Shown: one piece after another, positions 1 through 64,000 of the stretch | Position numbering within the stretch: position 1 is the stretch's first letter | Layout: each line of letters begins with the position of its first letter | IMG/VR virus record: IMGVR_UViG_3300023110_001595 | Location: 11,783 to 75,782 of that record | Length of the DNA stretch: 64,000 nt | Direction: 5' to 3' (one strand) | Source of the DNA: a virus | Notes under the pieces: generated by a model | Told to the model about the DNA's origin: nothing | Seen by the model: only the letters and a program-made list of their open reading frames with translations | Database searches by the model: none | Position numbers and translations under genes: made by a program

Positions 1-912
1 GAAGGTAGTACCTTTGCATTCAATGCAACTGCACCTGGAGGCACTGCATACTATAGAATTGTAGGCACAGATAGAACAGGTGCTATCGATTACAATAACG
101 GTCCAATTACAATGCGAGCCGGTGATACAATAGAACTTACAAACGATGCGGATTCAAGCCATACTATGTTTATTAAGACATCAGCAACTACAGGTGCAAG
201 TGATCAAGTAACTGGTGCAACAGGGCAAGGTGCTCATAGTGGATCTACAATAACTTGGACACCTACAAGCACTGGAACATATTATTATAGATGCTTGAAC
301 CATGCAAGTATGGGTGGAGAAATTGTAGTTACAGCAAGAGAGCAAACATACAAAACTATAAACATCGGTGCTCTTGATGACGAGTATGCTACAGGCAACT
401 TAGAACGCAAAGTAAACTATAGCGACAGAGGCGAAGGCATAGATGCTTATTTTGCAGCAGATGGTATTTTAGCAGCAAATAAATCTTACACAAGTGAAGG
501 AAGATATCCTGACACATATCCTGGATTCACAGCTAACAGTGGTAGTGGTGCAGGAATTCCAGAAGACTGCGCCTTTAGTGGCACTAGTGCAGCCTGTCCT
601 GTAGGTGCAGGATTTATTTCAACTCTTGTAGGACTAAATCGTAATTGGACATACACAGATGTAAAAAGTTATTTTGCAAATTTAGACGACCAAGATCCTA
701 GCGATTTTTATATAGGCACAGAATCAACAAGTGCCACCGATAGCAACTGGAGTGATTACAATAGTTTAGAAGGTGGACCAGCTAAGGTTGGGTATCAAAA
801 TGCTGCTGCTATTAACCAAACAACTTTCCCAAAAAGAAGTGCTACAATTACTAATTTAAATATTACTGGTTTAAATATTAGTAGAGTAAATAAATTTGAC
901 AGAGGCAGATAA
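1..912 (+). CDS. Subtilisin-like (S8) serine protease with inserted cupredoxin-like domain, 5'-truncated
   Basis: Frame is open from base 1. It carries the S8 catalytic-Ser motif FSGTSAACPVGAG, preceded by INIGALDD..VNYSDRGEGIDAYFAADGILAA, and a cupredoxin-type segment H..YYYRCLNHASMGGEIVV. Confidence 0.8.
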   Translation, partial: EGSTFAFNATAPGGTAYYRIVGTDRTGAIDYNNGPITMRAGDTIELTNDADSSHTMFIKTSATTGASDQVTGATGQGAHSGSTITWTPTSTGTYYYRCLNHASMGGEIVVTAREQTYKTINIGALDDEYATGNLERKVNYSDRGEGIDAYFAADGILAANKSYTSEGRYPDTYPGFTANSGSGAGIPEDCAFSGTSAACPVGAGFISTLVGLNRNWTYTDVKSYFANLDDQDPSDFYIGTESTSATDSNWSDYNSLEGGPAKVGYQNAAAINQTTFPKRSATITNLNITGLNISRVNKFDRGR

Positions 913-915
913 GTA
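908..915 (+). promoter_or_regulatory. Putative late promoter GATAAGTA overlapping the upstream stop codon
   Basis: Matches the TAA(A/G)TA motif recurring upstream of many genes in this window; resembles T4 late TATAAATA. Confidence 0.5.
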
Positions 916-953
916 TGCTATATTAAATGTAGTACATTTGTATAGGACTATCA

Positions 954-1673
954 ATGAATATTAGATTCCAAATATTTGGATTACAAATTTTATCATATCT
1001 ATCAATCATACCTATGATTATTTTTGCAAGTTGGTGGCAATGGCTAATTGCTGTATTCTTGTACTTTGTGTTTAATGGATTAGGCATGATTATGACATAT
1101 CATCGATTGTTAACACACAGAAGTTTTACTTGTCCTAAATGGTTAGAATATATACTTGCTTTTGTTACAACTTTTAGTTTCACTGGTAGTGCCATTACTT
1201 GGATAGCAATACATAGAAAGCATCATAAATTTGCAGATACAGACAAAGATCCGCACAGTCCGGATCATTTAGGATTTTGGAGAGTGCAATTTTTTACTGC
1301 GTTTGCCGAAGTAGAAGGTAGATATGCTACAGATTTAATGCGTGATCGTTTTTACAAATGGCAGCACAAATATTACACAACAATTTGCTATGCAACAATT
1401 TTAGTATTTACATTTATAGATCCAATGTTGTTAATATACGGATTATTGTTTCCAGCAGCACTAACATTGTTTTTTGGAACCTTAGTATTAAGTTGGGCAC
1501 ACAAAGATTATAAACCTAGAACAGTTATTTGGTTGGCATTAATTACATTTGGTGATGCTTTCCACGATGTGCATCATGATTATCCTAACAAATATAGACT
1601 ACATAAATATGACCTGATTGGATGGATTATTGAAAAAGTATTCGTCAGAAATAAAACCACACCTGTGGTCTAA
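954..1673 (+). CDS. Membrane fatty-acid (delta-9-like) desaturase
   Basis: Three His boxes (HRLLTH, HRKHH followed by DKDPHSP, HDVHH) and hydrophobic transmembrane segments. Confidence 0.9.
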   Translation: MNIRFQIFGLQILSYLSIIPMIIFASWWQWLIAVFLYFVFNGLGMIMTYHRLLTHRSFTCPKWLEYILAFVTTFSFTGSAITWIAIHRKHHKFADTDKDPHSPDHLGFWRVQFFTAFAEVEGRYATDLMRDRFYKWQHKYYTTICYATILVFTFIDPMLLIYGLLFPAALTLFFGTLVLSWAHKDYKPRTVIWLALITFGDAFHDVHHDYPNKYRLHKYDLIGWIIEKVFVRNKTTPVV

Positions 1674-1712
1674 AGGATTAAATAAAGTTGGAGAAGTATA
1701 TTGGAGGTTAAA

Positions 1713-2426
1713 ATGTCTACAAGCTGGAAAGGACGCCACGAATTACCAGTCATTGCACGACTTGATTACAGATTTGACATCAAAAGACTCAAAGAAGAAC
1801 TAAATCAGTTTGCAGCAGATAAGATTTGGGACGGGCTAGGTAGCGATTATGCTCATATGTGTGAAACACATACAAAACTTCCAAAAATGTTTTTCAAAGA
1901 AGAAGAACTAGAGGAAGTTAATTGTGTTTGTGATTTAGATTGGAAAACGTCTAGTTATCAACAATTAAGTTTAACTGAGTTTGACGAATCGTATGATATT
2001 AGCCAACGCACAGAATTAAGTGGTAGTGCTTGGGATACAAGAGTAGCAAAACGTGATCCTAAAGCAGATGAACGCTGGTATAGAAAAGTTAAAGACGATG
2101 TGCCTTCGTATTTGCGTGAGGTTTTAGACACGTTTACAGGGTCGCACAGAACTCGATTTGCAAATTTAGCACCACATAGTGAAGTTAAGCCTCATATAGA
2201 CTATGACACACTTTATGGAATAAGACTACACATTGCATTAGAAACTAATGATAAATGTTTTAATGGCGGGTGGGATAAAGATGGCAAAGAATATAAAGAG
2301 CACATTCCTGCTGATGGTAGTGTTTGGATGGTTAATCCTGGGGTCAAACATTATGCAGTAAACGGAGGCAATACTCCACGCAATCATTTAATAATAAGTT
2401 TAGATAGTCAAAAGGTTCTTATGTGA
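1713..2426 (+). CDS. Asp/Asn beta-hydroxylase-like Fe(II)/2OG oxygenase
   Basis: HxD (PHIDYD), RLHIAL, distal H (KHYAVN) and R (PRNHLII). GGAGG RBS supports the ATG at 1713. Confidence 0.8.
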   Translation: MSTSWKGRHELPVIARLDYRFDIKRLKEELNQFAADKIWDGLGSDYAHMCETHTKLPKMFFKEEELEEVNCVCDLDWKTSSYQQLSLTEFDESYDISQRTELSGSAWDTRVAKRDPKADERWYRKVKDDVPSYLREVLDTFTGSHRTRFANLAPHSEVKPHIDYDTLYGIRLHIALETNDKCFNGGWDKDGKEYKEHIPADGSVWMVNPGVKHYAVNGGNTPRNHLIISLDSQKVLM

Positions 2427-2908
2427 AATACAAACATTATCATGTGATTGGTTTACAAAGAACTGGAACAAACTGGTTACACGCTACTGTAAAAGAAAAC
2501 TTTGAGGTAACACGCAAACAAACATTTTGGAAACATTTAACACCTTTGGGACAAAATCCTAATTATCACAATATACACGGACCTTTGGGTTCATTGCTAG
2601 AACTTGATCCAGATGTATTTTACATAGTAACCTGTAAAAATTTTGATGCATGGTGTCAATCTATAAAAAAACGTAGAGTAGATTTTTGGATATCTCATAA
2701 TTTTCCTAACAGTGAAGAAAAGAAAACAGAGGATATTTATTACGCTTGGGTCAAATGGAAAAATAATAATATAAACAAAAAAAATTTTTTCTATAAAAAT
2801 TATGAAGATTGGAATAAAAATTGGAAAACATATTTTTCGGAAATAGAAAAAATTACAGGTTGGCAAAAGAAATATGATAATTATATTACAATAAATAAAA
2901 GGTTTTAA
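2423..2908 (+). CDS. Sulfotransferase-like protein
   Basis: N-terminal PAPS-binding-loop-like motif GLQRTGTNWL, then WKH and NYEDW. Confidence 0.6.
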   Translation: MKYKHYHVIGLQRTGTNWLHATVKENFEVTRKQTFWKHLTPLGQNPNYHNIHGPLGSLLELDPDVFYIVTCKNFDAWCQSIKKRRVDFWISHNFPNSEEKKTEDIYYAWVKWKNNNINKKNFFYKNYEDWNKNWKTYFSEIEKITGWQKKYDNYITINKRF

Positions 2909-2910
2909 TA

Positions 2911-3501
2911 ATGTATGTAAAAGAAATTAATAATCCTATAATTCACGAAGTATTTGAAGCAATTAAAGGTGTATGGAATCTTGTGCAAAATGACAATCGT
3001 TTTCAAGGTAAGTACAAATATATGCATTATGCAGGATCTACAGAAGAAACTGTAGAAATTATTTACGATAAATTTCCTCTTTTACTTGATTTCAGAATGA
3101 AACTTGATTTAACGCCAGGTATTTTATTTTTATCTTATAATGATCCGTCAAAGCAACTTTATCAATGTGATCCCCATAACCATGATAAAGAAGGAAGTTT
3201 ATTTTTTCCTGTTGTACATAGTGAAGGAGCGGGCACAGCATTTTATAATCCTCCAGAAGATAAAATTTATGACGTAGATAGGATTGCTCCAGGTGGTATA
3301 GAATATACAATTCAACATTGCAATTGGTTTGAACCTGCTGAAGTGCATAATATGTCAACACCTCATATTATGAATACAAAAATACTTCATGGAGCATATG
3401 AACTTATACCAGATTACCCCGATAATCATTATAGAGTAGCTTGTAATTGGCAGTCAAACATATCGTTTAACGAAATAGATAGAATTTTACATGATACCTA
3501 A
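2911..3501 (+). CDS. Putative Fe(II)/2OG oxygenase-fold protein
   Basis: PHNHD..SLFFPV..GTAFY..MNTKILHGA..RVACNW pattern, consistent with a jelly-roll oxygenase. Confidence 0.55.
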   Translation: MYVKEINNPIIHEVFEAIKGVWNLVQNDNRFQGKYKYMHYAGSTEETVEIIYDKFPLLLDFRMKLDLTPGILFLSYNDPSKQLYQCDPHNHDKEGSLFFPVVHSEGAGTAFYNPPEDKIYDVDRIAPGGIEYTIQHCNWFEPAEVHNMSTPHIMNTKILHGAYELIPDYPDNHYRVACNWQSNISFNEIDRILHDT

Positions 3502-4288
3502 TGTTCTTCATAATGTCTGGATAGGTGAAAAAATACCTACTTTTAATTTTACATTAAGTTGGCGTGATGCTATGCCAAACTTTAGAATTATTAATTGGCG
3601 TGACGAAAACATCGAATCAGAATTTAAAAACGACAAAACTTATAGGTATTTAAAGAAACACTATGGTCCAACTATGATTTCAGATTATATTAGGTTATGT
3701 ATTTTAAAAAAATATGGAGGAGTGTATGCAGATTTAGATGTTATGTTTTTAAAAGATATAAAAAATTTTTTGAATACTCCTGCTTTTTGCACCTATCAAT
3801 TTCCGCATATACCGGAGAACAAAAAACTAAAAAAAACACCAACAGGTTTGAGTTTGAGAGATTGCGTAAAGAACTTTGTAAATGTTTATAATTTTTACAA
3901 TACAGACATATATCTTTGTAATAATTTAATAGGCAGTGAACCAGGCGGACAATTTATAAATGAAATGTTAGATGCTTTTTTAGAACAATTAGATTTGCCT
4001 GTAGATAAAAGATTTAGTTATGTAGATTATGGTAATGGACCTATGCTAACAACATATGTTGCAAAAAAATTCTGCGATGTTAATGGATATACCGAACATA
4101 GAGAACAGGTATCGATTTATCAAAGCGATATATTTCATCCTACAAACTATATACAATATAAAGATGCAAACGTAAAAAGACAATTGAAAAACACATTAAA
4201 AGAACAAATTTTAAAAGCAAAACAATCAAATAGTTATGCATTGCATATCCAAGGATCAGAAGAAGTAGATTTATATCTAGAAGGTTAA
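3491..4288 (+). CDS. DXD glycosyltransferase (GT32/Och1-like)
   Basis: IPNVLHNVWIG, SDYIRLCILKKYGGVYADLDV and GPMLTT motifs. Confidence 0.85.
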   Translation: MIPNVLHNVWIGEKIPTFNFTLSWRDAMPNFRIINWRDENIESEFKNDKTYRYLKKHYGPTMISDYIRLCILKKYGGVYADLDVMFLKDIKNFLNTPAFCTYQFPHIPENKKLKKTPTGLSLRDCVKNFVNVYNFYNTDIYLCNNLIGSEPGGQFINEMLDAFLEQLDLPVDKRFSYVDYGNGPMLTTYVAKKFCDVNGYTEHREQVSIYQSDIFHPTNYIQYKDANVKRQLKNTLKEQILKAKQSNSYALHIQGSEEVDLYLEG

Positions 4289-4291
4289 AAA

Positions 4292-5053
4292 ATGTTAAAA
4301 ACTTTTCATCAAAAACTATTATTTTTACAATCAGTGCTTTATATAACAAGCATTATTGGTTTGATATTTTATTGGGATCCTATATGGCTGCTGTTATCTG
4401 TGTTTGGAAAATATATATTTGCTAATTTAGGTTTAGAAATTGGTTATCATAGATTACTATCGCATAGAAGTTTTACTACAAGCAGAACAGTAGAAAACAT
4501 TTTAACATTCTTAGGAGTATATGGTGGTTTTGGTCCTAGTTTAACTTGGACGGCTAATCATAGAGTACATCATAAAAACAGTGATAGGGAAGGTGATCCT
4601 CATCCTGCTTCAGAAACTTGGAAAACATTTTTTTGGTTAAATGATAAAGTTCCAGTAAATCCTAGTGTAGTTAGAGATTTGCTACGAAATCCATTTCATA
4701 AATTTTTGCGTGATTGGTATTTTACAATTTGGTATTTAACATTAATAGTTGCATTTATTATAGATCCACGTATTGCAATTTATCTATTTGCTATTCCAGG
4801 AGCAACAGGACTTTTAAGTGGTGCAGCAATAAACATACTATGTCATAAATTTGGATACAGGAATTTTGAAACAAAAGATAAAAGCACAAATAATTGGTGG
4901 GTAAATCTTTATGCAACTTTTGGTGGAAGCGGATGGCATAACAATCATCATGCTAATCCTGGCAGTTATACTACAAAAGTCAAATGGTGGGAATGGGACT
5001 TAGATGGTTGGATTATTGAAAAGTTTTTGATGAAAAAGGAATCTTTAAAATGA
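4292..5053 (+). CDS. Second membrane fatty-acid (delta-9-like) desaturase
   Basis: HRLLSH, HRVHH..GDPHP, N..CHKFGYRNF..DKSTN, GWHNNHH and WWEWD motifs. Confidence 0.92.
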   Translation: MLKTFHQKLLFLQSVLYITSIIGLIFYWDPIWLLLSVFGKYIFANLGLEIGYHRLLSHRSFTTSRTVENILTFLGVYGGFGPSLTWTANHRVHHKNSDREGDPHPASETWKTFFWLNDKVPVNPSVVRDLLRNPFHKFLRDWYFTIWYLTLIVAFIIDPRIAIYLFAIPGATGLLSGAAINILCHKFGYRNFETKDKSTNNWWVNLYATFGGSGWHNNHHANPGSYTTKVKWWEWDLDGWIIEKFLMKKESLK

Positions 5054-6246
5054 TAATTATGTTAGATAAAGATGATCCTAAAATTACTAAATTTAGAGAA
5101 AAAATATTTGAAGAAGATTTAAATTTGCCTTTAAGTTATATGAATTATGGCTTAAACAAATTAAAAAGAATAACAGACAATAAACTAAGCGAAGAAGAAT
5201 ATCAAAATGCATTTAAAGCATCTAATGTAAAATGGAACGATGAAAAAATAGATAAAGTATGGTTAATGCCTAATGTTGCAATTAGTGCTGCATACGAAAT
5301 TGATAATGATACATATAGAGGTGGATATTTAACATATACACTTAAATCTAAAAGGTCAAAATTTAGAAGTTTAAATTTCAAAGAATTTGGGTTTTTAACA
5401 CATCAATGCATAAGAGCTTGCGAGCTAGGTAAAAAAGAATTAATATTAACTGTGTATGAGTATAACAGAAAAATGTCTGCACAAGTGCGGGCGTTAAAAC
5501 ACAAAGGCTATGCCGATGTAGCAGGAAATATCTTGCATCAAGAATTTGATTACAAAGGTATAAAAAGTCTTAATGGTGTAGATCAACATATTTTTAGTAT
5601 AGATTTTGAAAAACTATTTAAAAAATACGATCCATATCTTCTTGAAATGAAAAATGAGGAAACTTTACCTGTAAAAGCAAAATATCCTACACAACCAGAA
5701 AAATATCCTTATGTTGTAGATTTAGGATTATCTGTAGATGTAGATGTTCTACAAAAAGAATTTGATGATTTTGATAAAAAAGACAATTATATGCTAAAAC
5801 GCCTAAATGATTTTGTAATAAGTCCAAGTATAAACATTATTTTAATGACGTACTTAGGATTTCGAAGTAGTGTATATCAAGGTGTAAGTTTAAACAAACC
5901 AGGAAGTTTAGAATTAAAAGAGTCAGTGGGTTCTGCTACTAGAGATTTGTTAGATAAGTTTGATGATGTATGCAGGGTAAATTATATTACGACTCATAAA
6001 GGATGGAAAACAAAATCTCATAAAGATCACGAAGATTATACAACACAAGGATTTAGAATTATAATTCCATTTGCCGAAATGAAAATGACGTTTGAAAAAC
6101 GTGTTGAATATATGTTCAAACCAGGGAGAGCTTACTTTGTAAATGTTGCTGTTGAACACGTAGGCGAACACGGAAGTTTATTAAATACACGTACAGGAAT
6201 ACTTTTTAAAATGTGTAATGATAAAATGATTTGGGATAACGTATGA
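5050..6246 (+). CDS. Two-domain protein: GNAT-like N-terminus fused to an AspH-like Fe(II)/2OG oxygenase
   Basis: C-terminal KSHKDH..FRIIIP..GRAYFVNVAVEH..RTGILF. The GNAT-like call for the N-terminal half is weak. Confidence 0.55.
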   Translation: MIIMLDKDDPKITKFREKIFEEDLNLPLSYMNYGLNKLKRITDNKLSEEEYQNAFKASNVKWNDEKIDKVWLMPNVAISAAYEIDNDTYRGGYLTYTLKSKRSKFRSLNFKEFGFLTHQCIRACELGKKELILTVYEYNRKMSAQVRALKHKGYADVAGNILHQEFDYKGIKSLNGVDQHIFSIDFEKLFKKYDPYLLEMKNEETLPVKAKYPTQPEKYPYVVDLGLSVDVDVLQKEFDDFDKKDNYMLKRLNDFVISPSINIILMTYLGFRSSVYQGVSLNKPGSLELKESVGSATRDLLDKFDDVCRVNYITTHKGWKTKSHKDHEDYTTQGFRIIIPFAEMKMTFEKRVEYMFKPGRAYFVNVAVEHVGEHGSLLNTRTGILFKMCNDKMIWDNV

Positions 6247-7796
6247 GTCTATTTTTGTGTGTAATACCAAAGCACAGCGTAAATGTGCCGCCTTTGAGTC
6301 TTGGTTTTTTACAAGGGGCTTGTAAAAAACACGGAGTGAATGTACAAATACGTGATTTTAATTTTGACTTATGGCAAAAAACAATTTATACAGACAAATG
6401 GCACAGTATTTGGCTCGAGACAAATCAAACATTATTCAAAGGCGAAGAATTTAATAAGTTTTGTGAAGAAATGTATGACAATGAGATACATTCTTGGGCA
6501 AAAGAAATTGTTGCTACAGATCATACACATATTGGTATTAGTTGTTTTAGTCATAGAAGTTTGCCTACATTTAAAAAACTTGCCACAGCAGTTAGAAAAT
6601 TAGATCCTAAAAAAATTATTATTGTAGGTGGTGCTCCTATGACACAATATGGCAAACATATTTTAGAAATGGATCTTGCAGATTTTGTAGTTTTGAGTGA
6701 AGGTGAGGAAGTATTACCTAATATTGTTAAAGGAAAATACAAACCTGGTATTATAGAAACAAAACAAATTGACAATTTAGATAATCTAGAAATTCCAGAC
6801 TATACAGGTTTAGATATAACACAATACACAGGAGGTTCTCCTGTAGGTGATCAAGTAAGAGATGTAAAATATAAAAAGCGTAACGAACTAGCAATTATTG
6901 GTAGTAGAGGTTGTGTTAGAAAATGCACATTTTGTGATGTAGAAGCATATTGGCCTAAATTTCGTTGGCGTAGCGCACAAAACATATTTGACGAAATGAT
7001 GCACTACAAAGATACTTATAGTATTGATAGGTTTTTCTTTTATGATAGCTTAGTAAATGGTAACACAAAACAATTTGAAGAGTTACTTGATCTAATTATT
7101 GCTGCGGGTTCGCCATTTAAAGGAATGCAAGGACTTGCAATATTTAAAAGAATGCCTGAACGTATATTTAAAAAAATGCGAAAAGCAAGATGGCATAGCA
7201 TGATTATTGGAGTTGAAAGTTTTAGCCAAGAAGTGCGTGATCATATGCGTAAAAAATTCTCTAACAAAATAATGCATGAAAATTTAGAACATTACAAAAA
7301 ATATAAAATAAATTTAGTACTCTTAATGATTGTGGGTTATCCTGGCGAACTAGAAAAACATCATAAAGAAAATTATGAATGGATGAAAAATAACAGACAA
7401 TTTGCAGGTAATCCTATCAAACAAATCGAAGTTGGGACTACAATGTTAGTATTTCCTGGTTCTCCTGTGTTTTATGAAAATATGTTTGAATACTATGTAG
7501 ATGATAACGGAGATTGGGTAGTAACTAACGGAAAAGAAATAAACAATATGAAAATCCGAAACGCAAGACGTAAAGATTTGATAAAATGGGCTGAAGAATT
7601 TGGGTTAGGAACTAATAGTGTTTATGGCACTGGTGGACAACTAGTAGGTGATGTTGAAGATAGAGACATTGTAAATAAAATACATAAATTAGAACACAGC
7701 ACGGATCTAAAATTAGAAGATGAATATGTAAAACAAGTCTTAGGTTGGGAAAGTGATCCTAATCGTCAGACACATGAATTTTGGCAAATGTTATAA
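6243..7796 (+). CDS. Cobalamin-binding radical SAM enzyme (class B methylase-like)
   Basis: PPLSLGFL, IGIS, IIVGG and EGEE in a B12-binding domain; SRGCVRKCTFC; IGVESFS; MIVGYPGE. Confidence 0.9.
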   Translation: MSLFLCVIPKHSVNVPPLSLGFLQGACKKHGVNVQIRDFNFDLWQKTIYTDKWHSIWLETNQTLFKGEEFNKFCEEMYDNEIHSWAKEIVATDHTHIGISCFSHRSLPTFKKLATAVRKLDPKKIIIVGGAPMTQYGKHILEMDLADFVVLSEGEEVLPNIVKGKYKPGIIETKQIDNLDNLEIPDYTGLDITQYTGGSPVGDQVRDVKYKKRNELAIIGSRGCVRKCTFCDVEAYWPKFRWRSAQNIFDEMMHYKDTYSIDRFFFYDSLVNGNTKQFEELLDLIIAAGSPFKGMQGLAIFKRMPERIFKKMRKARWHSMIIGVESFSQEVRDHMRKKFSNKIMHENLEHYKKYKINLVLLMIVGYPGELEKHHKENYEWMKNNRQFAGNPIKQIEVGTTMLVFPGSPVFYENMFEYYVDDNGDWVVTNGKEINNMKIRNARRKDLIKWAEEFGLGTNSVYGTGGQLVGDVEDRDIVNKIHKLEHSTDLKLEDEYVKQVLGWESDPNRQTHEFWQML

Positions 7797-8903
7797 TTTT
7801 CTTTTTGGTATTTTACTATCAGCACTACTTACACAACTATCTGTTATACATGGCATAGCAGAATCAAAGAGTTTAAATCCTGTTTCTATATTGCCTAGTG
7901 GAACATCGTGACAACTGTACGAACGTTTAATACTTCCATCAGGTTCTCTAATTATAATTCCTTGATAGCCAGCATTACAACTCCAACCTTTGAACTTGTT
8001 AAAATTAAATGCATTAAATCTTTCTGCTTGATCCATATACCATGCTTTCCCATCTTTGTCTCTAAATTCAACTTGAAAATGCCAAGGCACACTTGCATCT
8101 GGTTTATGATATGCATCAGCAGGTATCTCAAACTTAGGACTAGGACGTCCTGACCATTTTCGTTTTACTTCTGTGTAGGCCCTTTGTGGCATTCCGTTCC
8201 AGAGTCGTTTGAGGTCTTCTTCTTTGTATCCGTCAACCACTCTTGACGCAGTAGGATCGGACTGTGGTTTGAGGGTAACGTTGATTCCTTGTTCGTGGAA
8301 GAAGAGTGCGTTTTCCCAGTCTCTCTCGAACCACTCAGGTACCATAACCATATTAATGGTAATCTGTACATCATGTTCTTGACACAGGATTAACTTGTCT
8401 GCAAAGTCCTGCATCTTCTCCTTTGTATCTAAATGTTCTGTGTGCAGACTTGCTGTTATACTTGCTCTATGGAATGGCTTTACACATTCTACATACTGTT
8501 CAAACCATTTCATAGGGCGTGAACAGTTTGATGTCATATGGACACTAGTATAGTTAGTGTTATCAACATCGTTGGCAAGATGCTCCAAAATATCCAAGTA
8601 ACCAGGATGGAAAGTAGGTTCCCCACCGCTAAGGCTAAAATGGAAACTATTAAATCTATTCTCACGTGCTTGCCTTTTTATCTCATCGATTGTATGAAGA
8701 CAGAGTTCTGTAGGTCTATGGTCTTTACGATCGCTACGGGCATAAGGCCAACAATAACTGCATCGGTAGTTACAGAATCTTCCAAGTAACCAAGATACTG
8801 TGAATATGTCACGATACAATAAAGTACGCTGACCAACGCTAACGATGTCATCAAACGGTATCTTAGTGAAGTCATAGTTACTCCATTTTAAATCTTCAGT
8901 CAT
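7791..8903 (-). CDS. Radical SAM enzyme with C-terminal Twitch-like Cys cluster (subfamily A)
   Basis: CNYRCSYC, SGGEPT, C-terminal FKGWSC..C..C..C. Confidence 0.9.
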   Translation of the reverse strand: MTEDLKWSNYDFTKIPFDDIVSVGQRTLLYRDIFTVSWLLGRFCNYRCSYCWPYARSDRKDHRPTELCLHTIDEIKRQARENRFNSFHFSLSGGEPTFHPGYLDILEHLANDVDNTNYTSVHMTSNCSRPMKWFEQYVECVKPFHRASITASLHTEHLDTKEKMQDFADKLILCQEHDVQITINMVMVPEWFERDWENALFFHEQGINVTLKPQSDPTASRVVDGYKEEDLKRLWNGMPQRAYTEVKRKWSGRPSPKFEIPADAYHKPDASVPWHFQVEFRDKDGKAWYMDQAERFNAFNFNKFKGWSCNAGYQGIIIREPDGSIKRSYSCHDVPLGNIETGFKLFDSAMPCITDSCVSSADSKIPKRKL

Positions 8904-8908
8904 ATTTT

Positions 8909-8937
8909 ATTATACTCTATTCCTATATATTTGTCAA
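8909..8937 (-). promoter_or_regulatory. Consensus sigma70 promoter TTGACA-17-TATAAT, probably leaderless
   Basis: -35 at 8932-8937, -10 at 8909-8914, ATG only 5 nt downstream of the -10. Confidence 0.8.
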
Positions 8938-8942
8938 TTAAA

Positions 8943-9590
8943 TTATAAAGAGCCAAACGCCCATTTACGTTCTTTACACCACCAACAAGCATCACAGTGT
9001 CCTAAAAACCCTATTCTATGTTCAACTTCGCAACTTCTTGTAAGAGGAAACAATTCGTAAGTTAATCCATAATGATCATACAAAGATTTTATGACTTTTT
9101 TATCACTGTTGGTAAAAGGCGTACAAAAAGTATCAGCAATAAAGATGGGACGTTCTAAATTTGGATTACGTGTAATTTGTTCGGTATTCCAACTCGGTCC
9201 ACAAAAACTGTCAGCTATATCTTTAGGAGGATTAGCTGTGAGTGCTGTGTACAAATATGCAGAATTTTTAGAGGTTTCTTGCCCTGCTACATAGTTACAA
9301 AATGCAGGACTGTCTTGCACTTCTGCATAACTTATGTAATGTTTTACATTCCAATATCCTGTAAGTTGGATACATTTTTCAATAACATTAGTAGACGTAA
9401 TAGCTGTGATTCTACTTCTTTCATTGTTTGCAAGTGTATGTATGTGTATTGTACCTTGTTTTTTATGTTTCATCAAAATGTACAATAATAACGAACTATC
9501 TGCGCCGCCTGAGCACAAAAGAGAAATGTCTTTGTTTTCGCAAAATGGTATGTATAAATCAGCTATTTTAATTTCTTGCATCACAAACAA
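8943..9590 (-). CDS. QueC-like PP-loop ATPase (paralogue 1)
   Basis: SGGADS PP-loop and TRSC..HCDACWWCKER Zn motif. The true start may be the ATG at 9581. Confidence 0.8.
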   Translation of the reverse strand: MFVMQEIKIADLYIPFCENKDISLLCSGGADSSLLLYILMKHKKQGTIHIHTLANNERSRITAITSTNVIEKCIQLTGYWNVKHYISYAEVQDSPAFCNYVAGQETSKNSAYLYTALTANPPKDIADSFCGPSWNTEQITRNPNLERPIFIADTFCTPFTNSDKKVIKSLYDHYGLTYELFPLTRSCEVEHRIGFLGHCDACWWCKERKWAFGSL

Positions 9591-9607
9591 TATTTATTAT
9601 AAATATT
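9589..9607. promoter_or_regulatory. Palindromic back-to-back late promoters (AATATTTAT-T-ATAAATATT)
   Basis: Perfect 9-bp inverted repeat between divergent genes; reads ATAAATA on both strands. Confidence 0.6.
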
Positions 9608-9610
9608 TGT

Positions 9611-10552
9611 ATGAGACAAATTATTGATAATGCTATAATCTGGATGAAAGAAAATTATCCAGATCGTACAAATGAATATGAAAAGTGTTATAGAGATTTA
9701 GAGTATATATGCAATGCTATTGAGAAAGACTGCATAAACGATACCACCGATCATATTACAAGAATAGGTAATATGTTTTGGCAAGATGATATACGAATGG
9801 TAGAAACTTATGAAGTAGAAATAGCAACGTACAAATTTTTATTAAACGAGTATTCAAAACGTAAAAACGAAGAAACATTTTCAAAAGTAAAACGTAGTAT
9901 CGATAAATTAATACACATTGTAGAGCATGGTATATCTGCAGATTCTGCTTGGCACAAAATAGTCAATGCAAGTAAAAATGCAAATCACTGTCAACGTAAT
10001 TGGTTTTTCGGAAAACAAATTCCAAGCACTACTGTAGATAGTCTAATTCACGTTGCAACCAATATGCCTACTAAACAAAATTTGGAACTTTATAGATTAA
10101 TAGTATCAACTAACAGAGATTTAAACCATAGTTTATACCAATTATCTATATCAGAAGACGGAACTCCAAAGAATCGTAATTCTCAAATTGATGCTAACGT
10201 TGTCTTTGTATATTGTATAAACACAGAATACGATTCAAAAAATTCAATTGATTTAGATCTAGCAGGTGCCAAATTACATTATGCAATAGGAATAAGCTCA
10301 GGTGCTGTATCATTAGCTGCCAATCAAATGGGATTACGAACAGGATTTTGCCAATGTTATTTAGGAACAAGGGTAAGAGATTTACTCATTAGTAAAGGAG
10401 TTGATTTAAAAGAAACTGATCTTCCTGAACTAATGCTAGGCATAGGTATACCTAATGTAAAATATAAATGGACAGATGTTGTAAAACGTGATAACATTAT
10501 TAACGAGATCGAACCTCATTTCAAAAATGTAACAGTAAACCTAATTAATTAA
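9611..10552 (+). CDS. Nitroreductase-family flavoprotein with N-terminal helical KCxRD domain
   Basis: C-terminal HCQRNW..ATNMPTKQN..IGISSGAVSLAANQMGLRTGFC..LMLGIG; N-terminal YEKCYRDLEYI. Confidence 0.7.
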   Translation: MRQIIDNAIIWMKENYPDRTNEYEKCYRDLEYICNAIEKDCINDTTDHITRIGNMFWQDDIRMVETYEVEIATYKFLLNEYSKRKNEETFSKVKRSIDKLIHIVEHGISADSAWHKIVNASKNANHCQRNWFFGKQIPSTTVDSLIHVATNMPTKQNLELYRLIVSTNRDLNHSLYQLSISEDGTPKNRNSQIDANVVFVYCINTEYDSKNSIDLDLAGAKLHYAIGISSGAVSLAANQMGLRTGFCQCYLGTRVRDLLISKGVDLKETDLPELMLGIGIPNVKYKWTDVVKRDNIINEIEPHFKNVTVNLIN

Positions 10553-11338
10553 TTGGTTAAAATATGATTCAAAGTATTTTTTGATTAATTTTGTCCAAAC
10601 TTTTTGATGTAAATGATATCCATCGGGATAAATGAAAACATTTTTTCTAATATTTTCATCGTCGGGTTTGAAATTATAAAGCTCACAAACTTTATGATCA
10701 AGCGTAAAATTACCTATTGTTTTAAAATTGTGTAAAGAAAATTCTCTTTGCACTCTAGTTTCATATATTATATCATTATCTACACTGAACCATATTACTT
10801 GATGTCCAAACATTTTTATTAATGCATTTATTGCTAAAAGTTTAGAAATTTGTTCTTCGGCTTCCATTCTTCTGTCAGACATTGTTTTAACACGAAGTAT
10901 ACTTTTTATTGTTTTTTTATCTATTTCTAAATCTTCGCCGTTCCATAATTTACTGATGCCATAGTAACAAATATATTTTTCCCATACACCGCGATCTTCT
11001 GTTCCTAAAATACTTTGATCACTCCAAAACCCTGGCAAACCGTCTACCATGTCCCATTCTTTATATTCTAACAAATTCTTTCTATAATAATCTTGATATC
11101 TTCCTATAGTAGGTATTTCAGCAAATATTAAACATTTTTCTTTTTTATGTTTATTCATTATACCGTGCATACGAGAAAAATAACTTTCTATACCTAGTGC
11201 ATATATCCCATAATTACTAAATTCTACATCATAATTATCAGTTACAAATGTTCCCATTGTATTCCATCTAGGAACTGTATGGCTTGTTCCAAATAATATT
11301 ACTCTATTAAAATTTTCCAAACGCCCAATACCTTTCAT
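10541..11338 (-). CDS. SGNH/GDSL-like protein
   Basis: LFGTSHT, NYG and C-terminal DGYH (DxxH). Confidence 0.5.
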   Translation of the reverse strand: MKGIGRLENFNRVILFGTSHTVPRWNTMGTFVTDNYDVEFSNYGIYALGIESYFSRMHGIMNKHKKEKCLIFAEIPTIGRYQDYYRKNLLEYKEWDMVDGLPGFWSDQSILGTEDRGVWEKYICYYGISKLWNGEDLEIDKKTIKSILRVKTMSDRRMEAEEQISKLLAINALIKMFGHQVIWFSVDNDIIYETRVQREFSLHNFKTIGNFTLDHKVCELYNFKPDDENIRKNVFIYPDGYHLHQKVWTKLIKKYFESYFNQLIN

Positions 11339-11957
11339 GGCACCACCAACAATCTTTACAAGGTTTTGTAAAATCCTCGGTCACATCCTTCCATCCTTCG
11401 CAACTTCTTGTAATTGGAAAAAGACTATCTAAAATACCATATTTTTTGTATTTTTCAGCAAGTTTATCTTTAGTTAATTTTCCGTAGGGCAAATAAAGTG
11501 CGGGTTGGATAAAATCAAAGAATAAACGTTTTCCTTCTTTTCGATCAGGTACAGGACAGGTTTCAACAATATCTATAGTTTTATTATCAATTACAACTAC
11601 GGCGTCTTTGACCGGAGCCATACTAACTGCATTCATTTGTAAATCAATATTGTATTTTTTATAAATTTCTGTTTGAGCTTTATCAAAAAAATCTTTTTGT
11701 GGTGCTGGTACATAATGGATATGATGTTTTACTATTAGATTATTGTTAAAATAATTACTTATAAATCGAACAACATTAGCAGCAACAGCACTATTCCAAT
11801 TTTGTTTCAAAGAATGCGAAAGAGTGAGAACGTGTATATCCTTTTTATATGAATTATCAACACAAGTTTTTACCAATTCAAATAGCATAAGCGAACTATC
11901 TGCGCCACCACTACAATTTACTAAAATGTTATTGTAATCTTTAATATAATTATTCAC
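11307..11957 (-). CDS. QueC-like PP-loop ATPase (paralogue 2)
   Basis: SGGADS and TRSCEG..PCKDCWWCHER. Confidence 0.8.
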   Translation of the reverse strand: MNNYIKDYNNILVNCSGGADSSLMLFELVKTCVDNSYKKDIHVLTLSHSLKQNWNSAVAANVVRFISNYFNNNLIVKHHIHYVPAPQKDFFDKAQTEIYKKYNIDLQMNAVSMAPVKDAVVVIDNKTIDIVETCPVPDRKEGKRLFFDFIQPALYLPYGKLTKDKLAEKYKKYGILDSLFPITRSCEGWKDVTEDFTKPCKDCWWCHERYWAFGKF

Positions 11958-12672
11958 GCCATTTTCCTAAATTGTATCCTGGATACTTTTCAGCAATCAT
12001 ATCAAAAACAAGTTTTGCAACTAACTTATTTCCTTTGCCATTCATATGCATACCTTTGTCTAAAACAAAAGTATCTGGAAATCCAAGAGTTTCTTCTATA
12101 CTTGTACAATTATTATGTTTATTTTTATTGAACCAAGAAAACGTAATATTATCAATTCCTATGTTATCAAGTATTACATCTCCCGCCATAAGAAATGCTC
12201 TATCATATTGTTCCATTACTTCATGGTGTGTATGTTTATAATATGACGTATGTAATTTTTGTTTTGTTCTTTCATTATATAATTTGCTTTGTAGGCCATT
12301 TGTTGTGCTTGTAAATATGCACAAATGAGGATTATAATACTTTCTATGCATTGCATAATATCTTACATCAATTCCTATCATCCAATTAAGCAAATTATTT
12401 TCAAATTCTATGTTAGGGTTTACATAATGATGTCTATAAGGAGTTGTAATTTGTCTAATTATAATGTCTGGTTTAATTTTATAAATTGCTCTTTCCATAA
12501 GTCGATAAGCAAGGAAATTACTACCTCCTCCTATTCCTAAATTAAACACTTTTGAATTAGGTATTAGTTGCTGCAATTGATAAGGATAAGTTTCTTTATG
12601 AGTACGAATACCAGTACAAAACCCATCTGTATAACTACATCCTACACACACTATTTTCATTTTATATTCCAC
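11950..12672 (-). CDS. SGNH/GDSL-like hydrolase or acyltransferase
   Basis: VGCSYTDG, NLGIGGGSN and DKGMHMN. The start may be the ATG at 12660. Confidence 0.7.
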   Translation of the reverse strand: MEYKMKIVCVGCSYTDGFCTGIRTHKETYPYQLQQLIPNSKVFNLGIGGGSNFLAYRLMERAIYKIKPDIIIRQITTPYRHHYVNPNIEFENNLLNWMIGIDVRYYAMHRKYYNPHLCIFTSTTNGLQSKLYNERTKQKLHTSYYKHTHHEVMEQYDRAFLMAGDVILDNIGIDNITFSWFNKNKHNNCTSIEETLGFPDTFVLDKGMHMNGKGNKLVAKLVFDMIAEKYPGYNLGKWRE

Positions 12673-13690
12673 ATTTTTCCGAACACAATGGTAATAATCT
12701 TCTCTTAAAGTTTCTTGGTAAGTCTTTTTGAAAAAAGGTATTACTTAATACTTCTAGCATACTATGATGATTTAAATTATTAAAGTTTTCACCATAAAGT
12801 TCTATTTTTTCATCTAACCAGCCAAATCTTCTGCGATCATCTGGTCTTCCTGTGTGCATACTAAAATAACAACAAGGCCAGACTTCTCCCATTTGGTTAA
12901 TTTGTATACGTGATAAGCGTGTCCAAGGACAAGGACTTTTTCTTTTCATTTGTTCTGCTGTTACAACTTCAATTAATGGTATAGAATCATCAAACCATTC
13001 AACACTTTTTCGTAGTCTATCAACTTTCAAAGATTTAGGAGCAGTAATTTCTCCTGCTGGCATACCTTTATACTCCATTACAGGTATGTAAGTGTCAAAA
13101 CTTCTGTTCAATACAAATTCAATGAAGCCCATTTTTTTTGCTCTAGCACTTGCCTCTTCAATTTGATGTATATTATGATCAAAAACAATCATTCTCCAAC
13201 GTGCGAGTCCACCAGCGTCTATATATGCCTTTGCATTTTTCATAACAGCGTCAAAATTTACACCACGTCTGTATATGTGATTAGTATCTTCTAATCCATC
13301 AACACTAAATGTTACTACAGAAGCAGGAATCTTTTGTGTGACAATTGCTAAATTACGCCAAAAATTTTCAAACCTTGCGCCGCCGTTGGTATGAATGTTT
13401 AATCTAACTTTTTCTCCTGCCACAGAATACAAATATTCTAACATTTGTATAAATTTTGGATGACTAGATATGTCGCCAAAGTTTCCATTAAAGCTAATCT
13501 TTGCAGTATTTGTTTCCGCTGCAAAATCACAAATTTTTTGCCAAACTTTTTCATCTATGTGTTGTAACTTAACAAAAGGACTTACAGGGCCTCCTTGTAC
13601 GTTTCTAATACAGGCGCCGCAAAAACTATTACAATAACTTGTTACATCTACTTGAATTTCGAAAACATTGTAAGGGTCTATCGCTTGCAT
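12662..13690 (-). CDS. Radical SAM enzyme with C-terminal Twitch/SPASM domain (subfamily B)
   Basis: CNSFCGAC, GNFGD, TNGG, FSVDGL.DTNHIYR and CPW..GEVWPCC..C..C. Confidence 0.9.
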   Translation of the reverse strand: MQAIDPYNVFEIQVDVTSYCNSFCGACIRNVQGGPVSPFVKLQHIDEKVWQKICDFAAETNTAKISFNGNFGDISSHPKFIQMLEYLYSVAGEKVRLNIHTNGGARFENFWRNLAIVTQKIPASVVTFSVDGLEDTNHIYRRGVNFDAVMKNAKAYIDAGGLARWRMIVFDHNIHQIEEASARAKKMGFIEFVLNRSFDTYIPVMEYKGMPAGEITAPKSLKVDRLRKSVEWFDDSIPLIEVVTAEQMKRKSPCPWTRLSRIQINQMGEVWPCCYFSMHTGRPDDRRRFGWLDEKIELYGENFNNLNHHSMLEVLSNTFFQKDLPRNFKRRLLPLCSEKCGI

Positions 13691-14827
13691 TTATTCCAAA
13701 TGACCTTCCATTACCTTATTGTAGTTTTCTTCATACTTACTTTTTGGTGCGCACAAACCACAACCACAAGTGTGTTTGGGACATATAATTGTAGGCAAAG
13801 TGTTGTTGTTCATTTTTTCTTTTAGATCTGCTAAAATTTTATCGCCATCACTAATTTTACCAATAGGACCTCTAGTTTGATCAAAGCGGGCCTGGCAAGT
13901 TTGGTGGTGATAAACACTATCTGTTTGTTGTTCAAGATGTAAAAAGAAATAATTTACACTACAATGCCATCCTTTGAATTCTCTTAGATCAACAAAGGTG
14001 CTTTTACGACTTTCGCCGTTCAAACTCAAGCACATTTCTCTACTTCCGCAACAAGGACGTCCGATTGTCATACCTAGTTTTTTCTTTTCACTGGTTTTTT
14101 CTCCAGCAGCACTTAGAACAGCAGCTTCTTCTTTTGTTTCATTTAATTCTGCATTTTTATATGTCCAATAATTTTTCATATAATCTAATTGTTCATCAGT
14201 GTACATATGCGCAAAGTTACTTTTACTGTCTGGCTCTTCACCAATAATTCTTGGAACGTATTTTACACCTAAATCGTGTAGATAATAACACAAATCTTTA
14301 CATTCGTCAAAATACGCAGCGTGAAACATTACATTACAACTAATACTAAAATCTGCATCATGAAATTGTTTTATTCTATCACGTACTTGTTGTTTAAGTT
14401 TGTTATCACTTTCTGCGTGATAGCTAACTGTAATGTGTCCTAAATTTTCCATTACTGCATCAGCCATTTTTGCGCTCATTGCACCATTACTTGTAAGTGC
14501 AAAACCACAAGCCCATTTATCTTGATACTTAGCTTCGTATTCTTCTTTTAAATATTTTACAAAAGGAATAAAATTTGGATTTACAGTGGGTTCGCCGCCT
14601 GTAAAACTTATACTTGTGTGTTTATAAGTACGTTTTTCCATATAAGTGTCAATATATTCAAATAAGAAATCTACAGCACTTTTAAGTTCATCTAAACTAG
14701 CGTGAGGACTAAAGTTATCGTGCCTATGTGCAGGACAATAACTACAATCGTAATTGCAACGTCTGCCTAAATCCCAAGTAACTTGGAAAACTTTGCCTGT
14801 TAATAAATCAACTGTATCAAAACTCAT
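13691..14827 (-). CDS. Radical SAM enzyme with Cys-rich C-terminus (subfamily A)
   Basis: CNYDCSYC, TGGEPT, RPCCGSREMC and FKGWHC..C..CPKHTCGCGLC. Confidence 0.9.
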   Translation of the reverse strand: MSFDTVDLLTGKVFQVTWDLGRRCNYDCSYCPAHRHDNFSPHASLDELKSAVDFLFEYIDTYMEKRTYKHTSISFTGGEPTVNPNFIPFVKYLKEEYEAKYQDKWACGFALTSNGAMSAKMADAVMENLGHITVSYHAESDNKLKQQVRDRIKQFHDADFSISCNVMFHAAYFDECKDLCYYLHDLGVKYVPRIIGEEPDSKSNFAHMYTDEQLDYMKNYWTYKNAELNETKEEAAVLSAAGEKTSEKKKLGMTIGRPCCGSREMCLSLNGESRKSTFVDLREFKGWHCSVNYFFLHLEQQTDSVYHHQTCQARFDQTRGPIGKISDGDKILADLKEKMNNNTLPTIICPKHTCGCGLCAPKSKYEENYNKVMEGHLE

Positions 14828-16140
14828 TAAATATAATCCTTAAATATAGGTTCCACATCAAGTAAACTTTCAGCTCTAATTTTATCTAAAGTATCGGTAT
14901 ACTGTTTAAAATAATCCCAATGCTCATTATGATAGCTTTCGCTTGACATATAACTTATTACGCTGTTGCGTATATCTTTTGCTTTATTTTTAGTGTTTTC
15001 AGGAAAATCTGAAGTTTCGATCCAATCAATAAATCCGTCAAAATTTTCTGTAACTTTGTTTTTCAGTTCATCTGGTAGCACACGGATATTTAAGTGTTTA
15101 GGATGATGTGCCATATGGAAAGTGATAATAGGTTTACTTTTAAAACAGTTCAGTTTTTTGAAATTACTTTCTGTAAGTTTCCATTTCATAAAATCTACCA
15201 TATGGTTTACATTGTATGCTGTTACTGTAAATGCTAACCAAGCAATAATATTCGGAGATGATGCATCTAAACTATATAAATTTTTTAATAACTTGCTCCA
15301 TTTGGCCGGATTTCGTTGATATTCCAATACTTTACCCATTCCATCTATACTAGCACCTACTCTAACTTGTTTAAATTGCTTCCACATATCAATTACTCTT
15401 GGAGGCAATGTGCTCATATTTGTATTATATTCCACAATAATATTTTTAGCGTTATCTGTTTCAATACAATGTTCTAGAAAATCATAATGTCTATCAATCA
15501 ACATAGGCTCTCCGCCGGCAAAGTATACGTGCTCAATGTTTTCAACATTTTTATATAATTGTTGCCAAAAACTTTCGTTGTGAACCCAATTATACGCATC
15601 GGATACTAGTTTATTGCCTTTACGGTATATTTGCACCTCGCCACTGGTTTCTTTATATGTTGTTTTACCAGTTAGCTTTTCCCAATCTTCATACCAAGTG
15701 TCACTATCGGTAGGACCACACATACGACATTTTAAATTACAGAAGTTTCCAAAACGCAAATCGTAATATTGAACAGGATTTTCATCAGTATCGATAGTGC
15801 CATCTTCATTAGTTATACTTTTTGCTATATCAAACGTAAAATTAGGCCAGTTTTTTTCTTCGTATTTGCGTCTACTGTTTAATCCGTTAAGTTCTTCGTT
15901 TTTACAACGTCCGCATTCATCGCTCCATACACCATTCAACATATTAAGTCTAACATTTTTCATAAGTTCGGCATTACGTGCTTCATTTAGATCATCTATG
16001 CCAACATTATAAGCAGTACCATCTTCTTTTCGTATTACGCCTTGATTTTTTGTTATGTTGGCCTGACAACATATTCTAATATCTCCATTGCTTCTTGCTG
16101 CTTGGAATATCCAAGGTATAGGACAAAATGTTTCTGTCAT
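14827..16140 (-). CDS. Radical SAM enzyme with N-terminal Twitch domain (subfamily C)
   Basis: N-terminal CPIPW..GDIRICC..CGRC, then CNLKCRMC and FAGGEP. Confidence 0.9.
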   Translation of the reverse strand: MTETFCPIPWIFQAARSNGDIRICCQANITKNQGVIRKEDGTAYNVGIDDLNEARNAELMKNVRLNMLNGVWSDECGRCKNEELNGLNSRRKYEEKNWPNFTFDIAKSITNEDGTIDTDENPVQYYDLRFGNFCNLKCRMCGPTDSDTWYEDWEKLTGKTTYKETSGEVQIYRKGNKLVSDAYNWVHNESFWQQLYKNVENIEHVYFAGGEPMLIDRHYDFLEHCIETDNAKNIIVEYNTNMSTLPPRVIDMWKQFKQVRVGASIDGMGKVLEYQRNPAKWSKLLKNLYSLDASSPNIIAWLAFTVTAYNVNHMVDFMKWKLTESNFKKLNCFKSKPIITFHMAHHPKHLNIRVLPDELKNKVTENFDGFIDWIETSDFPENTKNKAKDIRNSVISYMSSESYHNEHWDYFKQYTDTLDKIRAESLLDVEPIFKDYI

Positions 16141-17285
16141 TAAAATAACTCCGGGGTAATCAATGGTTCAAGTTTTTCCCATAATTCTTGATTTTTATCC
16201 ATCCAATGTTCGTTTCTAATCTTATTAAGCTGACTATCGTTGCGCACAAATAGCCCAAAATCTCCTGGTGTTTGCATTTCATTAATTAACAGTTTAAATA
16301 TTTTTCTATATTGAACAGGATATTTACTTTGCTTTTCTTCTATGTAATTTAAAATCCAAGATTTTAACGATTCTGGTAAATGGCGTGACCGCATCCATTC
16401 CGGACCGTCAACAACTACGCATTCATGCCATAGTTTTTCTTCTATACAAAAATCAATAATTTCGTGTATTTTGTTTATATTGTAAATACTTATTGCACTA
16501 TGAACATTTATATTGTCAAAATGTTTTTTGTACCATTGAATGTTATTATATACATTTTCCCAATCACTATCCTTACGTAAAAAATCATTCAATCTACCAT
16601 AACTATCAATACTTAAATCAATGTTTACTTTTTTACAGTTTTTAAGTAATTGTAATAGTTTTTCATTAGGAACAATTGATGCATTTGTAACTAATAAAAT
16701 AGTGATATTTTCAATAGTGCATTTATTAAGAACTTTTATCAACTTTTCTTGCTCCATCATGGGCTCACCGCCTAATACTTTGATGAAACGTAAATCACTC
16801 AGATCATATTCGTCAACGATAGTGTTATCTGTAATAACACCACGTGGTATTTCAATTCCTAATTTCTTTGCATCACTATACCAATGTGTACTTAATTGCG
16901 GAATACACATTCTACATTTGTTATTACAAACATTAGATAGTGCTAAATCAATGTTTGTCAATTTTTTAATTTTTCCTCTACCTTCTTCTACCGAAGGTAA
17001 ACCAAAATCACTTGTCCAAGGAGAAATTAAATCTAATCTCATACTCCTTGCACTGTGTTTTTCATCTTCGTAACATTTCTTACAACCGTGAACATACTCG
17101 TCATTGAGCATTTTTTGTCGCAACCAATTCATATACTCGTGATTAAATGGATCAGGATGTGCTACATTAAGATCTTTAGGAACTTCATCTTGTTCAAACA
17201 CACAGCAAGGAAATATTTGTCCATCAGGACGCATTGCCATATGATGAAATGGCATAACACAAGCATATTTTGGTGGTTTATCCAT
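16140..17285 (-). CDS. Radical SAM enzyme with N-terminal Twitch domain (subfamily C)
   Basis: CVMPF..GQIFPCC..CKKC, CNNKCRMC and LGGEP. Start placed at the ATG overlapping the upstream stop. Confidence 0.9.
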   Translation of the reverse strand: MDKPPKYACVMPFHHMAMRPDGQIFPCCVFEQDEVPKDLNVAHPDPFNHEYMNWLRQKMLNDEYVHGCKKCYEDEKHSARSMRLDLISPWTSDFGLPSVEEGRGKIKKLTNIDLALSNVCNNKCRMCIPQLSTHWYSDAKKLGIEIPRGVITDNTIVDEYDLSDLRFIKVLGGEPMMEQEKLIKVLNKCTIENITILLVTNASIVPNEKLLQLLKNCKKVNIDLSIDSYGRLNDFLRKDSDWENVYNNIQWYKKHFDNINVHSAISIYNINKIHEIIDFCIEEKLWHECVVVDGPEWMRSRHLPESLKSWILNYIEEKQSKYPVQYRKIFKLLINEMQTPGDFGLFVRNDSQLNKIRNEHWMDKNQELWEKLEPLITPELF

Positions 17286-17832
17286 TCCAATATTCCGGTT
17301 GCATTGGATCAATACTTAATTCATTAATGTTTAAATGTTTAGGAGTATCAACAATCCATTTGATGTATTCAGCAGCCGCATCAATATCCATACATTTTCT
17401 ATCAGGATGCTTTTGTTGATTATTACTTAGTGTGCCAAAACTGATATAACTGATTTTTGGTCCACTTGCCCAAACACCTGTTAGCCCTAATGTGTTTGAA
17501 TAATCTCGCAATGCCTTCTTTTCTGCATTGTACAGCCAAGCACCGCCTTTTTTTACTCTATCTGTTGTACTACCTATATTGATAATATGACAGTTATGCT
17601 TTACTAACACACATTTTTTGTAAACAATGTCTAACAAACTGGTTTGATTAAACCTAAACAAAGCACTACAATTAACAAAAACGTCATGTTCTAGTACTGC
17701 TTCTGCACATCGTTCCATATCTAACTTTTTACCGAAATCGTATCCAGTTTCTCTACTGATGAATTCTGCATCAGGATAAATTTTTGCCAATGCAGCAGCT
17801 ACTCCAAAGTCTTTATTACCTGTTATAATCAT
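17278..17832 (-). CDS. Short SDR-like oxidoreductase
   Basis: IITG..FGVAAAL Rossmann start, VNCSA, IINIGS and YxxxK (YNAEK). Confidence 0.7.
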   Translation of the reverse strand: MIITGNKDFGVAAALAKIYPDAEFISRETGYDFGKKLDMERCAEAVLEHDVFVNCSALFRFNQTSLLDIVYKKCVLVKHNCHIINIGSTTDRVKKGGAWLYNAEKKALRDYSNTLGLTGVWASGPKISYISFGTLSNNQQKHPDRKCMDIDAAAEYIKWIVDTPKHLNINELSIDPMQPEYWNG

Positions 17833-18646
17833 TTATTTCCCTTATTACACTACCTACACGTTTATTTGCCCATTCACGTTCTTCGCACCACCAGCATTGT
17901 TTGCATTCCGGTATGTACATACCTACTTTGTAATCTTTAAAATGCCCACAAGCGTCTTTTACAATGTCGTGATGATTTATATCACCTTCGCAACTGCGTG
18001 TAATCTTATATAAATCTAATATATTGTGTATATAATACTGTGCTACAATCCAATCTTTTTTTACAAATCTAAAAGGATGCACAAATGTTGCATTTACCTT
18101 GCCGCTGTAAAACCATAAATCAGTTAATTGTCCATCTTCTGCATCTTTGTCTCTGTTGGTCATACGATCTTCACGCAAATCATCAGGATTTTTACTAGTT
18201 GCATTGTACACTGCATCCAAGTTGTATTCCCAAGCAGCAAATTTATTAAAACTACCAACAATAATTTGGTCTCCGCTGCGTCCGTCTATTACAGGACCAA
18301 TGACTCCGTGTTCTAATTCTGGAGGAATGTAGGTTGTATATCTGTTTTCAATAATATAAGGAAACAAGTCATTTAGTTTATCAAAAACTTGCATAGAAAT
18401 ATAACCTTGCCAAGGTCTTGTTTCCCAACAACGTTGATATGTGATAATATCGACTTTAGTATTCAAATTATATCTTTGTATCATACTGCAAAGCAAGTAT
18501 GTAAGTAATGCACTATCTGCTCCACCGCTGAGATTTACACCGATACGTTGCCATTTTCCGTCTATAGGAATACTCAAATGCGACACAGTGTGTAACAAAA
18601 CATTATCAGCAATATTTTTATACAAGCTATTGTTTACTTCATACAT
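17816..18646 (-). CDS. QueC-like PP-loop ATPase (paralogue 3)
   Basis: LSGGADS and TRSCEGD..ECKQCWWCEER. Confidence 0.8.
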   Translation of the reverse strand: MYEVNNSLYKNIADNVLLHTVSHLSIPIDGKWQRIGVNLSGGADSALLTYLLCSMIQRYNLNTKVDIITYQRCWETRPWQGYISMQVFDKLNDLFPYIIENRYTTYIPPELEHGVIGPVIDGRSGDQIIVGSFNKFAAWEYNLDAVYNATSKNPDDLREDRMTNRDKDAEDGQLTDLWFYSGKVNATFVHPFRFVKKDWIVAQYYIHNILDLYKITRSCEGDINHHDIVKDACGHFKDYKVGMYIPECKQCWWCEEREWANKRVGSVIREINDYNR

Positions 18647-19967
18647 TATAAACTAATTCTCCGTCTACGAACTTAAAACGTTGTATATGATCATTGAAGT
18701 TTTGATTCCACAATAAATCTGATTTAGGAATATATTTTAACAGGGCTTGATAATCTTTATTTGTGGCTTGGTGTTTCATAACATATTCACGCACTTGCTC
18801 AATGGCTTGCAATGCACTGGTAATATCCGTCCACCATCCGTATTTTATTTCTTCATCCCAAACATAATTATACATTTCTTTGGTTGTAAGTATGTTTCTT
18901 CTACGTTCTTTATCTAATTTAATTACTGCATTCCTTGCATTCTCAATTTCATTAAGTGTCGGTCCTCTGTATTTTAACATCATTACACTAGGATTTAAAT
19001 ACGCAGGTGTATAAACAATGCTGCAATTTATATAATCTAATTCAAGCGACAAAAACCCACGCATAACATCTTCAAATTCCATCAACTGATATACACTTGT
19101 AGTACATACCAAGTTTATATGACTGTGCTTATTATCAACTGCTTTGAATTTTTCTATGTTTTCTTTTAACTTGTTCCAATCTCCTTGTCTAAAGTATGGA
19201 TACAGTCGAGGTCCTGCATCTACACTTATCATTATATTACAATATCCAAATTTTTTCAAGAGAAAACTTAGGGCTTCTGGATCAAAATCTGCATTAAAAT
19301 TGCTGTGGAATATAATTTTTATGTTTTCAGCATTTGGGTGTTCACTAAGTTTTTCTAGTGTGGGCAAAAATTGCTTTTGATACAGCACTTCGCCGCCTGC
19401 AAAATCAATTCGTTCCAAGTTAGGAAAGTTTTTGTTTAAATCTTCGGCTATTTCTAATGCACGTTTGGTGCTGATTTGCATTGTAAAATCATCATCAACA
19501 GATGATCTGTGCATACGTCCGGTAAGTTGATGTAATTGGTGTTTGTAATCATCATCATCAGGTTCATATCCTTTGAGTTTCTTCATCCAACCACTACTAA
19601 ACACTTGACTGCAATGCAAACAAGCCATGTTACAACTGTGACTAAAACGTATTTCTACTGTTTTGAGGCCTGCAAAATCTACTTCACCTGTTTCTGGATT
19701 GTAATATTTGAGATCTGCTTCCTGTTCTTGGCGCATACTTTTGCCAGCTCGATCTCTTTCAACGTGTTCGCACATATCACAGCCTACGCTCCACTCACCA
19801 CGCATCATTTCCAGTCTATGTTTGCGGAATAGTTCGTTGTTATAGAACTCGCTGGGCAACCAAGCATCATCTAAAATTTGCATTTTTTCGTGCTGCTGCG
19901 GACAACTTGTTACAAAGCCGTTTTTAAAGTTTAATCCACCTATTGTATAGTAACAAGGTAAGCTCAT
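18639..19967 (-). CDS. Radical SAM enzyme with N-terminal Twitch domain (subfamily C)
   Basis: PCYY..TSCP..CDMC, CNMACLHC and FAGGE. Start at an ATGA overlap (19967). Confidence 0.88.
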   Translation of the reverse strand: MSLPCYYTIGGLNFKNGFVTSCPQQHEKMQILDDAWLPSEFYNNELFRKHRLEMMRGEWSVGCDMCEHVERDRAGKSMRQEQEADLKYYNPETGEVDFAGLKTVEIRFSHSCNMACLHCSQVFSSGWMKKLKGYEPDDDDYKHQLHQLTGRMHRSSVDDDFTMQISTKRALEIAEDLNKNFPNLERIDFAGGEVLYQKQFLPTLEKLSEHPNAENIKIIFHSNFNADFDPEALSFLLKKFGYCNIMISVDAGPRLYPYFRQGDWNKLKENIEKFKAVDNKHSHINLVCTTSVYQLMEFEDVMRGFLSLELDYINCSIVYTPAYLNPSVMMLKYRGPTLNEIENARNAVIKLDKERRRNILTTKEMYNYVWDEEIKYGWWTDITSALQAIEQVREYVMKHQATNKDYQALLKYIPKSDLLWNQNFNDHIQRFKFVDGELVYNV

Positions 19968-20812
19968 ATATTCTCCAATAAGAAGCCATTGCAATTATCC
20001 AAGCCCCATTGCTTTTCTTGACAGAAAAAACAGTGTCCGCACTCTGGTGGATATTGTCTATTGCGTCTATATTCTTCGCCAAACTCTCTTACATCGCCTT
20101 CGCAACTTCTAGTAAGTTTTAACAAATCCCATTGATTGTAATTATGATACTGTGCCATTGTAAAGTTTTTTCGTAGTAAACCAAATGGATTAATAGCAGG
20201 TCCGCTAATAACCCAATCCCAGTTGTCTTTCATGTATTCTTCGTTACGGAACGTGGGTTCATCTTCAGTAGCAAACGGCGGATTCATAGTGATACCAGTG
20301 TATATTAGATCAATATTGTATCTGTGCATTACGTATTCTTGGAAATCTAATGTACATAACACATCACAGTTTGCTTCCCTTGGTAGTTTTGTAAACAAGT
20401 GTTCTTTGCCTAAACGTGTAAGCGGTACATCTTCAAACTCTGGAGGTAAAAAGCCCCACACTTGTTCTTGTATAATATTTGGAAAACGTGCCTTTAAATA
20501 ATTATACACATCTTCTGCCATTGGTGAAAGCCAAGGCTTTTCTTTCCAAAAACGTACAAGTGTCATACAGTAAATTTTGTTATTGTAATTGTTTTTTTCT
20601 ATGTAATCACAAAGCATATAAGTTAGGATACTACTATCTGCACCACCACTTAAACTAACCAGTAAGTTTTTTGCATTGGGATCAAAATGCACAGGTAATC
20701 CATTTATTCTATGTAACTCAGGATATGGTCTAAACAGTAATTCATAAGTGTCTATAAATTTTTTGTTTTTATATCCTTGTTCTAAATAGTCAAGATAGTG
20801 TTTATCGTCCAT
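19964..20812 (-). CDS. QueC-like PP-loop ATPase (paralogue 4)
   Basis: LSGGADS and TRSCEGD..ECGHCFFCQEK. Start moved to the ATG at 20812 to avoid a long overlap. Confidence 0.8.
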   Translation of the reverse strand: MDDKHYLDYLEQGYKNKKFIDTYELLFRPYPELHRINGLPVHFDPNAKNLLVSLSGGADSSILTYMLCDYIEKNNYNNKIYCMTLVRFWKEKPWLSPMAEDVYNYLKARFPNIIQEQVWGFLPPEFEDVPLTRLGKEHLFTKLPREANCDVLCTLDFQEYVMHRYNIDLIYTGITMNPPFATEDEPTFRNEEYMKDNWDWVISGPAINPFGLLRKNFTMAQYHNYNQWDLLKLTRSCEGDVREFGEEYRRNRQYPPECGHCFFCQEKQWGLDNCNGFLLENI

Positions 20813-22202
20813 CAAATATGTCCTGCATTTTAGGAAATACTTCTGCAAAGCTGTTACCACGTTGTGCATCACATCTTTGTAAAAACTCTTGCATTTCTGG
20901 CAAACGTCTACTCCAGTCTTCACTTTCCATAAAACTTAGCATTCCTTCTAATCTTTTTAATCCATAAGGAGCAACTTTCCATTGATCATAAGTTACTTTA
21001 CCCTTATGCCAACTAGGTACACCTAGTTCCCAATTTTCTTCCCACCAAGGATAAAATTCCTCATACTTTTTACGCACTTCTGCTTTAAACCATTCGGGCA
21101 ATACTTTTACATTAAGGTGTGGAGGATGGTATACAAAGTGATAATTAATACCACCTGCACCAAATGGCCACATATTAATTTTTTTAAACTTTTGCGTTAA
21201 TTTCCATTTTATAAAATCTGGCAAGTAATAAATGTTTAAGGCTTGTACTGCACAAGCAATTGTAATTTCTACATTGTTACTAGTTTCATTATCTAATATA
21301 TGAAATACTTCTTCTGTACGTTGCCACTTACTTGGATAACGTATATAATCATTCATTTCGTGTATGCTATCTACACTATAATGGAATCGTACTAATTTAA
21401 ATTCTTTCCATAGATCAAATAAATCCTCTCTCCATTCAACTCCATTTGAGTTATAACGTAGTTCAAGATCTTTTGCAATACCTTGTCGTATTGCTTCTTC
21501 AAGTATTTCATAATGCTCCTCAATAATAAGACTTTCGCCACCTGCAAAATAAATTTGCTGCATATTTGGCATTTGTTCATAAAACTGTTTCCAAAATACA
21601 GGATTTTGCTTATGCCAATTATAACTACTACCGTTTGTGCTACCTTTGTCTTGCCATTGCATTGTTTCTTTTAACGATTCATTTTGAACTGCTGGAAAAA
21701 TCTTTTTGTAGTCTTTGATCCAACCCGAACTATCATGGGGTGAACACATTACACAAGCAAGTTGACATTTTGTACCAAAACGCAAATCAATATATGCAAG
21801 CTGTGGAGGTACTTCCCCGTCCTCTGTTGTATTAGCAATTAAGTCATCTACATTTACACGCTGACTCCAATATGCAGTTTCCCACATACGTTTACTATTG
21901 TGCCCAGCAGCTTCTTCTTTGTAACATTTTAAACAACTAGGAGGCATTTCTCCATTCATCATTTGTTTACGTACATTTTTCATATACTTGCTGTTCCAAG
22001 CAGTTTGAAAATCTGTAACATTCAAATTATTTGGTTTACCATCATCTGTTTTTAATATGCCAACTTGTCCGCCGTGTTCTTTGTCGTTGGTTGGTCCAAC
22101 ACTTGATGCATTTGCTGTACAGCAAACTCTCATACTACCGTCGGGTCTTGTGCTTAGATGCACCCAAGGAAGGATGCAAAAGGTATCGCTTACTTTACTC
22201 AT
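20802..22202 (-). CDS. Radical SAM enzyme with N-terminal Twitch domain (subfamily C)
   Basis: CILPW..GSMRVCC..CLKC, CQLACVMC and FAGGE. Confidence 0.9.
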   Translation of the reverse strand: MSKVSDTFCILPWVHLSTRPDGSMRVCCTANASSVGPTNDKEHGGQVGILKTDDGKPNNLNVTDFQTAWNSKYMKNVRKQMMNGEMPPSCLKCYKEEAAGHNSKRMWETAYWSQRVNVDDLIANTTEDGEVPPQLAYIDLRFGTKCQLACVMCSPHDSSGWIKDYKKIFPAVQNESLKETMQWQDKGSTNGSSYNWHKQNPVFWKQFYEQMPNMQQIYFAGGESLIIEEHYEILEEAIRQGIAKDLELRYNSNGVEWREDLFDLWKEFKLVRFHYSVDSIHEMNDYIRYPSKWQRTEEVFHILDNETSNNVEITIACAVQALNIYYLPDFIKWKLTQKFKKINMWPFGAGGINYHFVYHPPHLNVKVLPEWFKAEVRKKYEEFYPWWEENWELGVPSWHKGKVTYDQWKVAPYGLKRLEGMLSFMESEDWSRRLPEMQEFLQRCDAQRGNSFAEVFPKMQDIFDGR

Positions 22203-22206
22203 ACTG

Positions 22207-22214
22207 TACTTACC
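22207..22214 (-). promoter_or_regulatory. Putative late promoter GGTAAGTA, 4 nt before the ATG
   Basis: Recurrent motif in a short intergenic gap; no RBS between the motif and the ATG. Confidence 0.55.
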
Positions 22215-22244
22215 TAATTATATACATACTTTATGATTATATGA

Positions 22245-23315
22245 TCATTTCCTTGTTTCGTTGGTTTCAACATAGTATAGCTCATTGTGATATGCTTTGT
22301 TTTTTGCACAAGTTTTTATACATCTAGTCAAATGTAAAGGATGCCCAGGTGTCCAACTAGCTTCCAAAAGTTTTTTATACCATTCATGATTTAAAATGTC
22401 ATCTAAACTATGTTTTTGCAAACTATTCCATCCATCGTTAAAATAGTTTAATTTGTCTACAATTTTTTCAGAATTTTTAAAAACACTATCCCATAAAAAA
22501 CAACAAGGCCAGACAGTTAAATCATTTGCAATAAAAATTTCTTGTTCGTGAACATATTTACAAGTGATTGTATCAATAATATTTTTTACTTTTTCTTGGT
22601 TAGTGTCACGCTTTTTTGTTTTGTATTCCAAAATAAATTTATCTAATTCTTTTGCTACATCTTTTTGTTTGTGTTCTTTACTTCCAGTGGTAGTAATTAC
22701 TTTTGTTTCTTTATTGTTTTTCTTACCAATATGAGATATCCATTGATGGTAACTGTTACGCATACCTGTTCTAGTTGCAAAATCAAAACCTAATACAGCA
22801 GCGTGAGCTCGTGCTGTTACCAAATCTTTTTCGTTATGATCAAATTCAATAAACACCCACGTGGCGTGTTGTTCTGGTGCATTTTCTGCAAATGCTATCA
22901 TATTACGTTCTATTGTTGACCATTTTGTATTCACTCTATAAATATGATTAGTATCTTTGTGTCCATCAACACAAAAATGTACGTGCAATTTACCTATATA
23001 TTTTTGAGCTAATTTTCCTAAATCTATCCACCATTGTTGACTGTTATATCCTCCGTTTGTGCTGTATTCACAATAAGCATTTCTTTCTAAAAGATATTCA
23101 GTCATTTTATAACAATCAGGATTAACTATTGGATCTCCTAACACACCGCAAAACTTAAATTCAACACCATTGTAATTATCATTTGGAAAAATTCTTTTTA
23201 GGTCTTCAAAAGTAAAAGAATTAACTTTTAAATGATTACTATGCAAAGTTCTTGCACAGCCTGGACAAGCTGCATTACAATCACTAGTAATTTCTAGTTC
23301 CACTTTTTGTATCAT
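22245..23315 (-). CDS. Radical SAM enzyme with C-terminal Twitch domain (subfamily B)
   Basis: CNAACPGC, GVLGDP, TNGG, VDG..DTNHIYR and C..VWPCC..CIKTC. Confidence 0.9.
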   Translation of the reverse strand: MIQKVELEITSDCNAACPGCARTLHSNHLKVNSFTFEDLKRIFPNDNYNGVEFKFCGVLGDPIVNPDCYKMTEYLLERNAYCEYSTNGGYNSQQWWIDLGKLAQKYIGKLHVHFCVDGHKDTNHIYRVNTKWSTIERNMIAFAENAPEQHATWVFIEFDHNEKDLVTARAHAAVLGFDFATRTGMRNSYHQWISHIGKKNNKETKVITTTGSKEHKQKDVAKELDKFILEYKTKKRDTNQEKVKNIIDTITCKYVHEQEIFIANDLTVWPCCFLWDSVFKNSEKIVDKLNYFNDGWNSLQKHSLDDILNHEWYKKLLEASWTPGHPLHLTRCIKTCAKNKAYHNELYYVETNETRK

Positions 23316-24391
23316 TTAAATTGTGCTCCAAACGGATCAAACTCTTTACCGCACTTCATACTACAAACTTTTAATTTGCCATCTGCACAACTAGGCTTGT
23401 TCCAACTGGCTTCTATGTTATCAAATATACCTGTATCAAACACTGCACGTAATCCGTGTGTCTTAGCATCGATTGCATTTTTGCCGCCTACGTCATCAAT
23501 GAAGTCCCATACTTGTTCTACTTTAGGATCTTTGTGCCACCATTTATACATACGTCCAGCAGTCCAACAACAAGGCATTGCAAGTCCTTCTGCTGTTATA
23601 AACAAGTTGCCTTCGTCTTTGACTTTACATTGTATTTCTGCTCTGTCATAGTATGCATCCATTGTACCGTGTTTGCTTTTTACCTGGTCATATTGTTTTA
23701 TAGCTTGGTTTTGATATTTTTCATCTGGCTTCTTAAGTTGTGCAGTCTTGTTTCCTTTTTTATCTACTGCTTGATGTGACTCTTTCTTTTCACTACTAGC
23801 AGTTACAAATCTACCTGTTTTTTTAGATACAAATCTTTCAAAGCCCATACGTTCACTGATTTCTCTTGCTTCTTCAACTTGATGTTGATTATGCTCAAAA
23901 ATTAGGAAATCCCAACGTGCCCTTCCTCCGGCAGCAATAAAACTACGCATTGCTCGTTCTACATTATCCCATACAACACCCTGCCTGTATAGATGATTAG
24001 TGTCACTAAGACCATCCACGCTAAAAATAACAGTGCCCATCCTGCCGTAGATTTTGGCCAATTCAGCCCACCATGCTTCATCTCTTGCTCCTGCGTTTGT
24101 ATTCATGCTGAGCCACATATCTTTGTTGTGTTCTCTAAAATATTTGAATATTTCAAGTGTATCTCGTGCAACAATAGGATCTCCTAAATTGCCACACATA
24201 TACATTGTTTTTAATTGTGCAATAAACTCTGGTTCAAATATACGTTTACAATCTTCTAGTGTAAGTTCATTCAAATCTATATGCGGATTTAATGCGCCTC
24301 CGTTTTGATTACGATCACACATAGGGCAATTAGCCTGACAGTTTTGTGTATTTTCTAAGTGTATACTTCTTATATCTTCATACTTATACAT
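23312..24391 (-). CDS. Radical SAM enzyme with C-terminal Twitch domain (subfamily B)
   Basis: CQANCPMC, GNLGDP, FSVDGL.DTNHLYR and C..AMPCC..CSMKC. Confidence 0.9.
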   Translation of the reverse strand: MYKYEDIRSIHLENTQNCQANCPMCDRNQNGGALNPHIDLNELTLEDCKRIFEPEFIAQLKTMYMCGNLGDPIVARDTLEIFKYFREHNKDMWLSMNTNAGARDEAWWAELAKIYGRMGTVIFSVDGLSDTNHLYRQGVVWDNVERAMRSFIAAGGRARWDFLIFEHNQHQVEEAREISERMGFERFVSKKTGRFVTASSEKKESHQAVDKKGNKTAQLKKPDEKYQNQAIKQYDQVKSKHGTMDAYYDRAEIQCKVKDEGNLFITAEGLAMPCCWTAGRMYKWWHKDPKVEQVWDFIDDVGGKNAIDAKTHGLRAVFDTGIFDNIEASWNKPSCADGKLKVCSMKCGKEFDPFGAQFK

Positions 24392-25115
24392 AATATTTGC
24401 CTATAAAATTTAAAATTTCTTCATTTGTTTTAGGTCCGATATGCTGATTATCAAACGCTGTGTCTAGTCTGATAATGTGAGATACATTAAAAGCAGCAGC
24501 AGTAAAATCCTCTAAGGCAAATTCTACTGTTTTAATGTTAAATAAATTTAACATTTTTATAGTTGTTTCCTTTGCCCATAAAGAATTATATTCTATTAAA
24601 TTTCCATATCGCATTAAAGATTTAAATATTTTTGATCTGCCTCCTTCTGCAAGTATGCTTGCAACTGAAGGTGTATTACCTTCATAAGGAAAACATAGTC
24701 TCATTTGCTTTGGCCATTGTATAACAACTAATTTAGGTAATTTTATTTCAGATGTTACTAAATTTAAAACATTCATTAGAATAATATTTGTACTGCCGCC
24801 GGAAATTCCTAAATTATACACTGGAATATTTAATTTATCTTCTAACAAATTACTGTATCTTTCTTTTTCATATTGAAACAATCCGTATGTATTACTGCAA
24901 CCGAATGCTAATGCGTAGTCATTGTTAAACTGAAATTCTGGTGTTCTATATCCAAAAGTATTTGTGTTATAATATATAGGATTTTTTGATAGATTTGCAT
25001 AGTGCCAATTATCGCCTCTACGTTTTTTTTGCTTGTTCCAAGTATGTTCGTCTACAGAATTATCCCAATTCTTAATAGACTTTTTAATTCCAACTTTAAG
25101 AAAAGGACTAGACAT
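24384..25115 (-). CDS. SGNH/GDSL-like protein
   Basis: FGCSNTYG, NLGISGGS and DNQHIG. GGAG RBS before the ATG at 25115. Confidence 0.7.
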   Translation of the reverse strand: MSSPFLKVGIKKSIKNWDNSVDEHTWNKQKKRRGDNWHYANLSKNPIYYNTNTFGYRTPEFQFNNDYALAFGCSNTYGLFQYEKERYSNLLEDKLNIPVYNLGISGGSTNIILMNVLNLVTSEIKLPKLVVIQWPKQMRLCFPYEGNTPSVASILAEGGRSKIFKSLMRYGNLIEYNSLWAKETTIKMLNLFNIKTVEFALEDFTAAAFNVSHIIRLDTAFDNQHIGPKTNEEILNFIGKYYV

Positions 25116-26247
25116 TTTGACTCCTTGCATAAAGTAATAATGCTTCCTTTAATGTATTTTTTCTGCGACTAAGTCTATATAATTCTAAATTATATTTTAA
25201 AGCATAATGCATTTCTTTCCGTATATCTAATAAACTTGCTGTGTCATATTTTTTAAGTTTGTTTAAGTTATCAATAATTATTTTTATTCTGTGTTCAATA
25301 GGATAATCGTTATCGTAGCTTTCATTCCACCAATACTCAAAAGTTATATATCCTTTATTCCTTAATTCTTGTATTATGCCAGGATTACCTAAAGTCATAA
25401 AAGGCATTCCAATACCCAACGGTTTATAAACTTTTTCACTGAGCAAAAGTCTATCATTTTCCACATCGGTCTCTGTATTTAAGAACAAAAAACTTTCACT
25501 ACATTCTTTTGGAACAGAGTTGGTAGGCATTGTACTACTCAAATCCGTTATATCTAATACATCAAATTTCATTCTATCAATTTGAGTATTTGGATACATT
25601 TTTTTATAAAATTGGAATTCGTCAAATACATTTCCCCAAGTATTATAACCGTCGTGAAAAAGATTTTTTGCTATCAATTGATCTAATAGTAAACAACGAT
25701 GGTATCTAGCTACTCTAGTAAGATTTATATATAATTTTTTTGGATTATATTCAACTACATCGTCGTAAGGTTGAAAACGATTCTTCCATCTATCATCGTA
25801 AAAAGATTTTCCGTGTTTGCTGTCAAATTTTTTATCAACTGTAACAGCAAAAAATTTTATATAAGGATATTTAACAATAAAGTAATCAAGGGTCTCGGCG
25901 TGTGTTTTTGGACATTCCATAATTTCACCAATGCACACATGAACATTAGGCAAAGACAAAAAATTTTTATTTTCGTTTAAAAAAATGTCAAATTTATTTT
26001 TCCAACGTTCCACTTTTTCAATTTTGTCATTTTTAATGTAAGGAACTTGAACAATATAAAATTTATCTTCTCTGTAAGTTTTTGTGTAATCAACTTCGTC
26101 AACACTATCGTTGAAATCTGCAATTACATCCATTAAAATATAATTATACCAAGGAGCACGTAAGGCACGGTTATAAACTGTTATACCTCTATCATCAAAA
26201 AATTCATAATGTTTTTTGCCGAGGTATTTCATTACAATTTTAGTCAT
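25108..26247 (-). CDS. Putative glycosyltransferase-like protein (remote GT10-type C-terminus)
   Basis: R..HR, TET..LSEKVYKP..PFM..G..GY..ESYD pattern; weak assignment. Confidence 0.4.
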   Translation of the reverse strand: MTKIVMKYLGKKHYEFFDDRGITVYNRALRAPWYNYILMDVIADFNDSVDEVDYTKTYREDKFYIVQVPYIKNDKIEKVERWKNKFDIFLNENKNFLSLPNVHVCIGEIMECPKTHAETLDYFIVKYPYIKFFAVTVDKKFDSKHGKSFYDDRWKNRFQPYDDVVEYNPKKLYINLTRVARYHRCLLLDQLIAKNLFHDGYNTWGNVFDEFQFYKKMYPNTQIDRMKFDVLDITDLSSTMPTNSVPKECSESFLFLNTETDVENDRLLLSEKVYKPLGIGMPFMTLGNPGIIQELRNKGYITFEYWWNESYDNDYPIEHRIKIIIDNLNKLKKYDTASLLDIRKEMHYALKYNLELYRLSRRKNTLKEALLLYARSQNV

Positions 26248-26464
26248 CTAAAATTAACCTAACATCTTTTCCAGGACTTGTTTTGCTAGGTAAACCTCCA
26301 TACTGCTCTATGTACCATTCAATAACAGCCTTATACCAGTTTTGACTGTTATGATGTGCTTTTTTATTAAACTGCCAAATATTGTTATTTGTTGCTTGCA
26401 TTGTGCTCAATGCTCTAGCACTTTCTTTTTGTAATTGTCTTACATCTAAATCATTTATATCCAA
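26240..26464 (-). CDS. Small hypothetical protein (74 aa)
   Basis: Overlaps both neighbouring genes in the operon, consistent with translational coupling. Confidence 0.7.
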   Translation of the reverse strand: MDINDLDVRQLQKESARALSTMQATNNNIWQFNKKAHHNSQNWYKAVIEWYIEQYGGLPSKTSPGKDVRLILDD

Positions 26465-27491
26465 TTTTCATAAACCTTTTGTACTGTGTCAAATCTAGTT
26501 CACCTTCATATAAAACATTAGACATTGGTGTTTTTTTGCTAAATTCTTCTAACGTTTTGCTGCAATTAACGTGTTCTTTAATTTCAAAATAATTATTATT
26601 TTGTAATACTATTAGTTGACCTGGAATAATTTTACTATACCAATCTTGAAAATCTTCAATATGTTCAGTGCTGGTATTTATAATTGTATTAGGATAACTC
26701 CATAGAGTTTCAATGGTACCGTTATTTTTTTCTACGTCATATATGTGTTCGTCAAATCGTAGTTCATGTATGTCTTGTGTACAGGATTTAAATTTCCATT
26801 CGTTTATAATCCAAGGTTTGTTAAAAATATTTGAAATTTGTAAAGTACTTGGGTCTATATCGAAACTTATAATTTCATCTACATTAATGTCAGATTCAAA
26901 AATCATAGTAGCTAATGTTGCATACCATCCTGCACATAAAAATACAACACCTAAATCTCTGTTAATTTCTTTTAATTTTTCAACTAGCCATTGTTTACTT
27001 TTTATTTGTCCTCTGCTGAGGCAATCTTTATCAAATTCAATATTATTTGTTATTAGATCTTTTAGAGCTTTTACAAAATGACTATCTGTATGTTTTTCTA
27101 GTATCCTAAACATACTCCACATATTGTCATCTAATATTAGTTTTTTTAAATCTTCGTCGCCAATCATTCTAAAAATACTGTGTATATTATTTTCGGTTAC
27201 TGATTTTCTTAAATCTTCGTTTCCTGGTAGTAATCTAAATAAACTGTGTAAATTATTTTCTAAAACTGCTTTACGCAAATCTTCCAAATCGCCTATGCAT
27301 CTTTTGTTTTCAACAATTCTAAAAATACTATGTATATTATTTTCTAAAACAGCTTTACGTAATTCTTCATTGTCACTTAATTTCAGAATGCTATGCAAAT
27401 CTTCATCAACATATGATCTACGTAATAATTCGAAATTTGTATCGTTTTTATTTAATATTTCAAATCTATCTAGTACTTCAAATATTTCCAT
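26451..27491 (-). CDS. Class I SAM-methyltransferase-like protein with N-terminal helical repeats
   Basis: C-terminal VVFLCAGWY..SFDID..IINTSTEH; five ~19-aa repeats in the N-terminal third. Confidence 0.55.
   Translation of the reverse strand: MEIFEVLDRFEILNKNDTNFELLRRSYVDEDLHSILKLSDNEELRKAVLENNIHSIFRIVENKRCIGDLEDLRKAVLENNLHSLFRLLPGNEDLRKSVTENNIHSIFRMIGDEDLKKLILDDNMWSMFRILEKHTDSHFVKALKDLITNNIEFDKDCLSRGQIKSKQWLVEKLKEINRDLGVVFLCAGWYATLATMIFESDINVDEIISFDIDPSTLQISNIFNKPWIINEWKFKSCTQDIHELRFDEHIYDVEKNNGTIETLWSYPNTIINTSTEHIEDFQDWYSKIIPGQLIVLQNNNYFEIKEHVNCSKTLEEFSKKTPMSNVLYEGELDLTQYKRFMKIGYK
27099..27432 (-). repeat. Intragenic tandem repeat E(D/E)LRK(A/S)V.ENN(I/L)HS(I/L)FR, 5 copies
   Basis: Visible in protein and DNA: attctaaaaatact(a/g)tgtatattattttc occurs near 27166 and 27316. 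Confidence 0.85.
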
Positions 27492-28512
27492 CAAATTTTT
27501 CCTTAAGCCAATCAAAGTCATTAATTAAACGTAATTCATCTGGTTTGTTTTTGTTTCTTGCGCCATATGATGCACCTGCTTTTGCTCCAATAAGAGCATA
27601 TTCTCCAAATTTAGGATCACCTTCAATATATGTACACCAAGTTCTTAAACGTTCATTTGTTTCTTGGCTTTTTTGCCTATCAATTACTTTACTACTTAGT
27701 TTACAACATTCTCTAAAAGCACTCTTCCACGTATTAAAAGGATCTGTGTTAAAGGCTGTAACGTTAGATATTTTATTCATTGCTACAAATTTATCACTAA
27801 CACTTGTTGTCATATCTGGTTTACTTACATCCATAACAAGAGTTTTTTCTGTTGGAAAAAGTTTCACTCCGCCATATCCATATACTAGTCCATTAACTGG
27901 ATTCATACTGCGCCATACGTGTACGGCTTGCTTATTGTGATGTTCTGGAATATAATCAAAAGAAAATTCGTCTGTTAGTTGTGCATCACCATCTATGATC
28001 CAAAACATATCAGTTTCACACAAACTTGCAGCAGCAATATGAGCTTGATGTATTCCTTTGACACCGTGTATACGTTTTACATCTGGAAAACGTGCTAAAA
28101 CACGTTCATAATTTTCATCAGCATTAGGTTCATTGTAACTTATAAAAACTTTATCAAAATTTGAGATAACAGGTTTACTTGCTTGAATAGGTACGAATTT
28201 TTTGTTTATATAAAATCTTGCTTTTAATTCACCAGGTCCATGATGACTGTTTTTTGGCATTAAACACACACCGTCATAAAAGTCACCATTCTTAAATACG
28301 TGAGTATATGTGTTGTTATATTCATCAACTGTATAATTAAAATCAAAGTCTTCGTCAACCACAAGGTTATCATAAACAATCCAAAGCATTTTTGTAAGAC
28401 TTTTACGTTTTGCTTGTGGAACATTTTCAGCATATTTTGCTGTGGGAAATCTAGTTTTTAGTTTTGTGAATTGTAACTCAGACGGATTGCCAATATAAAA
28501 AATATCATACAT
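27478..28512 (-). CDS. GT-A-like glycosyltransferase with a degenerate duplicated N-terminal domain
   Basis: FISYNEPNADENY..HGVKGIHQAHIAAA..FWIIDGD..GYGGVKL..WKSAFRE; the N-terminal half echoes the same motifs (LWIVYDN..FDFNY). Confidence 0.65.
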   Translation of the reverse strand: MYDIFYIGNPSELQFTKLKTRFPTAKYAENVPQAKRKSLTKMLWIVYDNLVVDEDFDFNYTVDEYNNTYTHVFKNGDFYDGVCLMPKNSHHGPGELKARFYINKKFVPIQASKPVISNFDKVFISYNEPNADENYERVLARFPDVKRIHGVKGIHQAHIAAASLCETDMFWIIDGDAQLTDEFSFDYIPEHHNKQAVHVWRSMNPVNGLVYGYGGVKLFPTEKTLVMDVSKPDMTTSVSDKFVAMNKISNVTAFNTDPFNTWKSAFRECCKLSSKVIDRQKSQETNERLRTWCTYIEGDPKFGEYALIGAKAGASYGARNKNKPDELRLINDFDWLKEKFDGNI

Positions 28513-28518
28513 ACAGTA

Positions 28519-28547
28519 ATTATATGAGATTTGTATTCTAATGTCAA
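28519..28547 (-). promoter_or_regulatory. Consensus sigma70 promoter TTGACA-17-TATAAT heading the main enzyme operon, probably leaderless
   Basis: -35 at 28542-28547, -10 at 28519-28524, ATG 6 nt downstream. Confidence 0.85.
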
Positions 28548-28559
28548 TATTAGATTTTA

Positions 28560-28567
28560 GATAAATA
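28560..28567 (+). promoter_or_regulatory. Putative late promoter GATAAATA
   Basis: Upstream of the GGAGG RBS and ATG at 28585 of a fibre-like gene. Confidence 0.6.
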
Positions 28568-28584
28568 TTAGGACGGAGGACGTT

Positions 28585-30042
28585 ATGGCAGATTTTATAC
28601 CAGGTGAAGCATATAGATTAGATATCGTTGGAGCAGACGAATCAGTAATTGTAGATAGTTGGCAAGGACAAGTAAAAGCAGATGTTGTATCATCAAATGG
28701 ATTGATACAAGTTGATGTTTCAACAGGTAAACTTTATGGACCAATGGTCGGTAATATAGAAGATACCGAAGGTAATGTAGTTTTCAATTTATCAGCACAA
28801 GTTTTAAAATCCGATCTAGAAGGTAGCGTGTATGATACAAGCGGTCAAATCAAACTTATCGACGGTATGACTGCTAGAGTTATAGCACCTGTTTATGGTA
28901 ATGTTGTTGACAGCGAAGGTACAACTATTGTTGATACTGCAAATAAAACTATAACTGCAACTACGTTTACTGGCGATTTTTACGGAGATTTGCACGGTAA
29001 CATTACAAGTGACAGTGTTATATATGGTACATTTAGCGGCGACTTCAACGGTAACGCTTACGGTGAGTTTTTTGGCGACTTAGTTGGAGAGCACACGGGC
29101 GATGTTATTGGAGATTTAACTGGTAACGTTACCGGTAATGTAACAGGTAATGTAAATGGACATTTACTTGGTGCTAATTTGAATACAGCAGAAGGTGAAC
29201 CTCCTGAAGTAAAAATAACAAATTTAAACAACACAATCGAACATCCACAATATAGCTTTTACGGCGGCTTAGAACATCATATTGATCCTGATCCAGGTGC
29301 TGTTGCAAACGGTCCTATTGTTTATCTAGGTGATACTAGAGCAGATACTGCACTACGTGCTCATGTACATCATTATAACGGACAAGAGATTATCAAGTTA
29401 CATGATCCGGTTGATCCTACCAGCGAAACAGCACCTGCTACTATTAGAGGACATTTTGATGGAAACTTTATATACAGTGACGTAAATGGTGCACAGGATG
29501 CATTAACTGTTAGTGAACAAGGCACTGTGTTACACGCTGTAAACGGTGTTGTAACAATTGGTGGCTATATTACAGATGCAATAGATTGCGATATAAATAT
29601 TTTCTCAGATGCAATCACAGTGGAAACAAGTGCCGATGAAGAATTTTTAAATGTCAAAAACTACAATGGTACAGTAAATGCAAAAACTGCTATAGGAACA
29701 GATAATCCACTTGCAATTATTTCAGGTGAAGGTTACAATGGAACAAACTTTGTAACTGGTGGCTTGTTTGGTATCTATGCAGATGCAGCACCAACTGATA
29801 CTCATGTAGAAAGTAAATTTGTTGTTAGCTTACCGAAAGGAAACGACAATCACAGTCAAACAAATCCAAGACGTTTGAGCTTTGACGGTGACGGTGTATT
29901 GACAGTGCCTGTATTTAAAGCAAGAGGCACTACTTTTGCAGACAGAGATTCAATGACAGCAGAAGCTGGCATGATTATTTTTAATCAAAATACAAATAAA
30001 TTCCAAGGCTACACAGGTAGTTCTTGGGTTGACTTACACTAA
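28585..30042 (+). CDS. Fibre-like virion structural protein
   Basis: G(D/N)xxG tetrad repeats (GDFYGDLHG..GNVTGNVTGNVNG), acidic composition, and a C-terminal GMIIFNQNTNKFQGYTGSSW fibre module. Confidence 0.65.
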   Translation: MADFIPGEAYRLDIVGADESVIVDSWQGQVKADVVSSNGLIQVDVSTGKLYGPMVGNIEDTEGNVVFNLSAQVLKSDLEGSVYDTSGQIKLIDGMTARVIAPVYGNVVDSEGTTIVDTANKTITATTFTGDFYGDLHGNITSDSVIYGTFSGDFNGNAYGEFFGDLVGEHTGDVIGDLTGNVTGNVTGNVNGHLLGANLNTAEGEPPEVKITNLNNTIEHPQYSFYGGLEHHIDPDPGAVANGPIVYLGDTRADTALRAHVHHYNGQEIIKLHDPVDPTSETAPATIRGHFDGNFIYSDVNGAQDALTVSEQGTVLHAVNGVVTIGGYITDAIDCDINIFSDAITVETSADEEFLNVKNYNGTVNAKTAIGTDNPLAIISGEGYNGTNFVTGGLFGIYADAAPTDTHVESKFVVSLPKGNDNHSQTNPRRLSFDGDGVLTVPVFKARGTTFADRDSMTAEAGMIIFNQNTNKFQGYTGSSWVDLH

Positions 30043-30056
30043 ATTTATGTTATAAT
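30029..30056 (+). promoter_or_regulatory. Sigma70-type promoter TTGACT-16-(TGn)TATAAT
   Basis: -35 at 30029-30034, extended -10 ending at 30056, GGAGG RBS downstream. Confidence 0.65.
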
Positions 30057-30086
30057 AAAAACTAAAGATTCGGAGGTGTTTTCAGA

Positions 30087-31076
30087 ATGATCTATATTGA
30101 TGGAATAGAATATCTAGAAAGTGATAACGATCACGTAAGATCCGCAGTTATTAACTATCTTGAAAACTGGAATATTACAGTAACTACCAGCGGTACAACT
30201 GGTAATCCAAAAACATATCAACACAGTGCAGAACTAATGCGCAAAGTTGCAGAATACAATGCAGAATATTTTATGCTTGATTCAAACAGTAGTATGATGG
30301 CATTATACAATCCTAGAGGCATTGGTTTTACAAGTATGAGTTTGTATCCTTGTCATGTTGCAAACTGTGATACATTTATTGAGACAACAGTTGCAAATCT
30401 ACCAGATAGAATACGTGAAGTGCAGCCAACAAATATGTTGATACTTCCTAATGTTTGGAAAACTTGGCATAGACACAAAAAGTGGCAAAACTTGGATTTG
30501 AGCTGTATGAAGCAGATGCAAGTAGGCAGTGATATTACACCTACAGGACTTATGGAAGATTTGCGTTCAAAAGGTGCGCAACAGGTTAACACAGGTTACG
30601 GCAGCACAGAAGTACCTCCTATCATTATGAGTACAGAACGCCAAGACGTATATAAGTTAACCGATATTAATCCTAACATCGAATACAAGTTTGAGAAACA
30701 CGATGATGGCACAACTGAGTTTTGTTGTAAGTACAAAAATCAAACAGAATGGTGGAACAGTGGCGACCTAGTAGAGTTTACAGACACAGATGAGTTTGCA
30801 CTATCGGGACGTAGATTTAATGCATTCAAAATGGAAAACTGTGGTGACAGAGTTTATCCAGAACAAATCGAAAAAGTTGCTATTGAAAATGGTGCAAGTT
30901 TAGCACTATGTAGAAAAGTTGCACACGAATGTGTTGTGTATTACACAGGTGATTTGGATATTACTAAGTTTACAAAACAACATAAGTGCGCATACGAAAT
31001 CACAGCAAAAAAAGTAGACGAAATCAAAGTAGACGATAATCTGCGTAAGATTGATAGGACACAAGTTTTTGTATAG
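30087..31076 (+). CDS. Compact AMP-forming adenylation enzyme (ANL/acyl-CoA ligase family)
   Basis: TTSGTTGNPK, GYGSTE, SGD, GR..VYPEQIE and C-terminal RKIDR. Confidence 0.85.
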   Translation: MIYIDGIEYLESDNDHVRSAVINYLENWNITVTTSGTTGNPKTYQHSAELMRKVAEYNAEYFMLDSNSSMMALYNPRGIGFTSMSLYPCHVANCDTFIETTVANLPDRIREVQPTNMLILPNVWKTWHRHKKWQNLDLSCMKQMQVGSDITPTGLMEDLRSKGAQQVNTGYGSTEVPPIIMSTERQDVYKLTDINPNIEYKFEKHDDGTTEFCCKYKNQTEWWNSGDLVEFTDTDEFALSGRRFNAFKMENCGDRVYPEQIEKVAIENGASLALCRKVAHECVVYYTGDLDITKFTKQHKCAYEITAKKVDEIKVDDNLRKIDRTQVFV

Positions 31077-31683
31077 ACTAGAAGTTTACGACGGTACACA
31101 GGATTTAGAAGATTGGTACGAAGGTGCTGCTGCTAGAGGCTTTTACAACAACCATAACAAAACAGTGCTTATTGATTATATTGATAAGCACGAAGATGCT
31201 ACACTAATACTTTTATATTATAAAGACAGAGTAATAGGCACAACAATCACACACAGTTTGCGTCAACTAGGAATATTAGGTAAAGATGCACATCGTATTG
31301 CTGCACGTACAGCATTGCTTATTGAACGTGTGGATGACATACGTGGACACAAAGTACACAACAATGATCGCAGCCCAATGAATCATCACACAAGTCAAAT
31401 GCTAACACCTGCTTGTTTTTATTACTTAGGGCTAGACAAGCCTATGTATGTAAGCACAAACAACTTAGAGACAGCAAGCCAACGTAAAGTGCATAGAACT
31501 TGGGCAAAGATTATGCATAGACACAAATATCTTAAAGATCCTTTTGAACTAGAGTACAAAGGTGCATTTCAAACATTTTGGAAAGTAGATGTTGAACACT
31601 GGTTAAATGATTTGTCTAAAGTGCAATGGCCCGAATCAAAACAAGTGCTAGACGTATTTGCTGCACAACTCAAAAAAGTCTGA
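31051..31683 (+). CDS. Hypothetical protein, possibly GNAT-fold acyltransferase
   Basis: Coupled to the ANL gene; LILLYYKDRVIG..HRIAART strand pattern; weak assignment. Confidence 0.4.
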   Translation: MIGHKFLYRLEVYDGTQDLEDWYEGAAARGFYNNHNKTVLIDYIDKHEDATLILLYYKDRVIGTTITHSLRQLGILGKDAHRIAARTALLIERVDDIRGHKVHNNDRSPMNHHTSQMLTPACFYYLGLDKPMYVSTNNLETASQRKVHRTWAKIMHRHKYLKDPFELEYKGAFQTFWKVDVEHWLNDLSKVQWPESKQVLDVFAAQLKKV

Positions 31684-33021
31684 CATTTCTGGAAACACTT
31701 GTTTGTGATCAACTCCACGTCTGCGTCCTTGTTCTTTAAAGAAGTTGTGGAAATCTCTACGTCCTTGTATAACTTTTTCTAACGGATATTCTGTTGTATC
31801 CATGTAATCAACAACACGTCTAAACTTTTCATATTCTATAGTGCTAAATGCATCTTTGCGATTGTCATCTACATTTTCTTTTATAAACTGCAAATGGTCA
31901 CGCATATAAGTCATATAGTTGTTTGGCAGTATATTAATATCATATTGTAGAGGCTCTTTAAGATGTGGTGTATCAAAACCCAAACGTTGCCATCTGTGTG
32001 TTTCTACATCATTATACTTGGCACGCCATTCTAATATTTTTTCTAGTAGTGTGCGGAATGTTGTTACACTGAATATGTTAAACGTAATCATCAACACCAT
32101 AGGTGCTTCACAGTTACGCATAAAATAATCCAAGTTGCGTTCAAAAACTTCGATGTCTAATCCGTCACGTATGTATTCTGCACGTTTACCCCAAGTGTCA
32201 ATACTTGTAAACATTTTAAAGCGTCTAATCTTGTTGTTTGTTAACAGGTCATTTACACGGTTTGTAAACTTTTCTAACTGCTTTGGTTTGCCACCTAAGT
32301 TGCTGTTACAGTTTAATTCAAGTTCTGGCTTAGGGTCTGCGTCCAACATATCAAACAGTTTATATGTGCTTTTTTGTATTGTAGGCTCACCACCTGTAAT
32401 ACGCAATATGTGTAACTCTTTACTTAATTCTGGCCACCAGCGCCAAAATGCATCTAAATACGGATTGTTTTCTTCTTCAAATATTTGAAACCAATCAATG
32501 TCGCATCTATGGTTTTTTACGTTTGTATATGGGCCATGTTGTTTGATTTCTTGATAATATCTACTGCTGGCTTTTGGATGACAGTATCCACAACGGAAGT
32601 TACACTCATTACCAAAACTAACTTCTAAGTATTCTGGATTTACATCAAACTCTGCACCACCTTCTTTTACAGCGTTTAGTCTATGTTTAAAGAAGATAGT
32701 TTGATTACGCTGTTTTCTATCACTTACGTAATCTTTGCCAAGTGCTTCAATCTTCCAACAATAGTTACAACCAGTAGGTTGTTCGCCACGCATCATTGCA
32801 GCACGTTCTTGCTTCTTTTGCGCTGTGTTGTGTATTGCACTTGGATTTTCTAACAACGGTGCTGTGTCAATCTTATGAGGAGCAGGATGATAACAACTGT
32901 GTGTTTCACCTGTTTGGAAATATATATTGGCATGATACCATTTAGCAAAACAAAACGTTGGTGATATTTCTTGTGTTATACCATCAATGCGTTTAATTTC
33001 TTCGCTTTCGCTACGCTCCAT
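31648..33021 (-). CDS. Radical SAM enzyme with N-terminal Twitch domain (subfamily C)
   Basis: CFAKW..HSCYH..CNYC, CNFRCGYC and TGGEPT. Confidence 0.9.
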   Translation of the reverse strand: MERSESEEIKRIDGITQEISPTFCFAKWYHANIYFQTGETHSCYHPAPHKIDTAPLLENPSAIHNTAQKKQERAAMMRGEQPTGCNYCWKIEALGKDYVSDRKQRNQTIFFKHRLNAVKEGGAEFDVNPEYLEVSFGNECNFRCGYCHPKASSRYYQEIKQHGPYTNVKNHRCDIDWFQIFEEENNPYLDAFWRWWPELSKELHILRITGGEPTIQKSTYKLFDMLDADPKPELELNCNSNLGGKPKQLEKFTNRVNDLLTNNKIRRFKMFTSIDTWGKRAEYIRDGLDIEVFERNLDYFMRNCEAPMVLMITFNIFSVTTFRTLLEKILEWRAKYNDVETHRWQRLGFDTPHLKEPLQYDINILPNNYMTYMRDHLQFIKENVDDNRKDAFSTIEYEKFRRVVDYMDTTEYPLEKVIQGRRDFHNFFKEQGRRRGVDHKQVFPEMSDFFELCSKYV

Positions 33022-33947
33022 TATTGTTCTCTATCTAAAAATTTTCTACTGTTGTCTCTTACAGGATTTTGGTATACATTTTTAAAGAACATACTTTGTT
33101 GTGCGTTTAAAGGATCTTCAGCAATGGGTATATTTAATTCTTCAATTAATTTTTCGCCTAAATAATTAGTATCCAATTCCATGCTTTCTTCATCAAATTC
33201 ACCTTTTTGATCCCAATATTCATTAAGCCATTCAAAATCACGTACATTAACATAATCCCAATCTGTACACATAGTTTTGTACAAACCTTCTCTAGCACCG
33301 TATATAGCCCAACGTCCGTTTTCAACGTCTGCACCTACCATTAACCAAATATACAATCGGTGTAAGTTTTTCCAGTGATTACGTTTAAATCCTTCATAGT
33401 CAGGACGAACACCTTGATCTAATGCCATTTTAACGCCTTCACGGAAACCAGCACGCCACGCCTGATGAGGTGTAGCATTGTTATATATCATACTATATGT
33501 TCCGTTCATTTGTACATATTCAGTATCCCAACAAAAATCTACCTGTGCGTGTGGATTATCTTTTGGAGCATTTTCGTGTGTGCGCATATTTAAAACATGA
33601 CTCTTAGGCCAACATTTAATTCCGCCGTTTCCATACGCTAATCCGTTGATTATATTTTCAGCAGTCCAACTAATAACCTTATTAGTTAAATCAGTATCTT
33701 CATCAAAGTTTATAACCTGTGACAAAAAATCATCTCTAATTCTATTATCACCATCTACGGTAATAAATCTATCTGTTGTAGATTTTTCAGCAGCAGCTTT
33801 GTGTGCGCTATCACTACCTTTTACACCATGTACTCGTTCGGCCCAAGGAACCTTACTACATAAGTCTGCAAAATTTTGTTCTGCATTTGGTTCGTCATAT
33901 GACAAGTATATAATATCGTAATCAACAACTCTGAATGTGCTAGGCAT
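33021..33947 (-). CDS. GT-A-like glycosyltransferase, paralogue of 27478-28512
   Basis: YLSYDEPNAEQN..HGVKGSDSAHKAAA..FITVDGDN..YGNGGIK..AWRAGFREG. Confidence 0.65.
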   Translation of the reverse strand: MPSTFRVVDYDIIYLSYDEPNAEQNFADLCSKVPWAERVHGVKGSDSAHKAAAEKSTTDRFITVDGDNRIRDDFLSQVINFDEDTDLTNKVISWTAENIINGLAYGNGGIKCWPKSHVLNMRTHENAPKDNPHAQVDFCWDTEYVQMNGTYSMIYNNATPHQAWRAGFREGVKMALDQGVRPDYEGFKRNHWKNLHRLYIWLMVGADVENGRWAIYGAREGLYKTMCTDWDYVNVRDFEWLNEYWDQKGEFDEESMELDTNYLGEKLIEELNIPIAEDPLNAQQSMFFKNVYQNPVRDNSRKFLDREQ

Positions 33948-34488
33948 CAACTTCCTCTAGATAGTAAGAATCAAATCTACGTGTAGTATACACAGAAAAC
34001 GGTGTTCCGTCAAATTCAAAATCTTCTGAAAATGGCACAAAATTTCCATCTGTAAATTTTATAAGTCTATATAATACATTTGGATCATTCTTTTTTGTAA
34101 TGCTAAAATAATACTTTGAAAGATCTATGTTAATATTTTGATCTAACAATTCTGATTCAAATTTATCATCTAACATTATATGCCAACTTTTGTTTTTATT
34201 ATTTTTAGTTAGAATTACTTGTTTCTCTTTCGGAATAGCAGTGGGTATTTCATATAGAAAACTCCACATTAATTTATCCTCGTCTATTTGCTTTGTATTT
34301 TTTATACTGTATTTTTTCTCGATAAAATCAAATTCTACTTTGTGTTCAAGAAGACTTAATTTTCCTGTAATAAAATCTTCAACTTCTTCTATATCAACTT
34401 CTAAAAATTGAAATCTTTTGTCAGGCTGGTTGCTTATTTTGTAAATTGTTCCATCGTCTTCAAAACATACAAATCTTTTTACATTCAT
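33940..34488 (-). CDS. Hypothetical protein
   Basis: 182-aa ORF coupled to both neighbours. Confidence 0.7.
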   Translation of the reverse strand: MNVKRFVCFEDDGTIYKISNQPDKRFQFLEVDIEEVEDFITGKLSLLEHKVEFDFIEKKYSIKNTKQIDEDKLMWSFLYEIPTAIPKEKQVILTKNNKNKSWHIMLDDKFESELLDQNINIDLSKYYFSITKKNDPNVLYRLIKFTDGNFVPFSEDFEFDGTPFSVYTTRRFDSYYLEEVDA

Positions 34489-35336
34489 ATTCCTAAGACC
34501 TTTTCATATTTTTTAATTATGTCATTAGTAACAAAATCTTTTTCGGTGTAATGAAAGATTCCATTTTGTTGATAATTTCCAATTTTCAATTTTAGATCGT
34601 CGTCTAAATATACACCTACTCTGTCTTGCCATCTAACTGAAAAATTATCGTTCCAATTTTGACATTTTGGTTTCATATGCACAAAACTAGGATATTCACT
34701 TTTATTATTTGTAATCAAATGCGTATTATCTAGTAATAAACTTGCTATAGATGCTGTTAAATCCATACTTGGATTGTTTAAATGTTTTAGCTTGTTATTT
34801 ACTGTTTTATAAATTGATTGCCAATTATTTGTTATTAATTCAAGCCAGTCATTAAACTCGTGTGCTAAATCTGATTTTTTAAAATAATGAAAACCACTGT
34901 ATAAACTTGGAATATTGTTTAGGTAAAAATGGTTGTATCTATAATAGTTTTTATCAGGAATCACTTCTCCTCTATATGTTGTAACTTTGCTAGTATAAAA
35001 TAAATCGTAATTTTCTAAATAATCAAACCAAAAAGAAATGTCATCTAATACCAGCATATCTGTATCTATCACTGCTGTGTTTTCATATGGTATAGCGTGA
35101 TAAATTTTCCATCTATTACTAACTTTCCAATCTTCGTTTTCAGCGTGATCGCCCCAAGGAATTTCCACTATATGATCAAACACCTGCTTGTATTTTCGTG
35201 GCACTGGATCATTTGTAATTAAGCATACACTGCTATTTTCATTTGTAACTTTAATACTCATTGCAGCTAAGTATGCTTGACGCACGTAGTCAAAATTACT
35301 GTTTTGGGCAAGCATAGTAAAATTATTGGTTGTCAA
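34485..35336 (-). CDS. GT8-like glycosyltransferase
   Basis: YVRQAYLAAMSIK, PYENTAVIDTDML (DxD), YSGFHYFKKS and FVHMK. Confidence 0.7.
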   Translation of the reverse strand: MTTNNFTMLAQNSNFDYVRQAYLAAMSIKVTNENSSVCLITNDPVPRKYKQVFDHIVEIPWGDHAENEDWKVSNRWKIYHAIPYENTAVIDTDMLVLDDISFWFDYLENYDLFYTSKVTTYRGEVIPDKNYYRYNHFYLNNIPSLYSGFHYFKKSDLAHEFNDWLELITNNWQSIYKTVNNKLKHLNNPSMDLTASIASLLLDNTHLITNNKSEYPSFVHMKPKCQNWNDNFSVRWQDRVGVYLDDDLKLKIGNYQQNGIFHYTEKDFVTNDIIKKYEKVLGI

Positions 35337-36153
35337 TTATTCTCTCCAAGCTAAACTTATTCATTATATGACAATTACTGCCTTTGAGATTTACTGCTGT
35401 ATACTCACCAAAACGATTTGTTTTTTGTACAAGAATTTTTATTTCATCTTCAACTATATCAAGTAAAACATCTTTGTCAATAGCATAAAATTTCTTGCCT
35501 GGAAGTATACCCGCAAAGTCACCAGATTTGTATCCATTCATTATGTGTAGCGCAATGCTAAAAGCAAAATCATTTCTATATACAGTTGTACGGAATTGAT
35601 ACATACTTCTATAATGCATATAATTTTCTTTAATATGCTTTACTAAATCAAAAAACATTTTTGTTTGTTCTGATTTTTTAAAATAAAATACAGTAGCCCA
35701 ATAAAAATCTATGCTGGTATCACTAATACGTAAAAATTCAGATGTTCCTGTGTGTATACCTACGTGGATTGCATCCTTGTAAAGTAACAATTCCTTCTGT
35801 TGTAAAAAGCAATTATTTAAAATATCATTACTAATAACGTAATCAGTATCCATTACAATTGTTTCATCATAAGGAGTAAGGTAATATACGTCTGCCCTAT
35901 CGGTATTTAGAAAAGATGTTATCTTATTATATAAGTCACCGTCGTGATGTCTTTTTGTCGTATTATGATAATTTTTGCTAGTCGATTGAATTACAGTATC
36001 AAACAAATTATTACTATTATCATAGTCAGAGGTTGTAACAAGACTGACTGGTAAGTTCAAATACTTTTGTATTCTTTTTGCTAAAAATTCAGCTTGTTTT
36101 ATATAGTTTAGTGTACCGTTGTTGTTAGCAAATAACAAGACGCCTTTTGTCAT
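35323..36153 (-). CDS. GT8-like glycosyltransferase, paralogue of the adjacent gene
   Basis: PYDETIVMDTDY (DxD), WATVFYFKKS, RNDFAFSIA and HIMNK. Confidence 0.7.
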   Translation of the reverse strand: MTKGVLLFANNNGTLNYIKQAEFLAKRIQKYLNLPVSLVTTSDYDNSNNLFDTVIQSTSKNYHNTTKRHHDGDLYNKITSFLNTDRADVYYLTPYDETIVMDTDYVISNDILNNCFLQQKELLLYKDAIHVGIHTGTSEFLRISDTSIDFYWATVFYFKKSEQTKMFFDLVKHIKENYMHYRSMYQFRTTVYRNDFAFSIALHIMNGYKSGDFAGILPGKKFYAIDKDVLLDIVEDEIKILVQKTNRFGEYTAVNLKGSNCHIMNKFSLERIIDNQ

Positions 36154-36497
36154 AAATTTATAATACTTTCAACAGTTCTGTTTTTTTTCAATTTGTTATA
36201 TTCAACAAAATATTGGTTAGTTGCTTCAAAATATTTTGTGTATAATTCAGCACTAAAATTTGCAACATTATCTACTTCAATCGGTATACTGTTATCATCA
36301 ATCAAGATTGTTCCATCCTGTTCTAAAGTTACTAAACTTTGACAAAAACTTATAAGTTCTTGTGTAACTGTAAATTGTCCACCGTTATAGTAGTATACTA
36401 AATTTTCTTTATATTGCTCTCTTAACAAACGTTTTTGATTGTTTAGAGTAACCATATAGTTACTGTGGTCTAATGCTTTTTGAAGACGTTCGTCCAT
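36150..36497 (-). CDS. Hypothetical protein (115 aa)
   Basis: GGAGG RBS; first gene of the GT operon. Confidence 0.7.
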   Translation of the reverse strand: MDERLQKALDHSNYMVTLNNQKRLLREQYKENLVYYYNGGQFTVTQELISFCQSLVTLEQDGTILIDDNSIPIEVDNVANFSAELYTKYFEATNQYFVEYNKLKKNRTVESIINL

Positions 36498-36519
36498 ATA
36501 TACCTCCTAGATATGTTAT

Positions 36520-36548
36520 AGTATATATTAAACTATTTGTATTGTCAA
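36520..36548 (-). promoter_or_regulatory. Sigma70 promoter TTGACA-17-TATACT
   Basis: -35 at 36543-36548 directly after the upstream stop; -10 at 36520-36525. Confidence 0.75.
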
Positions 36549-37700
36549 TTATAAATCGGAATCTTTTGTTCCGGTTGGAACATCAAGCACGATTCCATTG
36601 TAAGTTACACCATCGTATACAAATGTACTGTTTGGTGTTTTTGTGTAAACTGTGCTTGTAATAGTTGCTCCTACACTTTCATCTGCAGGAGCACCTTGTT
36701 CACCAAATTCTTGTTGATATCCAGTCCCTGTATCACCGTCGTCAAATTCAATTCTAAATTGTAACTGTGTAGCACTGGCTAATGCACTATTAGTTCTAGC
36801 ATAAATTCTAAAAAAGTTATCATCGTAGATCTGGCTTACAGGAATACCTCCAGGATTACCACCTGCTCTACCGCCGCCTTGTTTCTCAAATATTTTAGTC
36901 CAAGTAGCACCACTACTAATATTAGCGTTACTATATCCTGTGCCCGAACCAGGACTAATTGCTTCACAAATCCAATCTGTTTGATTTCTACGTCTGAATC
37001 TTACAGTTCCGCTGTCACTTAAAACTTGAGCCCAATCCCAATCCTTACTATAAAGAGTGCCTGTTGTGCCTCCTGTTGCACTAGATTGAAAAAGTATTTC
37101 TCCGCCGGCTGCTAAGAAGTAAATTAATTCATTATGACTAGGAAAATTTACTGTAACTTCGTGCCTAATTACTTTTACGGCATCTGCACTACCGCCCCAA
37201 TTTGCTGTCCTTTGACTAGATGTGCTTACTCCGCCACTGGTTTCTAACGGCTCTAATCCTGTAAAACTACTGCTAGGAAATTCTGTAGAAGCATGATTAA
37301 ATGCTAAAACTGTATCAGCAATAGTATCTAAATCTAATTTATGCTGCCAAGCAATAAGATCTCTATTAGATATATCTGCAAAATCTGGATAAGTTAGTTT
37401 ACCTTCAAATTCAGTAGGATCGATATCACTTGCTAAACTTGCATAGCAGTGATTATGTCCTGCCTGTAAATCTAGCCATAAATTAAAATGTTGTTGTTCG
37501 GTAACCGTATCACTAACCCCTGGAGTACTGCCTCCAACTACATTGTCACTTGTAAAATTCCTACCATATCCTCCAGATGTAGTAAGAGGAGTTGTTAAAC
37601 TACCATAATCATTATAGACAGAAACATTGCCTAAACGTCCAGCTATTAATTCTCTAATTGCATTATAATGTGATGCTAGTATCGGGGTATTTACAGCCAT
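36549..37700 (-). CDS. Virion structural/tail-associated protein
   Basis: G/S/T-rich; shares WGG..H.V.V.F..F.AGG.I.F..K..DW..L..SG with 37749-38651; lies in the tail module. Confidence 0.65.
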   Translation of the reverse strand: MAVNTPILASHYNAIRELIAGRLGNVSVYNDYGSLTTPLTTSGGYGRNFTSDNVVGGSTPGVSDTVTEQQHFNLWLDLQAGHNHCYASLASDIDPTEFEGKLTYPDFADISNRDLIAWQHKLDLDTIADTVLAFNHASTEFPSSSFTGLEPLETSGGVSTSSQRTANWGGSADAVKVIRHEVTVNFPSHNELIYFLAAGGEILFQSSATGGTTGTLYSKDWDWAQVLSDSGTVRFRRRNQTDWICEAISPGSGTGYSNANISSGATWTKIFEKQGGGRAGGNPGGIPVSQIYDDNFFRIYARTNSALASATQLQFRIEFDDGDTGTGYQQEFGEQGAPADESVGATITSTVYTKTPNSTFVYDGVTYNGIVLDVPTGTKDSDL

Positions 37701-37718
37701 TATATTTCCTTTTTTAAC

Positions 37719-37747
37719 ATTTTAAACTATGCACACAAATTTGTCAA
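37719..37747 (-). promoter_or_regulatory. Sigma70-type promoter TTGACA-17-TAAAAT
   Basis: -35 at 37742-37747, -10 at 37719-37724. Confidence 0.6.
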
Positions 37748-37748
37748 A

Positions 37749-38651
37749 TTATAATTCACTTGTCTTACTATATGAAGGTGCAGGTGTATTTACATAAGTT
37801 CCGCTTGCTCTTAGATGAGAAACTGAACTTGTTAATATACCTGAAACATATTCGTCTGCGCCCCCTGATCCTACATCAAGATCACTAAAAACTATATTAA
37901 ATGTTATTTCGTTATCGTTTTTTTCTTTAGCTTCAATATACCATTCATTTTCTGCATAAGTTCCGCTTGGATCAGCTTCTTTAAGATATATTCTTTGATA
38001 GGTATCTGTCAAATCTTCGTTGCCAATTGCGTATGCAGTACCACTTCCTGTTGTTGCAGTAGCAGCTCGTCCAAATTGTATTTGCCCACTGTTTGTAAGC
38101 ATTGTTTCCCAATCTTGGTTTTTAGATAAATCATCACCAGAAACACTACTAATATCAATGCTGGCATTAAAACGTATTTGTCCACCAGCATTGAAAAATG
38201 CTCTCCGTGCATTTGCATCTGCAAAACCTACATCAATAGTGTGATTAATTGTTTGTGGTGTTGCTGTGCCGCCCCACGGCGTAGCTGAACCATTTTTAAT
38301 ACTGTTTACTCCAGCAGATTCGGTATCAGTTTGAGAAAGTGCTACTGTAAACCTATCATTTTCTAAAGTAGTAATAAGAGTTTCGTATGCTGCATATAAT
38401 GCTTCAGTAATATCATCGTCTTCTGTTACAGTTTCGATTGTTGTTGGAGTAGTTCCATTGATATGTACATATACTTTTTCAAAATCAGTGTACAAAGAAT
38501 TCATATGATTTGCTAAAACAATTGATTCCACAGGCTCAGGATTAGAAGATACACTTTGATTGTAACCTTTATCTCCTGATCCAACTCCTAGTAAAGCTGA
38601 TATTTTTCCTTGTATTTCATTGTAACGTGCTGCTGAAATTATTTCTGGCAT
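37749..38651 (-). CDS. Virion structural/tail-associated protein, paralogue of 36549-37700
   Basis: GYNQ, RAFFNAGGQIRF and KNQDW motifs shared with the neighbour. Confidence 0.65.
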   Translation of the reverse strand: MPEIISAARYNEIQGKISALLGVGSGDKGYNQSVSSNPEPVESIVLANHMNSLYTDFEKVYVHINGTTPTTIETVTEDDDITEALYAAYETLITTLENDRFTVALSQTDTESAGVNSIKNGSATPWGGTATPQTINHTIDVGFADANARRAFFNAGGQIRFNASIDISSVSGDDLSKNQDWETMLTNSGQIQFGRAATATTGSGTAYAIGNEDLTDTYQRIYLKEADPSGTYAENEWYIEAKEKNDNEITFNIVFSDLDVGSGGADEYVSGILTSSVSHLRASGTYVNTPAPSYSKTSEL

Positions 38652-38669
38652 ACTATCTCTCCGTTGTAG

Positions 38670-38677
38670 TACTTATA
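38670..38677 (-). promoter_or_regulatory. Putative late promoter TATAAGTA overlapping the upstream stop
   Basis: Recurrent motif upstream of a GGAGAG RBS. Confidence 0.55.
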
Positions 38678-40235
38678 CTTTCAGCACACACTCGACTAAT
38701 TTTTCTTCTGGGTCTGTATTTGTTTCTAATGCAATACCAACTAGAGCTCTTGTAGCTGTAGGCCCTGCAACGCCATCTTCCCAAGCGTATACTGGTGTAC
38801 CTTTTTCAATTACTCCTTTGCAACGAACAGGCACACGGCCTTTAAGAGCAATTGCTTGTCCGTCGATTTCTGAATTCATTAGATATGCCGGATTCTCACT
38901 TATAACACCAATTGCTAAATCGCTTGATTTACAAGGTTTTGTTTCTGCACTAACGTCTTCTTCTGCTGCAAATTTTGCTTGTGACACTGTCATAACAGTA
39001 CCAACTGGATGTTCTTCTTCGGTTGTATATTTTTCAGCTAAGTCAGCATACTGTGCTTGTGTAGCAGTACCGTTAAATAATACTGCTGTCAAGTTACCTG
39101 ATGCATCTCTTGCTGCAATAGTATTTGGAGTTGCTGCTGTACTAGCAAGTCGTCCTGTGCCTGCAACATCTACATTTGTTGCTTTATCTGCTGTACCTCT
39201 AAAAGATGTTGCATGAATCTCCGCAAATTTTTCACTTGCGCCACCAATATTGTATACATTATCAGTTTCTGGATAAAGTCCGGCATCATCTGCTGCTACA
39301 TTTCTAATAGAAACAATATTTACTGGCGAGCCTGCACCGCTACGCAATGCACCAAAAAAGATTTTATCTCCAACTTGGTTTTTAATGTTACCTTGATTTC
39401 CTGAAACAATGTTTACTAACAAATCATTGCCGGCGCCTACTGTAAATCCAGGATCACCAAAACGCACAAGATCACCACCTGATTGTGCATCCTTAAATGA
39501 TAAATTATTAGCTGAAATAAAACTACTAGCTTCTAAACCATTAATTTTTAAAGCGTTACTTGCTGTACCCCATATAATAGGTTCATCTGCTGCACCTGAG
39601 ACTGGATCTCCTATGCTGTTATCTGTAATACCATCTGTTCCAGTATTAACAAAAGTAATACCTCTTTTAATTAAGCTAAAACCTGTTAAAGCAGGAGTGC
39701 CATCTGGCTGTAATGTTGCAAGTGTAAATTCTTCATTTGAAATTACATATAAAGACACATCGTTAATTAATGCAACAATAATTGTTTTTTCGTTCTCAGC
39801 ATTATCAAGCACATTAACACTGAGCATTTGTGTTGTACCGCTACCGGCAGATTGAGGACCAACAAGTATAAATTCTCCGCCAGCTGTTTTACCGTACAAT
39901 TGATTGCTTGTACTACTCCACCAAAGGTCGCCTTCGTTTAATCCTACTGGTTCAGTAGCACTTACTTCAGTGCCGCCTGCTGTTTTCCAAGCACTACCTG
40001 TGTAAAATTTTAATTTTAAAGTGCTTGAATCATACCAAACTTGTCCGTCAATTGCTTTTACTGGCGCAGTAGTACCTGAAAAAGATTCTAAAAGGTGTAG
40101 ATAATTTTCGTTTTGTACTTCGCCGTATCCGCTGTAATTTCGTCCAACAAACTTAATGTCTGTTGTTTGATCAATTGTGCCATCTTCAACTACTGTAAGT
40201 TGAGTGCCGTTATATCTGTTTACAATATATGCCAT
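38673..40235 (-). CDS. Tail fibre protein with C-terminal intramolecular-chaperone-like domain
   Basis: Shared N-terminal GRNYSGYG..ENYLHLLE.F..GQVWYD; C-terminal YADLAEKY..GVISENPAYLMN..IALKGRVPV. Confidence 0.75.
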   Translation of the reverse strand: MAYIVNRYNGTQLTVVEDGTIDQTTDIKFVGRNYSGYGEVQNENYLHLLESFSGTTAPVKAIDGQVWYDSSTLKLKFYTGSAWKTAGGTEVSATEPVGLNEGDLWWSSTSNQLYGKTAGGEFILVGPQSAGSGTTQMLSVNVLDNAENEKTIIVALINDVSLYVISNEEFTLATLQPDGTPALTGFSLIKRGITFVNTGTDGITDNSIGDPVSGAADEPIIWGTASNALKINGLEASSFISANNLSFKDAQSGGDLVRFGDPGFTVGAGNDLLVNIVSGNQGNIKNQVGDKIFFGALRSGAGSPVNIVSIRNVAADDAGLYPETDNVYNIGGASEKFAEIHATSFRGTADKATNVDVAGTGRLASTAATPNTIAARDASGNLTAVLFNGTATQAQYADLAEKYTTEEEHPVGTVMTVSQAKFAAEEDVSAETKPCKSSDLAIGVISENPAYLMNSEIDGQAIALKGRVPVRCKGVIEKGTPVYAWEDGVAGPTATRALVGIALETNTDPEEKLVECVLKV

Positions 40236-40260
40236 TCTTGTTGTTTCCTCGTGCTTAAAC

Positions 40261-40268
40261 TATTTATC
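40261..40268 (-). promoter_or_regulatory. Putative late promoter GATAAATA
   Basis: Intergenic, upstream of a GAGG RBS. Confidence 0.6.
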
Positions 40269-40269
40269 G

Positions 40270-42129
40270 CTAAACTGCTGAAGTACTGATCTCTCCTGTT
40301 GTAGGTGCCCATAAAGCAGATGCTATCTCCATAGAAATAGTTATTCGTGTTATTGTTAGGTTAACTGTTGCTGTTGGATCAGTGATTGCAAAATCACCAA
40401 TTACGTTGACGTTTTGAACACCGGCACTATCAACAGCAGTTAGTGTTTTTGAAACACCGCTGTTAACATCAATAGGATCTGTTGTAGCTGTATAGTAATA
40501 TGCGTGAATATTTGCAACGGTTCCATTCCTATCAGTGCTAGGTGTACTGATTTCTGATAATAATGTAGCAATGTTAACAAGTAATACATCATCACAAGTA
40601 CCATCGCCGTATGATCCTGGATTGTATGTTGTGCCTATTCCTGTTACGTCTAATCCCATTACTACCGGTTGTGAAAGAATTGCATCATCAACATACTTTT
40701 TGTTTGTAACATCGTTATTTGCAGTAGGAGTAGCAACATTCTTAATTTGTTTTGCATTGGTTAATTCAATAGCATCAACACTGGTAATTTGTAAACCTTT
40801 TGTAGTTGAAATAGTATCATCGGTGATAGTCATTGTGTCACTACCACCACCGATTTGTAAATTAGTTAATTTGCCTACAGTTGTCAAACTACTGTTTACA
40901 ACACTGCTACCTAATGTATCCAAAGAAAGAACATTTGCTGTACCGATAAAATAACTATCATTTAGTTTATTTAGAGCTATACCATGAGAACTTGTCCAAT
41001 TATCCGTATCATAACTCCAAGTCCAACGTTTATCATCACCCGATACTCTAACAACTATACCAGCATCGTCTGCATCTATATCACTAATAAGTGTACTGTC
41101 GTCTGTAATTGCAAGTTCTATTTGCTTATCTTCGACACGCAAAGTAGCAACATCTAAACTTGTTGTATCACCTTCTACTAATATATTTCCTGTTACACGT
41201 AAATCGCCTGCAATGTCTACAGTATATTGGGGTAATGCATTTTGGAAAAATCCAACTTTCTTTTCACTTGAATCAAAATACACACTGTCTTCTAAATTGT
41301 TGCTGTTAAATGCAAGTTTTAGATCTTGATTGCTTTTTTGTATTTTGAAATTTGTTACAGCACCGTCTTGTCTGATATTTAAATCTAAATCATCACCAAG
41401 ATACAAACCGTTGTCGTTTTTAATAATTATGTACCCTGTGGTAGTATCGTTACTATCAGCACTTAAAAAACTATTTTGATCGTAGACATTACCAAAATCG
41501 TCTATTAGATTTTTAGCAGATGTAGCACTACCTGTAAAAGTGTAATTACTAAACGCAGAACTAATGTTAAATCCTACTTGGAGATTTGTAAATCCTGCTA
41601 TTGTAGGAAATGGTGTAAATGCATCTTTTGTTTCAATGCCAACAATTGCCCCATTAATAAATCTTTTAATTACTACTCTATTTTGCCCTAGTGTATCTTT
41701 TATTGTTTCAACAAAATCGCCTGTGCGTGATTGCGATTTATCATAATCCGGTCCTACTAATATTGTTTCAGTTCCGTTCCAAAAGAACATTTGATCTTTT
41801 GCACCGTCGATCCAAATATCTCCTGCAATTAATTCTGTTGGTTGTGTTGCACTGTAAATTGTGCTATCTGTACTTCTAAATGTTACACCATCATATACTT
41901 TTAATCTACCTGTAGAAGTATCATACCATAACTGTCCTCTAATTGGACTGCCAGGTGCAGTTGTGTTTGAAAAATTTTCAAGCATTTTGATAAAGTTTTC
42001 ATTTATACTTTCACCAAATCCTTGATAGTTTTTACCTATAAGATTAATGTCAGCGGATGTAGTATCTAACCTACCGTCAACTAATTCTACTAATAGAGAC
42101 CCGTCTGTTTTATTAAGTTTATAGGCCAT
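40270..42129 (-). CDS. Tail fibre/baseplate-associated protein
   Basis: Shared N-terminal GKNYQGFG..ENFIKMLENF..GQLWYD; fibre motifs NVATPTANNDVTNKKYVD and SSLTTVG.L. Confidence 0.7.
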   Translation of the reverse strand: MAYKLNKTDGSLLVELVDGRLDTTSADINLIGKNYQGFGESINENFIKMLENFSNTTAPGSPIRGQLWYDTSTGRLKVYDGVTFRSTDSTIYSATQPTELIAGDIWIDGAKDQMFFWNGTETILVGPDYDKSQSRTGDFVETIKDTLGQNRVVIKRFINGAIVGIETKDAFTPFPTIAGFTNLQVGFNISSAFSNYTFTGSATSAKNLIDDFGNVYDQNSFLSADSNDTTTGYIIIKNDNGLYLGDDLDLNIRQDGAVTNFKIQKSNQDLKLAFNSNNLEDSVYFDSSEKKVGFFQNALPQYTVDIAGDLRVTGNILVEGDTTSLDVATLRVEDKQIELAITDDSTLISDIDADDAGIVVRVSGDDKRWTWSYDTDNWTSSHGIALNKLNDSYFIGTANVLSLDTLGSSVVNSSLTTVGKLTNLQIGGGSDTMTITDDTISTTKGLQITSVDAIELTNAKQIKNVATPTANNDVTNKKYVDDAILSQPVVMGLDVTGIGTTYNPGSYGDGTCDDVLLVNIATLLSEISTPSTDRNGTVANIHAYYYTATTDPIDVNSGVSKTLTAVDSAGVQNVNVIGDFAITDPTATVNLTITRITISMEIASALWAPTTGEISTSAV

Positions 42130-44180
42130 TAGGTACCTCCGTAATATATAATAAAGTTAAGTGTTACATATGGATTTACAATGTTTATTGGAAGGTTTTG
42201 TAAATCAATTACACCACCACTAGTTTCTAATCTTGTGCCAGTACCAGAAGTATCACCGTTATTAGCAACACTATCAGTGCCACTATAAGTTGCTGTAGAT
42301 GTAGCATAATATTGGTTATCATCGCCATCATTTAGATCGTGTTTGTGTTCTGGCAAGTTTTCTTGCATTACTGTAATTTCTTCATTACCAGCAGCATCGC
42401 CTATACCTGACACACCACTTGAAATAGCATTAGATGGTAACGATCCGCTTCCTATACCAGTTGCCATTGTAGGGAAACGTCCTCTTAAATCTGGAACTCT
42501 AAAATAGTTGTTGTTATCAGGTGCACCTCTATCTGTTGGACTACCATAATACCAAGTTGCTGAATTAGTAGGATCATATCCTAATGCTGTTTTTAAATTA
42601 CCGTAAGTTGTATCAATAGGGTAGAAGCTGCCGTCACACAATAACCAATTAGCGGGTGCTGTTATTCCACCATACATAATAATTGTGCCAACTGGCATAG
42701 TATCAAAACTACCAAATAATTGACTTGGTGTTGCCTTTTCCAATATACCAGATGCATTGTTATAAATCAACAAAGTATCGTTTGTTTGATCAACAGTTGT
42801 TGCTAATGTTTGATCGCTAATAATTGCTGGTGCGGCTTGTGTTGAAAATGTTTTTGTGCTACCACCTGTTTGACCATCAAATACAAAACTGCTGCCTGTT
42901 ATTTGTCCAGTCATACCAAATGTTGTTGTGCTGTTTAGTTTGCCTGTACTTCCAGCTGTGCCGCTTACATTACCTGTAACGTTGCCTGTCAAATTACCTG
43001 TTATTCTATTTGCATATAATGTGTCAAAAGGTAATACACTGCTACCAATATTTCTAACATTTGCAGAATCAGGAATTAAGTTTGCAAGTGTAATATTACC
43101 ATCAATAGTAGCATTGCCACCAACGTTTAAATTTTTTGTTATTCCTACACCACCAAGTGTTGTAATAGAACCTGTTGTAGGATTGTTGCTTTCTGTATCT
43201 CCTGTAACACTGATATTACTATCAGTTTTTATATTACCAATTACATCTAAACTTTCAGTAGGATTAAGATTGTTAACGCCTACATTAGTGTTACTTTTAA
43301 TACGTAAAGGAACAGCAAGTGTTCCGTTGTTGTTAATACGCAAATCAATAGGTGCACCGGGTATACTGTTTTCAACAATACTATTATTACCCTCAACTAA
43401 TAAACTTAATGTTTTTGCAGTACCAACTTCAATACCATCATTGTTTTTTACTTGAATTTTTTCAGATACTTGGTTTACGATATTGTTACGCATTACTGTG
43501 GTTGTTGGTATAGATGCGCCGTTGATAAGTAAATTTGCTGCTAGATCAGCAGTGCCATTAAATTTAGCAGTTGTTAAACTTTTGTTGAAATTTACACCTA
43601 CTTTTAATGGTGTTGTAGCACTATATCCAGCAAAAGGAGTTCTTGGAGAGAACTCAACTCTTGTGTATATAGTAACTGGAATATTTTCTATATAATTAAT
43701 AATTACAGGACGCTTAGGATTACCCGATTCTGTTGATTCTATTTCTTCTACAAGTGCTCCAGTTTTATTTTCATCAACATAATTTGGGCCTACTAATAAC
43801 CAACCGCTTCCGGTATATAAATAAAGTTGACTTGTACTCGTGTTTACCCACAAGTCTCCTTTGACACTATTTGCTACTTCTGGTTCGAAAGCGCCTTTTT
43901 TAAGCCCACCTGCAGCAACCCAGTTTGTGCCATCATATATTTTAAGCTGATCTATTTCTTGTGTAGTGTCGTACCAAAGTTGTCCTTCAACTGGATTAGT
44001 AGGAGGACTAGCATTAGCAAAGTTTTCTAACAATTGTAAGAAGTTTGTATTTACTGCTAAACCATAATCAGTTATAAGCCTACCAGGTAAGCTCAAACTT
44101 GTATCGTTGTTAAAACTACTTTCTTCTACTGTGATTTCACCTTTGTTTGCTTGATCTGTGAAAGGAACTTGATATGACAT
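42129..44180 (-). CDS. Short-tail-fibre-like protein with phage tail-collar domain
   Basis: Shared N-terminal domain; PVGTIIMYGG..APANWLLCDG..FRVPDLRGRF collar; LPEHKH; C-terminal NPYVTLNFII. Confidence 0.85.
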   Translation of the reverse strand: MSYQVPFTDQANKGEITVEESSFNNDTSLSLPGRLITDYGLAVNTNFLQLLENFANASPPTNPVEGQLWYDTTQEIDQLKIYDGTNWVAAGGLKKGAFEPEVANSVKGDLWVNTSTSQLYLYTGSGWLLVGPNYVDENKTGALVEEIESTESGNPKRPVIINYIENIPVTIYTRVEFSPRTPFAGYSATTPLKVGVNFNKSLTTAKFNGTADLAANLLINGASIPTTTVMRNNIVNQVSEKIQVKNNDGIEVGTAKTLSLLVEGNNSIVENSIPGAPIDLRINNNGTLAVPLRIKSNTNVGVNNLNPTESLDVIGNIKTDSNISVTGDTESNNPTTGSITTLGGVGITKNLNVGGNATIDGNITLANLIPDSANVRNIGSSVLPFDTLYANRITGNLTGNVTGNVSGTAGSTGKLNSTTTFGMTGQITGSSFVFDGQTGGSTKTFSTQAAPAIISDQTLATTVDQTNDTLLIYNNASGILEKATPSQLFGSFDTMPVGTIIMYGGITAPANWLLCDGSFYPIDTTYGNLKTALGYDPTNSATWYYGSPTDRGAPDNNNYFRVPDLRGRFPTMATGIGSGSLPSNAISSGVSGIGDAAGNEEITVMQENLPEHKHDLNDGDDNQYYATSTATYSGTDSVANNGDTSGTGTRLETSGGVIDLQNLPINIVNPYVTLNFIIYYGGT

Positions 44181-44782
44181 TAAGTATTACCTCCACTTAA
44201 ACTTTGTACTCTAACCGTGTAATCAATTTGTATAAGTCTGTTTAACGATTTTTGCACAGGATGGAAAATCACGTGTGTCAAAAGTCTGCCACTTCCACTA
44301 GGAGAATATCCAACTAATCCTAGTTCATCAAAAACAAATTGCGCTTCAGTATCTGCTGCTGTATCAAATGCATCTTGTCCATCTGGTTCACCATAATCTA
44401 GCAATGCACTTACAACAATATCAGTATAATTTGTACCTGTCACATGACGTGTTTCGATTTTATTTCTTTGTGGATCGACATTATTTACGGAACGGTCGTC
44501 GACTACTTTTTGATATGTTTGATTGTAAAGGCTGGCATTAGTACCAGTGCTGTTTGGTGTTAAGTATGTAATAATACCAGTTGGATCAACACTAGTACCA
44601 CCGTTGCCAAACGCCATTTCATAGATAAAACCTTCTCCGGCATTACCTAAACTTTCAGCAAGACTGATACTCATATTTTCATAATGAATAGCATTACGCT
44701 TGTTTACAAATACGTGTCCAGAATCTGGATTATGTATTTTAATATGTCCTTCTATGTGTACGCCACTTTGTTCATTAATCAT
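44180..44782 (-). CDS. Baseplate/virion structural protein
   Basis: GHIKI..KRNAIH..FGNGG..FDELGL..LTHVIFHPVQK..IDYT; located between wedge and fibre genes. Confidence 0.65.
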   Translation of the reverse strand: MINEQSGVHIEGHIKIHNPDSGHVFVNKRNAIHYENMSISLAESLGNAGEGFIYEMAFGNGGTSVDPTGIITYLTPNSTGTNASLYNQTYQKVVDDRSVNNVDPQRNKIETRHVTGTNYTDIVVSALLDYGEPDGQDAFDTAADTEAQFVFDELGLVGYSPSGSGRLLTHVIFHPVQKSLNRLIQIDYTVRVQSLSGGNT

Positions 44783-44805
44783 ATTTTCATTCCGTTCCTA
44801 TATTG

Positions 44806-44813
44806 TATTTATC
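44806..44813 (-). promoter_or_regulatory. Putative late promoter GATAAATA overlapping the stop of the giant gene
   Basis: Recurrent motif. Confidence 0.6.
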
Positions 44814-47800
44814 GGGGTAGCGATATTGTTTTGTCTGTTATAAATTTAGCAATTTGATTTTCACTGTCTGCTATACTTTTTCCTGGATCTGTCCAAGTTT
44901 TTCCTGTTTTTCTAATTACTTCAATTATGGTTCCATTTGCAGGTGGATCAATATAATCTGCCAAATATAATGCAGTTACAGTGCTATCTCCCCACACAAT
45001 TGTTTCCATTGTAACTTCTGGAGCACGAGTAACATCTGCTTCTGGTGAATCTTGATCTATTGTGTGGTCAAACTCTACTATATTATCTTTACGTAATCTA
45101 GTACCTGCTAAGAATACATCAATTTCATCAATACTGCTTGGTGTGAAATCAAGTATAAATTGTTTACTACTACTATCACCAATAAATGTTGTTTTTATAA
45201 CTTCATCTTTGTATGGAATATTTTCTTCAATGCCTTGGCCTGTAACTTTTGTGCCTACTTCATAAGTAGATTTTACACCAGTGCCTAGTGTACCTCTACG
45301 TACCTGTCTTAACAAATTGCCATCCAATGTGTAATATTCAATACGTTCTTTATCTATCCATACAACACCTGGTGTACCTAATGCTTTATTAGGTGATTGT
45401 ATACCAGTTGAGTCTTTTAATTGAATAACTTGATCATAATAATTCAAAGGTTGTTGCAATTCATATTCGTTTTGATTGTTTAATCTCTTATAATGATATC
45501 TATTCAACATATCTTTGAATATTCTAAATCCAAATTTTGGTTTACTTGTCTGTGCAGCAAATTGTAACACATCGATTTTATCATTTGGTAGTACTTTTTT
45601 ATAAAGTTGTACACCGTCTTTTGCAGTAGATATTTTATAATCTTTTTGTGGAACTTGGATTTCTCCGTTTACAAATACCCAAACATAATTTGCACTCAGT
45701 GCTGGTTTTTGTAATTTAACAAAACCTTTACTCAATAAGTTTTTATCAATGTATTCTTGAGAACCAACAGGTGCTTGATTTGTATTCCATACAACATCAT
45801 AACTGTTTCTTTCAAACTCATTAATGTCATGATTGCTAAACGTATACACACTAACTGTTTCCCAAGCATCTGGTGCTTCTTTTAAGACTAAATTATCTGT
45901 CTCAACCAGTGTTACATCTAGTAATTTTAAATCTGCTGTGCTTTCATCATTTGCAACCATTGCAGGAGTATCATCAGTGCTTTTTAATTCAAACAAGTCT
46001 CTAACATATCCTTGTAGTTCAATAGTCATATTATCACCATCACGAGTAAAACTTTCTACTCTTGCATTAACTATTGTGCTATCGTCTGTTAATCTAAATG
46101 ACACATCTTGGTCTCTTACTAAGTCGTCAAGTGCAGAACCATTTTCAATTACAACTTGTGTGTTAAAGAAGAAATACTCTGCATCTCTTATAATAAAAAT
46201 TTCTAATTTTGCACCAGGAAGTGCAACATTGTTTGACAAAATTTCAACCCTGCCATTTAGAGGATCATAATTCCATTCTTCGTCTGATAATAAAACTTCA
46301 TCTAAATAAACAATAACATCTTTACTGTCAATTGCAGTAGTATCTTCAAATTGCCAGGCTTGAATGTCATACTGTCTCGCTATAGTTGTAGTATAACCAA
46401 TTCTGTATCCCGGATGTAAAAACTTTGACCCTTTTTCACGCTGTACTAATACATTGCTTGCATATGGTTTTTTCAAAGAAGGTACAGCAACATCGTTTGT
46501 AAATCTGTGTGTAATGTTTAACCCATCAGTAACCATGGTTTTATCGATAACCATTTCACTAAACTGATTTAGTTTTTCACTATACACAGTGTATCCAATT
46601 ACAGTGCCTTCATCTAAAACGGTAGGAAATTCTAAAGTACCAAATCCATCAGCATTAGTATCATATCCGTATTGTGTAGCAGGTTCTTGTTTGACTCCAT
46701 TCACAGTAACAAAAGTACTTTGTTCTTCTGTAAAACGTATGGGCAATTCGTAATATGTATTTGTCCCATCTGCAATAATATTATCACTATCTAAAATATT
46801 GACTCCGTTGGTTCCAATGCTTACAATTGTTAAATTTTTGTTTGCAGCGATTGCAGAACTATCTGCTAAACTTAGAAGTCTAGTTTCAAAATCTAGTTTT
46901 AAATCAGCATTGTCTATAACTTCACCTTCGACTGTTACAACCACAGTATTTTCTGTCTGCGGAAATGCGTCAAATTCCCATTCTATTGTTGTGCCATCTG
47001 TAAGATAACTTCTTGTAGAAATAATACCTTGTCCTTCGCTAACACGACTGTAAACTTGAATATCAACTGCATCTAAAACTTGGCCAGGTACTTGTTCTTC
47101 AGGGCCTTTACTAGTAGTTGGTGTAACAAATCCATCTCCATCCACAACAATATCACCAGGATCTATACCTGTTGCTGTGGTATACTGAAATCCTCCACCT
47201 TGTAAACTAACGTCAAATGCTGTGCTTTCAGGTGTAAAGCTACCGTCGCTGGTTGATTTTCTCACAACAATTACATCATCAGCTTTTGTAGTAATCACAT
47301 CGCTATCTAAGAATATAGTTAATGAAATATCGTCACCTTGTGGTGATACCATTTTTGCATTAGGATTAGTTCCTGTAGCAGGATATGCAGGATCATCAAT
47401 ACGCACATTGTTTAAATAAACATTGTATGTGACACCCGATTCTAATACTTTAGACAAATTAACTATTTGTGTACTTCCGTCTAAAACAATTATTTCATCT
47501 TCATTGTTTATATCATAGGTATCAAAATCAATGCCAAATCCTTGTAAGTCCCAACCTAGACTTTCTCCAAATCCAATGCTATCAACTTGAACTCCACCAT
47601 AATCAACTCCGTCCATTAACTGAGATAATTCTTTACCTGGCATTCCGGTTGTTGGATTGTAGAAGAAATTAATTCTATCCGCTGCTGTCAACAAGTCAGT
47701 TGATTTTTTATAATTAATAATTACTTCTGCATTATTTGCAGGTGCATTAGTAAAAGTTATTCTTCCTGTGTATCTTTCATAACTTCTTGTTTTATCTAAT

Positions 47801-50800
47801 TCGTTTGATATTGTAAAATCACTTATTAGTTGGTCTACGCCTCCTACAGTAATTGAAATATCTGCACTACGAGTACTCAAAGGCCACTTCAAATTAAATT
47901 CTGTTAAGCCACCATTGCCAACAAATGTTTCTGTTTCGTCTAAAGTTGTGAACAAGTAATTGCCTGAAACTCTATCAAATTTCATTAACATATGTGTGTT
48001 ACGCACTAAGTTATTGCCTATAACAGCATAAACAATAGCCTCTTCGCCATCTTCATTTAATCCACCATTAATAGTAACTGTAGGTGTATTGAAATATTTT
48101 GCACCAACAGTATCTACTTCAATATAACCAATGCTGTCACCACTTAGATAAGCAAAACCTTCAAGTGTTGGACCACCGCCTCCTTCGACTGTGATATTCG
48201 CAGTGTTTACATATCCGCTTCCGCCACTGTAAATCACAAATTCTTTGATTTCAAATCCTACATTATCATACCAATTACGTTTTGGATATTCTAAAACTTC
48301 GCTGTCTACATTTTCAAAATTATTGTTTATAAATTTAATTGCTTCAGGTACAACCTTTCCTACCACAGGATCATAACTTGGAGGCAAATCAAAATCAGTG
48401 ACGTTGGTTTGTGTTGGTTCAATCTTTTCATAAGCACTTACATATTCTCTAATCTTTGTACTATAAGGTTTTACCTCACTGATATACTCCTGATAATTTG
48501 GTAAGTTATCATTTTGATATGTGATTTTTTGCGCAAGTTCACCTACATTGTGTTTTGCGGTTACAAAACTAGATTTGAATATCCAGTCTACATCAATTTG
48601 TTCACTAATAGCATATCTTACACTACTGAAGAATAATTTGTTCCATTCAACTTCTAATTGATCTACAAACAAATTATTTTGAATCGTATTTAAAATAATA
48701 CGTGTTTCTTGTGTAGGTTCTCTATCATAGAAACTTGTGTCATAAATTTGCTTATCATAACCTACAGATTCGTTTTGATACAATGTTGTTGTAAATTGAA
48801 TTGTACCATTTTGTCTACCAATAGTTTTATAATTTACAGTATAATCAACATTTGATTGATTGTCAATCTTTTCTAACAACAACCAGCCGCCTGTGCCTAT
48901 GGTTTCAATTTTAATAACACTACCAATTATGTCATCTAAACTTTCTAATTCATATGCACCTGGAATAATAAAGTTTATTGCTGTTTCTGCATTATATCCT
49001 TGTGCATACCAATCTTCATAGTTCCAATAAAGTGTAGTGTCGTAATCTTGTATTTGATTTCTAAACCACTCGCCTGTACTTGCAATCCAGTTGTAGATTG
49101 CCCAGAAACCACCTATGCTAGAATCGTTTTTAACAAGTACACTAAATGGACGTACAATCAATGTTGTGTTATCTAAATAATTTTTACCACCATTTAAGAT
49201 TTCAACACTTGTAACTTGTCCTAAGTTGTTTATGTATGTTTTAATTTCTGCACCATAACCTGTGCCTTCAATTGTTACAGTTGGGCCATCTCTTGTTGCA
49301 CCGCTGGTATAATTACTGTCAATATAGCCACGCCCTGCATTTGTAATTTGTACTTCAGTTATCGTACCGTCTTCAATAATCGGTGTAAGAACAGCCTGTT
49401 CAATTTTTGCAGTACCAATAAAACGTAATAAATTTTCACTTTCTATTTCTGTATCCCATAAATGACTATATTTGCTCGGAGCAGGATCAATTTGTTGCAA
49501 TGGTGATATATCAAACTCATCAACAACTACATAACCTTTCAAAACACCATTTACACGCTCAACAATCTGTTTGAGTGCTTCTTTACGGTTTACAAACATA
49601 CTTTGGTTTGGTTCATTTAAAATACCAAAACGTCTAGCAATACTTACTCTAGTATCTGGCAATTGAATATTTTGTTCATTGTATCCAACAAGACTATCTA
49701 CCCATTTGTCAACAATGTCTGTATTAGGTTTGCTACTTGCTAAACCTTCTGTTAACAATTGGTATTCGCTATGTATGTTATTTTCTTCATTATCAGAAAC
49801 TGAATAATCAATATGTAAAACTGTATTTTTATCTTTGATTAAATTTTTAACATTGTGTAACGCAAATGTTTGACTGTCAAAAAGATTAATATATCTGTAT
49901 CCTTGTCCTGCAGGATCTTTAATTAAATTTTCTACATTATTTGCGCTAATATTTCTGCCATAAGTGTTTGGAACAGTAGTCTTTCCTTTGACCCAGAAGT
50001 AATATCTAGGCACTGCAATACCTGTTATTGCATCATATGTGTTTGTAATTGTATATGTATCATCGCCGTATAAACTTAAACCACTTATACCATCTGCTAA
50101 ACCTTCGGTTGTATCTGCTATACTGTCCCATTCGCTGGGTAGATATTCACTTTCTACCCATTCGTATACGTCAATATCAAACCCTGGCACTATTTGATTC
50201 CAATAGTTGGATTTATATTGTATATCTCCTTGATATGGTGTATACCATTTTACAGTATCTATATTCCACCATAGCTTTCCAACGTGTTCTTTGCCCCATA
50301 AATCAGCAGATCCTGTATTTGTCGATCCAGTGTTATAAACAGCAGGATCATAATATAATTTGTAAGATATTTCTTGCTCTGCTGGTCCAGCAATACGTCC
50401 TTGAATCGGATCAATAAAATCTAAATATGTAATTAAATCTTTTGTTGTTTTGTCGTATAACCACACACCTTTAACTTTTGCTAGATTGACATATCTATCA
50501 ACTTCGGCAGTAAGTGTCCAAGCTGTTGCACCTATGTTAGTTCTAAAATCTTGTATGACTCCAACATTGTTAGTACTATCTCCTAAAATAACATCTAGTG
50601 GTTGAGATGGCGCAACCATATACAGGTGGTTTCTATTCAAATATCCATATGCTCTATTTGCCTGTGTCACATCTGTACTTGTAAATAATTTTTCAGCATA
50701 GATCATTCCGTCTTTTGTTTCGTTCAAAACTTCATACAAATATACTTGCGAATTGTCTTTTACTGCGTCAATTATTTGTGTAGTAGAATTGTCAAAAGTT

Positions 50801-53800
50801 GTAGGAGTTTCTAATGGTGTAGATGTGTCGTCTTTAACATATCTACTGCCAAGTGAAGTGATTGCTCCAGGCAATAATTCGCTGTATGAATCAAATGTTG
50901 TTTCAAATTGAGTATCACCACGTTCGCTTGTAACTGCTAGACGTGTATCTTCTAAATCAACATATACTCCAAATCTGTTGTTCTTTTCTCCATCAGGTGA
51001 ATATAATTCTTGGTCTAATGCAAATTGACTGTTTTGTAATTTGTATAGGTATACTTTACCATTAAGTATTCCGGCAGCATCTGAATTAGGAGCACCAATT
51101 GCTAATCTAGATCCGTTGCTGTTTAATGAAATACTATATCCAAAAAATTCGTTGTCAACTGGAGAATCAATATTTTGGTCAAAAACATATCTGTTGTTTT
51201 GTTTTCTATATATAGCAACACGATATTCACTACCAGATAAAACGCCTGATAATGCTAACACTTCACCATTTTCACTTATATCATATGTGATACCAACATC
51301 ACTTGCTAATCCAAAACCACTACTATCTTCATTATATAAATCTGTTGCTTCGTCGAGATCAGATGTTACATAACCAGTATAATCAACATAAGTATCAAGC
51401 TGATTCCATAAATTTGAATCAAAGGGATTACCTGCCGGTACAAGTGTATTAGCTTGATACAAACTACCTAAGTAATACACAATTTCATTTTCAATATATT
51501 TTCTTACAGTGTTCCATTCACCTCTATAACTTTCATCAATATTATATCTGTAAGATTCAACATCATTATCTACTTGGTTTGTAATGATATATACTCTACC
51601 ATTATCAGCTAAACTTCTAATATACAAATGATAATCAAAATCATTAGGAGACACAACTTTTACACCGAGTCCAAATTTTTCATCTGTACCAGGAGCACTG
51701 CTCAATATAATGTCAACTAATTCAAAGTTATTATCAACAAGTTTTTTATAAATGTAAACAACACCTTGATTTGTATACTTGCTCGGTAATGCTGCTGCAT
51801 CTGCTTTTATAATTTCTACTTTTTGCCAATCTTGGCTATCTAAGTCTATTGTACTACTTTCAACTGTTACATCTCTTAGAGCTTGCCAAAGTACACCTTT
51901 GCTACTTACAATATCACCTGCAACATATGCGTCTAAAGGATCTAACTCACCCAAGTATCTACTCTTAACATTAGTTGCTGTAGGTGCGCCAACATATAGA
52001 TATTGTCCGTCTGCAGAAATATCTACACTAGATCCAAATTCTCCGTCATCATGATAAGTTGTGATAGCATCTAATGTTTGCGATAATTTAAAATCTAATG
52101 CTTCGCTACTTCTTGTATAAATGTAAACTCTTCCGTATCCTAAATCAGGAGCACCTACGGCCATTATTGTGTTATTGTAACTTGCAGATACACTACGTCC
52201 GTATTTGTAACTGCTTTCTTCGGGTGCAGTAATAGTTTGTATTTTTTTTCTAATAGGAGCATTATCGTATACTCCACTAACACCATTACAAATATCATCA
52301 ACCCACATTCTATCATTATCTAAATCGTAAGTTTTTAGGATTGCATTAATGTCTACAAGTTCATTTACTCTACGAGAATTAAATTCAGTTACAATACCAA
52401 GTGTACTATCTTCTATATTGATAAAATCTGTGCTTATTGGTGTATCTGTTTCAATTTCAATATTAGGCATTATAACTGTAGAATCTTCACCACTTATAGT
52501 GTTTGGTTGAATATTTGTTACAAGCCAGAAACCATTTACTTCATCATCAATGTTGTTAACACCTATAATAGAATTTTCTGCAAAAGTTATAGGTTTATTA
52601 AAATATATTTTGAAACCTAGATCTGTTTTTTCAACAAGTGTAACACTTATTGGAGCAATTACGTGTTTATATACATTCCAACTTGTTCCGCTTTTAGGAA
52701 CCCAAATATATGATCCTACATCTACAGATTGTAGCTCTAAAGATAAAATGTCTTCATATGTTTTTGTAATAAAATTAATTTGGTCTAATTTTACATACCC
52801 GCCTGTTTTTGTATACTCAGTTACAGCTTCTAATGTAGGTAAAAATAAACCTGTATCATAATTGTCGGGAGCGATTAAAACATCTGCTTTTTTATATTGA
52901 TAGACTAAATCAGTTTTTGTGCTATCAACTTGATTTACTAATTCTATTAACTGTGGTTCTATTCTAAATTGCTTTTCATCTAGTTGGAATTCAACTTCAT
53001 CAAAACTTTTTACTGCACCGTATTGTCCAACACGTAATGCCCATTCTTCATAAAGTTCAATGCTATCTTGATTAGCACTGCCTAGTTTGTCAAACAGTTT
53101 AGTAACACTGTTTGATGTTCCTTTGTCTTGGATAAAGCCTTGATAAAATTTATATTGACTTACATCATCCTGTATGATATTAGATAGGTAATTTCTTTTT
53201 TGATAACCAATTAAATGCTGTGCTAGACGTTGTTGTTCCGCATCAAAATTATCTGTATCTAAATCATAAAAATCAGCAAATTGATTTGCTCTATAATCCC
53301 AATTAGGTTTTAATTCATTATTTGGTTTTTCTGGTAACAATGTCCACAAATTATTATCAAAGTCTTGTACACCAGTATGTGTAATATTTGCAGCGTAATA
53401 AAATTCTTTAAATTTTACAAGCTCGCCAATTGTGTAATCTTTATATGATTCCCATTCTGATACTTTAGCATCATCGTAAATAAATCCGGGAATATTTAAT
53501 CCACCATTCCATTCATCTGTTCTATAACCTACTACTTTTAATCTTTCTTGCCTATAACCCGTACTAGGACTATAAATTGTATCATTAAAAATAGTTGTAT
53601 TGTCTACAAATATAGTGTGTTCTTTTTGTATCAATGGTAATTTAATTAGGAAAATTCCATTGTCTTCTGAACTTATTTGGAAACCATTGTTATTATCTCT
53701 ATATACATTAAACAAGCCACTATTTAATTTATTTCCATTTTGATCAAGTATAGGATAGTTGTAAAAACTATTAAAAACATTATCAACAGAATAATATTCT

Positions 53801-56800
53801 CTTGTAAACTGTATATTATTTGCAGCTGGGCTTAGAGTGATAATACTACTTGTTGCCCAATTTTGCGTTGACCAGAACAAAAATTCTTTAGCAGCAAGTG
53901 ACCAATTTTCAACCGCATTAGTAGCATTATTAAAATAATCAAAACTAAATCCTAATTCAATTAAGTAAGTTTGATATCCTAATAAAAAATCTACAACATC
54001 TTGTATTTCAGGTAAAATAGTTCCATAGTTTAAAACATAAGTATTGGTATCAAACTTTTTCCTAAATGTTGCATTTACTCCACCTACTTGAGGTAGTTGG
54101 GGTAATCTTGTATATTTTGTATCATCAAATGTATTTTCGGATGTATGATTTACATTTACTCTGTAATATACTTCATTGTACTTTATAATTTTGCCAGCAA
54201 TGTAAGTTTGATTTTCGCTCCAAGTAGCAAAACTTTCACTTATGCCACCAACATTTACGCTAGGATCACTGGCTGTTTCTATAGACTTGTTATAATAAAA
54301 GAAAGGCTGTGATTTATCATATCCATTAATTTTAAAACCTTTAGATGTTTTTTCTACAATGACACCACTATATGTCACAATCTCTTGAGGAGATGAACTT
54401 CTAAAAGTTAAATTATAATTTTCAAAAGGTACAAATACATTTCCTTGGCTTAATGGAGTTTTACTATCTAAAACTAATTTTAATTTTTCTTTATTTGCAT
54501 ATCCTGCTAATTTAAATCCAATTTTGTTTTGAATATTTTTAACGTCCGAAATATATTTGTCATATGTAAACTCAGTGTTTAATCCTACATAGAATCGAAT
54601 GTACTGTACTAATCCTCCAGAAATTACTGAATCTACTCCTGGAAACACAAGGTTTGAAAGATTTATACGTTTGTTAGTATCTGTATAAACTAAATTACCA
54701 CTTATATCTCTTGAAATTCTTGATCTATCAAAGCCTATACCAATTGTATGAGCAGGACGTAATAGAACCATTGCTACTAATAATGCAAAAGGATAATCAC
54801 TACTTCTTCTCCAAGCAGTTTCTTCTGGCGCATGATCTCCGAATTTAAATGCTATACTTTTTTGTGGTGCAAAACTGAAGTTTTGAGCATATCCACTTTC
54901 CAAAGGAGAAAGTAGTTGCCCATTTTCGTTTACAGGAATATGTTTTAATAAATTTGATCTTACGTATTTTGATCTTACCTTTACAGGTTGTCCTGGTTCT
55001 CTTACTATACCGTTTTGTAAATCATTCCATAAAATAAGATTGTTGCTTGTATAAGGAGCAGGACCATAAACATCAGTCCACCATAAAGGCTCTGAACCAA
55101 AACCTAACATTTCCCAAGGATGTGTATGAGGTCTGTCGGTATCAAATGCTTGAATATATACACCTCTCCAAAATCCTGGTAATTTTTCATTTTTTAGATT
55201 TGTACTTCTACTATAATTGTAGGTAAATGTATTTCCTAATCTGTTAAAAGAATTATCTGTATAATCTGCTACTTTTGCAACATCTAACCATTTTACAAAA
55301 TCTGTAATAATAATATTATCTATGCTTTGTTTAGATACTCCAGTATTTCTACTAAAGCCACCTACAATATCATTGATGTCAAAAATATCTTCGTTGTATG
55401 TAATTTTAATATTGTTGTAAATTCTTTTTTCAAATTCTAATATTAAGTCATCTCTATAATCATCAAAGGCAACCATAATACTACCATCGTGTCCCCTAAT
55501 AACATTTAACGGACCTGTGTTTGGTAATTCATTGCCATTGGCATCATATCTTACTTGATATGTTGTGTCAAGAAATTTTTCTGGACGATATGCTGGAAAT
55601 AAACCAATTTTTGTAGGTGTTGGAGGAATAAAACTACCTTCAGTATTTGCATATTCGTAAATCTTAATTATATCCCCAATAGCAAAATCTTTTTTAATTT
55701 CTACAAACCCTGTATCTGTAAAGGTATAATCATAATCATGTGTAAGTTGCTGATCGTTTATGTAAACATACACTGTTAAATTACTAATAATATTTTTAGA
55801 AAACACAGAACTTAACGCATAAACTTTTAATCTATCATCTAAAACCTCGTATTCTATTTTAACACTTCCGCCTGTGCCTGCCATATCTGTGCTATAGAAA
55901 GGACTAGATGTGTTTTTATCAGCATTTATTGTGTTGAAAATAAAATCTACTTGTTCTTTTACAGTGCCAGTTGGTGCATTATCAGTAGCTGTTTGTATAA
56001 ATTGCCTTTTGAACTTTTGATATTCATTTGAAGCATATCTAATAGATTTTACAATGTTTGCATTTTTAGATGCCAAATGGTAAAGTGCTAAATTTATCGG
56101 TCCACTATGTTGGATAAATTTTCTTCCAAAACTATAAACAGGACCCAAATCACGTAAGTTACTACTTCCAGGTTGTAAACCTTGGTAACCTTTTACTTCT
56201 CCTACTAACCCTTCTACGTGGTCATTAACTTCACCAAGTGTAAAATCAGTGATGTTGTCATTAAGTGGATTGCGTTCAAAGTTATAAGGAATTTCATAAT
56301 AACCATTTGCATTTTTAGTTGCACCACTATAAGATTTTATTACAACTACATCGGTAAAATTCAATGCATTAACAAACACGACTCTTTTAATATTGTTGAC
56401 TGTAACTAAATTATAATCAATACCTTCAGTTTTATAGATGCTGTTTACATAAACTTTTATATCTAAATCAGATAATGTTCCGCTGTTGTCAAATACATCA
56501 ATAGGAAAATTATTAATATATTCTTCGCCTGTAAATTTTCTTACAACGTATTGCTTTGATTTTCCTTCTGCTTTTTGCCAAGCATTTTCATATGTTATTT
56601 TTTCATTTTTAAATTTTTGTAAAAACAGTGTATCACTTGGCACTGCAACAAAATCATTGTCTACTTTATAATTATAAGATTTACTCAAAAGTGGAAAATC
56701 AAAAACAATGTCACCTATGTTTACAAAATTCTTATAAGTTAAAGGAAATCCTAATTCTGTATCTTTAGTACCTTCGCCTACACGATAATTAAATATTCTG

Positions 56801-58617
56801 TTTCCTACAAATTCTGTACTATCATAAACAGATTCATCTCCTAAACTGTTTCCATCTTTATCAAAAAGATCAAACAAAGGTGCTTGGTTTACACCAACTT
56901 TATCTTGTGATCTATACCAAGCGTTATTTTTATAATAAAACATACGTCCGGCATTATCAACACCATCTAAAATTAAAACAGTTTCATTTTCATAAGGTGT
57001 AGTGTCGCTTGTTTCTGTTAAACTTATTTGAGTGTTATTGTTATGTTCTATAAAATTAACTTGAAATATTTTACCATTAACAAGTTGATCAGGATCTCCA
57101 GTAAACAATATACGCATACCATTTGCTAAATCAGCGCCATCAACGTTATAACCAACACTACCTTCGATTGTACTGAATACATCTGCTGTTGTTGTATCAA
57201 TCAAATCAACTGCTGCTTTTGCTTTGTTACCATGATTGAATAATTTTAGATCTGGTTCAAATTCAATAATAGGTCTACGAGCTCGTAAATCTTCAAAAAT
57301 TTCAATTGGCTGATTGTTTATTTCTGCACTCTTTTCGATTACACTTTTATGTGTCCAACGGTTATATCTACTCCAAGGGTTTTTGCTTTTATCTCTACGA
57401 TTGATACAAACATAATCTTTTGTGCCTGCAAAACTTTTTGCATCTCCAAATGGTACTCTATCAAAGGGATTAATATCAAATGGTACTTGTGTATCTTGTG
57501 TAAAAATTGCAGGAACTTGCAAATCTTTAACTGCAACAAGTTCGATTGAATCTCCTACACCTTCAATGTAATACAATCCTTCAGCATAAGATTCTGGTGT
57601 AACGTTTCCTTGAAAATAAATTTTCATTCCGTTGGTAAAGTCCCAACCGTCTGCTGTTCTATAAGTTTTTTTACCAATAATTTCATCTTCTACATTGATT
57701 GCTGTAGATTCTTCAATGTCAAAAACATTTATATTACCGCTTACATTAATATCATTCTGGCTAATATAATATAAATTGTTAGGTGCATTTCCTGGTATAG
57801 TAAATTCTAACACACCTTTTGTAATAAAACCAGTTTCTACTAAATCGGTTCTATCAACCACTGTATCATCATACTCGCCTGTGATTGTTACACCTTGTAA
57901 ATAAAGGTTTTCTACATACTGTGTGCTGTCGGCATAAGGAACATTTTTTAATCTGCTTAAAGCAATACCAAAAGGATGGCCTGGAGTATCTACTTCAAAT
58001 CTATAAGTTTGACCCCTGTACAGTGTTAAAACTTTGTTTCGTGTTACACCATCGGGTGTGAATACAAATGCTGCATCCCCGCCGTCATATTCAAGTCTGA
58101 CTTTTAATGTGCTTACAACGTCAATACCTGTTCCTCTTACAGGAACTTCTTGTGGTCCATTTGGTAACCAATAATATTCACGGAAGTTTGTGAACTTGTC
58201 AAAATCAATATGCGGATTCCAAGCATAAAATTCTTGCGCAAACATTTTATCATGATTGCTTGTGTCGCCTCCGAAAGCAGAAATTTGTCCTAGCAAATCT
58301 AAATAATCTGCATCAAATTCTACATTACCTAATGTATCTTCAATAATTGTATATGGTTCTAGTTGATAATCTTGTCTATGTTTTGATACGTCTTCAACAT
58401 AAGAATCATTTGTTGTTGTAGCTTTTGCTTCTCTGCTTCCAACAAATCCATTTATTTTTTCAACAACACCAGGTGATGTAAGCTGATCTAATGTACTGCC
58501 TATAAACTTTTTATTTGCATCTGTACGAAAAAATCTTGGTAACAATGCAGCATTTGTTCTTTTACTGTCATCACGACTTGGAACAGGGTACTCGTTTTGA
58601 TTTTTATCATAAGACAT
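44809..58617 (-). CDS. Giant (4602 aa) baseplate wedge/adhesin-like structural protein
   Basis: Directly downstream of the gp6-like gene (the gp7 position). Contains FG-GAP-like repeats (VGAP/IGAP..G.VY.Y), G.GY beta-sandwich repeats and CBM5/12-like modules. Confidence 0.75.
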   Translation of the reverse strand: MSYDKNQNEYPVPSRDDSKRTNAALLPRFFRTDANKKFIGSTLDQLTSPGVVEKINGFVGSREAKATTTNDSYVEDVSKHRQDYQLEPYTIIEDTLGNVEFDADYLDLLGQISAFGGDTSNHDKMFAQEFYAWNPHIDFDKFTNFREYYWLPNGPQEVPVRGTGIDVVSTLKVRLEYDGGDAAFVFTPDGVTRNKVLTLYRGQTYRFEVDTPGHPFGIALSRLKNVPYADSTQYVENLYLQGVTITGEYDDTVVDRTDLVETGFITKGVLEFTIPGNAPNNLYYISQNDINVSGNINVFDIEESTAINVEDEIIGKKTYRTADGWDFTNGMKIYFQGNVTPESYAEGLYYIEGVGDSIELVAVKDLQVPAIFTQDTQVPFDINPFDRVPFGDAKSFAGTKDYVCINRRDKSKNPWSRYNRWTHKSVIEKSAEINNQPIEIFEDLRARRPIIEFEPDLKLFNHGNKAKAAVDLIDTTTADVFSTIEGSVGYNVDGADLANGMRILFTGDPDQLVNGKIFQVNFIEHNNNTQISLTETSDTTPYENETVLILDGVDNAGRMFYYKNNAWYRSQDKVGVNQAPLFDLFDKDGNSLGDESVYDSTEFVGNRIFNYRVGEGTKDTELGFPLTYKNFVNIGDIVFDFPLLSKSYNYKVDNDFVAVPSDTLFLQKFKNEKITYENAWQKAEGKSKQYVVRKFTGEEYINNFPIDVFDNSGTLSDLDIKVYVNSIYKTEGIDYNLVTVNNIKRVVFVNALNFTDVVVIKSYSGATKNANGYYEIPYNFERNPLNDNITDFTLGEVNDHVEGLVGEVKGYQGLQPGSSNLRDLGPVYSFGRKFIQHSGPINLALYHLASKNANIVKSIRYASNEYQKFKRQFIQTATDNAPTGTVKEQVDFIFNTINADKNTSSPFYSTDMAGTGGSVKIEYEVLDDRLKVYALSSVFSKNIISNLTVYVYINDQQLTHDYDYTFTDTGFVEIKKDFAIGDIIKIYEYANTEGSFIPPTPTKIGLFPAYRPEKFLDTTYQVRYDANGNELPNTGPLNVIRGHDGSIMVAFDDYRDDLILEFEKRIYNNIKITYNEDIFDINDIVGGFSRNTGVSKQSIDNIIITDFVKWLDVAKVADYTDNSFNRLGNTFTYNYSRSTNLKNEKLPGFWRGVYIQAFDTDRPHTHPWEMLGFGSEPLWWTDVYGPAPYTSNNLILWNDLQNGIVREPGQPVKVRSKYVRSNLLKHIPVNENGQLLSPLESGYAQNFSFAPQKSIAFKFGDHAPEETAWRRSSDYPFALLVAMVLLRPAHTIGIGFDRSRISRDISGNLVYTDTNKRINLSNLVFPGVDSVISGGLVQYIRFYVGLNTEFTYDKYISDVKNIQNKIGFKLAGYANKEKLKLVLDSKTPLSQGNVFVPFENYNLTFRSSSPQEIVTYSGVIVEKTSKGFKINGYDKSQPFFYYNKSIETASDPSVNVGGISESFATWSENQTYIAGKIIKYNEVYYRVNVNHTSENTFDDTKYTRLPQLPQVGGVNATFRKKFDTNTYVLNYGTILPEIQDVVDFLLGYQTYLIELGFSFDYFNNATNAVENWSLAAKEFLFWSTQNWATSSIITLSPAANNIQFTREYYSVDNVFNSFYNYPILDQNGNKLNSGLFNVYRDNNNGFQISSEDNGIFLIKLPLIQKEHTIFVDNTTIFNDTIYSPSTGYRQERLKVVGYRTDEWNGGLNIPGFIYDDAKVSEWESYKDYTIGELVKFKEFYYAANITHTGVQDFDNNLWTLLPEKPNNELKPNWDYRANQFADFYDLDTDNFDAEQQRLAQHLIGYQKRNYLSNIIQDDVSQYKFYQGFIQDKGTSNSVTKLFDKLGSANQDSIELYEEWALRVGQYGAVKSFDEVEFQLDEKQFRIEPQLIELVNQVDSTKTDLVYQYKKADVLIAPDNYDTGLFLPTLEAVTEYTKTGGYVKLDQINFITKTYEDILSLELQSVDVGSYIWVPKSGTSWNVYKHVIAPISVTLVEKTDLGFKIYFNKPITFAENSIIGVNNIDDEVNGFWLVTNIQPNTISGEDSTVIMPNIEIETDTPISTDFINIEDSTLGIVTEFNSRRVNELVDINAILKTYDLDNDRMWVDDICNGVSGVYDNAPIRKKIQTITAPEESSYKYGRSVSASYNNTIMAVGAPDLGYGRVYIYTRSSEALDFKLSQTLDAITTYHDDGEFGSSVDISADGQYLYVGAPTATNVKSRYLGELDPLDAYVAGDIVSSKGVLWQALRDVTVESSTIDLDSQDWQKVEIIKADAAALPSKYTNQGVVYIYKKLVDNNFELVDIILSSAPGTDEKFGLGVKVVSPNDFDYHLYIRSLADNGRVYIITNQVDNDVESYRYNIDESYRGEWNTVRKYIENEIVYYLGSLYQANTLVPAGNPFDSNLWNQLDTYVDYTGYVTSDLDEATDLYNEDSSGFGLASDVGITYDISENGEVLALSGVLSGSEYRVAIYRKQNNRYVFDQNIDSPVDNEFFGYSISLNSNGSRLAIGAPNSDAAGILNGKVYLYKLQNSQFALDQELYSPDGEKNNRFGVYVDLEDTRLAVTSERGDTQFETTFDSYSELLPGAITSLGSRYVKDDTSTPLETPTTFDNSTTQIIDAVKDNSQVYLYEVLNETKDGMIYAEKLFTSTDVTQANRAYGYLNRNHLYMVAPSQPLDVILGDSTNNVGVIQDFRTNIGATAWTLTAEVDRYVNLAKVKGVWLYDKTTKDLITYLDFIDPIQGRIAGPAEQEISYKLYYDPAVYNTGSTNTGSADLWGKEHVGKLWWNIDTVKWYTPYQGDIQYKSNYWNQIVPGFDIDVYEWVESEYLPSEWDSIADTTEGLADGISGLSLYGDDTYTITNTYDAITGIAVPRYYFWVKGKTTVPNTYGRNISANNVENLIKDPAGQGYRYINLFDSQTFALHNVKNLIKDKNTVLHIDYSVSDNEENNIHSEYQLLTEGLASSKPNTDIVDKWVDSLVGYNEQNIQLPDTRVSIARRFGILNEPNQSMFVNRKEALKQIVERVNGVLKGYVVVDEFDISPLQQIDPAPSKYSHLWDTEIESENLLRFIGTAKIEQAVLTPIIEDGTITEVQITNAGRGYIDSNYTSGATRDGPTVTIEGTGYGAEIKTYINNLGQVTSVEILNGGKNYLDNTTLIVRPFSVLVKNDSSIGGFWAIYNWIASTGEWFRNQIQDYDTTLYWNYEDWYAQGYNAETAINFIIPGAYELESLDDIIGSVIKIETIGTGGWLLLEKIDNQSNVDYTVNYKTIGRQNGTIQFTTTLYQNESVGYDKQIYDTSFYDREPTQETRIILNTIQNNLFVDQLEVEWNKLFFSSVRYAISEQIDVDWIFKSSFVTAKHNVGELAQKITYQNDNLPNYQEYISEVKPYSTKIREYVSAYEKIEPTQTNVTDFDLPPSYDPVVGKVVPEAIKFINNNFENVDSEVLEYPKRNWYDNVGFEIKEFVIYSGGSGYVNTANITVEGGGGPTLEGFAYLSGDSIGYIEVDTVGAKYFNTPTVTINGGLNEDGEEAIVYAVIGNNLVRNTHMLMKFDRVSGNYLFTTLDETETFVGNGGLTEFNLKWPLSTRSADISITVGGVDQLISDFTISNELDKTRSYERYTGRITFTNAPANNAEVIINYKKSTDLLTAADRINFFYNPTTGMPGKELSQLMDGVDYGGVQVDSIGFGESLGWDLQGFGIDFDTYDINNEDEIIVLDGSTQIVNLSKVLESGVTYNVYLNNVRIDDPAYPATGTNPNAKMVSPQGDDISLTIFLDSDVITTKADDVIVVRKSTSDGSFTPESTAFDVSLQGGGFQYTTATGIDPGDIVVDGDGFVTPTTSKGPEEQVPGQVLDAVDIQVYSRVSEGQGIISTRSYLTDGTTIEWEFDAFPQTENTVVVTVEGEVIDNADLKLDFETRLLSLADSSAIAANKNLTIVSIGTNGVNILDSDNIIADGTNTYYELPIRFTEEQSTFVTVNGVKQEPATQYGYDTNADGFGTLEFPTVLDEGTVIGYTVYSEKLNQFSEMVIDKTMVTDGLNITHRFTNDVAVPSLKKPYASNVLVQREKGSKFLHPGYRIGYTTTIARQYDIQAWQFEDTTAIDSKDVIVYLDEVLLSDEEWNYDPLNGRVEILSNNVALPGAKLEIFIIRDAEYFFFNTQVVIENGSALDDLVRDQDVSFRLTDDSTIVNARVESFTRDGDNMTIELQGYVRDLFELKSTDDTPAMVANDESTADLKLLDVTLVETDNLVLKEAPDAWETVSVYTFSNHDINEFERNSYDVVWNTNQAPVGSQEYIDKNLLSKGFVKLQKPALSANYVWVFVNGEIQVPQKDYKISTAKDGVQLYKKVLPNDKIDVLQFAAQTSKPKFGFRIFKDMLNRYHYKRLNNQNEYELQQPLNYYDQVIQLKDSTGIQSPNKALGTPGVVWIDKERIEYYTLDGNLLRQVRRGTLGTGVKSTYEVGTKVTGQGIEENIPYKDEVIKTTFIGDSSSKQFILDFTPSSIDEIDVFLAGTRLRKDNIVEFDHTIDQDSPEADVTRAPEVTMETIVWGDSTVTALYLADYIDPPANGTIIEVIRKTGKTWTDPGKSIADSENQIAKFITDKTISLPR

Positions 58618-58619
58618 TA

Positions 58620-61600
58620 TTAATTATTTCCTTCGGTAATAATATATGTATTTGTTACTGAACTTTGAATTCCAGTATTCAAAACCTCATCACTAGTAAC
58701 AACAGTACCTGTTGCTTTAAGTCTAGCAGCAGTAATACTATCTATAACTTCAACATCTGCAACACTTGCAGCGTTAACAAAAATTTCATCGTTCTCACAC
58801 ACAATTTCATACAAACTGCCAAATACTTGTGTGTCACTTTTTGGCACGAGCACAATACTTGCAACATCAGGTGATACTTGTTTCATAACATATGCAGCTA
58901 ATTCACTAAAATAAAAAGTTTCTCCAAAGTCCCAATTTTCTAGTGCAAAATATTCGTTTATACTGTCAATTACTCTTGATTTAATATCATTATCGTTTAC
59001 AACTCTACCGCTGTTTTTAACAATTTTTATCGTAGCTTGTAAATCCGCATCAGCTATACTGCCAAACAATGGTTTATATTTCACAGGATGATAAATCAAC
59101 TCATCTGATATACTTTTAATTTTTTTAATATCTTGTCCAAAATTTAAATATAGTGCATCGCTGCTAGGAGGCAATGGTTGTTCCGTAACATCACCTTTTA
59201 AGAATTTTCTGTATTCAGTATCATAGGTTTTTGTTAACAAATACAAATCAATAATATTACTACTGCTTGGATCTATTCTGCGGTTTTCGGCAGCAGCGTG
59301 TTTATAATTAAATCTTAATTTATCTCTACCTTTATATGCTTTCCAATCTATATTCAATTCTAAACCAGTGCCTGCACTGTTGATTACTTTGAAAACATCT
59401 TTACTGGTAATATAGAATTTTGCACTACTACCATATCCACTGTAAGGACCTAATGCTCCTTCATTTGGATACACTAAAATATTATTGTCAGATGCTGATG
59501 CATATTCATAAGTTTCAATATCATTACGAATAACTTTTTGTGCGAAAATATATTTTGTATCAGGCAAATTATCTGGTGCAACAATTTGAGTAAACAAATC
59601 AGGATCATCAATTACACCATCATTGTCGCTGTCTACAAATCCTACTTCTAATTTTTTACTGTCTACATAACCAGCATCTGATCTATATTCAGATATAACT
59701 TGCCATTTCCAATTTTGTGTAAAACTAGTAAGACTGTCTGGTGCATTATTATTACTTAAAACCTCAATTGTATCTACAATAATTTGACCTGTTTTACTGT
59801 CATAAATTCTATCATTGCCATCAAAGTAAAAACGTATTTGTTCATCACTTTCAAATACATAACGTAAACCTCTGTGGGTAACAGTGTATGTTTCTCCGTC
59901 AGTTTCAAATAAGAATATCCAACTACTGTCTTGATTAGTGCCAGTGGCATCTCCAGCTCTTGCTGTACTAAAATCATTTACTGTATCTAAATTACTGTTT
60001 GTAATAACTTTCCAATTTGTTGTTTCAACATCATATCTTAATCCAAATGTTTTATATGCAAAAACTTGATCAACCATTTGTGATAATGAGTCTGCAACAA
60101 TTGTTGTATTAAGCACTGGAATAATTTCTGATAATATTGAATTAGCAGGAATATTGTCATTTAAAATTATAGGACCTAAATCACTGTCAATATCTTGTAC
60201 AGTGCCATTTTCGAACACACTAACAACTTTTGTCCAAATATATAATTTATCTCCTAAAGTATTTGGTGTTCTTGCCTGGATAGTATTGTCTTTGTCAAAA
60301 CAAGACCCTATCGGAGCAGTGAATTTTACTAAACTTCCTGGTGCCACAAAACGCATTGTGCTTGCTGTAAAACTACTAACTGCAACAGGAATTTGGAATT
60401 GGTCTTGGAAAATACCCGAACTTTGATTAGTATCATTTGTTGTCGGATTCCATACAAAATTCAAATCAGCAACACTGGCATTTCTGTCAAAATATTTGTA
60501 ATAGAAATTTTTAGTTTGTGTATGTTTGATTATTTCTGTGACTTGTGTGTTTATTACTGCTTCGATATCTGTTTTAGTTGTAAAATCAAAACTAAATTTT
60601 TTCGCAAGATCTTCTGTGTATACACTGCCGTCATCTCCAAACATTAATGTATTACTGTATTTTCCAGTTGCATCACGCAAATCATAATAACGACTTATAC
60701 CGCTGCTGGTTCTGTTTACTGATTTTGTTTTAATAATTTGCTGACTAACACCTAGAGGACCAATATTATAATCTTCGCCTGTAATCAATCGGTTTTGAGT
60801 GTAATATGTGCTTGGTGCATTTGTTTGAATGCTTTCGTTTGATTCAGTTGCATCAGCATTAGATACAGGTGTTGTCAAATCTAAAACTAAATTTAATGTT
60901 TCATTAGTTCCGTTTCGACTTAGATAAGGGACTTGAATTTGTACACCAATTAAGTCACTAGGATTAATTTTGTATTGCTCGTTTGCACTTGTTCTGTAAT
61001 AAACTTTAAATGCACCTTTAGGTAAATTACCAAAGACGCCATCGCTGAAAATTAAAGCAATTCTATCATTAACTTTGCTAAGAACTCCGTAAATATCTCT
61101 AACGCCTTTTTCTAAACTATTGTAAACAATGTTATTACCCTCAAGGTTACTTACTTTTGTCCACAAGTCTTGTTCGTCACCGTTTGAGTCTAATTTATAA
61201 AGCCAAACATCTGTTTCGTTTACGTTGTCTGTATCAATGTTTACAGTTGTATTTGGAACTGGATTAGCAATACTAAACACATTGTTGTTCATTGTTCCTT
61301 GTCTAAAATGGAAGAAAAATCCACTGTTAGAACTGCCTGCACCTTGTCCATTATCTCTGTATAAAAATGCAAGTTTGTTACCAGGAAATGGTTCTTCTTC
61401 GTATATGGTATTATCCGAAGTTTCAATTCCTGCACTAACTAATTCAAATTTTCTAGTTTTGTTATCAATTGTTTTTGTAAATGAATACAAAGGTACGTCT
61501 GTGTTTGTACCATTAAATCTATATTGTTCAGTTACAATACCATCAACTGTTGCTTTTTTTACAGGACGGCCAAAACGTGAGTTTGCAGGTAATGCTGCAT

Positions 61601-62081
61601 TTAATATTTTGATAAACTGCTCATACCAATCACTGTTGGTTGCATCATTCCACAGCACAGTTTGTCCACTTAAATTGTTATTGTTTGCATCAAATACATC
61701 TTCAGTTGTGCTAACACTATCAATTTTAAGTAATCCATTTGCTGCTGTGTTTCTGCTTGCATTATAACTGATTAGTCGTGCTAAACGGAGAATGCTTTCT
61801 CTACGCTCTGCTGTTTCAATATAATTTTCTCTTGCATTTAGGTCTGTACGGAAAGCAAGGTTTTGACCTAAAAATGCAATCAAATCAATCAGTGCAAGAT
61901 ATTCACTAGACTCGATATAATCGTTAAAGTCTTCGGGATAGTTTTCCCTAATATAAGTGATCATTGTTCTACGTAGATTGTCAAAGTCATAACTTTGGAA
62001 ATCTGCATATTTGAAACTCTGATAGATTGTTTTCCAATCCTCAGCCAATAGAAGTCTATTTTGCCTGTCTGTTGTTGACAT
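58620..62081 (-). CDS. Baseplate wedge subunit (T4 gp6-like)
   Basis: SYDFDNLR..FNDY.ESS..LIDLIA..ENYIETAERRESILRLARLISY; FSDGVFG.LP; ESNESI..AP..Y.TQNRLITGEDY. Confidence 0.9.
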   Translation of the reverse strand: MSTTDRQNRLLLAEDWKTIYQSFKYADFQSYDFDNLRRTMITYIRENYPEDFNDYIESSEYLALIDLIAFLGQNLAFRTDLNARENYIETAERRESILRLARLISYNASRNTAANGLLKIDSVSTTEDVFDANNNNLSGQTVLWNDATNSDWYEQFIKILNAALPANSRFGRPVKKATVDGIVTEQYRFNGTNTDVPLYSFTKTIDNKTRKFELVSAGIETSDNTIYEEEPFPGNKLAFLYRDNGQGAGSSNSGFFFHFRQGTMNNNVFSIANPVPNTTVNIDTDNVNETDVWLYKLDSNGDEQDLWTKVSNLEGNNIVYNSLEKGVRDIYGVLSKVNDRIALIFSDGVFGNLPKGAFKVYYRTSANEQYKINPSDLIGVQIQVPYLSRNGTNETLNLVLDLTTPVSNADATESNESIQTNAPSTYYTQNRLITGEDYNIGPLGVSQQIIKTKSVNRTSSGISRYYDLRDATGKYSNTLMFGDDGSVYTEDLAKKFSFDFTTKTDIEAVINTQVTEIIKHTQTKNFYYKYFDRNASVADLNFVWNPTTNDTNQSSGIFQDQFQIPVAVSSFTASTMRFVAPGSLVKFTAPIGSCFDKDNTIQARTPNTLGDKLYIWTKVVSVFENGTVQDIDSDLGPIILNDNIPANSILSEIIPVLNTTIVADSLSQMVDQVFAYKTFGLRYDVETTNWKVITNSNLDTVNDFSTARAGDATGTNQDSSWIFLFETDGETYTVTHRGLRYVFESDEQIRFYFDGNDRIYDSKTGQIIVDTIEVLSNNNAPDSLTSFTQNWKWQVISEYRSDAGYVDSKKLEVGFVDSDNDGVIDDPDLFTQIVAPDNLPDTKYIFAQKVIRNDIETYEYASASDNNILVYPNEGALGPYSGYGSSAKFYITSKDVFKVINSAGTGLELNIDWKAYKGRDKLRFNYKHAAAENRRIDPSSSNIIDLYLLTKTYDTEYRKFLKGDVTEQPLPPSSDALYLNFGQDIKKIKSISDELIYHPVKYKPLFGSIADADLQATIKIVKNSGRVVNDNDIKSRVIDSINEYFALENWDFGETFYFSELAAYVMKQVSPDVASIVLVPKSDTQVFGSLYEIVCENDEIFVNAASVADVEVIDSITAARLKATGTVVTSDEVLNTGIQSSVTNTYIITEGNN

Positions 62082-62104
62082 ATGTCGTTCCTCGCTTTAT
62101 AGTG

Positions 62105-62112
62105 TATTTACC
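62105..62112 (-). promoter_or_regulatory. Putative late promoter GGTAAATA
   Basis: Intergenic, upstream of the GAGG RBS of the gp6-like gene. Confidence 0.6.
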
Positions 62113-62133
62113 TGAAGTCAAAAACTGCGCATA

Positions 62134-62571
62134 TTAAACTAAACCATTGTTTTGGTCAAATCGTAAACGCATTGTTTCGCTTATGCTGTAAGGAACATAT
62201 GTCAAAGAACAATCTACTTGTAAGCCACTTTCATAAGAATCTACAGTAACATTATTTACAGAAATCCTTGGATCATAATTGATAATATCTGTAATATCTT
62301 GTATTATTAGTTCTTTTAAATCTTCAGTAAAAGGTTCAAAAAGTATATCCCAAATAATTGTACCAAAAGTTGGATTTTCTAACTTCTCGCCTTTGCGAAT
62401 ATGAAAGTGGTTGATGATATCTTGTTTGATAATTTCTAAATCATATAGATTAAATCCACGTGGATTAGCCACAGTACTTACACCTCTGTACTGTTTAGTT
62501 GTTACAGGTGGTTCCTGATTAGGTGACGAAATTGTAACATTTTTATATAAAGGTTTTTCACTTGTAGCCAT
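62134..62571 (-). CDS. Baseplate wedge protein (gp25/GPW-like)
   Basis: IKQDIINHFHIRKGEKLENPTFGTIIWDILFEP..YDPRI. Confidence 0.9.
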   Translation of the reverse strand: MATSEKPLYKNVTISSPNQEPPVTTKQYRGVSTVANPRGFNLYDLEIIKQDIINHFHIRKGEKLENPTFGTIIWDILFEPFTEDLKELIIQDITDIINYDPRISVNNVTVDSYESGLQVDCSLTYVPYSISETMRLRFDQNNGLV

Positions 62572-62575
62572 AACG

Positions 62576-62583
62576 TATTTACC
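62576..62583 (-). promoter_or_regulatory. Putative late promoter GGTAAATA, 4 nt before the ATG
   Basis: Recurrent motif; no RBS between the motif and the ATG. Confidence 0.6.
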
Positions 62584-62589
62584 TTAATT

Positions 62590-63888
62590 TTAGTTAGCAG
62601 TTCTTGGCTCTCGATCAGGAAAGTCATTGTTAAATGTAATCAAGCAAGTTTGTAAATCATTGAACGGTATAAAGTTGACGCTGTTTCGAGAGTAATATTC
62701 ACTATGTTCACGTATATAATCCGGATGTGTGTGACAAATCGGAACATCTTGTGAATCACTTTTGCTTTGCGGAATCGATTGTTTTACATTAGGTCCGACA
62801 ATTCTTAATTGTCCATCTACAACTTGTTTTACATTTCCTGCATCGCCATAAACATTGTTGTCAACATAATACAAACTGTTTTTCTTAACTAACTTAGTAC
62901 CAAACTTTTTTGCTACTTTTTTTGCTTGACTAGCTACATCTGCAAAAGCTCTATCTCCGGTTGTAGCATATGTTTTACGATTCAATGCATCTGCAGAATT
63001 AGCTAAGTTATTTGCTAATGCAACAGGATTTTCCGCATAACCTAAATTATTTCTAATACGCTTTGAATCTCTTAAAGAAATTCTAGGTTTGTTTAACACA
63101 CGGCCTACAAGATTTGCACCAACGTTAAATGCAGCATTTGCGAGTACATTTTGTAACTCAGGTGGTAATCCTTTTATTGCTCCGTTTAAGTTATTTGTAA
63201 AAGCACCTAAACTTTTTGTAAAGCCATCAAATATAGGACCTATTCCTGGTATTCCACTTATCGCTGCTCCTAAATCTCCTGCAATTTTACTAACCGCATT
63301 TCCAAGTGCATTACTTAACCCATTCAAAGCATTTCCAATAGCACCGCTAAAAACACTTCCTAAAGCACCTGTTAGACCTGTACTACTTAATAAATTTTGC
63401 ATTGTACTAGGCAATTTGCCCAATAACCCTGTTAGTGCAGAACCTAAAATACTGCTTAATCCACCTTGTAATCCTTGTAAGAAACTATCAACAAGTATGT
63501 TTGCTTCTTTGCCAGATGCATCAATAATATTTGTTCTAACTTTAGCAGGATTTGTTGCAGGATTTGTTCCTGAATATGTAACTACATTTGTATTAGGTTG
63601 TGCAGCAGTTTGTTTGCGTGAAGCAACTTCTGCTGTGCTAGGTCTTCCTTTTTGCATCCAACCTATGCCGTCAACATATGCAGCAGGATTTGCCACTGGA
63701 GGAGTTTCTTTTGCTGCGGCTGCCCTTGCCAGTCTAGGATCAACTTGACCTGCACCGTAACCAACAGTTGCCACTTTACCTGCAGGCACTTTTGAATTTA
63801 CTTGATTAGGTCTGTCTCTACTGACTTTACCTCTCCTAGGTGGTCCGTAACTTACAGCCCCATTGTTTACTGCCCACGTATCTGCCAT
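62590..63888 (-). CDS. Hypothetical baseplate-region protein with Gly/Ala/Leu-rich amphipathic core
   Basis: 432-aa ORF with GGAGG RBS and TAATG coupling to the upstream gene. Confidence 0.65.
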   Translation of the reverse strand: MADTWAVNNGAVSYGPPRRGKVSRDRPNQVNSKVPAGKVATVGYGAGQVDPRLARAAAAKETPPVANPAAYVDGIGWMQKGRPSTAEVASRKQTAAQPNTNVVTYSGTNPATNPAKVRTNIIDASGKEANILVDSFLQGLQGGLSSILGSALTGLLGKLPSTMQNLLSSTGLTGALGSVFSGAIGNALNGLSNALGNAVSKIAGDLGAAISGIPGIGPIFDGFTKSLGAFTNNLNGAIKGLPPELQNVLANAAFNVGANLVGRVLNKPRISLRDSKRIRNNLGYAENPVALANNLANSADALNRKTYATTGDRAFADVASQAKKVAKKFGTKLVKKNSLYYVDNNVYGDAGNVKQVVDGQLRIVGPNVKQSIPQSKSDSQDVPICHTHPDYIREHSEYYSRNSVNFIPFNDLQTCLITFNNDFPDREPRTAN

Positions 63889-64000
63889 TATTCATCCTCC
63901 GGTGTAAGTTCATTCATTGCAGTTCTATCTGTGTGAACTGGTCTTTCTTCCATATGTATATCTTGGCTTTCTGTGTCAACTGCTTCAGTTTTGTCTGGTG
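63888..64000 (-). CDS. C-terminal fragment of an upstream gene (possibly baseplate hub)
   Basis: Open frame ..PDKTEAVDTESQDIHMEERPVHTDRTAMNELTPEDE* ends in a TAATG overlap. Function guessed from position only. Confidence 0.45.
   Translation of the reverse strand, partial: PDKTEAVDTESQDIHMEERPVHTDRTAMNELTPEDE

Follow-up and report, generated by a model that had tools for sequence, protein, structure and literature searches.

Islands in which fibre genes stand together with cassettes of glycosyltransferase (GT) and radical SAM genes are already known from aquatic myoviruses, including pelagimyophages (PMC7029224, PMC5332604), and T4-like aquatic phages typically have a hypervariable island at this position (PMC7029224). 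In pelagimyophages, the GT-rich 'host recognition cluster' was interpreted as host-surface remodelling (PMC7029224). In the cultured Ralstonia soil jumbo phage RsoM2USA, ORF356 and ORF361 were identified as virion proteins by mass spectrometry (PMC8504454); beside them and the fibre genes, ORF355-347 form the same core array as the locus described here. The window analysed, a stretch of 64,000 nucleotides, derives from an uncultured marine jumbo myovirus of roughly 360 kb, and coordinates are given as window positions with the strand (+ or -).

Directly downstream of the three fibre paralogues 38673, 40270, and 42129 lies the 35-kb island (954-36497). It contains 39 genes on the gene map, namely 38 ORFs with a length of 80 aa or more and one conserved 74-aa ORF, with a coding fraction of 0.987 (98.7%). 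Neighbouring genes show start/stop overlaps, and the largest of nine intergenic gaps (203 nt) is occupied by the 74-aa ORF. Eleven radical SAM, four PP-loop/QueC-like, five verified GT-A-type, two desaturase, and one ANL gene were counted; the radical SAM count is far more than chance would place in 35 kb. The sequence-only reading had given the same numbers of radical SAM enzymes, QueC-like ATPases, desaturases, and ANL enzyme, and these were upheld by CxxxCxxC in 11 of 11 radical SAM genes, by SGGADS and a C-terminal CxxCxxC in each of the four ATPase paralogues, and by Pfam for the desaturases and the ANL enzyme. Its placement of the block directly downstream of the fibre genes, with one fibre-like gene (28585) embedded on the opposite strand, was also correct. 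Five of its five to six GT-like proteins were verified (3491, 27478, 33021, 34485, and 35323), while the sixth, 25108, had no family match. Among its three SGNH-like proteins, 24384 was above cut-off as DUF6473, 11950 was a sub-threshold GDSL match, and 10541 was recognised by motif only; among its three Fe/2OG oxygenases, 1701 was found by Pfam and 2911 and 5050 had H-x-D-type motifs only. The sulfotransferase-like (2423), nitroreductase-like (9611), and SDR-like (17278) assignments have sub-threshold matches only (E 0.02-0.04), and the basis of the methyltransferase-like one (26451) is a motif only.

Upstream of the island, two Gly/Ser/Thr-rich paralogues (36549 and 37749), the three fibre paralogues, with a Collar domain in 42129, and gene 44180 occupy 36549..44782 (-). 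The adjoining region (44809..62571, -) encodes a 4,602-aa giant virion-type protein (CBM5/12, FG-GAP), a gp6-like baseplate wedge, and a gp25-like protein, in the gene order of RsoM2USA ORF361-363 (PMC8504454). Related loci were compared in 80 contigs, and in all 80, as in RsoM2USA, the core described below lies against the fibre genes. The giant protein, the fibres, 37749, 36150, both GT8-like genes, 33940, the GT-A gene, and the radical SAM gene were kept in essentially all 80 loci, to approximately 47% identity. Thus, the conserved GT and radical SAM core tied to tail genes, which had been proposed as a check, was found in related jumbo-phage contigs. In RsoM2USA, 31648 corresponds to ORF349 (35% identity), 33021 to ORF350 (45%), and 35323 to ORF353 (38%), and the C-terminal domain of 26451 is conserved in ORF347. 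The island is a hallmark of the lineage.

The core operon runs from a promoter through a small protein, two GT8-like enzymes, the 33940 protein, and a GT-A enzyme to an N-terminal-twitch radical SAM enzyme. The sigma-70-type promoter heading it (36520..36548, -; TTGACA-17-TATACT) retained at least 11 of 12 matches in 57/79 relatives, compared with 0/79 in-gene controls. The first gene (36150..36497, -), conserved in 80/80 loci, encodes a 115-aa protein whose nearest named Atlas cluster was DUF4376 (score 0.90), a weak lead toward a tail-fibre chaperone. The GT8-like enzymes 35323..36153 (-) and 34485..35336 (-) are paralogues (hhalign probability 98.9), each with an invariant DTD; the latter was present in 80/80 loci, and glycogenins were the only matches in its profile search (E 0.008). 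The product of 33940..34488 (-) is predicted to form two beta-rich domains (AlphaFold2 pLDDT 86) that are not enzyme-like, and this structure gave no significant fold match. The GT-A glycosyltransferase 33021..33950 (-), assigned using AlphaFold2 and Foldseek, carries an invariant DGD and is a paralogue of 27478. The radical SAM gene 31648..33021 (-) scored 298.4 bits with NF033640, for which the cut-off is 170 bits.

A second promoter (28519..28547, -), a perfect sigma-70 consensus with at least 11 of 12 matches in 11/14 relatives, precedes a long operon headed by the tandem GT-A-fold glycosyltransferase 27478..28512 (-). This enzyme, with an invariant DGD, was modelled by AlphaFold2 at pLDDT 90.8 and matched K4CP, SunS, RmlT, WrtF, and ArnC in Foldseek (probability 1.0); it has >5,281 relatives and no Pfam match. 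It is followed by a protein with N-terminal helical repeats of ~22 aa and a class-I methyltransferase-like C-terminal domain (26451..27521, -), the Trp-rich, Cys-free 74-aa ORF (26240..26464, -; 74-95% identity in 78 related loci), the 379-aa protein 25108..26247 (-), and the DUF6473 protein 24384..25130 (-; PF20078, 31.7 bits), SGNH-like by the motifs GCSNTYG, GISGGS, and DxxH. Beyond these lies an array of radical SAM, PP-loop, SGNH-like, and SDR-like genes whose copy number varies, individual relatives carrying 9-19 radical SAM genes. NF033640 enzymes are encoded at 20802..22202 (-; 422.9 bits), 18639..19994 (-; 187.8 bits), 16140..17312 (-; 239.7 bits), and 14827..16140 (-; 373.7 bits); 20802 is the best conserved of the array, with 206 IMG/VR relatives, the best 80 of which have 83-96% identity. 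Family A, of radical SAM/SPASM type, comprises 23312..24391 (-; 73/80 loci), 22245..23315 (-; paralogy and profile matches), and their paralogue 12662..13690 (-; PF04055 and a C-terminal SPASM/twitch domain). Family C comprises 13691..14827 (-; PF04055, 48.5 bits) and its paralogue 7791..8903 (-; 57.2 bits), which marks the conserved far end of the island (72-94% identity in relatives) and is preceded by a perfect consensus promoter, TTGACA-17-TATAAT (8909..8937, -; at least 11 of 12 matches in 15/34 relatives). PF04055-type calls exceeded the Pfam cut-off for 8/11 radical SAM proteins; the 3/11 below it (12662, 22245, and 31648) are paralogues of strong ones or clear NF033640 members. The PP-loop ATPases are located at 8943..9590 (-; QueC 22.3 bits, PP-loop), 11307..11957 (-), 17816..18646 (-), and 19964..20923 (-), and none of their Pfam scores exceeds the cut-off. 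The remaining genes are the SDR-like 17278..17832 (-; adh_short E 0.017, YxxxK; 62-93% identity in relatives), the GDSL-like 11950..12672 (-; Lipase_GDSL_2 E 0.13, GCSYTDG), the SGNH-like 10541..11338 (-; GTSHT ... DGYH, no family match), and the nitroreductase-like lead 9611..10552 (+; PF00881 E 0.043).

A cassette conserved in relatives comprises the fibre-like structural gene 28585..30042 (+; GxxGxxG, Gly-x repeats), a short ANL adenylating enzyme (30087..31076, +; PF00501, 49 bits; TSGTTGNPK, GYGSTE) with a sigma-70-type promoter before it (30029..30056, +), and a FeeM/GNAT-like lead (31051..31683, +; FeeM E 0.033). The left operon follows a TG-extended promoter, TTGACA-17-TATATT, in the gap before 954 (896..924, +). 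It encodes two paralogous FA_desaturase-family enzymes with 34% identity, 954..1673 (+; membrane di-iron type with hydrophobic segments, PF00487, 48.8 bits) and 4292..5053 (+; 59.1 bits), and an Asp/Asn beta-hydroxylase-type Fe/2OG cupin (1701..2426, +; PF05118, 35.2 bits). A small sulfotransferase-like lead (2423..2908, +; Sulfotransfer_3 E 0.033, P-loop-like QRTGTNW) and a protein cupin-like by motif (2911..3501, +; no family match) precede the GT32-type glycosyltransferase with a DXD sugar-binding region (3491..4288, +; PF04488, 56.1 bits; Caps_synth, Gb3_synth). A 398-aa protein with a C-terminal H-x-D..H motif and no family match (5050..6246, +) and a B12-binding, class B methyltransferase-like radical SAM enzyme (6243..7796, +; PF02310 and PF04055) complete it; the best NCBIfam matches of the latter were B12 radical SAM C-/P-methyltransferases, all far below cut-off. 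Since the desaturases, hydroxylase, GT32, and B12 radical SAM genes were mostly absent from relatives, the 'lipo' part of the proposed glyco/lipo coat was reduced to accessory cargo.

The idea of one 35-kb supercluster was also abandoned, as there are at least six transcription units, each headed by its own predicted host-type (sigma-70) promoter conserved in relatives. The fibre genes are without such promoters, and fibre-operon read-through does not simply account for the enzyme operons.

What the radical SAM enzymes act on was approached through four cellular contexts of NF033640. In Bacteroidota, the neighbours include genes for glycosyltransferases, SGNH proteins, methyltransferase, carbamoyltransferase, and deacetylase. 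Three of the four contexts are glycan clusters: SGNH with MTase-GT2 and GT-C; B12 radical SAM, MTase, polysaccharide deacetylase, GT11, two GDSL, and carbamoyltransferase; and a Maf-like/GT1 fusion with MTase. In the other, oxygenases rather than GTs dominate (five PhyH-type oxygenases, a WelO5-like halogenase, and a methyltransferase), and it adjoins a secreted protein whose S74 chaperone domain is of the fibre type. These neighbourhoods favour a glycan substrate, so that part of the coat-building proposal gained support.

Alternatively, the early targets of the enzymes may be lipopolysaccharide, capsule, or lipid intermediates of the host at the inner membrane face, and the changed envelope would block superinfection by rival phages or re-adsorption of progeny to lysing cells. 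LPS and capsule enzymes are among the members of the GT8 and GT32 families, both types of which occur in the island. The left operon contributes membrane desaturases and an Asp/Asn-hydroxylase-type enzyme, and GT-C enzymes, which act outside the membrane, occur in one cellular cluster. Moreover, every enzyme operon has a conserved host-type promoter absent at the fibre genes, and early expression would agree with a target at the host surface or in DNA as well; the pelagimyophage cluster was read in this way (PMC7029224). However, the island yielded no recognisable membrane-anchored transferase, polyprenyl-phosphate transferase, flippase, polymerase, or GT-C, the 'lipid-like' left operon is not conserved, and envelope remodelling does not need the tight, deep fibre-gene linkage seen even in the soil phage. 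This explanation is considered unlikely. Still less probable is DNA hypermodification, in which a phage base given an edited sugar or other group would evade restriction and other nucleases. QueC-like PP-loop enzymes, four of which are encoded here, are known in 7-deazaguanine pathways, and soluble enzymes with early-type promoters would suit a cytoplasmic target. Phage GTs are reported to attach diverse glycans to DNA as hypermodifications (bioRxiv 10.1101/2023.12.21.572611), and thymidine hypermodification involves radical SAM enzymes (PMC5889632, PMC8989533). Against this, no base-activating or base-exchange enzyme (TGT/DpdA, Tet/JBP, or hydroxymethylase-like) was found in the 75.8-kb record or in relatives up to 246 kb, these records being fragments. 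The only thymidylate-synthase homologue was a canonical ThyA in relative G001, a QueD-like gene occurred in one relative far from the island, and the conserved tail-module position is unusual for DNA-modification genes.

Peptides are the commoner substrates of radical SAM/SPASM enzymes. In a RiPP-like pathway without sugars, the SPASM/twitch and B12 radical SAM enzymes, hydroxylases, and PP-loop enzymes would modify a phage protein or small peptide by cross-linking, epimerisation, methylation, or hydroxylation, the conserved Trp-rich 74-aa product inside the long operon or a fibre protein being the candidate. In NCBIfam, peptide maturases are the nearest neighbours of families A and C and of the B12 enzyme, with every match far below cut-off, and the PhyH/WelO5-like cluster stands beside the S74-domain secreted protein. 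This is very unlikely, as RRE/PqqD domains, proteases, and exporters were not detected, one small ORF faces eleven radical SAM enzymes in a region that is 98.7% coding, four glycosyltransferases dominate the conserved core, and 3/4 cellular contexts are glycan clusters. There is a similarly slim chance that auxiliary genes acting independently of one another happen to collect beside the fibres, which would make the island a hypervariable dumping ground with no common product. Its content is mosaic, with the left operon and several cassettes missing or rearranged in relatives, several promoters are independent, and T4-like aquatic phages are typically hypervariable here (PMC7029224). However, the core order persists in RsoM2USA and at identities as low as 47%, starts and stops of adjacent genes overlap, and the combination of N-twitch radical SAM, GT, SGNH, MTase, and B12 radical SAM recurs in bacterial clusters. 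Core enzymes are 77-99% identical where fibres drop to approximately 36-48% (91-99% for 31648), and no sign of co-diversification with fibre tips was seen in related loci. This, the enzyme operons' own promoters, which the fibre genes lack, the peptide preference of SPASM enzymes, the PhyH/WelO5 context, and the sub-threshold calls count against a glycan coat.

A modular system that builds and edits glycoconjugates, with a virion protein as the most likely acceptor, is tentatively preferred, at somewhat under an even chance. Most likely, the island builds and chemically edits a sugar decoration. The GT-A enzymes would add sugars stepwise from host nucleotide-sugars to an intracellular acceptor, and the radical SAM enzymes would then edit unactivated sugar C-H positions by oxidation, epimerisation, deoxygenation, or C-methylation. 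The PP-loop enzymes may adenylate carboxyl or carbonyl groups for amidation, while the SGNH-like proteins may acylate and the methyltransferase-like protein methylate. All island transferases are soluble, island proteins other than the desaturases are without transmembrane segments, and no genes for sugar-nucleotide synthesis, lipid carrier, flippase, polymerase, or export were recognised among the island family matches; the lack of membrane segments and of lipid-carrier and export genes indicates a cytoplasmic acceptor. The weakest step is its identity; a virion protein encoded in the adjacent fibre/baseplate module is the most likely candidate. If so, the particle would carry a variable, heavily edited glycan coat.

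The island at 954-36497 was found to be densely packed, with 38 ORFs of at least 80 aa and one conserved 74-aa ORF, a coding content of 98.7%, and stops and starts that mostly overlapped. Genes are named here by their left coordinate. The sequence-only reading had counted 11 radical SAM genes and four QueC-like PP-loop proteins, and both counts held. The CxxxCxxC motif was present in all 11 radical SAM proteins, and the Pfam model PF04055 matched eight of them above its cut-off; the other three were paralogues of strong members or members of NF033640, the NCBIfam family of N-terminal-twitch (N-twitch) radical SAM proteins. Four groups were distinguished, namely, a B12-binding protein (6243), family C (7791 and 13691), proteins with a C-terminal SPASM/twitch domain (12662, 22245, and 23312), and five full-length NF033640 members, 14827, 16140, 18639, 20802, and 31648, which scored 373.7, 239.7, 187.8, 422.9, and 298.4 bits, respectively, against a curated cut-off of 170 bits. 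The four PP-loop proteins were mutual paralogues, each with an SGGADS motif and a C-terminal CxxCxxC motif. GT32, two FA_desaturase, one Asp/Arg hydroxylase, DUF6473, and ANL fragment matches were above the Pfam cut-offs. Other family calls were weaker: 10541, 2911, 5050, and, in its methyltransferase-like domain, 26451 were recognised by motifs only, and the sulfotransferase-, nitroreductase-, SDR-like, and one GDSL-like calls were reduced to sub-threshold matches (E 0.02-0.13).

The one sizeable 'gap' of the island was occupied by the 74-aa ORF (26240-26464, minus strand), which was Trp-rich, contained no Cys, and was 74-95% identical across 78 related loci. Its product may be a small subunit; a modified peptide is a less likely option. 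Gene 26451 (26451-27521, minus strand) began with four to five tandem repeats of ~22 aa, with a consensus around EDLRKAVLENNIHSIFR, followed by the methyltransferase-like domain, and its C-terminal domain alone was common to the Ralstonia jumbo phage RsoM2USA. The listed ORFs 19964-20923 and 20802-22202 overlapped by 122 nt (20802-20923); the GTG start of the former, a PP-loop gene, has probably been placed too far upstream.

The glycosyltransferases (GTs) of the island were assigned mainly by fold and profile comparison. Relatives of gene 27478 numbered more than 5,281, every one of them 'hypothetical' and lacking a Pfam domain. Its AlphaFold2 model reached a pLDDT of 90.8, and all of its top PDB matches in Foldseek were GT-A enzymes (prob 1.0, E from 5e-6), with chondroitin polymerase K4CP, SunS/ThuS, RmlT, WrtF, and ArnC among them. 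Both D174 and D176 of its DGD motif were invariant in 38 sequences. The modelled fold and this DxD metal/nucleotide-sugar motif place 27478 as a predicted GT-A-fold glycosyltransferase, and 33021 was its paralogue. The second pair, 34485 and 35323, was also paralogous (hhalign prob 98.9), with an invariant DTD motif; 34485 had no Pfam match, and its profile retrieved only glycogenins (GT8) from the PDB, weakly (E 0.008) and within the first 100 residues. PDB-sequence searches with the GT-A profile and the 35323 profile gave no matches. Five glycosyltransferases are supported for the island. Gene 33940 encoded two beta-rich domains with a confident AlphaFold2 model (pLDDT 86), for which Foldseek gave no match at E <= 0.001 and VIA-align only generic beta-sandwich matches (Z <= 5), with the Mu tail-fibre chaperone matched weakly (Z 3.5). 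For the small protein 36150, the Atlas look-up gave DUF4376 as a lead only (score 0.90).

The IMG/VR record, of which the window spans bases 11783-75782, is linear and 75.8 kb long, with a CheckV completeness of 21%. The gp6-like baseplate wedge protein (58620-62081) was ~35% identical to those of jumbo myoviruses of the Rak2/PA5oct/Atu_ph07/SCTP-2 type. Since related contigs of 85-246 kb were 23-67% complete, the genome size was estimated at ~360 kb. The genes to the right of the island coded for a gp25-like protein, the wedge protein, and a protein of 4,602 aa; three paralogous fibre genes were also located there, one with a tail Collar domain. The 4,602-aa protein (44809-58617, minus strand), with CBM5/12 and FG-GAP repeats, was located between wedge and fibres, the position occupied in RsoM2USA by ORF361 (2,541 aa), which MS identified as a virion protein. 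To the left lay a 797-aa S8 subtilase (window 1-912, full gene L081:10301-12694, plus strand) with an inserted cupredoxin domain of the plastocyanin/azurin copper-binding type; it adjoined an Mtd_N fibre-like gene and a further Asp/Arg hydroxylase. In the related virus G001 (IMGVR_UViG_3300005941_000003, 245,963 bp), the stretch from about 152 to 243 kb contained 19 radical SAM matches, most of them within ~55 kb beside the baseplate genes. A thymidylate-synthase homologue at the outer edge of the G001 island was considered as a sign of thymidine hypermodification, which was rejected as the gene is a canonical ThyA. A scan of bacterial genomes with a single N-twitch protein returned two contigs from metagenome-assembled genomes (MAGs) only, both clearly of the same phage type. 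Contigs 75-83% identical to 20802 were binned in the MAGs G006/L164, labelled Crocinitomicaceae, and G007/L165, labelled Neisseriaceae; G006 contained several such contigs and 15 NF033640 matches. All of these contigs probably derive from phages, and their binning is only a weak hint to the phage host.

Relatives in IMG/VR numbered 206 for the N-twitch gene 20802 and 207 for the GT8-like gene 35323. Genes 36150, 35323, and 34485 were kept in all 80 loci examined around 35323, and most of these loci retained the order giant protein, 44180, three fibres, 37749, (36549), 36150, GT8, GT8, 33940, 33021, 31648, down to ~47% identity. Around 20802, the recurrent order was 33021, 27478, 26451, 23312, 22245, 20802, (19964, 18639, 17816), 13691, 17278, 16140, 14827 and on to 7791, with radical SAM and PP-loop genes gained, lost, and duplicated among relatives. 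Whole relatives carried 9-19 radical SAM genes each. The left operon (954-7796) was mostly absent from relatives. Among 50,697 GenBank phage records, the core was found in RsoM2USA only. The check proposed in the sequence-only reading, a conserved GT and radical SAM core linked to the tail genes, was thus positive.

The total number of sigma-70-like sites was at chance level; accordingly, evidential weight was given only to the near-perfect intergenic sites and their conservation. In the 39 kb scanned, ten sites agreed with the consensus at 11 or more of its 12 positions, and six of them fell, correctly oriented, into a few short intergenic gaps, which comprise nearly every such gap of the island. 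These six (896-924, 8909-8937, 28519-28547, 30029-30056, 36520-36548, and 37719-37747) preceded 954, 7791 (12/12), 27478 (12/12), 30087, 36150, and 36549, respectively. Among relatives, 57 of 79 loci had a site of this quality in the 100 nt preceding the 36150 homologue, compared with none of 79 in-gene controls; the counts were 11 of 14 for 27478 and 15 of 34 for 7791. Upstream of the fibre genes 38673 and 37749, the comparison across relatives gave no such site. Thus, the island was concluded to be a set of autonomous operons with host-type promoters, and not an extension of the fibre operon by read-through. Timing of expression cannot be deduced with certainty from such promoters. The T4-type late promoter TATAAATA occurred only five times in 64 kb, which is below chance and uninformative; one copy (9598-9605, plus strand) falls in the divergent gap of 20 nt ahead of 9611, the nitroreductase-like gene.

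The neighbourhoods of cellular NF033640 members were surveyed in 401 sampled Bacteroidota genomes. No literature on NF033640 was found, and we know of no characterised member. Four or five of the 401 genomes had members, usually in tandem, among them the phage-type contigs of G006. Their neighbours were SGNH, MTase-GT2 fusion, and GT-C enzymes in G158; a B12 radical SAM, an MTase, a polysaccharide deacetylase, GT11, two GDSL proteins, and a carbamoyltransferase in G290; and a Maf-like/GT1 fusion and an MTase in G313. In G086 (L178, G086:C2:1208500-1228400), two N-twitch genes adjoined five PhyH dioxygenases, a WelO5-like halogenase, and a methyltransferase; the cluster also encoded a GDSL protein, a dehalogenase-like Fe-S protein, and a protein secreted by T9SS that bears an S74 chaperone domain of the phage-fibre type. 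Three of the four non-phage contexts are glycan clusters in which the mix of families matches that of the phage island, which supports, without proving, that the island NF033640 enzymes act on sugars. BtrN, NeoN, AprD4, and DesII are sugar-modifying twitch radical SAM enzymes, and the NF033640 members resemble them in combining a radical SAM core with one auxiliary Fe-S (twitch) domain and in the proposed sugar C-H chemistry. However, the conserved twitch-like Cys motifs of NF033640 lie N-terminal to the core in the alignment, and the NCBIfam comparison of the island radical SAM proteins showed no specific similarity to BtrN-type models.

The PP-loop proteins share the SGGADS motif and the C-terminal zinc-type CxxCxxC motif with QueC, but they occur as four divergent paralogues with radical SAM genes in between. 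Pfam QueC matched 8943 with 22.3 bits (cut-off 22) and 11307 with 15.8, while the other two had no match, and the nearest Atlas clusters were all viral. No FolE, QueD, QueE, or TGT/DpdA partner was present in the island, no TGT in the related records G001-G005, and PTPS/QueD only in G001, ~120 kb from its island. A 7-deazaguanine/QueC pathway was rejected on the missing partners and the distance from QueC models, and the substrate is probably other than 7-carboxy-7-deazaguanine.

The island is probably a glycoconjugate island. The phage transferases were soluble, and no nucleotide-sugar synthesis, lipid-carrier, flippase, or polymerase genes were recognisable in the island by family matches; these features suggest that the acceptor should be cytoplasmic, that is, a protein, DNA, or the membrane on its inner side. 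A virion protein has a little less than an even chance of being this acceptor. It is favoured by the deeply conserved place of the genes in the fibre/baseplate module and by a fibre-like gene embedded in the island together with an ANL/FeeM-like pair, and disfavoured by the host-type promoters and by core enzymes that stay 77-99% identical in loci whose fibres drop to about 36-48%. The host envelope is an unlikely acceptor. Phage DNA is a highly improbable one, as the record and its relatives of up to 246 kb, all of them fragments, yielded no TGT/DpdA, Tet/JBP, or hydroxymethylase; in these fragment records PF01702 and PF12851 had no match, and the sole PF00303 match was the ThyA beside the G001 island.

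A sugar-free modification of a peptide or protein would also draw on radical SAM enzymes, but we attach very little weight to it: all maturase-model scores were far below the cut-off, Pfam gave no RRE domain, and only one small conserved ORF was available as a RiPP precursor. That the genes serve no common product is similarly improbable. On the virion reading, the marine jumbo-phage clade and RsoM2USA would carry a coat of protein-linked glycan on the tail fibres or baseplate, an uncharacterised class of N-twitch radical SAM enzymes and QueC-like amidating enzymes would then rewrite it, and the copy-number turnover of 9-19 radical SAM genes per genome would generate glycan diversity for host recognition or defence escape. 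In this full form, the proposal is doubtful and is offered tentatively.

The closest known arrangement is the host recognition cluster (HRC) of pelagimyophages and cyanomyophages, which combines fibres with GTs and radical SAM cassettes (Zaragoza-Solas et al. 2020, PMC7029224); in addition, Nishimura et al. 2017 (PMC5332604) noted 12 radical SAM genes in a marine T4-like genome. Neither study dissected its island. The present island shares the HRC features: it is large and variable, lies in the structural region beside a giant protein and tail fibres, and carries several GTs and radical SAM cassettes whose number varies between close relatives. However, the lineage differs, as the wedge comparison with Rak2/PA5oct/Atu_ph07/SCTP-2-type jumbo phages and the estimated genome of ~360 kb indicate. 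The best precedent for the proposed acceptor is in mycobacteriophages, whose GTs decorate virion proteins and in which glycosylation of capsid and tail-tube C-termini was shown by MS (Freeman et al. 2023, Cell Host Microbe, as cited in PMC12619734). Those systems have a few GTs, no radical SAM or PP-loop enzymes, and actinobacterial hosts, unlike the island. The 'Moraphage' lineage (PMC12619734) was rejected as a counterpart because it is a different lineage with four core GTs and no radical SAM mentioned.

RsoM2USA (MG752970.1) is a cultured counterpart. Its ORF355-347 encode a fibre N-terminus, a 37749-like protein, 36150, GT8, GT8, ORF351, GT-A, an N-twitch radical SAM, GT-A, and an MTase-like protein, and they form a syntenic mini-version of the island at 30-46% identity, downstream of baseplate, giant protein, and structural genes and of ORF361 and ORF356, whose products MS detected in virions (PMC8504454). 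However, its module has one radical SAM gene, with a second elsewhere, and no PP-loop array, and RsoM2USA is a soil phage of a betaproteobacterial host with all module genes annotated as hypothetical.

The new elements here are a fold-based assignment for both GT pairs, the conserved core operon and the promoters that serve it, the PP-loop and N-twitch radical SAM families of the island, the RsoM2USA counterpart, the recognition of 9-19 radical SAM genes as a lineage trait, and the link of NF033640 to bacterial glycan clusters. The clade is common in marine metagenomes, where the core occurs on more than 200 IMG/VR contigs; unannotated relatives of the GT-A family number more than 5,000. As a cultured phage carrying the core, RsoM2USA opens the proposal to testing. 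If the island decorates virions, phage virion glycosylation would extend from mycobacteriophages to Gram-negative jumbo phages, and a radical-SAM chemistry on glycans would come to light, one that Bacteroidota polysaccharide clusters encode as well and that is uncharacterised there. If true, radical-SAM editing of a virion glycan would be seen for the first time, and NF033640 would gain a function in bacterial glycan clusters.

What the first reader, a model, noticed from the sequence alone, without database searches (positions are those of the whole stretch)
7791..33021. Ten Twitch/SPASM radical SAM paralogues in three architectures, five with the auxiliary Fe-S domain at the N-terminus
Seen: subfamily A (7791, 13691) has VxWxLGRxCNYxCSYC and FKGWxC. 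Subfamily B (12662, 22245, 23312) has GxxGD, VDGxxDTNHxYR and FxHN with a C-terminal PCC. Subfamily C (14827, 16140, 18639, 20802, 31648) has an N-terminal Cys cluster ahead of CxxxCxxC. All retain intact CxxxCxxC. Inference: retention of ten divergent, Fe-S-costly paralogues implies distinct sequential reactions or substrates, a source of unexplored radical chemistry.
Basis: partly seen in the sequence, partly recalled or inferred. Interest (0 to 1): 0.8.

Follow-up and report, generated by a model that had tools for sequence, protein, structure and literature searches.

The report
Phage island of radical-SAM sugar-editing enzymes
A fragment of an abundant, uncultured marine giant phage carries, inside its tail-fibre region, eleven intact and very different iron-sulfur "radical SAM" enzymes mixed with sugar-transferring enzymes; they most likely edit a sugar coat, but the product and its target have never been tested.

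Summary
All ten ORFs are radical SAM (rSAM) enzymes with intact CX3CX2C, every quoted motif is present, and they split into three families. An eleventh, B12-binding rSAM at 6243-7796 was missed. Family C (five genes) belongs to the catalogued but unstudied NCBIfam NF033640 (N-terminal twitch). B shares C's catalytic core with the Cys domain at the C-terminus. A's auxiliary domain rests on conserved cysteines only. None reaches the cutoff of MoaA, QueE, NrdG, anSME or viperin, and no solved structure is close. Nine genes have dN/dS of 0.03-0.10.

The window is about 21% of a roughly 350-kb marine myovirus. 206 related viral contigs carry the island; 80 loci hold 121 rSAM orthogroups around a conserved core.

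The best reading, at about 50%, is a swappable cytoplasmic glycan-building and tailoring island. Support: five glycosyltransferase-like genes, SGNH-like, SDR-like and QueC-like PP-loop partners, and a bacterial counterpart island with a sugar-activating enzyme. The substrate is unproven; peptide and nucleotide substrates remain possible.

Two papers (2017, 2020) noted such arrays in passing, and this scan found them repeatedly on other DNA.

The parts
6243..7796 (+). 11th radical SAM: B12-binding rSAM (class B, methyltransferase-like), last gene of the + strand operon.
   Evidence: Pfam Radical_SAM 1e-19 and B12-binding 1.7e-12; CX3CX2C at residue 224
7791..8903 (-). A1: family A rSAM with four conserved C-terminal Cys and its own sigma70-type promoter
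   Evidence: Pfam 3e-15; C309/C331/C352/C357 in 27/27 sequences, dN/dS 0.05
8909..8937 (-). Perfect sigma70 consensus (TTGACA-17-TATAAT) in the 40-bp gap upstream of A1
   Evidence: 12/12 match
8943..9590 (-). PP1: QueC-like PP-loop ATPase (SGGADS plus C-terminal CxxCxxC)
   Evidence: Pfam QueC 22.3 bits against a cutoff of 22; PP-loop; family alignment invariants
11307..11957 (-). PP2: QueC-like PP-loop ATPase
12662..13690 (-). B1: family B rSAM with C-terminal twitch/SPASM-type Cys domain; the rarest of the ten (5 of 80 loci)
   Evidence: Pfam SPASM 24 bits against 21.5
13691..14827 (-). A2: family A rSAM with nine conserved C-terminal Cys
   Evidence: dN/dS 0.085
14827..16140 (-). C1: N-terminal-twitch rSAM (NF033640)
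   Evidence: 373.7 bits against a cutoff of 170
16140..17312 (-). C2: N-terminal-twitch rSAM (NF033640); probable true start ATG at 17285
   Evidence: 239.7 bits
17278..17832 (-). Short SDR-like protein, conserved in 34 of 80 loci
   Evidence: weak NCBIfam SDR hits, E 2e-6
17816..18646 (-). PP3: QueC-like PP-loop ATPase directly downstream of C3
18639..19994 (-). C3: N-terminal-twitch rSAM (NF033640); probable start ATG at 19967
   Evidence: 187.8 bits; dN/dS 0.033
19964..20923 (-). PP4: QueC-like PP-loop ATPase directly downstream of C4; probable start ATG at 20812
20802..22202 (-). C4: N-terminal-twitch rSAM, the lineage's core member (82-96% identity in 206 viral contigs)
   Evidence: 422.9 bits; AlphaFold model pLDDT 92.8
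22245..23315 (-). B2: family B rSAM (C-terminal Cys domain)
23312..24391 (-). B3: family B rSAM, near-core (72 of 80 loci)
   Evidence: core aligns with family C by hhalign, 98.5%
24384..25130 (-). DUF6473 / SGNH-like protein. Two more SGNH-like genes lie at 11950-12672 and 10541-11338.
   Evidence: Pfam DUF6473 1e-7; trio profile matches GDSL/AlgX at E 2e-4 to 3e-3
26451..27521 (-). u356: four helical repeats plus a possible class I methyltransferase-like domain; core partner (66 of 80 loci)
   Evidence: Atlas lead only, 0.94
27478..28512 (-). u344: nucleotide-diphospho-sugar transferase (GT-A) fold with DGD motif; first gene of the core operon
   Evidence: AlphaFold pLDDT 86.8; Foldseek top hits all GT-A; Z 9.3-11.2
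28519..28547 (-). Perfect sigma70 consensus promoter upstream of u344, in the gap shared with the divergent fibre gene
   Evidence: 12/12 match; sequence read
28585..30042 (+). Fibre-like structural gene embedded in the island, divergent from the core operon; candidate acceptor protein (inference)
   Evidence: repeat-rich sequence; syntenic in relatives; identical fragments in RNA libraries
30087..31076 (+). Short AMP-binding (ANL) enzyme, followed by a 210-aa ORF at 31051-31683
   Evidence: Pfam AMP-binding 5e-13
31648..33021 (-). C5: N-terminal-twitch rSAM, last gene of the operon that holds the GT8-like pair and u309
   Evidence: 298.4 bits; dN/dS 0.037
33021..33950 (-). u309: paralogue of the u344 GT-A-type domain (shared YxEPNA...HGVKG...VDGD block)
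34485..36153 (-). Two GT8-like glycosyltransferase paralogues (34485-35336 and 35323-36153)
   Evidence: profile matches glycogenin (GT8) at E 1.8e-5 across the DxD region
3491..4288 (+). GT32-type glycosyltransferase in the adjacent + strand operon, with two desaturase-like and two Asp/Asn-hydroxylase-like genes
   Evidence: Pfam Gly_transf_sug 6e-15, Caps_synth 5e-9

Best explanation
This is the enzyme part of a hypervariable host-recognition island of an uncultured marine jumbo myovirus. The island is a soluble, cytoplasmic glycan-building and glycan-tailoring toolkit. Five glycosyltransferase-like proteins would lay down sugars from nucleotide sugars. The eleven radical SAM enzymes would then carry out C-H chemistry on those sugars or their nucleotide-activated precursors: oxidation, epimerisation, deoxygenation and, for the B12 enzyme, C-methylation. 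QueC-like PP-loop enzymes, each usually placed directly behind an N-twitch rSAM gene, would use ATP to convert an oxidised position (carboxyl or carbonyl) into an amide-type group. SGNH-like, SDR-like, methyltransferase-like and acyl-activating enzymes would add further decoration. Related phages keep a small core (u344, u356, B3, B2, C4) and swap the other cassettes, so different phages would make different glycans. The most likely acceptors are the phage's own fibre proteins encoded in and around the island; the host envelope is the alternative.

Shown: the gene identities, families, conservation, synteny and cassette turnover. Inferred: the sugar substrate, each reaction type, the rSAM-to-PP-loop order, the acceptor and the timing of expression.
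For: - Sugar-handling partners in the island: Pfam GT32; u344 has a GT-A / nucleotide-sugar transferase fold (all top Foldseek hits; Z 9.3-11.2) and u309 is its paralogue; two GT8-like genes match glycogenin at E 1.8e-5; three SGNH-like proteins; one SDR-like protein.
- A true bacterial chromosomal island, flanked by BipA, Dus and YceG, combines about 8 NF033640 genes with a B12-rSAM, a GDSL-like protein and a nucleotidyltransferase-kinase fusion of the sugar-activating type.
- Characterised twitch rSAMs act on small molecules: BtrN oxidises an aminocyclitol using a fully Cys-ligated auxiliary cluster as probable electron acceptor, and MoaA acts on GTP (PMC9012708). Family C keeps four conserved auxiliary Cys.
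- The cassette pattern resembles O-antigen loci: 121 rSAM orthogroups in 80 loci with a small core.
- PP-loop genes follow a C-type rSAM in 61 of 85 cases, against 26% expected from gene frequency.
- There is no space for precursor-peptide genes, because the genes overlap or lie less than 75 bp apart. There are no membrane proteins apart from the two desaturase-like ones.
- The island lies between receptor-binding genes: a fibre with Mtd_N, tail fibres, and a 4602-aa ORF with CBM5/12.
- Pelagimyophage host-recognition clusters likewise mix glycosyltransferases and rSAM cassettes (PMC7029224).
Against: - No substrate has been shown.
- The C4 model matches peptide-modifying rSAMs (CteB, SkfB, anSME), sugar or nucleoside rSAMs (DesII, BlsE) and viperin equally, at Z 10.5-11.5 over the core only.
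- SPASM/twitch enzymes are mostly peptide maturases.
- No nucleotide-sugar synthesis gene (dehydratase, aminotransferase or nucleotidyltransferase) was found in the phage window itself.
- u344's fold is shared with IspD-type nucleotidyltransferases.
- Best-scoring sigma70-type promoters head the enzyme operons. If real, this means early expression, which fits action on the host at least as well as virion decoration.
- The PP-loop adjacency counts are inflated by shared ancestry of the loci.
- Earlier agents of this scan reached the same 'sugar' inference from similar indirect evidence, so that agreement is not independent support.
Confidence: 0.5

Rival explanations
1. Protein maturation (RiPP-like). 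The rSAMs act directly on amino-acid residues of a phage protein, for example the embedded fibre-like protein or neighbouring fibres. They would install cross-links, epimerised or methylated residues alongside the Asp/Asn hydroxylases, and the glycosyltransferases would add sugars separately.
For: The top profile and fold matches include the peptide maturases SkfB, CteB, anSME and SuiB. Most characterised SPASM enzymes are peptide maturases (established knowledge, Haft and Basu 2011, cited in PMC9012708). Three Asp/Asn beta-hydroxylase-like genes and a B12-rSAM lie nearby, a combination seen in proteusin pathways (my recollection, not tested). The fibre gene is syntenic with the core operon.
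Against: No NCBIfam peptide-maturase model comes near its cutoff. Pfam found no leader-recognition (RRE-type) domain. There is no small precursor ORF and no room for one. The matches to sugar- and nucleotide-acting rSAMs are equally good. The bacterial counterpart island carries a sugar-activating enzyme.
Confidence: 0.2
2. A free small molecule. The island makes a diffusible aminoglycoside-, nucleoside- or glycolipid-like metabolite that acts on the host or on competitors, rather than a decoration of virion or envelope.
For: Characterised twitch rSAMs (BtrN) work in aminoglycoside pathways (PMC9012708). The island holds an AMP-ligase plus a small ORF, SDR-like and nitroreductase-like genes, and desaturases. 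The Bdellovibrionota island looks like a metabolite cluster with a kinase-nucleotidyltransferase.
Against: No exporter, resistance or scaffold-forming gene (cyclitol synthase, PKS or NRPS) was seen. The constant position inside the fibre module and the O-antigen-like cassette turnover fit a surface structure under diversifying selection better.
Confidence: 0.12
3. Nucleic-acid modification. The QueC-like PP-loop enzymes and rSAMs build modified bases (7-deazapurine-type or other) in phage DNA or in tRNA to evade host restriction.
For: The four PP-loop proteins have QueC's architecture, a PP-loop plus a C-terminal Cys motif (C-x2-C-x2-C in PP1-PP3, C-x2-C-x3-C in PP4). QueE is a radical SAM enzyme. 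A first-reader note on another genome reports a QueC-less deazaguanine locus elsewhere in a related phage (e1-5365217, unchecked).
Against: No TGT/DpdA, QueD or FolE in the 75.8-kb record, and no TGT in a 246-kb relative rated 67% complete or in three further relatives. The QueE model scores 18 bits against a cutoff of 260. The PP-loop profile matches QueC only at E 0.46. Five glycosyltransferase-like genes are unexplained by this reading unless the DNA is glycosylated.
Confidence: 0.07
4. Viperin-like nucleotide chemistry for defence or counter-defence. The rSAMs would make modified nucleotides that block host or competitor polymerases.
For: There are weak matches to pVip and viperin models (20-43 bits) and to viperin structures (Z about 10.5-11).
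Against: The scores are far below the curated cutoff (42 against 180) and cover only the generic rSAM core. The viperin C-terminal nucleotide-binding part is not matched. Ten or more paralogues together with glycosyltransferases are not explained.
Confidence: 0.03

Closest known systems
NCBIfam NF033640, N_Twi_rSAM ('twitch domain-containing radical SAM protein')
   Same: C1-C5 score 187-423 bits against a cutoff of 170, aligned end to end. They share the N-terminal Cys pattern C-x16/18-C ... C-x2-C ahead of CX3CX2C. Members occur in arrays and as tandem fusions.
   Different: It is a naming model only: no member has a known substrate or structure, and no paper in the searched library cites it. 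Families A and B of this island do not belong to it (30-44 bits).
Radical SAM cassettes in the host-recognition cluster of marine T4-like phages (Zaragoza-Solas 2020, PMC7029224; Nishimura 2017, PMC5332604, a 183-kb genome with 12 rSAM genes)
   Same: A hypervariable island inside the tail-fibre region of abundant marine myoviruses, mixing glycosyltransferases (GT8 prominent) with rSAM cassettes that differ between close relatives.
   Different: Those papers only mention the genes, as Fe-S metabolism or as cassettes. They give no family assignment, architecture or function. This phage is not a pelagimyophage: its baseplate wedge protein is closest (about 35% identity) to the jumbo phages Atu_ph07, PA5oct, Phosso and SCTP-2, and relatives reach 246-353 kb.
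BtrN and related twitch-domain rSAMs acting on small molecules (BtrN, MoaA)
   Same: One auxiliary [4Fe-4S]-type Cys set next to the rSAM core. Family C conserves four auxiliary Cys, as in BtrN's fully ligated cluster (PMC9012708). BtrN's twitch region gives a faint match to the N-terminal part of the C profile (E 0.16).
   Different: The domain order is reversed in C. There is no significant sequence match. Structural similarity is no better than to peptide maturases. Membership was not shown.
QueC (7-cyano-7-deazaguanine synthase), PF06508
   Same: PP1-PP4 have the SGGxDS PP-loop and a C-terminal Zn-type Cys motif. PP1 is just at the Pfam cutoff (22.3 against 22).
   Different: The full-length profile match to the QueC structure is not significant (E 0.46). 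The pathway partners were not found. There are four diverged copies, each tied to an rSAM gene.
Bacterial O-antigen / capsule loci and virus-encoded glycosylation islands
   Same: A small conserved core plus a long tail of interchangeable tailoring genes, with several glycosyltransferases and acyl- or methyl-handling enzymes.
   Different: There is no flippase, polymerase or initiating phosphoglycosyl transferase and no membrane protein. The tailoring is dominated by radical SAM enzymes, which is unusual for such loci.

Membership tests
Radical SAM superfamily (PF04055) | CX3CX2C cluster motif and a Pfam score over 29.5 bits | tested here: met
   The motif is present once in each of the 11 genes. 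Eight of the 11 are over the cutoff; B1, B2 and C5 score 24.7-26.4 bits but have family-level support.
NF033640 N_Twi_rSAM | Whole-protein score over the curated 170 bits with end-to-end alignment | tested here: met
   C1 373.7, C2 239.7, C3 187.8, C4 422.9, C5 298.4 bits. A and B members score 30-44 bits, so they are not members.
NF033640 N_Twi_rSAM | Auxiliary 4-Cys twitch module N-terminal to the rSAM core | tested here: met
   C9 is nearly invariant (at least 90%) and C27, C90 and C93 are invariant in the 70-sequence family alignment. All are conserved in 58/58 C4 sequences (window C4 plus 57 orthologues). Pfam SPASM matches residues 9-94 of C4.
SPASM/twitch domain (PF13186) | HMM score over 21.5 bits on the Cys-rich domain | tested here: inconclusive
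   B1 24.0 and C4 24.9 bits are over the cutoff; B2 17.7 is below; B3, A1 and A2 have no hit. The conserved Cys patterns are compatible in all of them.
MoaA (TIGR02666) | Score over the curated 284 bits | tested here: not met
   Best score 39 bits.
QueE (TIGR03963) | Score over the curated 260 bits | tested here: not met
   18 bits, for A1 only.
NrdG (TIGR02495 / TIGR02491) | Score over the curated 131 / 126 bits | tested here: not met
   At most 23 bits.
Anaerobic sulfatase maturase (TIGR03942) | Score over the curated 349 bits | tested here: not met
   At most 31 bits. The structural match to anSME is Z 11.3 over the core only, tied with unrelated rSAMs.
Viperin / pVip (NF038283; PADLOC pVip) | Score over the curated 180 bits and full-length coverage including the nucleotide-binding C-terminus | tested here: not met
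   At most 42.5 bits, N-terminal half only.
QueC (PF06508) | PP-loop SGGxDS plus a C-terminal Zn Cys motif, with a score over 22 bits | tested here: inconclusive
   The motifs are present in all four proteins. PP1 scores 22.3 bits with no separate stretch passing; PP2 scores 15.8; PP3 and PP4 have no Pfam QueC hit. The match to the QueC structure is E 0.46.
QueC (7-deazaguanine pathway) | Co-occurrence with FolE, QueD, QueE and a TGT/DpdA transferase | tested here: not met
   None found in the 75.8-kb record. No TGT in four relatives of up to 246 kb. All these genomes are incomplete.
GT-A glycosyltransferases (u344 / u309) | Nucleotide-diphospho-sugar transferase fold with a DxD motif | tested here: met
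   The top Foldseek hits listed are overwhelmingly GT-A glycosyltransferases. Z 9.3-11.2 over residues 115-255. A DGD motif is present. Activity and donor were not tested, and IspD-type nucleotidyltransferases tie for the fold.
GT8 (u283 / u276) | Sequence-profile similarity to GT8 across the DxD region | tested here: met
   The family profile matches glycogenin-1 at E 1.8e-5, profile positions 9-106. Pfam itself found nothing for the single sequences.

The most novel reading that the evidence does not exclude
The N-twitch and C-twitch rSAM families, together with their paired QueC-like PP-loop enzymes, form a previously unrecognised combinatorial 'radical glycan-editing' system. The radical SAM enzyme would oxidise or rearrange a sugar C-H position, and the PP-loop partner would then amidate it with ATP. 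Abundant marine giant phages would shuffle more than 100 such cassettes to vary the glycan on their receptor-binding fibres, or on the infected cell, in an arms race over adsorption. This would be a new enzyme chemistry and a new layer of phage host-range variation.
Probability: 0.22. Interest if true: 0.8.

Novelty: new member of a known kind. Interest (0 to 1): 0.55.

Why it matters
The N-twitch radical SAM family is very large: 8,453 clusters at 50% identity with E <= 1e-3 to C4. It is concentrated in abundant uncultured marine phages, and no member has a known substrate, product or structure.

If these enzymes tailor glycans on phage fibres or host envelopes, they would represent unexplored radical carbohydrate chemistry. 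They would also be a hidden determinant of phage adsorption and superinfection in the ocean.

This window offers a practical entry point:
- a conserved five-gene core (u344, u356, B3, B2, C4) beside a candidate acceptor fibre gene;
- clear rSAM-PP-loop gene pairs;
- a bacterial counterpart island for comparison.

Tried and rejected

- `fetch from genomes` failed once and worked later.

**Searches that gave little**
- The genome-contig scan gave only 7 loci. The 59-83% identity hits lie in MAGs of unrelated phyla (two Flavobacteriales, Neisseriaceae, Planctomycetota, Bdellovibrionales), so I treat them as mis-binned phage contigs, not host evidence.
- Single-sequence PDB searches for A2, B3 and C4 found nothing significant. 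The u344/u309 and u356 profiles found nothing in the PDB by sequence.
- Fusion partners of long homologues were mostly further copies of the same rSAM module, plus one TPR fusion, and gave no clue to function. Source names for distant homologues were generic.

**Ideas rejected or left open**
- T4-type late promoter TATAAATA: 5 matches against 14 expected, so there is no signal.
- The total number of sigma70-like sites is not above shuffles (94 against 88; 110 against 103). Only the placement of the best sites is notable.
- RNA evidence: short contigs identical to parts of C3, C4, B3 and the fibre gene occur in three salt-marsh metatranscriptome runs. Contigs cannot show strand, ends or level, and DNA carry-over is not excluded, so I do not count expression as shown and I name no habitat from it.
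- Recent local duplication is rejected: paralogues are 20-32% identical while orthologues are 70-97%.
- Housekeeping roles (MoaA, QueE, NrdG, anSME) are rejected on curated cutoffs.

Full report
**1. What the window is**

The window is bases 11783-75782 of a 75.8-kb IMG/VR virus record that CheckV rates 21% complete, which implies a genome of about 350 kb. The right half encodes baseplate wedge proteins, tail fibres and a 4602-aa ORF with a CBM5/12 module and FG-GAP repeats. The large baseplate wedge protein is closest, at about 35% identity, to the jumbo phages Atu_ph07, Phosso, PA5oct and SCTP-2. It is not closest to T4-like cyanophages or pelagiphages. G+C is 29-39% and no tRNA gene was found. 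Upstream of the window the record has another fibre gene with an Mtd_N domain and a further Asp/Asn hydroxylase. The enzyme island (about 900-38,600) therefore sits inside the receptor-binding module.

**2. The observation**

All ten ORFs are radical SAM (rSAM) proteins with one CX3CX2C each.

The three families are real. Within-family BLASTP E-values run from 1e-7 to 1e-81 at 20-32% identity; between families they are 1e-3 or worse.

- **Family C.** All five genes pass the curated cutoff of NCBIfam NF033640, 'twitch domain-containing radical SAM protein' (187-423 bits against 170), aligned end to end.
- **Family B.** Profile-profile comparison shows that B shares C's catalytic core over 178 columns (probability 98.5%, E 2e-15).
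- **Family A.** It aligns with B only over the first ~120 residues. It has no SPASM hit, but its C-terminal cysteines are conserved: four in A1 (27/27 sequences) and nine in A2 (10/10).

An eleventh rSAM, B12-binding, abuts the first gene at 6243-7796. The record holds exactly eleven rSAM domains.

**3. Are the genes functional, and are they old?**

Against orthologues in related contigs, nine of the ten genes show dN/dS of 0.03-0.10, with every cluster cysteine conserved. B1 has no orthologue above 70% identity in the set. The paralogues are far more diverged (20-32%) than the orthologues (70-97%), so the array is not a recent local expansion.

**4. Distribution**

C4 has more than 2,000 homologue clusters at 82-90% identity in marine metagenomes, including Tara Oceans, some on contigs of 230-353 kb. 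206 IMG/VR contigs carry it. The wider family comprises 8,453 clusters at 50% identity with E <= 1e-3. It includes fused proteins that are mostly two or three copies of the same module.

In the 80 loci fetched (C4 plus or minus 10 kb), each has 7-13 rSAM genes where the locus is full length. Clustering 615 rSAM ORFs at 50% identity or more gives 121 orthogroups: 79 C, 27 B, 14 A and 1 B12.

| Orthogroup | Loci (of 80) |
|---|---|
| C4 | 80 (by construction) |
| B3 | 72 |
| B2 | 46 |
| A2 | 41 |
| C1 | 33 |
| A1 | 31 |
| C3 | 26 |
| C2 | 25 |

Eighty-three groups occur in two or fewer loci. A 246-kb relative has 19 rSAM domains. The island is thus a small conserved core (u344, u356, B3, B2, C4) with a large pool of interchangeable cassettes.

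**5. Distance from known enzymes**

No curated NCBIfam model other than NF033640 is approached: MoaA 39 bits against 284, QueE 18 against 260, NrdG 23 against 131, anSME 31 against 349, viperin 42 against 180, and all peptide maturases far below cutoff. PADLOC pVip hits are 20-43 bits and partial.

Single sequences find no solved structure. The C-family profile finds only the generic core of SkfB, viperin, CteB, BlsE and MoaA.

The AlphaFold model of C4 is confident (pLDDT 92.8). Its best structural matches tie at Z 10.5-11.5 over residues ~130-430 only: CteB, BlsE, DesII, anSME, SkfB and viperin. The fold therefore does not say whether the substrate is a peptide, a sugar or a nucleotide.

**6. 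The partners**

Most neighbours have no Pfam family, but several could be placed.

- **u344**, first gene of the core operon, folds as a nucleotide-diphospho-sugar transferase. The top Foldseek hits are GT-A glycosyltransferases; Z is 9.3-11.2 over residues 115-255; and it has a DGD motif. IspD-type nucleotidyltransferases tie for the fold. u309 is its paralogue.
- **u283 and u276** match glycogenin (GT8) at E 1.8e-5 as a profile.
- **A GT32 gene** lies in the adjacent + strand operon with two desaturase-like and two Asp/Asn-hydroxylase-like genes.
- **Three proteins** look SGNH-like, weakly (E 2e-4 to 3e-3, including AlgX). One is SDR-like and one is an AMP-binding enzyme.
- **u356** may contain a methyltransferase-like domain; this is a lead only.
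- **Four diverged PP-loop proteins** have QueC's layout of SGGxDS plus a C-terminal Cys motif. Across loci, such a gene lies directly downstream of a C-type rSAM in 61 of 85 cases, against 26% expected from gene frequency. The loci are related, so this is not 61 independent events.

Only the two desaturase-like proteins have predicted membrane spans by a crude hydropathy scan. Nothing resembles a flippase, polymerase or initiating transferase. Genes overlap or lie less than 75 bp apart, apart from one 204-bp gap, which leaves no room for small precursor-peptide genes.

**7. A cellular counterpart**

A Bdellovibrionota MAG contig flanked by BipA, Dus and YceG carries an island with about eight NF033640 genes, a B12-rSAM, a GDSL-like protein, a GatZ-like protein and a nucleotidyltransferase-kinase fusion of the sugar-activating type. 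The same family mix therefore occurs in a bacterial chromosome, next to an enzyme that makes nucleotide-activated substrates.

**8. Expression signals**

Of eleven sigma70-like sites scoring 11/12 or better in bases 1-39,000, six lie in the short intergenic gaps directly upstream of, and co-oriented with, a first gene. These include both perfect 12/12 sites, at 28547 (upstream of u344) and 8937 (upstream of A1). The others are 37747, 36548, 30029 and 896. This suggests transcription by host-type RNA polymerase; it is an inference. Short contigs identical to parts of C3, C4, B3 and the fibre gene occur in three metatranscriptome runs, but this does not prove transcription.

**9. Reading**

The weight of indirect evidence favours a soluble glycan-building and tailoring island in which the rSAMs perform C-H chemistry on sugars and the PP-loop partners perform ATP-dependent amidation. 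That evidence is:
- five glycosyltransferase-like genes;
- acyl-, methyl- and redox-type helpers;
- the sugar-activating enzyme in the bacterial counterpart;
- the known small-molecule substrates of twitch enzymes such as BtrN (PMC9012708);
- O-antigen-like cassette turnover;
- the position within the fibre module.

The acceptor is unresolved. The lack of envelope-assembly genes fits cytoplasmic glycosylation of virion fibres. The early-type promoters and the proposal made for pelagimyophages (PMC7029224) fit modification of the host surface.

I put about 0.5 on the sugar-tailoring reading, 0.2 on direct protein maturation, 0.12 on a free metabolite, 0.07 on nucleic-acid modification and 0.03 on viperin-like chemistry. 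For the nucleic-acid rival, no TGT, QueD or FolE was found in the record, and no TGT in four relatives of up to 246 kb.

**10. Novelty**

The family is catalogued (NF033640). Arrays of rSAM genes in marine myovirus host-recognition islands were mentioned in 2017 (12 rSAM genes in a 183-kb T4-like genome, PMC5332604) and in 2020 (rSAM cassettes in pelagimyophage host-recognition clusters, PMC7029224), without analysis. This scan has also met such arrays on many other phage and bacterial windows, and earlier agents drew the same untested 'sugar' inference.

This window is therefore a new member of a known but functionally unexplained kind.
- B and C share one catalytic core, with the auxiliary domain on opposite ends.
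- PP-loop genes are paired with N-twitch rSAM genes.
- The cassette pool is quantified.
- u344 has a GT-A fold, and u283/u276 are assigned to GT8.
- Consensus sigma70-type promoters sit at operon starts.
- TGT is absent from a 246-kb relative rated 67% complete.

Noticed in passing
window 44809-58617 (-): A single 4602-aa ORF next to the baseplate genes, with a CBM5/12 carbohydrate-binding module (E 4e-12) and FG-GAP repeats. It is probably a giant fibre or adhesin.
   Followed up: partly
window 954-7796 (+): A + strand operon headed by an 11/12 sigma70 site with an extended -10. It holds two fatty-acid-desaturase-like membrane proteins, Asp/Asn beta-hydroxylase-like proteins, a GT32 and a B12-rSAM, which may be a lipid- or glycolipid-directed branch of the island.
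   Followed up: partly
window 1-912 (+), continuing from L088 10301: A large ORF spanning the window start, with a cupredoxin/plastocyanin-like domain (E 1e-5) and a weak subtilase-like region. It may be a structural protein with an Ig-like cupredoxin fold rather than an electron carrier.
   Followed up: no
window 9611-10552 (+): The only + strand gene inside the long - strand enzyme run. It has no family hit, and a first-stage note calls it nitroreductase-like. TATAAATA lies 6 bp upstream of its start.
   Followed up: no
window 26451-27521 (-), residues ~40-140: u356 begins with four tandem ~20-residue helical repeats (EDLRKAVLENNxHSxFR-like) ahead of a possible methyltransferase-like domain. 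The repeat number varies among relatives.
   Followed up: no
L043, L048, L050, L054, L057 (u309 homologues): In several relatives the u309-type GT-A gene is fused into proteins of 1,020-1,130 aa, and u344-type genes reach 440-940 aa, so these transferases occur as multidomain forms elsewhere.
   Followed up: no
L088 4613-7109 (+): An AAA ATPase followed by a DUF2201 metallopeptidase/VWA-like protein, a pair often seen together, lies upstream of the fibre genes.
   Followed up: no
L081, L082 (genome contigs): Two of the MAG bins that hold near-identical phage contigs are Flavobacteriales (Arcticimaribacter, Crocinitomicaceae). With about 33% G+C this is a weak hint at the host, but other bins are from unrelated phyla.
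   Followed up: no
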